Shown: positions 1 through 32,553 of the stretch, in pieces
How the letters are laid out: each line of letters begins with the position of its first letter
Position numbering within the stretch: position 1 is the first letter of the stretch
From: a virus
Taxonomy: Duplodnaviria; Caudoviricetes
Reading direction: 5' to 3' (one strand)
DNA: 32,553 bases
IMG/VR virus record: IMGVR_UViG_3300025876_000070
Location: 1-32,553 of that record
The notes under the pieces: model-generated
The model's input: only the letters and a program-made list of their open reading frames with translations
The model's database searches: none
What the model was told of the DNA's origin: nothing
Position numbers and translations under genes: made by a program

Positions 1-145
1 GTTTTCTTGCAATATCTGCTGTTCATATTCTTTTTGTGCAGTGACCGCAGATTCTTTATGAACCTCTAGGGCTTGCGACTCAGCTTCAAACAACGCTTTG
101 TTTTGCAAGTATTCAGATGGGTTTCTTTGTGACATCTCTACCCAG
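1..145. repeat. Terminal direct repeat, copy 1 (circular contig overlap)
   Basis: 1-145 matches 32409-32553 except C19/T32427 (CAG vs CAA, both Gln on the minus strand). The repeat lies inside an open gene, so it is an assembly overlap of a circular or permuted genome of ~32,408 bp. Confidence 0.95.
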
Positions 146-633
146 TTTACATCTTTCCAGCGCTGATCGAATAATCTATCCAACGTAGCTGTTTCAGTAT
201 GCACTGACTCAATTACATTGTGTAGTTCTTCCATGCGCTGTATTGATTGTTTGGTAGCTTCAGCCGCAGCTTGTTGCGCTCTAGTTGTTTCAGCTTGTGA
301 CCGCTTAACTTCATCTGCAATAACAGATTGTGCTTCAGCAGGCAGTGATGAGAAAACATCTTTTGCGCCATCTGTCCAGAATTGAGGTGCATCGATTGAC
401 GGAACATCATCTTCCGCTTCAACTTCCTCAACTTCTTCATCTTCAAGGTTGACCTCGCTATCGTCAGGCTCCTCATCAGTGTCGATGGTTTCTGGTTCAC
501 CATCTAGTTCAGTATCTTCTGTTTCTACTTCTTCTACAGCATTTGTAGTTTCTGCTTCTTCAGGCTTTGGCGGTTCTAACTGTGTTAGCTCGTTAACAGC
601 TTGGTCGATACTTAAGGGGGCTTCATTACTCAT
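1..633 (-). CDS. Capsid scaffolding protein, 5' part (continues at 32408..32070; 323 aa in total)
   Basis: Translated by hand from ATG at 633: MSNEAPLSIDQAVNELTQLEPPKPEEAETT..., very acidic, open to base 1 and in frame with ORF 32070..32543. GGAG SD at 642-645. Located between portal and MCP. Confidence 0.85.
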   Translation of the reverse strand, partial: MSNEAPLSIDQAVNELTQLEPPKPEEAETTNAVEEVETEDTELDGEPETIDTDEEPDDSEVNLEDEEVEEVEAEDDVPSIDAPQFWTDGAKDVFSSLPAEAQSVIADEVKRSQAETTRAQQAAAEATKQSIQRMEELHNVIESVHTETATLDRLFDQRWKDVNWVEMSQRNPSEYLQNKALFEAESQALEVHKESAVTAQKEYEQQILQEN

Positions 634-636
634 TTC

Positions 637-879
637 TTAGACTCCTTCTTGGTTGATCTTATGAGTGTCAATGTAGTTGTTTAGTTTACGTGGAATCTCA
701 CGGCACACATTGATAAGCGCTATAAGTTCACGTCTTTTATGTTCTTCCTCTGGTTTAGTTTTTAGCAAGTTTTCCATTGCTGTTTCTTCCATGTTTTTTA
801 GTGCTGCGGTTGTCAGCTTTAGCTCACGTTTTGCTTGTGCTGCATCAGCACTTGCTTCTGCTTTGTCCTTTTTAATCAT
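637..879 (-). CDS. Small helical protein between portal and scaffold
   Basis: 80-aa ORF overlapping the portal stop codon; a position commonly occupied in podoviral head modules. Confidence 0.7.
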   Translation of the reverse strand: MIKKDKAEASADAAQAKRELKLTTAALKNMEETAMENLLKTKPEEEHKRRELIALINVCREIPRKLNNYIDTHKINQEGV

Positions 880-2921
880 GTAATTAGGCTACCTCCCGGT
901 CTAAATGATGACATCTTTTCTTTCATTTGTAGTTCATATTTGCGCATCTCAATAGCTAGTGCTGTTTCACGCTCTAACTTATCACGCTCAATAGCATCAG
1001 CCTGTGCTAACTTTTCACGCTCTAGCTGCATCTTGCTATCTATTTCATACTTCTTGAGTTCCATTTCTTGCTGTTTAGCTTGCGCATCAGCCTGTGCTTT
1101 AACTTGTGCATCAGTTGGTGGTGGTGGCCCATCTTCAGGCATTTCTTGTGGTGCAGGGAAATAAAGTTCTGGCGCTTTCATGCCAGCTTTCTCTGCAAAC
1201 CTAACTAATGCAGCGTGTATGCTCTGCGGTGTTGCTAATGATCCTTCTGGCGCACCGCCTTGTTGCTGTACGATTTGCGCTTGTAAGTTGATAACTTCAC
1301 GCGCTAACATAGCTTCTTGTCGCTTACCACCAGCACCAACGCCAATCTCAATAGTCATATCGTTACGTCTGCCCCACTTAGTAGGGTCTACTTGTGTCCA
1401 TTTACCTCTAAGACGTACATAATCAGCTTCTGTTGCATATTCTTTAATAAGACAATGTATACCAAGCATCATGTCTTTGATGCCGCCTTCAGCAAAGATA
1501 CGTGCCATCAATCTTGTACGCTTCTTGCCTTCAGATAGCATTGTAAGTGCACCTGATGCAGTATCGTGCAGTGTGTCAGCCTTCATACCTGTTTCACCGC
1601 GCATTATACCTGTGCGACGCTCTGCCATGACATTTGCTGTTTCTAATGCAGACAAATAATCAAAACCACTGCCAGCCAATCTTACAGGTCTTACAGCACC
1701 GCCATTGCGTGAACGTATAGGCGCACCAGGCGTATTGTTAAGCAAATCAGATATAGTGTTTTCATTTGCACCATCTTCTGACACTTCCATGCGTTGATTA
1801 AGGCTAAATGACAGTTCATCTAGCATATGACGTTGTATGCCTGTTTTTACACGCTGTACTTCAATAAGCTTGTCAGCCAATGATAAACCATAAAACCTGT
1901 GCGGCATTGGGTACGGGCAAATGCTTGAGTATTGTATATACTGCGCATCTTCTACGCTTAAAACTGTAGTGCTGTCGTAATCTGTAATTAATCGTTTTAT
2001 CTGGCCTTCAACACGTATGTAGTGCTCAAGTATTGTGACTTGCTGCATTGGCCCAATGCTGTTGCTGTAATTATCATCAATAGTATCAACATCTCTAGCA
2101 TCAGATATGGTTTCATTGTCCATAGCGTCTACATTAGTTAGGTTGTTTACTTTCTCTGGGTCATAACCTTTATCTAGCAAATCTTGTTTACGTGTTTCTA
2201 TTTGTGCAACGCAGTACGCTGCATCTCTAAGTCTTACTGTATCTCTACCAACAGCAAAACGCTCGCTTGGTATTGTTTCAACTTTAACCTGTCCTTTAGT
2301 TATCTCTTTACTAAATACAGCGTTAGTTATAATTATTTCATCTTCACCAATTTCTTCTACAACGCCATCTGTTAACTGATAACCTTGATCTAGCAAAGTC
2401 ATGTAACCAAGGCCATCTAGCTGGTCAAAGTTTTTAGTGTCTAAATACGTATCTTCTTCCCAATACCAACGAAATATACCTGTCTTTAGTAACAGCGCTT
2501 CTTTGATTCCATCATATAATATTTGAAAGCCGTTATTTTGCTCAAAGAAAACATGATTAATGTAATCTGTTTCTTGTTGTGCAGCTTCCTCATCTTCAAT
2601 ACCTACAGGCTGAAATACAGCAACATCTTCGCCTGATAGCACATCAACCAAGTCAGGCAACACTGCCTCAATGTTATCTGCTATGTCTGTGCTAACAGTC
2701 TTACTACGCTGTCCAAATACAGATACATCAAACACATCACCATTGTAATAACGCAGCGCTATTTCTCTTGATGACGTTAAATCGCTATCATGCGACATAC
2801 CAATGCTTTGTGAAAACTCAGCACGTACCATTGAAAGCAAATCATCATTGCCAGCATCATCAACACCGCTTGCAGTGTTGTTTGAATCATCTACGCCTAA
2901 ATCATTATCATATTTTAGCAT
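876..2921 (-). CDS. Portal protein (P22/SU10-like)
   Basis: ~680 aa directly after TerL. Motifs ALRYYNG, AAQQETDYINHVF, ALLLKTGI, PMPHRFYGLSLAD, ERRTG and a Q/E/K coiled-coil C-terminal barrel. Start likely at 2921 (MLKYD), just after the TerL stop. Confidence 0.9.
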   Translation of the reverse strand: MLKYDNDLGVDDSNNTASGVDDAGNDDLLSMVRAEFSQSIGMSHDSDLTSSREIALRYYNGDVFDVSVFGQRSKTVSTDIADNIEAVLPDLVDVLSGEDVAVFQPVGIEDEEAAQQETDYINHVFFEQNNGFQILYDGIKEALLLKTGIFRWYWEEDTYLDTKNFDQLDGLGYMTLLDQGYQLTDGVVEEIGEDEIIITNAVFSKEITKGQVKVETIPSERFAVGRDTVRLRDAAYCVAQIETRKQDLLDKGYDPEKVNNLTNVDAMDNETISDARDVDTIDDNYSNSIGPMQQVTILEHYIRVEGQIKRLITDYDSTTVLSVEDAQYIQYSSICPYPMPHRFYGLSLADKLIEVQRVKTGIQRHMLDELSFSLNQRMEVSEDGANENTISDLLNNTPGAPIRSRNGGAVRPVRLAGSGFDYLSALETANVMAERRTGIMRGETGMKADTLHDTASGALTMLSEGKKRTRLMARIFAEGGIKDMMLGIHCLIKEYATEADYVRLRGKWTQVDPTKWGRRNDMTIEIGVGAGGKRQEAMLAREVINLQAQIVQQQGGAPEGSLATPQSIHAALVRFAEKAGMKAPELYFPAPQEMPEDGPPPPTDAQVKAQADAQAKQQEMELKKYEIDSKMQLEREKLAQADAIERDKLERETALAIEMRKYELQMKEKMSSFRPGGSLIT

Positions 2922-2922
2922 A

Positions 2923-4239
2923 TTATATTGCACTTCCATAATTAGGCATTACCAACGGCTTTGCCTTTTTTATTTTAAATTTATCTGACATCAGCGCCAT
3001 TAAACCAAAGCTGTCAGCATCATGTGATGACCAATCGTGATTTGGGCCTAATCCTACATCTCTACTATCTGATGGTCTTTTTTCGTGATACCATCCTAAT
3101 GCAGCACGCCCAGCTTCTGTTTTATCTTTTACAAACTTACATTTAGGCAGTATGCGTCTTACAGCTTCAACACGTTGCATTGCTGCGCCTTTGCCTTGGT
3201 TTGGTAATGGTTTTAACACCTCAAATCCACCATCTCTCCAGTGATCTTCTACTCTTTTACCTGTCCAACTATTTTCATTTACACCATCATGCGGCAGTTG
3301 CATTATAGCGTGAGGCCATCGTCTACGCATCTCATTGATGTGATAACTTAGCACCTGACCTTGTGCTATGTAATGATCCAGCACGTTTATCCAATCACCT
3401 ACAAATTGCGCTAACCAAATAGTATAACTATCAGCTTTAGCACCAGAGCCACCAATATCGTGAAAACCATAAACAGGTAGTGCTGGGTCGATTGGTAACA
3501 TATCAACTATACGGCCTTCACGTTTAGCGTTAGCTAGTAACTTACTAAAATACGCACCTTCATGCACACTGGCATAGTCGCCTTCCCATATCCATTCATA
3601 ACTGTCTGGTCGTTTTTCTTGATCTTCTAATCTTTGGCTAGCTAACCGGGTTCTGTTAAACCAAGGATTATCTTTCCAATTCATTTCAACTATTTTACTG
3701 CCAGCTGGCGGTGTTAGTCTAAAACGCCTATCTGTTGCGCTGTTCTTACGTTCCGGGTTCCATGTTACCCATACTTCAGAATCTACTTCACGTATTGTTG
3801 GCAGCAACTTAGCCCATGCTAATTCACTAACAGGTTCAGCCTCATCTACCCAGCACAGCATTATACGCGCTTTTGACTTAATGCTTTCAAGGTTATGCCT
3901 TAGTCCAGCAAACGTGTAATCTATTCTACCGGGCAAATGGTCTGCTGTTCTTACATACTTTTCGCCAACATCATAACAGCTAGTTAGCCATTCGTTACCA
4001 AGTATTGCAGCTTTTACTTCTGCTAGTGATGAATCATCAAGTGAGTTTAAGTGCTCCCGGCAACACAGTATCTGTCCGCTATTACCTTCACTAGCCCAAA
4101 TAGCACCCCTAACCGCACTCATCATAGCAAAGCTGCGTGTTTTAGCACTACCTCTGCCGCCATAAGCACCGCGCACTTCTGCGTCACCTTCAAATACAGG
4201 TATTAGTTTTGCTGGTAACTCTAAGTTAAGTGTCGTCAT
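2923..4239 (-). CDS. terL: Terminase large subunit (PBSX/Terminase_3-like)
   Basis: Walker A YGGRGSAKT, Walker B CWVDEAE, coupling motif TWNP, NWKDNPWF, and RNase H-like nuclease with HDIG and SHDADSF. Confidence 0.95.
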   Translation of the reverse strand: MTTLNLELPAKLIPVFEGDAEVRGAYGGRGSAKTRSFAMMSAVRGAIWASEGNSGQILCCREHLNSLDDSSLAEVKAAILGNEWLTSCYDVGEKYVRTADHLPGRIDYTFAGLRHNLESIKSKARIMLCWVDEAEPVSELAWAKLLPTIREVDSEVWVTWNPERKNSATDRRFRLTPPAGSKIVEMNWKDNPWFNRTRLASQRLEDQEKRPDSYEWIWEGDYASVHEGAYFSKLLANAKREGRIVDMLPIDPALPVYGFHDIGGSGAKADSYTIWLAQFVGDWINVLDHYIAQGQVLSYHINEMRRRWPHAIMQLPHDGVNENSWTGKRVEDHWRDGGFEVLKPLPNQGKGAAMQRVEAVRRILPKCKFVKDKTEAGRAALGWYHEKRPSDSRDVGLGPNHDWSSHDADSFGLMALMSDKFKIKKAKPLVMPNYGSAI

Positions 4240-4516
4240 TATCTGGCGCTACTAACTCTATGCGTGTAACAACTTTAAATGGTTCACCGCTATCATCATT
4301 AGCCACTTGCATTGGCAGTACCTTACCTAGCAATCCCATAAATGCAGTTGGATTATCTAAGGCTCGATCTGTTAAATACTTAACCATACCATCTTCTTCA
4401 TTGCCACCAGCTCGCTGTGCAGCAGTTAATATAGCATCTTTAAGTAGTGCAGTTTGCTTATTAGGTACGCCTTTTTTGCGACCACCTGTTTTTTTACGTT
4501 TAGGCTTTTCTACCAT
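4226..4516 (-). CDS. terS: Terminase small subunit
   Basis: KTGGRKKGVPNK N-terminus, FMGLLGKVLP and RIELV C-terminus; overlaps the TerL start. Confidence 0.8.
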   Translation of the reverse strand: MVEKPKRKKTGGRKKGVPNKQTALLKDAILTAAQRAGGNEEDGMVKYLTDRALDNPTAFMGLLGKVLPMQVANDDSGEPFKVVTRIELVAPDNDDT

Positions 4517-4563
4517 GTTTCTACTTTTATCTACTTTAGACTTTCTATTATGTTTTATGGTGG

Positions 4564-4671
4564 TTAATATCTACGCTTTTTTACTGTCTTGCGTTTATAT
4601 GTGCCTTTTTTCATGCAACGTTTATTATTCTTACACGTTACCGGGGAAGTACAGGATTTACATAAAACCAT
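4564..4671 (-). CDS. 35-aa Cys-rich basic microprotein (not in the ORF track)
   Basis: MVLCKSCTSPVTCKNNKRCMKKGTYKRKTVKKRRY*, with an AGGAG SD at 4686-4682, 10 nt upstream of the ATG. Confidence 0.65.
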   Translation of the reverse strand: MVLCKSCTSPVTCKNNKRCMKKGTYKRKTVKKRRY

Positions 4672-4701
4672 TTTTTAAAAACTCCTATTATTCAAAAGCA
4701 T

Positions 4702-4757
4702 AGCAAGCCTTACTGCTGTAATGCGTACAGCTAGGAGGCGAGGCTACCTAAGTACGC
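4702..4757 (-). promoter_or_regulatory. Structured late leader: GC-rich hairpin with GGTAGC (ops-core-like), then a weak terminator-like hairpin
   Basis: Minus strand GCGTAC-TTAGG-tagcctcgcct-CCTAG-ct-GTACGC (4757-4723), then AGCAG-taagg-CTTGCT (4717-4702) followed by ATGCTTTT. Confidence 0.5.
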
Positions 4758-4775
4758 GCGGCCCGATCTAACATA

Positions 4776-4804
4776 GATTTACTATATATGGGGTTTTGTG
4801 TCAA
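4776..4804 (-). promoter_or_regulatory. Putative sigma70 late promoter
   Basis: Perfect -35 TTGACA (4804-4799), 17-nt spacer, TAAATC (4781-4776), directly after the NusG-like gene. Confidence 0.6.
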
Positions 4805-4829
4805 TATAGCAACACATATTGTGTTTATA

Positions 4830-5387
4830 TCACACTTTTATACTATCAATCATGGCTGTTACCTTCCGGGTACTAGACAAAAACTCCATCAATAAATCAA
4901 TCTGGTCGTTCATTTGCCTGTCTACTGTTAGGTCTATGCCTTGCAATGGCCCAGCTTTAAACCTTACCTTTTGCCCTTTAATAAATTTTGGCGCACTATA
5001 GTCAATCTTGCGCTGTCTGTTTTTGCCTATGTGTACGTTAGGTATGTAGCCTGTAGGATAAGCAACACGTAATGAAGCAATAACATCATCTTTTATTTGA
5101 TATAAATCACTGTCATCTTTCATTATGATGCCATAAATATCTTTACACTTTTGTGTTGCTATAGAAAGCTTTGGCAAGTCTGTGCGTATATCTATCTTGA
5201 AAAACAAATAACCTGTAAACACCGGGACTATATATGTTGTTCTTTGCCGCGCCTTTCTTTGCACATGACTTGATCTTAATATGCGTGTGTCAAAAGGTGT
5301 ATAACAGCTAATACCTTCTTTATCTAAAAAATCATGGATAGACAGCTCTCTGTTAGTTCTAGTTTTGAGTATGTGCCAGCTAGTCAT
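4830..5387 (-). CDS. NusG/RfaH-family transcription antiterminator (NGN + KOW)
   Basis: NGN motifs WHILKTRTNRE, EGISCYTP and PVFTGYLF; KOW motif FIKGQKVRFKAGPLQG; C-terminal LLMEFLSSTRKV. Start likely MTSWH at 5387. Confidence 0.85.
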   Translation of the reverse strand: MTSWHILKTRTNRELSIHDFLDKEGISCYTPFDTRILRSSHVQRKARQRTTYIVPVFTGYLFFKIDIRTDLPKLSIATQKCKDIYGIIMKDDSDLYQIKDDVIASLRVAYPTGYIPNVHIGKNRQRKIDYSAPKFIKGQKVRFKAGPLQGIDLTVDRQMNDQIDLLMEFLSSTRKVTAMIDSIKV

Positions 5388-6048
5388 TGCTTTTATCTTC
5401 AGGCACAATATCTACTTTAAAACTACAGGTCTTTTTCATGTTTAATGCCTGTCTTAATGTACCCCGGTATCTGTAACGTTTTTGTATTGTTGTTGCTTTA
5501 CCTGACATATGCAGCCAAGCATCACCGCTTGTTGTCCTTAAGTAAAAACCTTTACCGGGTTTTGCGAACGATGCTGTGACTAGATTATCTTCTAACTCAG
5601 TAACTGTATTAAAACCTAGCCTTTTGATAAACTTATCAGTCCATTCAATATTTACCACATTGTTGTGTTTGTTACGTTTAGGAAAACTTGTAGGGCTATA
5701 CTTTCTCATTTTTACAAAAGTCTTGTCGCCCATCTTAAGCGTTTTTATTATAGCAGCAACAGCGTAGCCATCATGCCAGAGATTGCTCGCTTTATATATA
5801 GTCACAGGGTCTTTATAACGTGTGATCTGCATAGGCTTTGCTGCCACTAATTTTATTTTTTTATTTTTAGGTCTGTGCATCTGACCATATCCGCGTTTTG
5901 GTAATATATGCCTGTTTCTATATGCAAACAGTTGTAACGCATGATAAGTACAGCCTAATCTTTCAGCAATTTGATGTGTGTTTAATTCTGCATTAGCCCA
6001 TAACTTAGCAGCTAACTCTTTTTTACTATCTGACCAATGCTTTGCCAT
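5380..6048 (-). CDS. GcrA-like / tandem HTH regulator
   Basis: N-terminus WSDSKKELAAKLWANAELNTHQIAERLG resembles the GcrA N-terminal pattern W-x8-LW-x-GLSASQIA-x2-LG. A second degenerate copy reads NLWHDGYAVAAIIKTL. Confidence 0.55.
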   Translation of the reverse strand: MAKHWSDSKKELAAKLWANAELNTHQIAERLGCTYHALQLFAYRNRHILPKRGYGQMHRPKNKKIKLVAAKPMQITRYKDPVTIYKASNLWHDGYAVAAIIKTLKMGDKTFVKMRKYSPTSFPKRNKHNNVVNIEWTDKFIKRLGFNTVTELEDNLVTASFAKPGKGFYLRTTSGDAWLHMSGKATTIQKRYRYRGTLRQALNMKKTCSFKVDIVPEDKSND

Positions 6049-6050
6049 TA

Positions 6051-6290
6051 TCAGTGCTGTGTTTTGTCTGCGACTTGTATGTCATTAAATGTAATATTTT
6101 CATGCAGTATATAAGCTAATATATTGGCAAAGCTTTGCGATGGTGTTTCTTCTTCACCTTCTACTGGGGCAGTAGTTGTAGCTTGCACACTAAAAACACC
6201 GCCTAGCACACTGCCGTCGTCGAGCACAACAACAGCATCATTTCCTGTAACCTCTACATACTGTATAAATCTTTTTACAGTGTTATCCAT
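6051..6290 (-). CDS. Hypothetical protein, possibly leaderless
   Basis: 79-aa acidic ORF with no SD; TTGCTT-16-TAGTCT ends 7 nt upstream of the ATG. Confidence 0.65.
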   Translation of the reverse strand: MDNTVKRFIQYVEVTGNDAVVVLDDGSVLGGVFSVQATTTAPVEGEEETPSQSFANILAYILHENITFNDIQVADKTQH

Positions 6291-6303
6291 GTGCTAAGAC
6301 TAA

Positions 6304-6414
6304 CTAAATTAAACCATAAAGCAAGATAGTTAGTATAAAAATTATTATGACTTTTTTAGCAAAATGCACCGAAAAACTATTTGTGTTATCATAACTATGC
6401 TTGCCTTTATTCAT
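6304..6414 (-). CDS. 36-aa single-TM microprotein (not in the ORF track)
   Basis: MNKGKHSYDNTNSFSVHFAKKVIIIFILTILLYGLI*; starts 2 nt after the upstream stop and fills the gap. Confidence 0.45.
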   Translation of the reverse strand: MNKGKHSYDNTNSFSVHFAKKVIIIFILTILLYGLI

Positions 6415-6416
6415 AA

Positions 6417-6671
6417 TTAATACTCTGTTTCTTCGGTTGCGTACATACCGCCAAACTGCCTATCATGTTTACGCTCTAATATCTTCCATTCTCTTTCTTG
6501 TAAACCTTCTGCATCTATCTGATCCAACACATCTTCTATCTGCTCAGTTGTCATTGTATCTAGCAATCTATACATCATGATTTCCATGTCAAAAGGCAAG
6601 TTTTCAAACTCACCATACGCATCATTGTAGTCTCTTAATTCTTTTTCTGTCATTGCTGCTGTGCTAATCAT
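6417..6671 (-). CDS. Acidic hypothetical protein
   Basis: 84-aa ORF tightly packed with its neighbours. Confidence 0.7.
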   Translation of the reverse strand: MISTAAMTEKELRDYNDAYGEFENLPFDMEIMMYRLLDTMTTEQIEDVLDQIDAEGLQEREWKILERKHDRQFGGMYATEETEY

Positions 6672-6672
6672 A

Positions 6673-6849
6673 CTAACCTACCCATACCATTGCTGTTGCT
6701 GTAAATGTTATTACAAATGTAGAAAGCACTACAAAATTACATAAATCACGTAATACTTTTTTGCCCTCTGCAAGTGCCTCTGCTTTTTCTTGTTTATCCA
6801 TTAGATCAAAATCTAAATATATAAATTCATATTCTATTTGTTTGTTCAT
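6673..6849 (-). CDS. 58-aa protein with C-terminal TM helix (not in the ORF track)
   Basis: MNKQIEYEFIYLDFDLMDKQEKAEALAEGKKVLRDLCNFVVLSTFVITFTATAMVWVG*; RBS AAAGGATTAAAA-ATG. Confidence 0.7.
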   Translation of the reverse strand: MNKQIEYEFIYLDFDLMDKQEKAEALAEGKKVLRDLCNFVVLSTFVITFTATAMVWVG

Positions 6850-6887
6850 TTTTAATCCTTTATTTTAAAAGCTTGTTTGCCAAGTGT

Positions 6888-6907
6888 TTAGGGGCTTACG
6901 CCACTAA
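6888..6907 (-). terminator. GNRA-tetraloop hairpin after the YodL-like gene
   Basis: TTAGTGGC-GTAA-GCCCCTAA with one mismatch and no clear U-tract; a stability or pause hairpin, or a weak terminator. Confidence 0.35.
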
Positions 6908-6911
6908 TGTT

Positions 6912-7241
6912 TTAGTTAATGTTAATTTTATTAAACCCACAACTAGCTACTGCATAATATTCGCCATTCATTTTAAATATGTCGCTCGTGCTTGAGCTAG
7001 TACCCGGTCTATATCTTTTTATTAACTCTGGGTTTTGCCAATGGTTGGTGACTTCCCAAGCTTTTTCTAAATCATTAACATCAACTTCATAAACAGGCTC
7101 ATAATACGTAAAATCTTCTGCTGTAAAAGTCTTTGGTTTAAAATTAGCTCTATGTCTTACATCTGAATATTTTAAATATAACTCATTGTTACCATTTAAC
7201 TTGTTAAATATTTCTTCTTTGATTTGGTATATTGTAATCAT
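6912..7241 (-). CDS. YodL-like domain protein
   Basis: MITIYQI...YEPVYE...LEKAWEVTN...SSSTSDIF...YYAVASCGF resembles the YodL pattern IYQL...Y..VY...LE.IF..FN...SLSVSDVV...YYVD..GF. Start at 7241 with RBS AAAGGATTAAAA. Confidence 0.6.
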   Translation of the reverse strand: MITIYQIKEEIFNKLNGNNELYLKYSDVRHRANFKPKTFTAEDFTYYEPVYEVDVNDLEKAWEVTNHWQNPELIKRYRPGTSSSTSDIFKMNGEYYAVASCGFNKININ

Positions 7242-7269
7242 TTTTAATCCTTTGTTTTTGTCTATATAC

Positions 7270-7299
7270 ACAATATGGGTATTTTTTTTACATAATCAA
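7270..7299 (-). promoter_or_regulatory. Putative promoter for the YodL-like cassette
   Basis: TTGATT (7299-7294), 18-nt spacer, TATTGT (7275-7270). Confidence 0.4.
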
Positions 7300-7502
7300 G
7301 TGTTAAATGTATTTTTTTTACGTTTAATCTCAAAATCCTTCAGCTTCCGTATCTCTTGCGCCTTTAATTTATTAAATGACGTACCGCACCGGGCTAATGT
7401 TGAGCTAACGCTCTGAGGGGTAGTGTTACAAGCAAACGCTATTTGCTTTAAGCTAAACCAAGGCGTTCTATAAACTTCTTCATGTATTTTGTTAATAAGC
7501 AT
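7296..7502 (-). CDS. Small basic HTH-like protein
   Basis: SLKQIAFACNTTPQSVSSTLAR fits an HTH pattern; TAATG coupling to the MTase stop. Confidence 0.6.
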   Translation of the reverse strand: MLINKIHEEVYRTPWFSLKQIAFACNTTPQSVSSTLARCGTSFNKLKAQEIRKLKDFEIKRKKNTFNT

Positions 7503-8215
7503 TAAAACATATCCTCTTGTTTAGGTATTATTGGTTTGCTTGGCTGTTCTACAAACATATCTGGTTGCTCATAGGCTTTTCTAATACGCTCACACGCTAT
7601 GTCGAAGTAATCGGGGTCAAGCTCTATACCTGTAAACTTTCTGCCTAATTTAACGCAAGCAACACCTGTGGTTCCGCTGCCCATGAAAGGGTCGAGGATT
7701 GTTTCGGCGTTTTCTGGTAAGTGCTTTATACACCACTCCATAACTCCGACAGGTTTTTGTGTAAGGTGAACACGCTTTACACCGCGCTCAACACCCTTTC
7801 TTAAAAACCCTGACCACTGCCAAGTAATCATCCGAACAGCTTTTTTTAAATTAGTCCAAGCAAGCTCACAATCGGCAAAATCAGATTTTCCAGTCTCCTT
7901 ATTCCAAACAAGCCAGCAAGAGGATGGAGGCAAGTCAAAATAATTACCGCCAAAAATAATTTGGTTATTAGAACGATTCACCAACATATTTATTTGCTCA
8001 ACAGAGGCAGGTTCATGGTCAAAATCGCCTCCTTTATAGACTGTGCATTCTGCAAGTTTATGTCGTGATAGGTTCTTTTTTTGGCTCTCTCCAATCCCAT
8101 AAGGCGGGTCAGTAACAACAGCATCAAAATTGCCAAGCAAGGGCATGACCTCAAGGCAATCACCGAGTATTAATCGGCAATCGCCAATAGTCACATCTTT
8201 AATAATAGCCGTCAT
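7502..8215 (-). CDS. Beta-class N6A/N4C DNA methyltransferase 1
   Basis: LILGDC, catalytic TDPPY, HLTQKP and SAM-binding ILDPFMGSGTT...GIELD, with motif IV before motif I. Confidence 0.93.
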   Translation of the reverse strand: MTAIIKDVTIGDCRLILGDCLEVMPLLGNFDAVVTDPPYGIGESQKKNLSRHKLAECTVYKGGDFDHEPASVEQINMLVNRSNNQIIFGGNYFDLPPSSCWLVWNKETGKSDFADCELAWTNLKKAVRMITWQWSGFLRKGVERGVKRVHLTQKPVGVMEWCIKHLPENAETILDPFMGSGTTGVACVKLGRKFTGIELDPDYFDIACERIRKAYEQPDMFVEQPSKPIIPKQEDMF

Positions 8216-8694
8216 TAAATCAACTCCAATACTGACTTAGCTTTTAAATATAAGCTTTTGCGTCTTACATACTCAGGTTTAACTGACTCCATCAGTACGC
8301 CAGCTGATCTAGGCGCAAAGCTTTGACTTGAGTTGCGCCAATTTACGCAAGCTTGGTGTATCAAATCTTCTGGATAGTCTTTCATGTCAGCAATCCACTC
8401 CCGGTCTAATTGCTTTTGTAGCTCTGGCGGCCTAGCAACTTCATAGTATCTGCTTTCAAGTAACTCTATGCAACCTAATATAGTTTTAGCTTTAGCTGGC
8501 TGTAATGTACCTAAGTAATGCTCTTTTACTTTCTCTATGTTTTTCTTTTGCCCAGCTGCAATTTGTTTGTCTTGCGCACAATCAAAATCTCTAGGATAGC
8601 CTTTAAGATTGATACTCTTTAAGCAAGTTTCCCCTGCTAAGACGTCTTTGCTCACCGATTTGCGCATATTTGTTAGTTTTATTATTTCTGACAT
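8215..8694 (-). CDS. Putative helicase loader (lambda P position)
   Basis: Follows the initiator; W-x2-D-x3-YPEDLI-x2-AC-x2-WR-x5-FAP pattern typical of genes downstream of phage initiators. Confidence 0.5.
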   Translation of the reverse strand: MSEIIKLTNMRKSVSKDVLAGETCLKSINLKGYPRDFDCAQDKQIAAGQKKNIEKVKEHYLGTLQPAKAKTILGCIELLESRYYEVARPPELQKQLDREWIADMKDYPEDLIHQACVNWRNSSQSFAPRSAGVLMESVKPEYVRRKSLYLKAKSVLELI

Positions 8695-9358
8695 TTTGTT
8701 TTCCTTTTTTGCTGTCGTTGTATGTGAAATGGTTTTTTAACCAAGTACGCCACTGCCTGTTAAAATCAGTAGACTCAGTTTTGTTGTCTATGTGAAACTC
8801 TACAAACTTTTCTAGCTCTAACTCATAAACATCTTTGCTCATATGATCACGCACCATCTGAGCTGTCTTAGTCGTCGCATTTAATGTTTTTGGCCTCCAT
8901 TCACTGTATAGTATATTATTAATAATTGGTTCTGGTTCTGGTTCTAGGTTCTGGTTCTGGTTGGCACGCCTTATGGCCTTATCGTCTGCAAGCCTGTTGG
9001 CGCTATCTTTTTCTTTATATTTCAATGCTGTAGCTGCTCCCCCTTTTTTAGCTGCTTTAACTTTTATTTTATACTTACTATCACTTTTCTTATATTCTTC
9101 TAATAATCTTTTGTTTGCATATTGCCCTTTTATAACAATAAAAAACTCATCTAAAATTGCCAACAACGCAGCTTTATCTTGCTCTGATCTAATAAGCATC
9201 TTTCTGGCAATCCATTCAATATCTTTTGGAATGGTGCAACCCGGTGTTGTCCAGCAAAGTGATAGCAGTCTGTTGTATGCACCAAACTCTGCTAAAGTTA
9301 GATGCATAGTTTTGTAGCCCATGTCTTTGGGGTAGTAGTTGAAGTATGGTAAGCTCAT
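8603..9358 (-). CDS. Replication initiator, DUF1376/YdaU family
   Basis: MSLPYFNYYPKD...HLTLAEFGAYNRLLSLCW, NKRL, AKKGG, PEPEP linker and C-terminal FVEFH...DFNRQWRTW. Start at 9358 with AGGA SD. Confidence 0.8.
   Translation of the reverse strand: MSLPYFNYYPKDMGYKTMHLTLAEFGAYNRLLSLCWTTPGCTIPKDIEWIARKMLIRSEQDKAALLAILDEFFIVIKGQYANKRLLEEYKKSDSKYKIKVKAAKKGGAATALKYKEKDSANRLADDKAIRRANQNQNLEPEPEPIINNILYSEWRPKTLNATTKTAQMVRDHMSKDVYELELEKFVEFHIDNKTESTDFNRQWRTWLKNHFTYNDSKKGKQNVRNNKTNKYAQIGEQRRLSRGNLLKEYQS
8927..8962. repeat. (TGGTTC)n hexamer tandem repeat, ~6 units
   Basis: TGGTTC x3, TAGGTTC, TGGTTC, TGGTT; encodes NQNQNLEPEPEP. Confidence 0.85.
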
Positions 9359-9382
9359 TTTGTTTTCCTTTTTTACAGTTTT

Positions 9383-9412
9383 ATTGTAATCGCATATAGA
9401 CAATTACGTCAA
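9383..9412 (-). promoter_or_regulatory. Putative promoter of the replication genes
   Basis: TTGACG (9412-9407), 18-nt spacer, TACAAT (9388-9383). Confidence 0.6.
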
Positions 9413-9425
9413 TATCTTTATTAAT
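9397..9425 (+). promoter_or_regulatory. Putative overlapping divergent promoter for the sRNA
   Basis: TAGACA (9397-9402), 16/17-nt spacer, TATTAA/ATTAAT (9419-9425); predicts +1 near 9430-9432, the base of hairpin 1. Confidence 0.4.
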
Positions 9426-9429
9426 ATGT

Positions 9430-9504
9430 TTGTCTGCTTGTTTTCCTCCCCGTAGATGCAGACAACTGGGCAGTAGTTTTTAATCCTTTCTACTGCCCTT
9501 TTTT
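9430..9504 (+). ncRNA. Candidate two-hairpin anti-RBS small RNA
   Basis: Stem 1 TTGTCTGC/GCAGACAA with loop TTGTTTTCCTCCCCGTAGAT; stem 2 GGGCAGTAG/CTACTGCCC with loop TTTTTAATCCTTT; then T6. The loops are complementary to five phage RBSs. Confidence 0.65.
9468..9504 (+). terminator. Intrinsic terminator (3' end of the candidate sRNA)
   Basis: Perfect 9-bp GC-rich stem followed by TTTTTT on the + strand, although both flanking genes are on the - strand. Confidence 0.7.
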
Positions 9505-9506
9505 AT

Positions 9507-9836
9507 TTAATACACTTCCAAAATTGTTATATTATGCACAGCCTTCATTAATTTCTTCACTAGCCTATATTGGGCCTTCCGAGCTGTAATGGGACTCTTA
9601 ACATCTTCCACTATCAAAGTACCTTCTTTGTTCTTGTATTGACTGTCAGCAGTATATCTACATATCTTCTGGTCGTTCACCAGTATCTGATAGACTGGAT
9701 GTATTTCTAACTCTGATATCTCACCATCTTTTAAGCGCTGCTTGTTATGTAAATATCTGGCGTGTTCACGCTTTGAATCAAATGTCATACCATCATCTTT
9801 GACCTTGATGGCGTTGTATTTGTTACGTTTATACAT
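9507..9836 (-). CDS. DUF1064 family PD-(D/E)XK nuclease-like protein
   Basis: NKYNAIK...DGMTFDSKREHARY, YTAD, IVEDVKS. Confidence 0.85.
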   Translation of the reverse strand: MYKRNKYNAIKVKDDGMTFDSKREHARYLHNKQRLKDGEISELEIHPVYQILVNDQKICRYTADSQYKNKEGTLIVEDVKSPITARKAQYRLVKKLMKAVHNITILEVY

Positions 9837-10216
9837 TAGTCAATTTCCTTAATGTTAGGTTTGTAGCTGTTGCCAAATCCACGCGATTGTATTTTAGTAC
9901 GACCTTGGATTTTTTGTTTAGGCTTTTTTGACTTCTTAGTTGTTTTAAGTAGCGAACGTAATTTTTTACGTGCTAGACTATCTGCTTTATCTTTCTTTAT
10001 TGCACACTTAATACAGGTCAGCGAGATATTATCTAAGTCGTGTTTTCCACCCATACTGCGTTGATGTAAATGTTCTTCGCGTATCTGCCTTGCTTTGAAC
10101 ACTAAAGGTTCTTTACAAGTCGCGCATTTACCATCTTGCTCTATCAATAGTTGACCAAACTGCATTTTAGTTAGTGGTTTGTATTTACAATAGTCGTGGT
10201 GGTCAGATAGTCTCAT
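9836..10216 (-). CDS. HNH-type Zn-binding endonuclease-like protein
   Basis: QDGKCATC...EEHLH...GGKHDLDNISLTCIKC with a basic tail. Confidence 0.75.
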   Translation of the reverse strand: MRLSDHHDYCKYKPLTKMQFGQLLIEQDGKCATCKEPLVFKARQIREEHLHQRSMGGKHDLDNISLTCIKCAIKKDKADSLARKKLRSLLKTTKKSKKPKQKIQGRTKIQSRGFGNSYKPNIKEID

Positions 10217-10394
10217 TTAACAGCCTCCTGAGTGCCTCTGTAGTTTCTTCATTGACAAGTTTCTGCCAGTGATGTTGTGATCTAGTATCTTTTCTCCGCT
10301 TTGCCCGGTGCAGCATCATTCTTTTGAAATATGGATGCTCAGTATAAAAAGACTCTACCCCATTCTTATTGTATTTCTGTATTTTCACGACCAT
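10203..10394 (-). CDS. Hypothetical protein
   Basis: 63-aa ORF overlapping both neighbours; GGAGG SD upstream. Confidence 0.65.
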   Translation of the reverse strand: MVVKIQKYNKNGVESFYTEHPYFKRMMLHRAKRRKDTRSQHHWQKLVNEETTEALRRLLNETI

Positions 10395-10600
10395 CCTCCG
10401 CGCACAATAGTATTTAACTTATGCAGCTCATTAACTGTTAATCGTGTTTTGTGCATATCAATGAGTCTATCCCAATATTTTTCCGGGATACCAATTCGCT
10501 TCCAGCTGCGAAGTGTATCAGGCTTTAAACTTGGTATTATCTCGCAGACAGCATCTTTGCCGCCTGCTTTATCAATTATAGATTGTACAGTATGTTTCAT
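10385..10600 (-). CDS. Cro-like HTH regulator
   Basis: MKHTVQSIIDKAGGKDAVC...TLRSWKRIGIPEKYW resembles Cro/YdaS-type proteins. First gene of the left arm, AAGGAG SD, start at 10600. Confidence 0.7.
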   Translation of the reverse strand: MKHTVQSIIDKAGGKDAVCEIIPSLKPDTLRSWKRIGIPEKYWDRLIDMHKTRLTVNELHKLNTIVRGGWS

Positions 10601-10631
10601 TACAAACTCCTTTTTTAAAGTACATAGCACT

Positions 10632-10714
10632 ATTCTATAAGTATATTTTTTACAATGTCTAGTAAAAATAATAACAGATTAGCTATTGCAAAGCCTTGCA
10701 TATTACTTTATGGC
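10632..10714. promoter_or_regulatory. Divergent early promoter region
   Basis: Minus strand TAGACA(10661-10656)-18-TAGAAT(10637-10632); plus strand TTGCAA(10686-10691)-17-TATGGC. AT-rich gap between the two early arms. Confidence 0.5.
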
Positions 10715-10746
10715 TAAGTCATCACAGTTTAAAAATGGAGGAAAAC

Positions 10747-11358
10747 GTGACTATACAACACTTACCAATGCAACATTCTGCAAGCACAGCTAAAATTGCA
10801 CCAGCTCTTGTTAAAGCTATTAATTCTATACAGCCAGCAAGTAAAGATGGCAGCAATCCGCACTTTAAATCTAAATATACAACTATTAGCTCACTAATTG
10901 AAGCTGCTAGGCCACATTTAGCAGAAAACGATATAACAATAATGCAAAATCAAGGTGGTATTACTGAGCGTCGTACAATGGTACTAAGCACAAGAATATT
11001 GCACACATCCGGGGAGTGGTATGAAACATATTTTGAATCAGATGTAAAAAATTCAGATATCCACGTACTTATGAGTACAATGACTTACTGCCGTCGCGGT
11101 GGTTTAGCTGGCGCACTTAATATGTCACAAGAAGATGACGATGGTAATGTTGCATCACAAGCTAAACAAATAAAGTCAATAGACTTAGAGCCATTGCTTA
11201 TAGAAATATCAGAATCTATGCAAGATGACGATTTAAAATCTGTCGCTAAAAAAATACGTAGTCTAAAGTGTAATAATGCAGACTTAGCTACACTTAAAAA
11301 AGCTTGGTCTGAGCAAAAAGCTGCTATTGTAGCCGCAGAAAAAGCGGAGGCACAGTAA
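10747..11358 (+). CDS. ERF family single-strand annealing protein
   Basis: KDGSNPHFKSKY, HTSGEW, STMTYCRR, EDDDGN. GTG start at 10747 after GGAGG. Confidence 0.9.
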   Translation: MTIQHLPMQHSASTAKIAPALVKAINSIQPASKDGSNPHFKSKYTTISSLIEAARPHLAENDITIMQNQGGITERRTMVLSTRILHTSGEWYETYFESDVKNSDIHVLMSTMTYCRRGGLAGALNMSQEDDDGNVASQAKQIKSIDLEPLLIEISESMQDDDLKSVAKKIRSLKCNNADLATLKKAWSEQKAAIVAAEKAEAQ

Positions 11359-12002
11359 TGAATATTATAGATGTTGAACAAGGCTCAGATGCTTGGTTTG
11401 CCGCGCGTGCAGGCAAATTAACAGCTTCACGCGTTAAAGCTTTAGTCGCTAAAACCAAATCAGGTTACAGCACAAGCCGAGCTAATATGATTACTCAGCT
11501 CTCATTAGAGCGCATGACAGGTGTAGCAGTTGAACCAACGTATAGCAACGCGGCAATGCAGCGCGGTACAGACTTAGAGTCAGAAGCGCGTGATTATTAT
11601 GCTTTTGAACGTGATGTCTCTGTCAGTGAAGTTGGTATGGTTATCCACCCAAAATATGACTTTATTACTTGCAGTCCTGATGGCCTTATTGATGACGATG
11701 GTTTAGTTGAAATCAAATGCCCTTTTTCTATGGCTAAAATGGTTGGCTATTTAGAGAAGGATGCGCACGCTAAAGAATACCGCGTTCAGTTACAAATGCA
11801 GCTGTTAGTCACAGGTAGACAATATGTTGACGTAGTTGGCTATGACCCTCGATTTCCTGATGGACTAAAAATGGCAGTTTGCAGGGTTGAAGCAGATAAA
11901 GAGTATCAAGAAGAATTATTATCAGAAATGCTTAAAGCAAATACTGAGATAAATGAATTAATCGAAAAACTTAACAAAATGAAAGAGAGTAAAAATGTCT
12001 AG
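11358..12002 (+). CDS. YqaJ/lambda-type exonuclease
   Basis: QGSDAWFAARAGKLTAS, MQRGTDLE, CSPDGL, VEIKCP, QLQMQL. Confidence 0.93.
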   Translation: MNIIDVEQGSDAWFAARAGKLTASRVKALVAKTKSGYSTSRANMITQLSLERMTGVAVEPTYSNAAMQRGTDLESEARDYYAFERDVSVSEVGMVIHPKYDFITCSPDGLIDDDGLVEIKCPFSMAKMVGYLEKDAHAKEYRVQLQMQLLVTGRQYVDVVGYDPRFPDGLKMAVCRVEADKEYQEELLSEMLKANTEINELIEKLNKMKESKNV

Positions 12003-12429
12003 TGTAAATAAAGTTATTTTAGTTGGTAATGTTGGCAGTGATCCAGAAATTAAAACATTTAATAATGGAGGCAAGGTTGCTAACTTTTCATTGGCTACTA
12101 CAGAGAAATGGCGTGATAAAAAAACACAAGAGTATGTAAGTAAAACCGAATGGTCTAAAGTAAGTGTTTTCTCAGAGGGTCTTGTATCTGTAATAGAGCG
12201 CTATGTTAAAAAAGGTGTTAAGCTTTATATTGAGGGTAGGTTGCAGACACGTAAATGGACTGATAGCTCTGGCAATGACAAATATATAACTGAAGTTGTT
12301 TTGAAGGGCTATGGCGGCACATTAGTTTTGCTTGATGGTAGCTTTGCTGGTGCAGATAAACCACGTTTAGATGTTGGCGGTTATAATAAAAATGTAGTAC
12401 CGGGTTTAGATGATGAGATTCCGTTTTAA
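11995..12429 (+). CDS. ssb: Single-stranded DNA-binding protein
   Basis: SVNKVILVGNVGSDPE, LATTEKW, YIEGRLQTRKW, C-terminal DDEIPF. Confidence 0.97.
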   Translation: MSSVNKVILVGNVGSDPEIKTFNNGGKVANFSLATTEKWRDKKTQEYVSKTEWSKVSVFSEGLVSVIERYVKKGVKLYIEGRLQTRKWTDSSGNDKYITEVVLKGYGGTLVLLDGSFAGADKPRLDVGGYNKNVVPGLDDEIPF

Positions 12430-13116
12430 ATGACAGCTATAATAAAAGATGTAACAATAGGTGGTCAGCGATTAATACTCGGTGACTGCCAACAGGTTAT
12501 GCAAGAGCTTGGTGGCTACGACACTTTAGTTAGTGATCCCCCATACGAAATACAAACAAGCGGCGGTGGTATACATAGCAAGCGTACATTTTTAAAAGAA
12601 GTAGAGAAAGCTAAAATACATAAGGGCTTTGATTACAATATAATTAATTCAGATTTATATGGTAGCGCGATAGTATTTTGTCATAATGACCAATTAGCTA
12701 AATTATTGCCAGACCTTGCAAGCAAATATAAAAGATATGCTATGTGCGCTTGGCAAAAAACAAATCCTATGCCTGTTGCTAACAAACATTATCAGCCAGA
12801 GTTGGAGATATATGTTCATGCTTGGAATAAAGGCTACCACCCACAAGGCGATCTTAGTTATAAGAAAAGAATATTTACACATAGTGTTGGTAAATCTGAT
12901 TATGACCATCCAACTGTAAAACCTTTAGGCTTAATGCAAAAAGTAGTGACTAATGCTACTGGGTCTATATTAGATCCTTTTATGGGTACAGGTACAACGC
13001 TTGTTGCGTGTGAGAAGCTTGGCAGGCGTGGCGTTGGTATAGAAATCAGTGAAAAGTATTATAACATTGCGTGTGAGCGAGTAGATGAAGCTGCTAATCA
13101 GTTAGAGATGTTTTAA
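12430..13116 (+). CDS. Beta-class N6A/N4C DNA methyltransferase 2
   Basis: LILGDC, SDPPY, HPTVKP, ILDPFMGTGTT...GIEIS. Confidence 0.93.
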   Translation: MTAIIKDVTIGGQRLILGDCQQVMQELGGYDTLVSDPPYEIQTSGGGIHSKRTFLKEVEKAKIHKGFDYNIINSDLYGSAIVFCHNDQLAKLLPDLASKYKRYAMCAWQKTNPMPVANKHYQPELEIYVHAWNKGYHPQGDLSYKKRIFTHSVGKSDYDHPTVKPLGLMQKVVTNATGSILDPFMGTGTTLVACEKLGRRGVGIEISEKYYNIACERVDEAANQLEMF

Positions 13117-13539
13117 ATGGGTCAATATACAATACAAATTAACAATGAGGTTGAGAGAACAAAAGCTCTTGACCTTACTAAAAGAGCACCAGCTGGCACA
13201 TATATAACTTGGAAACGTGATAAACGCACCACAAATCAAAATAGCTTAATGTGGGCATTATTAACTATAATTAGCAATCAAGTACGTTGGAATGGTAATG
13301 AATGGCATATAAGTGATATTGGTGGTCGTTATAGTCCAGAAAATTGGAAGCAGGTTTTTGCTTCTAGTTTATTTAAAACACAGTTCATGCCAGACCTTGA
13401 TGGCGGTATGATACCATTAAATCCAAGCACTAGCAAAATGACTAAGGAACAACATAGCGAATTATGTGAATTAATTAAAAACCAATGCGATAGCTGGGGT
13501 ATAAATATTGAGGAAGTTGAGCAAAATGAAGAATTATAA
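13117..13539 (+). CDS. ninB: NinB/Orf family recombination protein
   Basis: KRTTNQNSLMWALLTIISNQV and STSKMTKEQHSELCELI. Confidence 0.8.
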   Translation: MGQYTIQINNEVERTKALDLTKRAPAGTYITWKRDKRTTNQNSLMWALLTIISNQVRWNGNEWHISDIGGRYSPENWKQVFASSLFKTQFMPDLDGGMIPLNPSTSKMTKEQHSELCELIKNQCDSWGINIEEVEQNEEL

Positions 13540-13858
13540 AAGAGTTGCTGGTCTTAAAAAGCGTCAATATCAACATACGCCAGTGCAAGTTTTAAATGAA
13601 ATAGCTGACTCACTTTCAGAAGGTGCTGACAAGTATGGCACGTACAATTGGCGATTTGAGCGATTACACTACAGCGATTACTACAGCAGCACATTGCGTC
13701 ACTTGCTATCTTGGTATGATGGTGAAGATATTGACCAAGAATCAGGCTTGTCACATATAACTAAAGCTATAGCTGGGTTAGTTGTGTTGCGCGATGCAAT
13801 GTTAAATGACTCTGTTGTTGATGATAGAAACTTACAAACAACTAGGCTTGACACATAA
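13526..13858 (+). CDS. DUF5664 dATP/dGTP diphosphohydrolase-domain protein
   Basis: GADKYGTYNW...YSSTLRHLLSWYDGEDIDQESGLSHITKA; start likely MKNYK at 13526. Confidence 0.8.
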   Translation: MKNYKRVAGLKKRQYQHTPVQVLNEIADSLSEGADKYGTYNWRFERLHYSDYYSSTLRHLLSWYDGEDIDQESGLSHITKAIAGLVVLRDAMLNDSVVDDRNLQTTRLDT

Positions 13859-14124
13859 TGGCTAAATATAAAGAAGATTTCGACGATAAATACTGGCGAT
13901 TATTTAGGGAGGTAGTGCTTTTGCATGAGCAATGGAGGCAACACACATTGTTTTTTGATGAGCCAGAATATGTAAACTCTAAACGCAATGGCGTTGACTA
14001 TCCTGAAGGTAATTTTAGAGCTTTATGGTCTAAGTCATTGCAGATTAGAAACATACATAATCAGATGCTTGATATGCTGCACAGATATCACGATGGCAAG
14101 CCCGGTGTAAATAAAATCAAATAA
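13858..14124 (+). CDS. Hypothetical protein, last gene of the right arm
   Basis: 88-aa ORF with TAATG coupling; converges on the end of the late operon. Confidence 0.7.
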   Translation: MAKYKEDFDDKYWRLFREVVLLHEQWRQHTLFFDEPEYVNSKRNGVDYPEGNFRALWSKSLQIRNIHNQMLDMLHRYHDGKPGVNKIK

Positions 14125-15658
14125 CGTCGGCTAGGCTTTTGCCATTAATATAAAAGAACATTGATCGCTTGCCGTTAGCATTAATGATCACATCAGCACA
14201 GGCCCATGTAGATAGACCGACTTTGTAAGGTTGTTTTAAAGTAGACACACCTGTCTGCCATGCACCTCCGCTAATACCGGGAGAATGACTGTGGCCTATC
14301 ACAGTTTTATACATTGCATTGGCAAAGCCTTTAATACTGCCTCTTGAGCCATTAGCACCTCTATCACCATGTTGTGATACGTCTATACCTTTTACATTGG
14401 CACGCTTGTTTGCATTAACAAATTTATAGCACCCCGGTATGTATTTTTGAAACGCACACTCTAATGCTGATTTATTTTTGTAGGATATCTCCGCAAGCAA
14501 TTCAGAACCTATCGCTGCATTGTGTGGCTCTTTAAGGTGTCTGCCTTCATTTAAATAACGCTCAATATGCCTGTCGTGATTACTATCTACTATCCAATTC
14601 TCTTTACCGCCTGTTTGCACTATATGCGCGGCAGTGTGTTTTAACTCCCACGCCAGACTATTCATACGCATATTAAAGACTTTTATCTTATCAAGTAATT
14701 TATGGTGATGTGATATAGATACGCCATCAAATACGTCATGGAACACGTGTATATCTGGTTTAAGTCTATCGCATAAACTAGCTCTAGCTTTTAATATTAC
14801 TCTATCGTGCATAGCTGCGTGGTCATCACCTCTAACTATAGCTGCTGCGTTTTCACCGGGTTGTAATCCTTCTGGTGTCCAATACTGATCTAAAAAGTAA
14901 AAACCTTTACCATCCCAAATTATCTGCGTGTGGTAAAACTTATCACCAACAAGTTTGACGTATGTTGCCGCAAATACATGATTGAATTTAGCCTTACCAC
15001 CAGCTTTTGTCCTAGTGTACGTTTTACTGGTACAGCTACCTGTGGTTTGTAGCATTTTAGGTAGTTCATCACCCGGTGTTGCTGCCAAACGCAAGTGCAG
15101 TGATGTAGCGCCATATACAACAGACCTCTGGCCGCTATGAGCCTGCATACCAGATAAAGGGTCTACAGCAGTAGCTGTTAGGCGCAATCCAGATACCATG
15201 AATGACTTGCTCAGTATCAAATCATCAAGCAATGCATAGTTATGTATAGCCACAGGCCACTGATAGTCTTTTTTTGCAATCAGTGTATTATGTCTGTACT
15301 TAAGGGGAATGATTAACAGCTGACTTTTGTGATGTTTACTAAATAACTCTAGCGTATCAAAAAACTTTTGGTTTAATGTGCTGTTATTTGTTGCAGATGT
15401 AATCAAAAATGACTTATACTTCTTCGCAGCTTTTATATCTAAGTTGCTTGGACACTCTACGTCATTCGTTTTATACTTAGGATTATGTGGCTCTAATTTA
15501 ATACCTAAAATACGTTGCGCATTACTTTTATGTTGTCGCATTGAGCGCTCTGTATTTGTTTTAATGCCAGCCTGCTTCATAGCATCAGCAAGGGATGTGC
15601 TGTTAGGCCAAACTTCTGCTATTTTTTTAGCGCGTTCAATACTGGTGTGTGTTTTCAT
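14117..15658 (-). CDS. Calcineurin-like metallophosphoesterase, probably T5 A1-like nuclease
   Basis: Ordered motifs GDDH, HDVFD, SNHD, HGD and GHSH in the C-terminal half, with a long N-terminal region (FLITSATNN...QTTGSCT). The A1 likeness is from recall only. Confidence 0.65.
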   Translation of the reverse strand: MKTHTSIERAKKIAEVWPNSTSLADAMKQAGIKTNTERSMRQHKSNAQRILGIKLEPHNPKYKTNDVECPSNLDIKAAKKYKSFLITSATNNSTLNQKFFDTLELFSKHHKSQLLIIPLKYRHNTLIAKKDYQWPVAIHNYALLDDLILSKSFMVSGLRLTATAVDPLSGMQAHSGQRSVVYGATSLHLRLAATPGDELPKMLQTTGSCTSKTYTRTKAGGKAKFNHVFAATYVKLVGDKFYHTQIIWDGKGFYFLDQYWTPEGLQPGENAAAIVRGDDHAAMHDRVILKARASLCDRLKPDIHVFHDVFDGVSISHHHKLLDKIKVFNMRMNSLAWELKHTAAHIVQTGGKENWIVDSNHDRHIERYLNEGRHLKEPHNAAIGSELLAEISYKNKSALECAFQKYIPGCYKFVNANKRANVKGIDVSQHGDRGANGSRGSIKGFANAMYKTVIGHSHSPGISGGAWQTGVSTLKQPYKVGLSTWACADVIINANGKRSMFFYINGKSLADVI

Positions 15659-16233
15659 CAGGCAGTTCTTTTGTAGTGCTCATCTTCATAGCTAGTATTT
15701 TGACCTCGGCTACCAAACCACCAGCCTACAACCATTGCTGTCATGTTGACAAGAGCTAAGTCAAACGGATTTGCAAGCATCTGGTCAAACGCTGTGCCAA
15801 TCAATGCTACTTGGTCATTCAAGTTAGTTACATCTTGCGTTAGCTTATCTGTAATGGCGTAGTATTCACTTGTGCGTATGCTTGTCATTAAAACTAGATA
15901 CCAGGTTATGCCTGGCCTGGTGATAGAGCGCATAAAGTTAGCAATGTCGCCTAACATTGACTTGCCCCATTTAATCTTACTCAGATTGTTTTCAGCGTCT
16001 TGAGAGTTGGTAAACGCAGATATATTGCCAGCTATTTCGGTTAGTGCAATCTCTTGCTCAGTTTCTTCACGCTTTGCTTTCATTGACATTTCAGTCAGTG
16101 CTAACTCTTGCTCAAACTCCAGACGCATACGCTCTGTTTGATGTTTAAACATATTGCGTTCATGCTTACGCTGCAAGAACGCGCCAAAGATACCAACGCC
16201 TGTTGATAGGATAGGGGATAAAATATCAATCAT
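15658..16233 (-). CDS. Holin-like membrane protein (3TM-holin-like)
   Basis: N-terminal hydrophobic helix, coiled coil, RPGITWY and VVGWWFGSRG; follows the endolysin. Start likely MIDIL at 16233. Confidence 0.6.
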   Translation of the reverse strand: MIDILSPILSTGVGIFGAFLQRKHERNMFKHQTERMRLEFEQELALTEMSMKAKREETEQEIALTEIAGNISAFTNSQDAENNLSKIKWGKSMLGDIANFMRSITRPGITWYLVLMTSIRTSEYYAITDKLTQDVTNLNDQVALIGTAFDQMLANPFDLALVNMTAMVVGWWFGSRGQNTSYEDEHYKRTA

Positions 16234-16633
16234 TTGACCAAAACTCCAATGACTTATCACCGCCAAACCAATGTCTGCGACGACCTGTATCTATGTGTAG
16301 AAATGTCTGATAATAACCAAAGCCTGTAAACCCAGCAGACTTACACATAAAGTTTAATTCTTCTTTGTTGTGATTACGCAAGGATATATCTACAGCAAGT
16401 TTTCTGTGCTGACTCAATGGCACACCGCCAACAGCTAGGTTATGCCTGAAGCATCTGTGTGCAGAGTTTATATGCAACGGCTTTTCTATCTTTGTACGCA
16501 CCCATTGCAGCTTATCTAGAAACTCTGGGTCATGATAGTATTGACCACAGTGTCTACATGATAGCTCTTTGGCACTAAAGTTAGGCCATCGGTCACCATC
16601 CCAATCGACTTTTATGTAATGTTTAGTTTTCAT
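16226..16633 (-). CDS. Endolysin, peptidase M15A family
   Basis: NFSAKELSCRHCG, INSAHRC..HN..VGG...SQH....AVDI, FLHIDT. Start MKTKH at 16633. Confidence 0.9.
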   Translation of the reverse strand: MKTKHYIKVDWDGDRWPNFSAKELSCRHCGQYYHDPEFLDKLQWVRTKIEKPLHINSAHRCFRHNLAVGGVPLSQHRKLAVDISLRNHNKEELNFMCKSAGFTGFGYYQTFLHIDTGRRRHWFGGDKSLEFWSND

Positions 16634-16922
16634 TCTTAATAATGAGTGCAGTGAGGTCTTTATGGTTTTGACGCATTTCAACGCCCAGTGACTCAATGCT
16701 GCGCTCAACTCTTTTAACAGATTCACGTACATCATCTTTCCTTGCGAAGTTTTCATTCATATCATCTTTTAAGTCATCTATACGCCCATGCGTTTTAGAA
16801 TTGTCATTGCTTATCTTAGCCGACACTTGTCTATCCCTAGCAATAACACCACCAACAAACGTAACTAATAATGCACAAAAAGTTAATAATGTCTTAACAT
16901 CTACGTTTGCCGGGTTTTCCAT
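16623..16922 (-). CDS. Single-TM coiled-coil protein (holin or antiholin candidate)
   Basis: LLTFCALLVTFVGGVIA TM segment followed by a coiled coil, immediately upstream of the endolysin. Confidence 0.55.
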   Translation of the reverse strand: MENPANVDVKTLLTFCALLVTFVGGVIARDRQVSAKISNDNSKTHGRIDDLKDDMNENFARKDDVRESVKRVERSIESLGVEMRQNHKDLTALIIKNEN

Positions 16923-16926
16923 GATC

Positions 16927-19900
16927 TTAACTTTCTAGCGCTTCTAAGCGTGTTTCTAGTGCTTCAATCTTAGCAATGGCATCTTGCAGTGCTGATGTTA
17001 GCAATGGCACAATCTTACTTTGGTCTATACCTTGATAATCTGGTACTTGACGTGTTGCCATAACCTTCTCTGTTGTTTCACGCCATAGTTGACCTTCTTC
17101 AAGTTTATCTGGCTCTACAACATCTGTGCTATGTACTACTTCATCAATAGCAGGAGTTAGCTCTTGTTGTTGCTCCTCATATGTAGCGTCAACAGCAGGT
17201 GTTAATTCATTGCCATCTTCATCATAAGTTGCTTCAACAGCAGGGGTTAGCTCAACTTGTATTGTTTCATATGTTGCTTCAACAGCAGGGGTATATATGT
17301 CACCTGTTGCTTCGCTTTCAACATACTGTTGGTCACGCATTGCATCTTTTTCGCCATCAACTGCTTCTGGCACTACTTCTTGTGCTTCATGTGCCAAGAA
17401 ACCATCTACCCTAGTGCCATCGACAATCCATTCAAAGTTTACTGGTCTTAGTGCTTTAACTCTATCAATAGAGCCTGTCATTTCTTGCACATCAGTTTTT
17501 AGTCTGTAGTCTGAGCTTGTAAGATAGCTTGTGCTTGAATTTAATGTGTTTATTTTACCAACAGCACCATTTGGATTATCAAAGATAATATGGTTCATTA
17601 GTCCTGTGCTACTTGTTGTAGATGATATAGCAGGTGTGCCTAATGCTATTACACCAACTTCAATAGCACCATCTTGGTTAGGAGTTAGTGAACCAACTTC
17701 TATTGTACTTGATACTGTTAAGTCACCTGCTACACTGAGCTTAGCACTCGGAGTTGAAGTCCCTATGCCCACGTTACCGCCCGCTTCGTTTAAAGTCATA
17801 TTATAGGCTGTTGCTGTACCATCCGTTCGTTGTGCCTGTAACCACACGTGTCCATCTGCACTGCTGTTGCCAACAACTAATCCATAACTTGTATCACTGT
17901 TTGTTAAATACAATGGTGCATTAGTTGATGAAGAACCTAATGATGGGGCATTTAACGTACCACTTGCACTAATTTGTGTTTTTGTTTTTGGTGCTGAAGT
18001 ACCTATACCCACGTTACCGCCTGCTTCTTGCAGTGTAAGCGGGTATGCAACACTAGCACCATTGGTATGTTGTGATTGTAACCAAGTACGTGGTGCTACA
18101 TTATCCATACCAACGACTAATCCATAAGCAGTATCACTTGGTGAAACGTATAATGATGCGTTTGCAGGAACAGAACCTAATGAAGGTGTTGCATAACCAC
18201 CAGAAGTAATTTGTGTTCTTGCCTTTGGTGCTGTAGTCCCTATGCCAAAATTACCATTAGCTAATAGCGTTGTCTTAACGCTGTTATTAGTAATAGTGTA
18301 GATTGGAATGTTATCGTATGTACCAAACTGTAAATTAGTTGAAGTACCACTTTCAACGCGCATATACATAGTGCTGTTATCAAGCGCATATACACCCATT
18401 CGAGCACCTGCTGTACCAACCGACCATTGTCTAGTGTTACTTGCACCTACGACATCAATTGAACCGTTTACATCTAAACCACTGTCATCTATGCTAGCTC
18501 TAATATTACCAAAATTATTTTTCCAAGTAGTTTTACCTAATCCGTCTATTGTAAAAACTGGATAATAACCTGCCGCTGAACCATCCCAACCCATAGCCGC
18601 TTCAAATATTGTTGAAGTGTTACTTGCCCATGCGTTCATAACGGATAAACCGTTCTTGCCTGTTGCGTTAGAGTTTTGTTGTACTTTAGCTAAGAAATCG
18701 CCTGTGGTTGTATATGTTGTTCCATTAGCAACATCTATACCACCTGTTACATCTATACCACCAGAATTAATACGCATACGTTCTGTAGTACCACCTGTAC
18801 GCAGTAGTATTTCGCCATTTGATTGTAGTGCATCTATATTTAAATTTGCATTGGATGTTGAAGTACCTAAACGCCACATATCGCCTGAAGTCGTAGAGTT
18901 TCCTGTTACATATACTCTATTTGCATCTGTAGTTTTTAATTCTAATGCTTCAAATGAACCTGCGCCTGTATATGTGCCTTTACCTGTTACATCTAACCCT
19001 GCAGGTTTAACACGCGCTACTTCTGTTTCGTTGACACCAAATACTAAATCACGAGTAGGTGAGTTAGTGTAAAGATTAGCGGCATCAGCATCTAATGCTA
19101 TACCAAATCCATAACCACTGCCTTGTACTTTAATCTGCCCACTAGCAGAAGCATCCATGCTCATGTTAGTTGCATTTGTTACTTGTATACCATTAGATGT
19201 TGTAGCTAGTTTTTCTGCATTATCGTAATACAATGTTACTGCGCCATCAGCAATCGCACGTATCATTCTTTCACCTGTGTATTTGTCAATTAATACATCA
19301 TTTGAACGTATATATAGATTGCCTGTACCACTATCATCAATAATAGAGTTACTACCATCGTGATAAATTTGTAAGTCTGAGCTAGTTCCATACTTAGCTT
19401 TAACACCATCGTTGAACAGTATGTCACCTGTCATTGTACCACCAGCTTTAGGTAGCGCAGCGTCAGCAGTAGTACCTTGCGCGGCAGTAGCATAATCAGA
19501 AGAATCAAATGCTTTAACTTGTGCTAGGTTAGTAACCTCAGAGTCCATCAAGGCTCCTGCGGCAGTTACATTAGCAGTATCCGTCACATCAGCAGATGCT
19601 TCTATGCCATCAAGTTTAGTACCATCAGCAGCTACGTCGCGGCCATCTACTGTGCCTGATAGTGTTACGCTCCCGGTAAAGTTTAAATTACCTGTACCTG
19701 TAATATCGTTGCTGTTTAAATCTAAATTACCGCCAAGTTGCGGTGTAGTATCGTCTACAACGTGTGCGAGTCCACCACTTGCAGTTGAGCTAATAACGCC
19801 CCCTGCGGATATCGTTACGTTAGTACCAGCAGATATCTCATTTAAAGTTACATCTGCACCTGTAGCTATGCCATCTAACTTTGCGCCATCAACACTTACA

Positions 19901-21084
19901 TCTCTGCCATCAAATGTCCCTGACGTAGTTATGTTGCCTGTCATTGCACCGCCAGATAACGGCAAATAGTTTGTCAATGTTAGTGCATTTACAGCAGTGT
20001 TAAGACTTGTAGTTGTTGCATGATTAGTACCGTCACCAATAAATATATCACCATTATCAAGGTTAGGTACAGCATTGCTACGCCCTGCACCCATTATAAA
20101 TATACCACCAGCACTTGCGTGTGAACGTGTTACTTTAGCTATTTTCTGTATTTGTGACGACTCACCTGAAGGTATTGCTGTGGTTAATGTTCCTGTATTT
20201 GATACATACAGTTCATCACCTTCACTAAATGCAGATGTATCTAAATTGTGCATTTCACCAAAAGTAAGTACCTGACAAGATGCGTTTGCGCTTACAGATG
20301 CATCTATAATACCGAAGGCTGGCATCTTACTTGCATCATTGGCATCGGCTTTAGAAACAACAGTAGTGTTTCCTGATATGCCAGATATATATACTGGATC
20401 ACCAGCAGATAACGCCTCACCAGCTTGACCTTTAAATTTAGTAGGGCCGCGCAATGGGCCTATAAATTCAACAGCTTCTACCTCATCAGTAACTGTAATA
20501 CCGCTATCAGTTGTTATTAGCCTAACTACATTGTTATGATATAGTGTTACAGCACCGCTTTCATTAAATCGCGCCATATACGTATTACTGCCTTGGCCTC
20601 TAATATAAACATCATCTGAAGCAAATATCTGTAAGTCACCAGCACCCACATCACGTATGTAACTTGACACACCATCGTGCGATATCTCTAGGTCATTACC
20701 TGTGCCTAACGTTAATTTATAATTATCAGCTAAATTTATATTGCCGTTGCCATTGATATTCTTGCCGTTTAAATCTAAGTTACCACCAAGCTGAGGTGTC
20801 AAATCCTGTACGATAGCAGTAATACCAGATGTGTTAGTTGCATTAGCCCACACAGTTCCATTGTAAACAAGTATCTGACCGCTTATTGCATTGTTAACTT
20901 GTACGTCTGTAATGTTGCTAAGTATGTGATTGTGACCATTGTCTACAACAGTTACTGCAATATCTATATCGCCTGTTGTGTAATCTAACGTACCACTACC
21001 TGTTGCTTCCCCGGTAAGGTTTGTTGTCAGGTTTGTGGGAATGGGTACAGGTGAACCACCAGCACTATCTTCAGCTATTGGCAT
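16927..21084 (-). CDS. Long tail fibre with C-terminal peptidase S74 intramolecular chaperone
   Basis: G/T/S/N-rich with GNVGIGT.AP repeats, TSSDYRLKTDV autocleavage motif, GFLAHEAQEVVPEAV and a terminal coiled coil. Confidence 0.92.
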   Translation of the reverse strand: MPIAEDSAGGSPVPIPTNLTTNLTGEATGSGTLDYTTGDIDIAVTVVDNGHNHILSNITDVQVNNAISGQILVYNGTVWANATNTSGITAIVQDLTPQLGGNLDLNGKNINGNGNINLADNYKLTLGTGNDLEISHDGVSSYIRDVGAGDLQIFASDDVYIRGQGSNTYMARFNESGAVTLYHNNVVRLITTDSGITVTDEVEAVEFIGPLRGPTKFKGQAGEALSAGDPVYISGISGNTTVVSKADANDASKMPAFGIIDASVSANASCQVLTFGEMHNLDTSAFSEGDELYVSNTGTLTTAIPSGESSQIQKIAKVTRSHASAGGIFIMGAGRSNAVPNLDNGDIFIGDGTNHATTTSLNTAVNALTLTNYLPLSGGAMTGNITTSGTFDGRDVSVDGAKLDGIATGADVTLNEISAGTNVTISAGGVISSTASGGLAHVVDDTTPQLGGNLDLNSNDITGTGNLNFTGSVTLSGTVDGRDVAADGTKLDGIEASADVTDTANVTAAGALMDSEVTNLAQVKAFDSSDYATAAQGTTADAALPKAGGTMTGDILFNDGVKAKYGTSSDLQIYHDGSNSIIDDSGTGNLYIRSNDVLIDKYTGERMIRAIADGAVTLYYDNAEKLATTSNGIQVTNATNMSMDASASGQIKVQGSGYGFGIALDADAANLYTNSPTRDLVFGVNETEVARVKPAGLDVTGKGTYTGAGSFEALELKTTDANRVYVTGNSTTSGDMWRLGTSTSNANLNIDALQSNGEILLRTGGTTERMRINSGGIDVTGGIDVANGTTYTTTGDFLAKVQQNSNATGKNGLSVMNAWASNTSTIFEAAMGWDGSAAGYYPVFTIDGLGKTTWKNNFGNIRASIDDSGLDVNGSIDVVGASNTRQWSVGTAGARMGVYALDNSTMYMRVESGTSTNLQFGTYDNIPIYTITNNSVKTTLLANGNFGIGTTAPKARTQITSGGYATPSLGSVPANASLYVSPSDTAYGLVVGMDNVAPRTWLQSQHTNGASVAYPLTLQEAGGNVGIGTSAPKTKTQISASGTLNAPSLGSSSTNAPLYLTNSDTSYGLVVGNSSADGHVWLQAQRTDGTATAYNMTLNEAGGNVGIGTSTPSAKLSVAGDLTVSSTIEVGSLTPNQDGAIEVGVIALGTPAISSTTSSTGLMNHIIFDNPNGAVGKINTLNSSTSYLTSSDYRLKTDVQEMTGSIDRVKALRPVNFEWIVDGTRVDGFLAHEAQEVVPEAVDGEKDAMRDQQYVESEATGDIYTPAVEATYETIQVELTPAVEATYDEDGNELTPAVDATYEEQQQELTPAIDEVVHSTDVVEPDKLEEGQLWRETTEKVMATRQVPDYQGIDQSKIVPLLTSALQDAIAKIEALETRLEALES

Positions 21085-21095
21085 TTAACTCTCCA

Positions 21096-21377
21096 TTACC
21101 ATTTTACGCGATCAGCCCAATAGGCTGCGCTTGATTTACCTTTTGCTATGTTCTTGCGATGTCTTGCTTTAAAACTAGCTCTCTTTTTCTTCATACGTTG
21201 GCTCTCGCCAGACTTAGGCTTTCCTGCTGTACTAGCGCCTTGCTGTCCAAAGCGTATGATCTTCTCTTTGCCGTCATAACACGACTTTACAACGTGCGAC
21301 TTTGTTTTATGCCCCGGTGTACGTCTAGGCTTGTTGCACTTCATGTTAGCTTTAAGTATGGGTTTGCGGCTAATCAT
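21096..21377 (-). CDS. Small, very basic phage protein
   Basis: KIIRFGQQG...RASFKARH...SAAYWADRVKW, a pattern I recall from marine phages; function unknown. Confidence 0.75.
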   Translation of the reverse strand: MISRKPILKANMKCNKPRRTPGHKTKSHVVKSCYDGKEKIIRFGQQGASTAGKPKSGESQRMKKKRASFKARHRKNIAKGKSSAAYWADRVKW

Positions 21378-21379
21378 TT

Positions 21380-24304
21380 TTATCTTTTAGTACGTATCTG
21401 ACCATCAGACCTACGATAACGTGTGCCAGCTGGCAGACTATCATATTGCTGTTGAGTTGTAATATTTACAATATTAGGTGTTGTTGCACTAACTACACCA
21501 GCACCAGTTAATCCACCAAGTGCTGTTAAAGCGCTCTGTTTTGGTAACGCACGTAGTATCTTTACGCCTTGCGAATTATCTAGCAATCTACCGCTTATTT
21601 TCTTTCTTACGTCTATATCTAAATCTAATAGCATTTGCGCTGCATCGCGTGTAGGCATAGTTAATAATTGCGCGGCAGCAGTTGTTATATCTTCATCAAC
21701 AACATCTCCAGCTTTACCTAGTGTTCTTAAACTTAGATCACCAGCTTTTCTACCTAAAAATGGTATTAAATTAGCTAGGTTTCTTACATCGCCAACAGCT
21801 TCAGTGCCTTTTGCTATAGCTTGCATTGTGTCGCTTTTCGCTGGCTGCTCTGCTAGTTTTATGGCTTCTGTAGCACTTGCTGTAATAGAGTTTGCGCCTA
21901 CATCTGTTGCTTTTGCTGTATCTGCTAGCTCTGCTTGACGCACTAAATCATTTACTAAGGTTTCAGCTTTTTCTTTACCAATAACTGTTTCTAACTTAGA
22001 TTTAAAGCTTGGTGTTCTAAATTGCCCTTTTAATGCGCTATAGCTCTCAGGGTTATCTAATAAAATATCTATTTGATCTTTAATACCTGACAACAGCGCT
22101 TCTTTTTCAGATTTACTATAATTCTCTATATCTCTTGCAAACTGTTTGGGCCTAGTTTTTTTGTTAGTGATATTTTTTAAGCCATAATCCATTGCATTTT
22201 TGTTAGCCTCCTCACCAGCAAATACACTTCTAGCCTGTGCATATTCTGGATTAGCTTTATCTATTTCTTTTAATAGTTTATTTTTAATAATGATTAAATC
22301 ACGCGCTCTTTTTTTTGTATTTTGCTGTATATTCCTACCTATTTCATCATCTAAACTTTTTTTAACTTGATCTAATATTTCTAATTGGTTTTCTGTTGCT
22401 TGCCCCATATAAGCTAAATCTTTTACTGCTTTATCCCTGTAGTCTTTAACTAAAGGTATATTAAGAACCTCTTGCAATTCCTCTGTTGGCTGTATTCCTT
22501 TAGCAAATGCTTTGTCATATAACGGCTTAGATTCCTCATCTATTCTTATATTTATATCATCTAGCGTGTCGATCATATCTTTTGGTCTACCAAGCGCTAC
22601 GTTAAATGCTTCATTTACACGTTGACTTTGTTCAGATTGTTGCGCTCTTGCAGCTTTTTGCATTATATTTTGAGATGGCCCAGCCCTACGGCCTAAGCCT
22701 ACGCCAGCTATACTATATCCCGGCAAATTAGGGTCTTGCAATAACATATCAGGTCTAACTGTTTCATCATCTGCGGCACGTAACAATGATGATCTAAACT
22801 CTTTTGGGTCTTTTATGCCAGATACAGACCTCATGTAGTCATATATGTTTTGTTCTTTGCCTTGTGGTATTGTATCAATGCGTGTCTGTGTTTTCTTTGA
22901 CCTAATGTTTTTTGGGTCAAATATAACTACTTCATCGCCACCAGCAGCAATGATACCATCATATCCAGCTTTTTTTGCTTTTTCAGTAAGCGCTGCAGGT
23001 GTATATTCTCTATTGGCTCCCCTTCCTCTTCTTATGTAATCACTAAGTGTATAATCAATATCTTCTATTTTGCCAAAAAACTTATCATAGCCAGATTTGT
23101 TTGAGTCTAGCAAACCTGTATCTTGATTGACCTTTCTTTTTACTTCCCTTTTTAATGCGTCTACAGCTTCTTCTTTTGTGTCATAAAACTGTTTTTGATA
23201 ACCACCAAAATTTGCATATATTTCTGAAAATTGTTTTTTCTCTACACCTTTACTGTCAGTATAAGTGAATGGTTTTAATACTGGGTCAATTATATATGCG
23301 TGTACACCATCTGTTCCATCACTGTTTGTTGCTGGCCCAATTTTTACATTTTTATCTACATAATCATCTATTTTATCTAATGTTGCTATAGTCTTTTTTG
23401 TTCTATCATCTAGCATATCTATTTTATCAAGCTCACTTGTCCAGAATCTAAAATCTGGACTGTCAATACCTAAATAACTGGCTTTTCCTTTGCCTGACAA
23501 ATCTAACATTTTACCTTTAGTATAAAACTCACCTACATTTGGCCCATAATAACCTGCCTCACCATAATTTGGTGTTAAATAATGGCCTCTACCATAAAAA
23601 CCATCATCTCTTTTGCCTATGTATTTATCATCAAACTCATCAAACTTTGCCTGTGAGCCATGATATAAAGGTTTATCAACATTAAAATCATCAGCTACTT
23701 GCTCTGCAATGTCATCAGATATACTTTTGGTAGGCACATCAGGAGTATCAATATTAAATGCTCTGCGTGTGCCTCTGTATACTTGTCCCGGTGCTTTTAT
23801 AATACCTTTAACAGTAGCTACACCTGTTTTTGCTAATGGCCCTATAGCTGGCGCTAATCCTGCAAGTTCAGCAGCGCCTCCTGCTGCCTCTAATCCTGTT
23901 AATGCAGCCTGTTTGCCTAACCTACCAGCTATTGCTGGCCTGCCTGTAGCCAACGCAGCTAACGCACCACCACCTAATGCGCCAGACTTCTGTATATTAC
24001 TTGGCATATCATATACAGCCATTGCTGGGTCTGTTACTAATGTTTTTACAGGTTCTTCTATAACGTCAGCAGCGTAATCTGGTAGAGCACCCGCTCCATA
24101 TGCAACCGCTGGATTTATTAATCCACTGCCAGCCCTAACAGCAGTACCAGCTGCTCTTAAACCACTTAAAAAACCATCAAGAGGCTTTGCTTGCATTGGT
24201 GCACTACCGCTTTTAGTTTTAATTTGACCATCAGATCTGCGATATTTAGTTCCGGGTAGCAAAGCATCATATTGTTCTTGGCTAGTAATATTTGGTACTG
24301 ACAT
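21380..24304 (-). CDS. Large ejection (internal virion) protein with ART-PolyVal-like domain
   Basis: Third large gene after the nozzle and GNAT. Motifs LYHGS..KFDEFD, FYGRGHYLT...EAGYYG, AGYDGII, DEVVIFDPKNIRS; helical C-terminal half. Confidence 0.75.
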   Translation of the reverse strand: MSVPNITSQEQYDALLPGTKYRRSDGQIKTKSGSAPMQAKPLDGFLSGLRAAGTAVRAGSGLINPAVAYGAGALPDYAADVIEEPVKTLVTDPAMAVYDMPSNIQKSGALGGGALAALATGRPAIAGRLGKQAALTGLEAAGGAAELAGLAPAIGPLAKTGVATVKGIIKAPGQVYRGTRRAFNIDTPDVPTKSISDDIAEQVADDFNVDKPLYHGSQAKFDEFDDKYIGKRDDGFYGRGHYLTPNYGEAGYYGPNVGEFYTKGKMLDLSGKGKASYLGIDSPDFRFWTSELDKIDMLDDRTKKTIATLDKIDDYVDKNVKIGPATNSDGTDGVHAYIIDPVLKPFTYTDSKGVEKKQFSEIYANFGGYQKQFYDTKEEAVDALKREVKRKVNQDTGLLDSNKSGYDKFFGKIEDIDYTLSDYIRRGRGANREYTPAALTEKAKKAGYDGIIAAGGDEVVIFDPKNIRSKKTQTRIDTIPQGKEQNIYDYMRSVSGIKDPKEFRSSLLRAADDETVRPDMLLQDPNLPGYSIAGVGLGRRAGPSQNIMQKAARAQQSEQSQRVNEAFNVALGRPKDMIDTLDDINIRIDEESKPLYDKAFAKGIQPTEELQEVLNIPLVKDYRDKAVKDLAYMGQATENQLEILDQVKKSLDDEIGRNIQQNTKKRARDLIIIKNKLLKEIDKANPEYAQARSVFAGEEANKNAMDYGLKNITNKKTRPKQFARDIENYSKSEKEALLSGIKDQIDILLDNPESYSALKGQFRTPSFKSKLETVIGKEKAETLVNDLVRQAELADTAKATDVGANSITASATEAIKLAEQPAKSDTMQAIAKGTEAVGDVRNLANLIPFLGRKAGDLSLRTLGKAGDVVDEDITTAAAQLLTMPTRDAAQMLLDLDIDVRKKISGRLLDNSQGVKILRALPKQSALTALGGLTGAGVVSATTPNIVNITTQQQYDSLPAGTRYRRSDGQIRTKR

Positions 24305-24320
24305 TGTTTTATTACCTACT

Positions 24321-25847
24321 CTACTGATCTTGCGTTGAATAGTTTACGCCACCTATGTTAGTAACGCTTGGTGTATCAATTAACGTTGGAGCATACGGCT
24401 CTACAGCACCATTTGTTTTGTCTGCTAATCCATTAAGTGCAACAATACGCGCTAATCTTTTTTCTTCAATAACATCTTCTCCATCACCGGGTACAGGGAA
24501 ATATGCTCTTGCATAACCATCTAGCTCATCTTGCCCTATGACAGCACCTGATTCATCACGCAATACAGCCTGTATCCATAATTCACGCTGCGTTTCATAT
24601 CTTCTTCTACCTTGTGACTTAAATTTACTATCATCTCCAAGTTGTAAACGTGATGCTGGGTTATATTCGCCTTCTTCTACAATTTTATCTAGTGTTTCTG
24701 TAGCTGCTAGTCCTTTATTAAAGAATTTTTTAGCGTCAAGCTCAGATGCGTTAAAGTCTTTTTTGTCAGTTTTAGCATTAGCAGCTCTTTGCTTTAGCAC
24801 TAATTCTTGCTGTCTTATGCCTTCTATAAATCCTGTACCGCGTTTTAATTCTTCAAATTTATCAAGATTTAATTGATGGTTTTCTTTTCTCGCTATAGCA
24901 GCATCTTCTAATTGTTGTTTTCTTAATTCATAATTTCTGTCACTTTCACCCACTTTTTGCTCATATTGCATTAAGAATTGTTTATTTCTTTCCTCAAATT
25001 CTTCTCTACTTAATCCCATTTGTTCAAGCTTGACATCTGACGCTACGTTTAAGCTTCGCAATTGAGCTTTAAACATTTCACCACCTTCTTCAACAAAACG
25101 CTCACCAAGTTTTCCTATTAAATCGGGTCTTGATATATATAAGTTTCTAAACTCTGGTTTTATTTGCCCAGCGTCAATCAGACCATCTACAACTGATTCA
25201 GTTTGCTCATCCTCTAATCTTGCTTGCTGTCTTTGCATATCGCCAGCACGTCTAGCTTCTATCGTTTGCATTATAGCTGCTGTTTTGTTTCTATCTCCCG
25301 GTGCAGAGAATACATCACCTAATACACCAGCAATGGCAGCTATTTTTTGCCCTTTAGTGTAACCAGGTGCATCATATCTACCCTTTAAACGCTCTTGCAA
25401 TGCCGCATTGTCTATAGTTGATTGCTCATCATCACTTAACACTCTTTGACCATCAATGTTTTGCGTAATCATTGTAGGCTCACCAAGTTGTTGCCTTGCT
25501 AGTGCAGCACCATCTTGTTCTGGTATTATATTACCAATCATGCCTTGTGCTAAACCCATGTTATTTGCAGGAGATGGAGGTGCTATATACCCCGGCTCAA
25601 CAGTTGTAGTGCGACCACCTTCACCTTTAAATGTGCCGCCACCCGGTGTTTCTAATGCCGCTATAATATCTGGGTTTGTTATAATGTCGCCTTGTCCTTT
25701 AAATCTTGGCTGCATAACAGTAGATAAATTTCTTAATGCTGGATTTAACGCAAAACCACCACCAAAGTTACTATTTGTACGCATAGGCATTTTATTGCGC
25801 CTTGGCGTACTACGCTGCTGATTCATCGTTCCTCGAAAAAATACCAT
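24321..25847 (-). CDS. Ejection protein (P22 gp20 position)
   Basis: 508 aa, Q/E-rich helical, with LRDESGAVIG...YFPVPGD motif; assigned by synteny. Confidence 0.65.
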   Translation of the reverse strand: MVFFRGTMNQQRSTPRRNKMPMRTNSNFGGGFALNPALRNLSTVMQPRFKGQGDIITNPDIIAALETPGGGTFKGEGGRTTTVEPGYIAPPSPANNMGLAQGMIGNIIPEQDGAALARQQLGEPTMITQNIDGQRVLSDDEQSTIDNAALQERLKGRYDAPGYTKGQKIAAIAGVLGDVFSAPGDRNKTAAIMQTIEARRAGDMQRQQARLEDEQTESVVDGLIDAGQIKPEFRNLYISRPDLIGKLGERFVEEGGEMFKAQLRSLNVASDVKLEQMGLSREEFEERNKQFLMQYEQKVGESDRNYELRKQQLEDAAIARKENHQLNLDKFEELKRGTGFIEGIRQQELVLKQRAANAKTDKKDFNASELDAKKFFNKGLAATETLDKIVEEGEYNPASRLQLGDDSKFKSQGRRRYETQRELWIQAVLRDESGAVIGQDELDGYARAYFPVPGDGEDVIEEKRLARIVALNGLADKTNGAVEPYAPTLIDTPSVTNIGGVNYSTQDQ

Positions 25848-25874
25848 AACTTTACCTTCTTGTCCTTATTTAGG

Positions 25875-26786
25875 CTAAATAAACATTGAGGCAACTTGCC
25901 CTGCACCAGCTATTGCTGCACCTAAACCACCACCGCTTGTTGTCTGTGTGCCTCTTGAGTCTTGTAACATTGGTGTATTGCCTAACAAACCTAACTGTAA
26001 TTGTGCGCGTCTATATGGGTCATCATATGCCATTAAATATGCTTGATATTGTGCATCTAGTTCAGCTTGTTCTTGTCCTCTTTCAAGTTGCCCTAAACTA
26101 CCGCGCATAGCTGCTTCACGCATATCAGCATCTGACATTTGCCCAGCCATATCGCCTAATAATCCTGCACCGCGTAATCTTAACTGTGCGCCACTTAGTC
26201 CAGCTTGTTGATTTGCTAAATCAGCTTGCATCTGCCTTGCAGCATCTTGCTGATACATAGCAGAAGCTTGCTGAAAACCTTGTGATCTTAAATCAGCACC
26301 TGTTCTTGCCGCTATATCACCAAAGTTTCTGTCACTTTCAGCTTGCTGTATTGCTTGCCTTGAACCACCAAACGCAGCAGACTTAGCGGCATCAGCATCA
26401 ATGCGCTCTGCGGTCTGTCCACGTTGTCTTTCTATCTCAGATAATTGTGCATCAATAACTTGCTGTTGGAATGGGTTTGTGTATGCAGACAAATCGGCAT
26501 TAGCAAAGTTCTGCGCTTGTACTTGCTCTGGCGTGTATTGTGCGCCTGTTTGTACCATACCCGTTGCATCACCTAACAAACCTCTTGTGCCTTCAGATTG
26601 TTGTAAATATGTGTTTATAGCGTCGCGCTCTAAATCATTGACTCCAGCCACTCTTTGCCCTGAATAAGGTGTAAACTCTTGGCCCATTAACTGATTTATA
26701 TTGCCACTAATAGTATTATATTGCTGTCTTGAAAACTCATCAAGGCTATTGTCTTGCGTTGTTTCTACTTTTTTCTTACCGCCCAT
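25875..26786 (-). CDS. Ejection/pilot protein (P22 gp7 position)
   Basis: MGGKKK start (TGATG coupling), Q/A-rich, YTNPFQQQVID, AFGGSRQ and a Gly-rich hydrophobic C-terminus. Confidence 0.7.
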   Translation of the reverse strand: MGGKKKVETTQDNSLDEFSRQQYNTISGNINQLMGQEFTPYSGQRVAGVNDLERDAINTYLQQSEGTRGLLGDATGMVQTGAQYTPEQVQAQNFANADLSAYTNPFQQQVIDAQLSEIERQRGQTAERIDADAAKSAAFGGSRQAIQQAESDRNFGDIAARTGADLRSQGFQQASAMYQQDAARQMQADLANQQAGLSGAQLRLRGAGLLGDMAGQMSDADMREAAMRGSLGQLERGQEQAELDAQYQAYLMAYDDPYRRAQLQLGLLGNTPMLQDSRGTQTTSGGGLGAAIAGAGQVASMFI

Positions 26787-27157
26787 CAGAGCCTCCATAT
26801 TAAGGTTTTGCCATGCTCAACAAAACCAAGTTTTTTTAATAATCTGTTCCAGCCTTTGCGGTGGTCAAATGTCATAATAAAGTCACCGCCTAAGTCTTTT
26901 ACGTGTTTTTTTGCGGCATCTACTAAAAGATAAAAGTCTTTTAAGTCACCACCATATAGCCAAACATTTAATCCAACAGTGCCATCAGACTTTTTAGCTA
27001 CTTGCGTTATTGCAGCGCTGTTATTAGCTGGCCAATACTGCGCATCATCATTAGCTACAGCCTTTACAACGTCATCAAACGTATGTTTGTGACCTGATCG
27101 CGCTAATGCGTTTACAATTTGCTCTTTATGGTTCTCTATATTCACAGAGCTGTCCAT
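26786..27157 (-). CDS. GNAT-fold virion assembly protein
   Basis: LNVWLYGGDL...RKGWNRLLKKLGF; usual position between nozzle and ejection genes. Confidence 0.6.
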   Translation of the reverse strand: MDSSVNIENHKEQIVNALARSGHKHTFDDVVKAVANDDAQYWPANNSAAITQVAKKSDGTVGLNVWLYGGDLKDFYLLVDAAKKHVKDLGGDFIMTFDHRKGWNRLLKKLGFVEHGKTLIWRL

Positions 27158-27351
27158 GTTAATACTCCAGAGTTATCAATACTTGCACTATAGCGCGTTC
27201 CGTTCGGGCTTGTAAGTATTAATCTATTACTTGCGTTTATATTTATATCTTCATTGATCTTACGTGTTTGCGTCATCTCATATGTAATATTACGACGTGT
27301 TTCTGTTTCATTGATCAGATCATATGTTGGCATTGCGTCAGGCAGTCTCAT
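27142..27351 (-). CDS. Small tail-associated protein
   Basis: MRLPDA start (ATGA overlap); RLILTSPNGTRY...IDNSGVL beta motif. Confidence 0.7.
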   Translation of the reverse strand: MRLPDAMPTYDLINETETRRNITYEMTQTRKINEDININASNRLILTSPNGTRYSASIDNSGVLTWTAL

Positions 27352-28826
27352 CGTTTGCTCCCCGGTATCACTTCTATACGCGGTATACCTAAACGCCAAT
27401 TAGTTGACTCTGCACCTACAGCTTTTACTAGCATTTGTCTGCCATGTACCCTAACAGGTACAGGCTGCTGTGTTGCCGTATAAGGGCCAAAACTACGCTC
27501 TGCGCTGTTAGGGTATATCTTAGTCTTAAAAGTCATGCTCACGTCGCCCTGTGCGCTTTCATCAGGGTATATAAACGTCACATTTGCTGTAGTTTCACCA
27601 ACACCAAGCTCAACAGGCCCATGCTCAATAAAACTAACATCGCCATTGTGATCATAACCAAATTCATGGTCATATATCTTACCAGTAGCATCTACAGCTA
27701 TTGGATATGGTAATGGCGCTTTGTCTGTCGCGCATAGTCGCGATAAACTGCCTTTATTCCAATGTCCTTCTCTGTAGTCATAAACCACATATTTGTCATT
27801 TTCAGTGCTATCAGCACTAGGGTAAAACCACCAAACTTCACCAAATGATGCGTTATGCCAAGCAGTAACTTTACTAATTTGCGCCCTATTAATATCTTTA
27901 AACACTGCATCATGCACATCGCATTTTATTGGTTGGCTGTAACCTGTATAAACATAAAAATTTTCATGTGACATCCAATATGCTGCGCCATCAGCCGTTG
28001 TCACCGCACCAGCAGATACTAAACCACCACCAGCATTATCTTGTGGGAATCCGTACACTAATGGCGGCCCTAGATATACAACACGCCATACATCTTTATC
28101 TGTAAAAATAAGGCTACCACCTTTTACATTGACAGCATTTAATATTGTACCAGCTGTTTGTAAGCTAAAATTACCAGCTTGGTTGTTAGCTGCTGCTGTC
28201 CATTGGTTTCTATCTTCTTGATCTGACCAAGCAACATCTCTTGGCACTCCTGCTGCGCCAAGGCACATTACAATACGTTCTGGCGTTACCAATACAGCTC
28301 TATTATCTACAGGCGCATTTGTTACTTGTGTGGCATCAACATTGACGTTTACATTCCATTCGTACAGTTTGCCGTCATCAGGCAATACACCTAACAATAT
28401 CTGACCAAAAGTATCTAGTGACCATATACTTGCAGGGTTTGTAGTGCTCACCACAGCTGGGTTACTAACTCCATACGGCCCTTGTCCATATAAACCTGTA
28501 CCAAATCCAGCACCTGTGTCTGCATCTGCACGCCCGGCAGTTAATCCGCTAGGCGTAATATCTGTTACAGCACCGCCAGCTGTCATAGCATATAAATGGC
28601 TATTTGTTCCTATCGCAGCCCATACTTGATTGTTGTTATCACGCCAAGATATAACACGTCTTGCCTTACCGCTTACAGTTGTAGTTGTTCTTTGCCTCCA
28701 GCCACCCATCGGCCCCAATGCACCAAACTGCCAACGCACAAGATTAGCATCAAAGTTACGGCCTTTAGACTGATACTCTGTTCCGTTGGTGTATACACCT
28801 GGTGGTATGTTTAATGGTACTAACAT
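27348..28826 (-). CDS. Tail nozzle / packaged-DNA stabilisation protein (P22 gp10, T7 gp12-like)
   Basis: 492 aa, beta-rich with propeller-like repeats (VAWSDQED, EVWWFYPS, YDYREGHW); follows the adaptor. Confidence 0.75.
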   Translation of the reverse strand: MLVPLNIPPGVYTNGTEYQSKGRNFDANLVRWQFGALGPMGGWRQRTTTTVSGKARRVISWRDNNNQVWAAIGTNSHLYAMTAGGAVTDITPSGLTAGRADADTGAGFGTGLYGQGPYGVSNPAVVSTTNPASIWSLDTFGQILLGVLPDDGKLYEWNVNVNVDATQVTNAPVDNRAVLVTPERIVMCLGAAGVPRDVAWSDQEDRNQWTAAANNQAGNFSLQTAGTILNAVNVKGGSLIFTDKDVWRVVYLGPPLVYGFPQDNAGGGLVSAGAVTTADGAAYWMSHENFYVYTGYSQPIKCDVHDAVFKDINRAQISKVTAWHNASFGEVWWFYPSADSTENDKYVVYDYREGHWNKGSLSRLCATDKAPLPYPIAVDATGKIYDHEFGYDHNGDVSFIEHGPVELGVGETTANVTFIYPDESAQGDVSMTFKTKIYPNSAERSFGPYTATQQPVPVRVHGRQMLVKAVGAESTNWRLGIPRIEVIPGSKR

Positions 28827-29290
28827 TAACTAAAACTCACTGTAACTGTATCTGAATTTATTACGTTGTTATCGGCATCTGTTACTTGGCATCTATAAAC
28901 AGCATTGCCTGCTGATAACGCATAATTAAAACTAAATCTTGTAGTGTACTGCGTAGGCAGTTGTGGAAACAGATTTATACTACTCACAGTGCCAGATACA
29001 TAAAACCATTGATATGTAAATGGCGCTTTACCACCTGTAACTGTTACCGCTGTGTAACCAGTGCCGGGGCTACTTGTAACGCCTGTGTAACTGCCCAGTG
29101 ATGAGTTGTATGATGTAGAGCCAGACAGTGTTGTTTGCGTTAGTGTTGCTTCAAATGCAGTAGAAACAACTTCCCATGCGCTTCCATTCCATCTCTTTAC
29201 ACCACTGTTAGGTTCCACCCACGCACTACCATTGTAATACTTAGCTGTTACCTCTGCAAATGCAGTGCCGTTATAAGTTTTAATCGCCAT
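28826..29290 (-). CDS. Tail appendage protein with Ig-like C-terminal domain
   Basis: Three YNG/WNG-SAW repeats, then VTGGKAPFTYQW...YRCQVTDA. Confidence 0.65.
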   Translation of the reverse strand: MAIKTYNGTAFAEVTAKYYNGSAWVEPNSGVKRWNGSAWEVVSTAFEATLTQTTLSGSTSYNSSLGSYTGVTSSPGTGYTAVTVTGGKAPFTYQWFYVSGTVSSINLFPQLPTQYTTRFSFNYALSAGNAVYRCQVTDADNNVINSDTVTVSFS

Positions 29291-29865
29291 TATGCCGTTG
29301 TATCAAACCAAATGTCATCTGTTAATGGGCTTGTAGGCGCTGTATTGCCTACAGTTATTGTTCTTCCATTACCGCTTGCGTGTGCTACTTTGCTATCTAA
29401 TGCAGCTTGCAGACCGCTTGTTTGCGCTATTGTTAGTGTATCATCTGCTATTGTGCCAACGCTTGTATCAAGTGTAAAATCACCTGTGCCGTCAAATGCT
29501 ATGCTGCCTGTAACAACGCCTGTTAATGTAACAGTTCTTGCAGTAGACCATTTATCCGCTGACGTTGCATTTCCTGTCAATACAGCATCAGTGCCATCTG
29601 TACCAGATTCCAGTATTTTGCTTGTACCATCACTTGCAAATACATCGCCTATAACATCACCTGTAAGATTACCAACAAATGTCGGCCCTGTTACTGTGCC
29701 TGTAAATGTAGGGCTTGCTATTGGCGCTTTAGTATTAGCTAAGTTTTCATTAGTTTTTACTTGCGCATCAATCGCTATCTGCGTGTTATTTAAATCACCG
29801 CCCCATGTGTCCTGTGCAGTATTTGGTAGGTTGTATGTCCAGCCATAGTTAGTTGTTGTAGGCAT
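29290..29865 (-). CDS. Short tail fibre / fibre-anchoring protein
   Basis: MPTTTNYGW..P...DTWGGDLN N-terminus, KAPIASPTFTG, GLQAALDSK, APTSPLTDDIWFD. Confidence 0.7.
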   Translation of the reverse strand: MPTTTNYGWTYNLPNTAQDTWGGDLNNTQIAIDAQVKTNENLANTKAPIASPTFTGTVTGPTFVGNLTGDVIGDVFASDGTSKILESGTDGTDAVLTGNATSADKWSTARTVTLTGVVTGSIAFDGTGDFTLDTSVGTIADDTLTIAQTSGLQAALDSKVAHASGNGRTITVGNTAPTSPLTDDIWFDTTA

Positions 29866-29866
29866 A

Positions 29867-30478
29867 TCAATAGTATCCCGCTGTTGCGTTTATCATTTGT
29901 GGTTTTGTTCCTGACATTCTGCGCTTGTCCTGATCATTCAATGCCCTGACAGCATCTTCAAACAAACTAGCCCAGACAGGTAATCTGCTGTCATCATTTA
30001 AAAATGGTGCAGCGTGTAATAATGTACCATACAAATATATTTGCGGTGATTTACTCAATAACCAATTTGTATCTACATCATTTACTAAAGGCGTTACTTC
30101 AGCCAAGTACCTCATAATGCCAATAGTAGCATCCGGGGGAAACGGATAAAATAATAATTTAGTGCCTTGTATGGAGTAAAATCTAGGTATGCCAGAATCA
30201 GCGCCAATGCCATCTAATGCGTTGTGTGGTACATATTGCAATGGATATTCAGAGCTTTTCATCTGTATATTACGCATCTCTAAAAAGTTTGTAGGCAATG
30301 TTGTTTGACCTACATTTATAGTAAACTCAGTGTATTCTTCCATTTCAGATACATTGACTTTGCGGTTAACGCTTTCTTCATTCATTTTAATAAAATTAGG
30401 TATTTGTGCAGTCAAATCATCACGATTTAACGTGTCATTTATAACTGTTTTTAATTCGCCTAGATTTGCAAATGCCAT
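29867..30478 (-). CDS. Head-tail adaptor (tail tubular protein A-like)
   Basis: LNRDDLTAQIPNFI, LPTNFLE, GIPRFY, TNWLL...YLYGTLLHAAPFL. Confidence 0.8.
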   Translation of the reverse strand: MAFANLGELKTVINDTLNRDDLTAQIPNFIKMNEESVNRKVNVSEMEEYTEFTINVGQTTLPTNFLEMRNIQMKSSEYPLQYVPHNALDGIGADSGIPRFYSIQGTKLLFYPFPPDATIGIMRYLAEVTPLVNDVDTNWLLSKSPQIYLYGTLLHAAPFLNDDSRLPVWASLFEDAVRALNDQDKRRMSGTKPQMINATAGYY

Positions 30479-30480
30479 AA

Positions 30481-30810
30481 CTACACCTTAAACTGCGCTA
30501 CTCGCAATGCCTGAAACTCATTACTGTTTAATTTTTCTACAACACGAGGCCAATGGTCTTCATTAAATACATCAATGCCTTCTGTTGCTTTCCAATGCTG
30601 TATTAAACCTAATGGTATTGTGCCAACTTTAACTAAATCAGCCTTACCTAGTGTGCCTTTAGCATCATACTGCTGTCTTTTATTGTCATCTAATATTTTA
30701 GTGACATCTTGTTCTGTTTTTACATACATTTCATCTGTTGCACTATCGACTGCAAGGCTATGCTTCATGCCTGTTGCTGCATCGTATGAAAATGGTTTAA
30801 AACTACTCAT
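30481..30810 (-). CDS. Hypothetical protein of the head module
   Basis: QDVTKILDDNK...VGTIP...KLNSNEF pattern, recalled from genes near SU10-type capsids. Confidence 0.7.
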   Translation of the reverse strand: MSSFKPFSYDAATGMKHSLAVDSATDEMYVKTEQDVTKILDDNKRQQYDAKGTLGKADLVKVGTIPLGLIQHWKATEGIDVFNEDHWPRVVEKLNSNEFQALRVAQFKV

Positions 30811-30811
30811 G

Positions 30812-31030
30812 TTAATCCCTTGCTACAACTAGGTCGTTATTCTCTAACAGTTTAGCCTGATTTGCGTCTGTTTTAAAGATATCGCCTTTTTTATAGCATA
30901 ACTCAGTACCATCTTCGCTTAATTTGCCTGTTCTTATTTGTGCTATGCCGCCCTTTTTAGTGACTATACACTCAACGCGATCATCTTTTACTTTGGCTTT
31001 AATTTTTGGTGCTGCTTTTGCCTTTGGCAT
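30812..31030 (-). CDS. Hypothetical protein after the MCP
   Basis: 72 aa with AGGAG SD. Confidence 0.7.
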   Translation of the reverse strand: MPKAKAAPKIKAKVKDDRVECIVTKKGGIAQIRTGKLSEDGTELCYKKGDIFKTDANQAKLLENNDLVVARD

Positions 31031-31050
31031 ATCTTTCTCCTGTATATGTA

Positions 31051-31072
31051 GGGGCTAGCATATGCCAGCCCC
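31051..31072 (-). terminator. Hairpin downstream of the MCP
   Basis: GGGGCTGGC-ATAT-GCTAGCCCC (one G-U pair on the minus strand), with no U-tract. Confidence 0.5.
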
Positions 31073-31088
31073 CGGTGTTTACCTAATA

Positions 31089-32048
31089 CTAGGTTAAGTC
31101 TGCGGCCACGCCTAGACCTTTTTCGTTTTTCACGATAAGTGTCATATCACCAAGGATTTGACCTTTTTCGTTGTCACCAGTTTTGGATAGTTCTTCATAA
31201 CGTGGTGAACGTAATGTGCCTAGTGTACACATGGATGGGTCTACAAATAGAGCATCGCGTGTTAGGCCATACTGTACTGGTATTATAGTTAGTTTGCCGT
31301 GGTTAGACAGATAAACGTCTGCACCGCCAACAACTACGCCTTCATCCATTCCGTTGATTTCATAGCGGTTAGCTGCAAGTCCAGCAAATCCAGCGAATGT
31401 TGCTTTGTGAGCAGCACTCATGTAGATTTGTGAGAATGTAGCGCCATTATTAAATCCAGATTGGATTACGGCATCCATTATAGCTTTAGTGAAAGTACGC
31501 TGTGTACCATTTGTAGCGGCAGCACAATCTGTTCCGCTATATCCACCATTAGCACCACCTGTACCGCGTGACACGTTTGAAGTTGCCCATGCTAATGCAC
31601 CAGCAGCTTTACGGCCATTTGCACCTGATTCTTCAGATGAAGCGTAGTTACCAATGAAACGAGCTTCAAAGTCACGCTTTAGCTCAATACCTTTGATAAG
31701 CTTTTGTCTAGCCATTTCTGACGCTACGCCAGCTGAGTCAACAGCTTCTTGTATGCCAGCTACAACTACCGCACGCTTTTTAGTTTGTACGCGGTTAGCA
31801 ACACGTGTTCTTGTGTTAGCTTCGAATGATGTAGTATCATCACCATCAACTTGTGCTGAAGCAGCATCTGGAGTTGCTAGTGTTTCTGTTTGCCACTCAT
31901 GTCTTGTAGCCGTAACTTTTACGCCACCGCCTTTAATGTTTGAGCAGAATGGTGTTTTCTCAGGAGCAACGCGCTCAATGAGGTTTGAGAGGTCTTCTCT
32001 GTTGCCAGCAACACCTGCTGGTACGATTGTGTTTGTTGGTGCAGCCAT
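31089..32048 (-). CDS. Major capsid protein (SU10/DUF5309 family)
   Basis: GNREDLSNLI...PEKTPF, HEWQTETL, NRVQT, ELKRDFE, ELSKTGDNEK; AGGAG SD. Confidence 0.92.
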   Translation of the reverse strand: MAAPTNTIVPAGVAGNREDLSNLIERVAPEKTPFCSNIKGGGVKVTATRHEWQTETLATPDAASAQVDGDDTTSFEANTRTRVANRVQTKKRAVVVAGIQEAVDSAGVASEMARQKLIKGIELKRDFEARFIGNYASSEESGANGRKAAGALAWATSNVSRGTGGANGGYSGTDCAAATNGTQRTFTKAIMDAVIQSGFNNGATFSQIYMSAAHKATFAGFAGLAANRYEINGMDEGVVVGGADVYLSNHGKLTIIPVQYGLTRDALFVDPSMCTLGTLRSPRYEELSKTGDNEKGQILGDMTLIVKNEKGLGVAADLT

Positions 32049-32069
32049 CTTAATATCTCCTGTTGATAG

Positions 32070-32553
32070 CTAACTCGATAACAATAACGCTACAGCATCA
32101 TCTAATGAATTAGACTTGTTGAAACGCTTTGCAGCACGAGCTTTTCTTAATGAATTTGCATTGCCTGCTGATTTGCCTTTTGACTTGATTGCCTTGGGCA
32201 CAGGTTTTGCGCTAGTTTTTGAAAGCTTCTTCTGACTATCTCGGTATTTAATACCATCATAGGCCAAAGCTAACATTCCGGGTTTTGCAAATCTGAGTTC
32301 TTCAGGTGTCGCGCCAAGTGATAACAACGTCTTAGTCAATGTTTGTTGTATCTCCGGGCCTTTCACAACATCTAATAAATCTGGGAATAATTTAGGTGCA
32401 TTTGCAAAGTTTTCTTGCAATATCTGTTGTTCATATTCTTTTTGTGCAGTGACCGCAGATTCTTTATGAACCTCTAGGGCTTGCGACTCAGCTTCAAACA
32501 ACGCTTTGTTTTGCAAGTATTCAGATGGGTTTCTTTGTGACATCTCTACCCAG
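32070..32553 (-). CDS. Capsid scaffolding protein, 3' part
   Basis: In frame with 633..1 through the terminal overlap; basic C-terminus ending SLDDAVALLLSS just upstream of the MCP. Confidence 0.85.
   Translation of the reverse strand, partial: WVEMSQRNPSEYLQNKALFEAESQALEVHKESAVTAQKEYEQQILQENFANAPKLFPDLLDVVKGPEIQQTLTKTLLSLGATPEELRFAKPGMLALAYDGIKYRDSQKKLSKTSAKPVPKAIKSKGKSAGNANSLRKARAAKRFNKSNSLDDAVALLLSS
32409..32553. repeat. Terminal direct repeat, copy 2
   Basis: 144/145 identical to 1-145. Confidence 0.95.

Follow-up and report, generated by a model that had tools for sequence, protein, structure and literature searches.

In this phage genome, neighbouring restriction-type words are lost and gained together i.e. 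CCWGG, and CCGG outside CCSGG, have been purged, and CCSGG is present in an excess that extends to sites not dictated by the encoded proteins. We suggest, from patterns in the sequence, that the extra CCSGG sites may be methylated and that, where a host defence senses methylation, the denser mark may let incoming phage DNA pass as the cell's own; we assign this reading a probability of roughly 0.4.

A full count of the window (the whole stretch of DNA that was analysed, 32,553 nt) placed all 41 CCGG sites inside CCSGG, with 21 CCCGG and 20 CCGGG on the plus strand spread genome-wide from 895 to 32358, and found no CCCGGG, no CCGG in any other flank and six CCWGG. This agrees with what the original prediction had claimed, and its 11 example coordinates all match, being a mixture of CCGG starts and 5-mer starts; its GC content of ~37% does not, the computed value being 39.5%. 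CCSGG was the top over-represented 5-mer (41 versus 5.7 expected under an order-2 Markov model, z 14.8; versus 15.5 under the maximal-order model, z 8.5), and CCWGG was the strongest depletion under the maximal-order model (6 versus 34 expected). We then used 1000 genome-wide synonymous, i.e. amino-acid-preserving, shuffles as the null. The predicted bias persisted: there were 40 coding CCSGG counts (39 distinct sites, one being counted twice in two overlapping ORFs) against 8.3±2.6 expected, an approximately fivefold excess, together with 6 CCWGG against 32.3±3.5 and no CCGG outside CCSGG against 24.1±4.3, and none of the 1000 shuffles matched the observed CCSGG, CCWGG or other-CCGG value. 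The depletions resemble those of restriction-type words, as had been proposed, and other palindromes share them, e.g. GGWCC (0 versus 15.5 in shuffles) and ACSGT (3 versus 38), with many 6-mer palindromes likewise at or near zero in the window. Several 6-cutters in place of one CCGG cutter are disfavoured, since each genome should contain 3-6 of the ACCGGA and GCCGGA classes and none occurs in 82 loci, which overlap one another. Even spacing of CCSGG was rejected, as the gaps (mean 790 bp) are indistinguishable from random (CV 0.86, P 0.24). Contigs from four runs contain few variants, one of which makes a new CCSGG at 3483 (in two runs).

Since a Pro-Gly codon pair always contains CCNGG and CCWGG is purged, 22 of the sites are forced into CCSGG (895, 3929, 5555, 7003, 9240, 12400, 14101, 14277, 14433, 14856, 15072, 21313, 22719, 23787, 24252, 24487, 25297, 25591, 25642, 27361, 29064 and 32278). 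Codon usage reflects this, with CCC or CCG in 22 of the 26 Pro-Gly pairs versus 48 of the 351 other prolines. A further 17 coding sites lie in unforced frames (3646, 3753, 4056, 4866, 5222, 5463, 7389, 8400, 10304, 10483, 11009, 16910, 19672, 21010, 28533, 30133 and 32354) and account for 7 of the 13 CGG codons in the genome. Only two of the 41 sites are intergenic, the other 39 being inside genes: CCGGG at 4641..4645, upstream of the late operon and present in 6/6 aligned sister loci (one a near copy of this genome), and CCCGG at 31071..31075, behind the major capsid gene. The earlier view, in which Pro-Gly codons explain some sites and many lie elsewhere, underestimated the Pro-Gly share.

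The enrichment goes beyond this forcing, as the unforced sites are in excess under four nulls. Synonymous shuffles predicted 3.5 unforced counts where 18 were observed; a constrained swap predicted 7.1±1.0; fitting 3- and 4-mer terms left a log-odds of +2.6 to +2.7; and a neutral model was rejected by 17 log-likelihood units. Read along the coding strand, the unforced counts divide equally between the two forms (9 CCCGG, 9 CCGGG), which indicates a DNA-level signal. GGWCC served as an internal control: it is also absent, Gly-Pro is forced into GGSCC, and unforced GGSCC shows no excess (4 versus 4.6).

The close relatives, whose shared ancestry makes counts across genomes non-independent, include CCSGG-only, CCWGG-only and mixed types, with CCSGG/CCWGG numbers of 48/0 (G001), 0/59 (G002), 27/27 (G003) and 26/31 (G004). 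Total CCNGG density is nevertheless near-constant, the five near-complete genomes all having mean gaps of 608-689 bp, and near relatives that are 85-95% identical over the virion module switch between CCSGG and CCWGG. In G002 it is unforced CCWGG that is enriched (20 versus 8.4±2.5 under the constrained swap null). Turnover of sites is high. Of 38 unforced sites in the CCSGG clade, 33 vary between members and, apart from one Pro-Gly overlap, have no CCWGG counterpart in the other clade. In-place conversion of W to S at unforced sites was rejected, homologous positions being different words elsewhere; the exception is a Gln/Pro switch at 13735 within the other clade. Six CCWGG remain in the window (1726, 15901, 15911, 15916, 25363 and 28798), and those at 1726, 25363 and 28798 look like recent reversions or imports because most CCSGG-clade sisters have CCSGG there. 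Among 26 loci (at least 7 kb) of more distant relatives CCSGG was a top word in none; two distant loci (L265 and L266) lack CCWGG and have a mild CCSGG excess.

The original prediction had the two phage methyltransferases as candidate writers of m4C at CCSGG, in the manner of BcnI, and a GcrA-like protein as candidate reader, which we now consider very improbable. MT1 (7502..8215, minus strand) and MT2 (12430..13116, plus strand, in the slot between SSB and NinB) are beta-class N6/N4 methyltransferases encoded by optional cassettes. MT2 is present in both complete CCSGG-clade genomes and absent from four non-clade genomes, as a writer should be, but neither enzyme tracks the motif among relatives. 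The SSB-NinB slot lacks MT2 in six sister loci that are CCSGG-rich and CCWGG-poor (L075, L079, L081, L083, L095 and L098), and in other phages seven loci that encode an MT2 of 85-91% identity contain just 0-2 CCSGG; for MT1, the complete, CCSGG-only G001 has no close copy and two CCSGG-free loci (L044 and L045) have an MT1-like allele. SPPY is the m4C-type catalytic motif, although exceptions exist; both enzymes have DPPY, and their best structure matches in the PDB are adenine methyltransferases or unnamed proteins, with m4C enzymes last. The supposed reader is a 222-aa HTH protein (5380..6048, minus strand) with no match in Pfam, NCBIfam or the PDB and no GcrA family match; a sister allele matched GcrA with E 0.039 over 28 residues, and an atlas score of 0.80 is at chance level. 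More generally, a phage protein, either this one or an injected one, might bind the marked word and so serve transcription, replication or DNA protection. The HTH gene is kept in all five sisters, where it occurs as three alleles in rough agreement with the motif types, the intergenic site at 4641 is conserved, and the word excess is even stronger in phiM5, a cultured phage of Sinorhizobium meliloti. Against this, the sites are overwhelmingly coding and most turn over, and the match between allele and motif is confounded with clade and broken by L080, so that we regard such binding as quite improbable.

A better candidate writer than MT1 or MT2 is a split C5 cytosine methyltransferase that many sisters carry at a slot that is empty here (10385..10394, minus strand), between a Cro-like gene (10385-10630) and a small ORF (10203-10394); no C5 methyltransferase was found in the window. 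The cassette comprises two overlapping reading frames and occurs in variants that differ in their repeats. All 16 family contigs with the cassette are CCSGG-rich and contain no other CCGG, which weakens the view that no phage enzyme acts as writer. The slot is empty in six CCSGG-bearing sequences, this genome included, and the association of the cassette (11/17 versus 0/3, P 0.07) involves related, non-independent genomes; the DNA around eight more distant cassette homologues has no CCSGG excess. Searches for four methyltransferase families found none in G002, which enriches CCWGG all the same, and a host enzyme is therefore also implied. No MvaI/BcnI gene was found among 43 scanned phage ORFs.

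Selection for a methylated mark, the reading that we prefer, would operate as follows. Unprotected CCGG and CCWGG are depleted, presumably through restriction by host enzymes, and Pro-Gly pairs are confined to CCSGG. As CCSGG contains CCGG yet survives, its inner C would need a methyl group; inner-C methylation of CCSGG would also cover the enclosed CCGG. The writer would most likely be a C5 enzyme, encoded either by the host or by the accessory cassette circulating among the sisters. The 17 unforced sites come and go at shifting positions with a directional gain, for which selection with a scaled advantage of ~2 per site could account. More speculatively, the reader might be a DISARM-like host system with methylation as its off-switch, and in sisters infecting other hosts the same process may act on CCWGG. 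DISARM is described as ‘repressed by methylation’ (PMC9142583), with class 2 using CCWGG, so that it would reward marked incoming DNA; plasmids with methylated motifs gained 134- and 82-fold, and the control lacking the motif 21-fold (bioRxiv 2021.12.28.474362). Against our reading, the same preprint also reports that unmethylated motifs make DISARM target DNA more strongly and that a larger number of sites did not bring phages correspondingly more protection.

The host may be a member of the Maricaulaceae, a guess for which the sole lead is the similarity of the phage SSB to those of Hellea, Robiginitomaculum and Litorimonas. Among 201 genomes of this candidate family, MvaI/BcnI was found in 9 and EcoRII-C in 10, as candidate cognate restriction enzymes, and DISARM cores (with DrmB-size genes) in 3, being class 1 in both of the two scanned; one DISARM-bearing genome also has a C5 methyltransferase. 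We know of no CCSGG-specific DISARM. No CCSGG excess was found on candidate-host chromosomes in seven sequence sets, nor in SSB loci. Family chromosomes that avoid CCGG/CCWGG-type words keep the Pro-Gly frame and lose the unforced sites (39 versus 160 in G010). A search of GTDB for a prophage or infected-cell copy gave only three distant capsid matches, and the phage SSB scan was uninformative.

The same gain could arise without any fitness benefit if the word is methylated and mismatch repair, either Vsr acting on T:G or a HIP1-like methyl-directed process, favours the site-bearing strand in heteroduplexes formed by recombination or following errors of replication. Such a drive is a possible explanation, although we think it unlikely. 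The phage encodes ERF, a YqaJ exonuclease and NinB, its relatives are mosaic, Vsr occurs in 59/201 candidate-family genomes (in some adjoining C5 methyltransferases), and of the 30 one-step variants at an inner position 23 are transitions. That share, however, equals the background (358/453 C-involving changes). Dcm/Vsr very-short-patch repair raises CCNGG-type words via the inner C, and predicts loss of CTSGG and gains by T-to-C only. CTSGG neighbours are not depleted in the phage (34 versus 33.9 in shuffles), the clades being alike in this; site 29686 is polymorphic for A and C with no T allele (6/11); and Vsr models, which predict 0.1 for the CGG-codon classes, cannot account for the 4 and 3 observed. 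With pinned backgrounds selection beat Vsr-type drive, and with it T-to-C-only gains, by 11.6, 7.7, 2.5 and 3.9 units, but with free backgrounds the two tied (within 0.7 units per genome; 0.4-2.0 in a second fit), and our first base-spectrum argument against Vsr likewise fails as a formal test when backgrounds are free. Against selection, the xxC-CCG-G class was only weakly enriched (15 versus 7.7-11.3, pooled), and the deamination term expected for m5C was non-significant. The points against Vsr leave general methyl-directed conversion untouched, which the fitted models cannot separate from selection when mismatches are unbiased and conversion runs toward the methylated strand; Elhai has proposed that HIP sites are produced by methyl-directed repair (extracts of PMC4390886). 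The sampled host-family chromosomes are depleted rather than enriched, which counts against Vsr-type drive. A simpler account, that purging, the Pro-Gly constraint, left-over escape mutations from CCGG to CCSGG and unmodelled codon context suffice and that the word is not favoured at all, appears improbable to us. More than half of the sites are forced, total coding CCNGG is merely 1.1-1.3x expectation, counts per class are small, and other avoided words may depress background CGG use and so inflate the contrast. The unforced excess nevertheless survives all four nulls, the GGSCC control and the host chromosomes display the outcome of pure avoidance, and two clades show excess at different positions and with a different word.

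Known systems resemble parts of this behaviour. In lytic dsDNA phages, restriction-site avoidance also purges palindromic words by synonymous change (extracts of PMC6286503 and PMC8410138), but here, unlike in those cases, unforced frames favour a single sub-word, and which one it is changes between sister lineages; the review text notes that R-M motifs have not been reported as enriched. A search of openly accessible papers turned up no phage described as enriched in CCSGG or CCWGG. BcnI (CCSGG) and PcaI (m5C CCNGG; PMC8989522) have, from partial accounts, the same recognition word or a superset of it, and select against unmethylated sites, unlike the excess here. HIP1 and the alternate HIPs of cyanobacteria, as outlined in extracts of PMC4390886, are similar in their genome-wide palindrome excess in several frames and in the use of an alternate word by other lineages (here CCWGG in G002). 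HIP1 is tied to a methyltransferase, whereas no C5 enzyme was found in the phage's own genome and a candidate writer is the cassette of the 16 sister contigs; the phage word also differs in being a 5-bp interrupted palindrome at ~1.3 per kb amid strict avoidance of neighbouring words.

Phage restriction words are expected solely to be lost, and here avoidance and gain act together on neighbouring words. The Pro-Gly/Gly-Pro constraint calls for caution, as about half of such ‘enrichment’ is forced by sister-word avoidance. We tentatively propose, going further than the sites of this one genome, that lytic phages may be selected to gain methylation sites as a password: sisters of one marine podovirus species-group would build up the host-methylated CCNGG sub-word (CCSGG, CCWGG or both) to ~1 per 650 bp, with some of them acquiring a modular split C5 methyltransferase as their own writer of the mark, and so switch off a methylation-sensing defence. 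If the gain does reflect repair drive, it would be a viral counterpart of HIP1 for which the sister genomes form a natural comparative series. If instead it reflects selection, it would be genomic evidence for defences that take methylation as an off-switch, the hoarded word would name the host's self-mark, and host methylomes and strain-level host range would be predictable from phage sequence.

The CCSGG pattern (S, C or G; W, A or T) is a real feature of the window, a tailed phage genome of 32.4 kb with a 145-bp near-exact terminal overlap (CheckV entry: linear, 91%). A recount bore out the original prediction that every CCGG lies within CCSGG (41/41), with no CCCGGG and only six CCWGG. CCSGG ranked first among 5-mers under two Markov orders, and in 1000 synonymous shuffles its excess (40 counts observed vs 8.3 expected) persisted, as did the depletion of CCWGG (6 vs 32.3) and of CCGG outside CCSGG (0 vs 24.1), with no shuffle reaching any of the three values. 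Site 27361 lies in two overlapping ORFs and was counted twice, hence there are 39 distinct coding CCSGG sites. Three of the CCWGG sites cluster within 20 bp (15901-15920), suggesting a short imported tract. GGWCC (0 vs 15.5), ACSGT (3 vs 38) and CGSCG (2 vs 22) were also purged; ACSGT was low in all sister phages compared, and CGSCG avoidance varied (0 sites in sister G003, 13-14 in G001, G002 and G004). Dinucleotide skew was strong and genome-wide (GC 1.59, CA/TG 1.25, GA/TC 0.73, CG 0.71).

The genome encodes an SU10-type portal and capsid, Terminase_3, ERF, YqaJ, SSB, NinB and two N6/N4 methyltransferases (MT1 and MT2); no integrase was found in the 43 ORFs scanned. A protein of 974 aa (21380-24304), likely injected, carries an ART-PolyVal domain and lies in a block that is swapped for other sequence in sisters. 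At least half of the sampled window words occurred in 10/24 marine metagenome runs among those listed, two of the 10 being possible sources of the window sequence. The named cellular matches to the phage SSB were Hellea, Robiginitomaculum and Litorimonas; the host is therefore probably a Maricaulaceae alphaproteobacterium, which we treat as a lead only.

As Pro-Gly is always encoded by CCN GGN, removal of CCWGG alone accounts for 22 CCSGG sites: 22 of the 26 Pro-Gly take the proline codon CCC or CCG, both rare outside this context. About half of the CCSGG set is thus forced once CCWGG is purged; Pro-Gly had been expected to explain some sites, and the remaining coding sites are not so explained. 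Avoidance combined with the Pro-Gly constraint is almost certainly the ordinary part of the pattern. Unforced sites, i.e. those in other coding frames, numbered 17 (18 counts with overlap) vs 3.5 expected from synonymous shuffles, and log-odds were +2.6 to +2.7 in a pseudo-likelihood model that included terms for codons, 3-mers and 4-mers. A constrained swap null, with Pro-Gly frozen, junction classes kept and purged words forbidden, predicted 7.1±1.0, with a maximum of 10 in 43 samples. The excess was greatest where the site reads xCC-GGG or uses a CGG codon, and weak for xxC-CCG-G. That avoidance alone produced all of this is unlikely: unforced GGSCC stood at 4 vs 4.6 expected although GGWCC is equally banned, and in 172 kb of coding sequence from a candidate host family chromosome (G010) that shares these avoidances yet has a normal Pro-Gly frame, unforced CCSGG stood at 39 vs 160. 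A true directional force very probably acts on the word.

A capsid-protein search yielded 39 loci (87-100% identity), two of which nearly duplicate the window; of the 39, eight lacked CCWGG, nine lacked CCSGG and 22 carried both. Whole-record CCSGG/CCWGG counts were 48/0 in G001, 0/59 in G002, 27/27 in G003, 26/31 in G004 and 0/30 in G005 (74% complete), and CCGG lay in a CCSGG context in 729/737 cases across 82 overlapping loci. With mechanically called ORFs, the swap null gave unforced CCSGG of 21 vs 10.2 (G001), 12 vs 4.7 (G003) and 12 vs 6.3 (G004), and unforced CCWGG of 20 vs 8.4 (G002), 8 vs 7.1 (G003) and 9 vs 4.5 (G004). In a separate calculation the excess in G005 was slight (6 vs 4.8). 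Mean CCNGG gaps ranged from 608 to 689 bp across the five near-complete genomes; G005 had 823 bp, and spacing was random in all six. A virion-module tree (26 rows, each covering >55% of the module; recombination lies outside the tree model) separated a CCSGG clade from a mixed-genome clade containing the CCWGG-only genomes. The CCSGG clade conserves site number, not site position: 33/38 unforced sites seen in at least four sequences were polymorphic. Both the gain of unforced sites and the sister-to-sister switch between S and W are well supported; a literature search turned up no published account of either.

MT1 and MT2 had been proposed as writers of a CCSGG mark, with a GcrA-like reader. 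Both are optional cassettes whose presence does not follow the motif among sisters, and they look like adenine methyltransferases, which leaves that proposal highly improbable. MT1 (7502-8215) and MT2 (12430-13116) share their first 11 residues, and a third allele (L045:1628-2311), with the ends of MT1 and a different middle, occupies the MT2 slot; by sequence, these alleles suggest swapping of cassettes and target regions. A split C5 methyltransferase is present in many sisters (L062:10324-11421; L316-L329, L075, L043) as an optional cassette between a Cro-like gene and a small ORF, with PCQ and ENV motifs in one frame and, in an overlapping second frame, one to three WPT repeats in variable order and a C-terminal GN motif. 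By likeness to multispecific phage enzymes, we take the WPT repeats to be possible target-recognition modules. All 16 sister contigs found with this cassette were CCSGG-rich; in a comparison set retrieved with another gene, 7/28 loci were CCSGG-free. The slot was empty in 3/3 CCSGG-free sequences spanning it, and also in the window and five other CCSGG-bearing ones (P 0.07). G002 (100%) and G004 (97%) gave no PF01555, PF00145, phrog_67 or PF02086 match; among 26 further ORFs scanned, G004 gave a weak PAPS-reductase match, in a cassette inserted between HNH and resolvase genes (L067:5858-6613). The cassette is therefore a fair candidate writer for the lineage; if methylation plays a part, G002 at the least must depend on an enzyme of its host. 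The available part of PMC8919816 describes CCSGG methylation in a marine genome that also has an MTase to match, and CCWGG m4C in marine myoviruses; PMC8989522, PMC6286503, PMC8410138 and bioRxiv 2021.11.30.470565 were consulted alongside, likewise in part, and the available part of 10.64898/2026.06.24.734251 held nothing bearing on the topic.

Our tentative reading, with a probability of roughly 0.4, is that a selected methyl self-mark lies behind the CCSGG gain, which predicts that the sites are methylated. Repair drive, in which mismatch repair such as Vsr correction of T:G mismatches makes the extra sites, is less probable. Vsr is common in the candidate host family (59/201 genomes), and two-codon stationary models with free backgrounds tied it with selection; however, the neighbours CTSGG were not depleted and transitions were at background level. 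Another run of these models leaned to selection, and with pinned backgrounds selection was ahead by 2.5-11.6 units per genome (scaled advantage 1.6-2.3), although such models are crude and cannot distinguish selection from a conversion process that generally favours the methylated strand, of the kind that the available part of PMC4390886 proposes for HIP1. That a phage protein reads the word is very unlikely.

For a selected methyl mark, DISARM is the known system under which phage DNA would gain from additional marks. In the available portions of the sources, DISARM is repressed by methylation (PMC9142583), plasmids with methylated motifs outdo a motif-free control, unmethylated motifs increase targeting, and phage protection does not scale with site number (bioRxiv 2021.12.28.474362). 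DISARM is rare in the candidate host family (3/201 genomes); one locus (L255-L256, G157:C30) holds a complete class 1 system plus an added C5 MTase. Six Maricaulaceae loci (L236:222-1565, L237-L241), two with Vsr, place an HTH-bearing Dcm-like MTase beside a 445-472-aa MvaI/BcnI-domain protein; two of these proteins scanned had no PADLOC profile match at 1e-10, and one searched had no PDB match.

Sinorhizobium phage phiM5 (L259, MF074189, 1-44005), a cultured distant relative with a known host, carries 423 TGWCA vs 113 expected (z 29), i.e. one per 104 bp, even along the genome and mostly YTGWCAR. Favoured palindromes may therefore be a wider phage trait.

Follow-up and report, generated by a model that had tools for sequence, protein, structure and literature searches.

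Of the known phage antisense RNAs directed at phage genes, most match a single gene each, and the shut-off of early mRNAs as a group is known from proteins, e.g., T4 RegB. AbcR is an alphaproteobacterial sRNA that uses a loop-displayed anti-Shine-Dalgarno (anti-SD) motif, and the C4 RNA of P1 and P7, which like the P4 CI RNA takes the place of a protein repressor, is a small structured phage RNA that pairs through short exposed sequences with more than one phage site. In the parts of the published accounts drawn on here, the cuckoo/RSs0680 (CcsR) sRNAs of alphaproteobacteria carry CCUCCUCCC in every hairpin loop and are presumed to occlude ribosome binding sites (RBSs) (PMC4615179), P22 sar and lambda OOP and aQ block translation initiation of phage genes by base pairing (PMC12197685), the P4 CI RNA is processed from the transcript that it controls and acts in immunity through termination at seqA/seqC (PMC4825925), and T4 RegB and RegA bring about coordinated early-mRNA shut-off via a shared start-region motif (PMC3014915). 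Further excerpts describe the start-associated sequences (SAS) of Cluster K mycobacteriophages as an extended RBS that is private to these phages and marks some of their genes, of function unknown in 2011, with a single reversed copy in K1 phages that is not tied to a gene start (PMC3203893), and mention many uncharacterised phage ncRNAs (PMC10914365) and 38 undescribed sRNAs (Table S1 of PMC12197685).

The element considered here lies between two genes of the window, i.e., the whole stretch of 32,553 nucleotides that was analysed, and consists of two hairpins followed by a U tract on the plus strand (Table 1). As far as the cited descriptions extend, it resembles the cuckoo/RSs0680 RNAs in its adjacent hairpins (2-4), variable stems and loop-displayed anti-SD sequence. 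Unlike the cuckoo RNAs, it does not have CCUCCUCCC in every loop (loop 1 has CCUCCCC, loop 2 none), its two loops differ, its matches span the SD-to-start spacer and its predicted targets are the phage's own genes. Like sar, OOP and aQ, it would be a small phage RNA predicted to block the translation start of phage genes, but in place of one gene each it has several predicted targets, up to 2.6 kb away and on both strands; the intergenic position of the element and its matches of 10-13 nt at distant sites also set it apart from cis-antisense RNAs. The likeness to P4 CI RNA is that of a small structured phage RNA whose short exposed sequences pair with more than one phage site. The element differs from this RNA, and from immunity RNAs of the P4 CI/P1 C4 type, in that its loops are antisense opposite the flanking operon, its sites are SD-to-start regions and no integrase family was found among the 45 proteins of the window. 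The predicted reader of its tag is an RNA, unlike the T4 proteins RegB and RegA. With SAS, again as partly described, the element shares a private extended RBS on a gene subset and a reversed copy in a hairpin loop, whereas the SAS sequence and host are unrelated and the hairpin is a single long one, on the same strand as the genes, with no U tract seen.

The novelty of the element relative to Rfam was borne out, in that no family reached its gathering threshold in the window. The best of seven sub-threshold matches was sbrA (22.3 vs 45), the sar model scored 15.2 bits against a cut-off of 43, and all seven were treated as chance matches. The literature surveyed, mostly open-access main texts, contained no phage RNA said to recognise an RBS tag common to the phage's own early genes. 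The element is likely to be of the trans-acting anti-SD sRNA type.

Setting, structure and conservation of the element

The window is a circularly complete genome of 32.5 kb, from a marine phage, in which the scaffold gene wraps round the ends. Its genes include those for an SU10-type portal and capsid, a terminase, a DUF1376 initiator, a DUF1064 nuclease, an HNH protein and a small DNA-binding protein, and the divergent arm had the order ERF-exonuclease-SSB-NinB. An alphaproteobacterial host is suggested for this phage because its closest cultured relatives are podoviruses of Rhizobium, Sulfitobacter and Paracoccus (37-57% protein identity); a host search of genome contigs with the element pattern and the initiator alignment gave no matches. 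Pfam comparison of the 45 window proteins, many of which matched no family, revealed neither an integrase or CI-type family nor an RNA-binding or RNase family. Amid the virion genes there is a 974-aa protein (21380-24304) with an ART-PolyVal (ADP-ribosyltransferase) Pfam match, in a slot that holds different proteins in sister genomes, and each early arm includes an N6/N4 DNA methyltransferase gene (7502-8215 and 12430-13116) that is missing from several close relatives.

The two stems and six-T tract that the first-pass annotation had placed on the plus strand were confirmed in position and in fold (-26.1 kcal/mol, z -6.13, with none of 200 shuffles folding as well). Stem 1, described there as perfect, is indeed paired throughout in the window, but its outer 2 bp are not conserved in relatives. 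The minus strand of the window element folded nearly as well (-25.4 kcal/mol, z -5.10). A strict scan for perfect hairpins with anti-SD loops returned three matches in the window, two of them from this element, which is the only perfect hairpin pair of this kind there. Loop 2 is the complement of AAAGGAUUAAAAA, and the U tract was kept as 6-8 T in 21 of 21 distinct variants.

A candidate promoter for the RNA (Table 1) was matched in the sister clade by a similar TTGCAA-19-TATTAT arrangement. This candidate was absent from the sites returned by a consensus scan of the window, which found 42 sites vs 36 expected, a single site being weak alone. Contigs of four RNA runs from one study, which do not show strand or ends, had flat depth over the element; one such contig ended at 9504 and others ran through. 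Among six RNA runs surveyed, none contained half of the sampled words.

Table 1. Features of the two-hairpin element, its surroundings and the start regions matched by its loops (window positions)
Feature	Position	Strand	Details
Stem 1	9430-9437/9458-9465	+	Loop 1 is 9438-9457 (20 nt)
Hairpin 1	9430..9465	+	Conserved core stem 9432-9437/9458-9463; anti-RBS sequence is the 5' loop part, 9438-9451
Hairpin 2	9468..9498	+	9-bp stem 9468-9476/9490-9498; 13-nt loop 9477-9489
U tract (T6)	9499..9504	+	Likely intrinsic terminator, plus strand only
Candidate promoter for the RNA	9397..9427	+	TAGACA 9397-9402 with a -10-like hexamer 16 nt (TATTAA) or 19 nt (TAATAT) away
Divergent promoter-like site for initiator	9383..9412	-	TTGACG-18-TACAAT, 10/12 consensus; overlaps candidate plus-strand promoter
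DUF1064 nuclease gene	9507..9836	-	3' end adjoins U tract
RBS of 109-aa YodL-like gene (6912-7241)	7241..7253	-	Loop 2 complement 13/13; net about -11.8 kcal/mol
RBS of 58-aa gene (6673-6849)	6849..6861	-	Duplicate of the 7241 site at cassette junction
RBS of DUF1376 replication initiator (8603-9358)	9360..9369	-	Loop 1 complement 10/10
RBS of 159-aa gene (possible helicase loader), after initiator	8696..8705	-	Loop 1; inside initiator frame
RBS of ERF (GTG at 10747)	10737..10746	+	Loop 1 complement 10/10; first gene of rightward recombination arm

Pattern and protein searches yielded 21 distinct variants of the element in two clades, namely clade A, to which the window belongs, and a sister clade B with a terminase that is 85% identical. 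In clade B, the stem of hairpin 1 differs from that of clade A, stem 2 has exchanged one A-U pair for G-C and one G-C pair for G·U, loop 2 has 15 nt and the same UAAUCCUUU core, and the replication gene beside the element is that of a DnaB-like helicase, replacing the initiator. Stem covariation was thus seen as both compensatory and G·U changes, but it counts as a single event because there are only two lineages. Folds of clade B variants ranged from -22.2 to -23.0 kcal/mol on the plus strand vs -17.3 to -19.0 kcal/mol on the minus strand, the plus strand being better by 3.5-5.7 kcal/mol in four of four variants, because G·U pairs on the plus strand become A·C on the minus strand, where the mismatch opens stem 2. 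Clade A variants folded about evenly on both strands, and two of nine favoured the minus strand by less than 1 kcal.

Constraint on the element was evident from counts of variable columns, which for stem 2 and loop 2 were 0/31 among 12 clade A haplotypes and 0/33 among 20 of clade B, as compared with 40/218 (A) and 54/240 (B) in the adjacent replication genes. The promoter gap was likewise conserved (5/60 in A, 4/47 in B). Within hairpin 1 of the 12 clade A haplotypes, the stem core and 5' loop had no variable column among 18 and the 3' loop had six among eight. The position of the element did not depend on adjacency to DUF1064, as a 187-aa gene intervenes in three relatives (L312, L315 and L316) in which the element stays put. 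Comparable hairpin pairs were not found in the 190 nt after the gene at 64 distant DUF1064 loci, and no clear equivalent was seen in five podoviruses from culture whose capsid or terminase proteins are 35-54% identical. A conserved structure, a likely terminator and an exposed conserved seed, which are features expected of trans-acting sRNAs in general, are all present in the element, which is probably a plus-strand regulatory RNA.

Loop complementarity to start regions and the RBS tag

The five exact complementarities between loops and RBSs that the first-pass annotation had listed are all present, and all five fall on SD-to-start regions. The 13-mer of loop 2 occurs elsewhere in the window only at 6849 and 7241 and the 10-mers of loop 1 only at 8696, at 9360 and, as the complement, at 10737, while loop matches to the remaining called starts are 7 nt or shorter. 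Net pairing at the five sites after opening costs was -10.7 to -11.8 kcal/mol. The matches are real, but the number of independent sites is at most four, because the 7241 and 6849 sites have 15 nt in common and the gene between them is lost in relatives and in RNA contigs. Thus, relatives L086 and L103 are without the YodL-like gene, so that their 58-aa gene follows immediately on the first site, and contigs in two of four RNA runs join 6851 to 7244. In the window, the two loop-2 sites amount to a single cassette junction that has been duplicated. As a cassette between identical RBSs (6849-7253), the YodL-like gene is deleted or replaced in relatives, and a direct repeat, GTATTTTTTT(T)AC, present twice at 7268-7325 upstream of the cassette RBS, is a possible promoter or operator element. 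The label YodL-like is a fair lead (atlas 0.94) and that of helicase loader for the 159-aa protein a weak lead only (atlas 0.87-0.88).

Among 1,076 background start regions from 72 unrelated low-GC loci, clade C loci still included, matches of at least 10 nt were noted three times for loop 2 and never for loop 1, and the 13-nt match of loop 2 did not occur. In shuffles that held the SD core fixed and rearranged the other loop letters (3,000 shuffles, 43 window starts), three matches of loop 1 were never obtained (0/3,000) whereas 2.5% of shuffles reproduced the window result for loop 2 (p about 0.025). Evidence from the window alone is thus suggestive rather than decisive, because the loop-2 sites represent one duplicated junction and because of this rate of reproduction by shuffles.

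Results from related genomes bear more on loop 2, which mirrors a private RBS tag, AAGGAUUA. The sequence AAGGATTA was found in 17 of 54 non-late gene families of clade B vs 0 of 11 late families, in 3 of 20 non-late and 0 of 10 late families of clade A, in 0 of 33 families of clade C (see below) and in 4 of 508 unrelated start regions, a background that excluded clade C loci. The contrast between early and late families is modest (Fisher p 0.034 for B and 0.2 for A), and these p-values are overstated since the families are not independent, RBSs having spread by recombination; with gene starts taken from a simple caller and "late" defined by homology to window genes, family counts are approximate. 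Likewise, AAGGA was followed by TTA in 17 of 43 clade B families and 3 of 14 clade A families as opposed to 4 of 178 background sites, which still included clade C loci. When two complete clade B genomes were compared with loop 2, matches of at least 9 nt were noted for 5 of 57 called starts in one and for 8 of 58 in the other; these were starts of the helicase and of small accessory genes and in no case of a virion gene. The same genomes contain 8 and 12 copies of AAGGATTA; RBSs account for 5 and 8 of these, respectively, and the loop for one in each genome. The seed of loop 2 is thus complementary to start regions beyond chance, as for trans-acting sRNAs in general, and it is this loop that carries the case for an anti-RBS RNA.

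Co-evolution of loops and RBSs was seen as one partial co-change, in that the clade B loop has an additional C, to which AAGGATTAG, present in four clade B families but in none of clade A or the background, corresponds. Perfect matches to loop 2 were noted for only three of nine distinct cassette start regions in clade A. Most tagged sites of clade B are without the extra base that would answer the loop C, and the clade A loop fits clade B RBSs better (18/54) than does clade B's own loop (13/54), so that the comparison of sequences points only weakly to co-evolution.

Loop 1 was the weaker half of the element. Only 2 of 20 non-late clade A families were in the 5% tail (p 0.3), pairing energies for the initiator and loader were ordinary (0.15-0.32 of SD-bearing background starts as good), and the strongest pairing on the side of loop 1 was with a late gene at 27351 (-12.6). 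A matching set of RBSs was not found for loop 1 of clade B (1/54 families), which varies without a matching RBS change, and ERF of clade B keeps AGGAAAAC despite this variation. Points in favour of loop 1 are that the initiator RBS position facing a loop G is always C or U (six of the 12 haplotypes each, giving G-C or G·U) and that 19 nt of the initiator RBS recur at the loader RBS although this lies within the initiator coding frame. Loop 1 may be a more generic C-rich anti-SD sequence that in clade A fits the initiator, loader and ERF starts.

Proposed action of the element and rival explanations

The reading that we consider moderately probable is that the element encodes a plus-strand, trans-acting anti-RBS sRNA of about 75 nt that damps replication and accessory genes in the lytic cycle. 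The observations behind it are the structure, strand bias and constraint of the element, its complementarity to start regions and the confinement of the tag to non-structural genes. The plus-strand RNA would be transcribed from a promoter that overlaps the divergent one of the initiator, and its transcription would be terminated by hairpin 2 together with the U tract. Loop 2, with UAAUCCUUU as its seed, would pair over the SD and spacer at the starts of accessory cassette genes and, in clade B, also at that of the DnaB-like gene, while loop 1 would pair with the initiator, loader and ERF starts in clade A. Build-up of this RNA during infection would then lower the synthesis of early and replication proteins, in the manner of a timer, and newly arriving cassette genes would be placed under control through recombination at the shared RBS. 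A timer in lytic growth appears more likely than an immunity switch because no integrase or CI is in view; likewise, no lysogenic state is in view since the genome is complete and lacks a Pfam match of either type. If the reading is true, a 75-nt RNA that reads a tag would provide compact, protein-free timing of early genes, and newly acquired cassette genes would be controlled automatically via their tagged RBS.

Parts of the multi-target translational switch envisaged in the first-pass annotation survive in this reading, namely the structured plus-strand element and a loop 2 that mirrors an RBS tag, but loop 1 is weak. The proposed division between a loop 1 for replication and a loop 2 for host takeover is not supported, since the DnaB-like helicase of clade B carries the loop-2 tag and loop 1 of that clade has no matching RBS set; an action of the small genes on the host is likewise unsupported. 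Substitution for a missing CI also finds no support in a circularly complete genome with 0 of 45 proteins matching integrase or CI-type families in Pfam.

An explanation that we regard as unlikely is that the element is a local plus-strand terminator or antisense RNA that stops read-through from the divergent promoter into the DUF1064-HNH-cro operon, with the tag a product of recombination and selection for a strong SD and the loop match a relic or aimed at another target, e.g., host mRNAs. The U tract and strand asymmetry would fit a terminator equally well, and the location of the RBS at a recombination junction, the weak loop-1 statistics and the occurrence of SAS tags without a reversed copy in those portions of Pixie and TM4 that were scanned (see below) agree with it. 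A terminator does not, however, need an invariant loop of 13-15 nt or a second hairpin with a fixed anti-SD half, and cassette recombination does not explain the tag on the DnaB-like gene or the loop-1 site inside the initiator frame.

Still less probable is a role for the minus-strand copy, within the cro-DUF1064-initiator transcript, as a decoy or binding site for a RegA/RegB-like or CsrA-like protein that recognises the tag or as a ribosome standby site for the replication gene downstream. The flanking genes are encoded on the minus strand, the two strands of the window element fold about equally, 2 of 9 clade A variants favour the minus strand, and T4 RegB and RegA, in the section of the account cited, act on SD or AU-rich starts of early mRNAs (PMC3014915). 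The decoy, which the first-pass annotation had offered as its alternative, is weakened by the clade B substitutions, which form G·U on the plus strand and break pairs as A·C on the minus strand, and by a U tract on the plus strand only; moreover, none of the 45 window proteins, many of them without any family, matched an RNA-binding or RNase family. A signal at the level of DNA, such as origin-associated or operator inverted repeats with a chance AT-rich likeness to RBSs, would account for an element that adjoins a replication gene in both clades though the gene differs, but changes of the G·U type fit RNA rather than DNA palindromes and the enrichment of the tag is far over background, which makes this explanation very improbable. 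The anti-RBS sRNA thus remains the preferred reading.

Start-associated sequences and hairpins in other phages

In Mycobacterium phage Anaya, the reversed SAS copy forms the loop of a long coding-strand hairpin at 59,844-59,909 (L390:31845-31910). The fold of this anti-SAS hairpin had a z of -2.78 (2 of 200 shuffles as good), and the stretch that contains it has relatives in 138 phage records. The anti-SAS loop was kept and the outer stems altered in 6 of 10 stretches examined (L390, L392, L393, L395, L398 and L399). Such a hairpin was not found in the stretches of Amohnition and TClif or in the scanned halves of Pixie and TM4, and Pixie carries many SAS in its scanned half without it. The K1 hairpin, as a predicted structure, supports the general idea of an RBS tag and its reader in K1 phages, whereas the scanned halves of Pixie and TM4 show that a tag can exist without the hairpin. 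Tentatively, and with somewhat less than even confidence, we suggest that many unrelated phages may tag early RBSs with a private extension and read them with one small hairpin RNA, which would amount to an RNA address code for shutting off a whole, freely exchangeable gene set without a protein repressor, the window and K1 phages being cases of this. If true, this would give SAS a testable function, and K1 phages, with M. smegmatis, provide a cultured test system for a tag-reading RNA.

An unrelated two-hairpin element with a U tract was noted in a third group, clade C (L073:1715-1810, minus strand; also L072, L075, L076 and L079), with an initiator about 53% identical. Loop 1 of this element fits the RBS of its own initiator at 13 of 14 positions, and 3 of 33 clade C families were in the pairing tail (p 0.2). 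As a case of co-evolution it was rejected, given that it is not homologous and that only these 3 of 33 families are in the tail. The terminator loop of clade C is the complement of the core of a leader motif, near-palindromic GGCAATTAAGCC, which in clades B and C (e.g., L183:4300-6700, L079:11390-12520) precedes many early cassette genes by about 25 nt and is absent from the window. This motif is possibly a phage promoter or operator.

Hairpins were also seen in other phages. One unrelated phage (L023:4967-5040) has an array of small genes with AAAAGGGG-type RBSs and, on the same strand as these genes, a double hairpin with CCCCUUUU-type loops and a T tract; as a specific anti-RBS case it was rejected, since its own loop fits 12 of 19 starts and an unrelated C-rich loop fits 10 of 19. 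Similarly rejected was L376, which alone among 59 pattern matches combined the loop-2 core with a strong hairpin in an unrelated sequence, and for which only two starts matched, at 8-9 nt. In another unrelated locus (L062:5000-5076, minus strand; also L033 and L048), the same stem-2 arms occur just after the SSB stop with two pyrimidine-rich loops, the second of which has 11-nt matches to two start regions. In Sulfitobacter phage pCB2047-A, a cultured roseophage candidate, three minus-strand hairpins with C-rich, anti-SD-like loops lie between two DNA-binding genes (L325:18136-18271).
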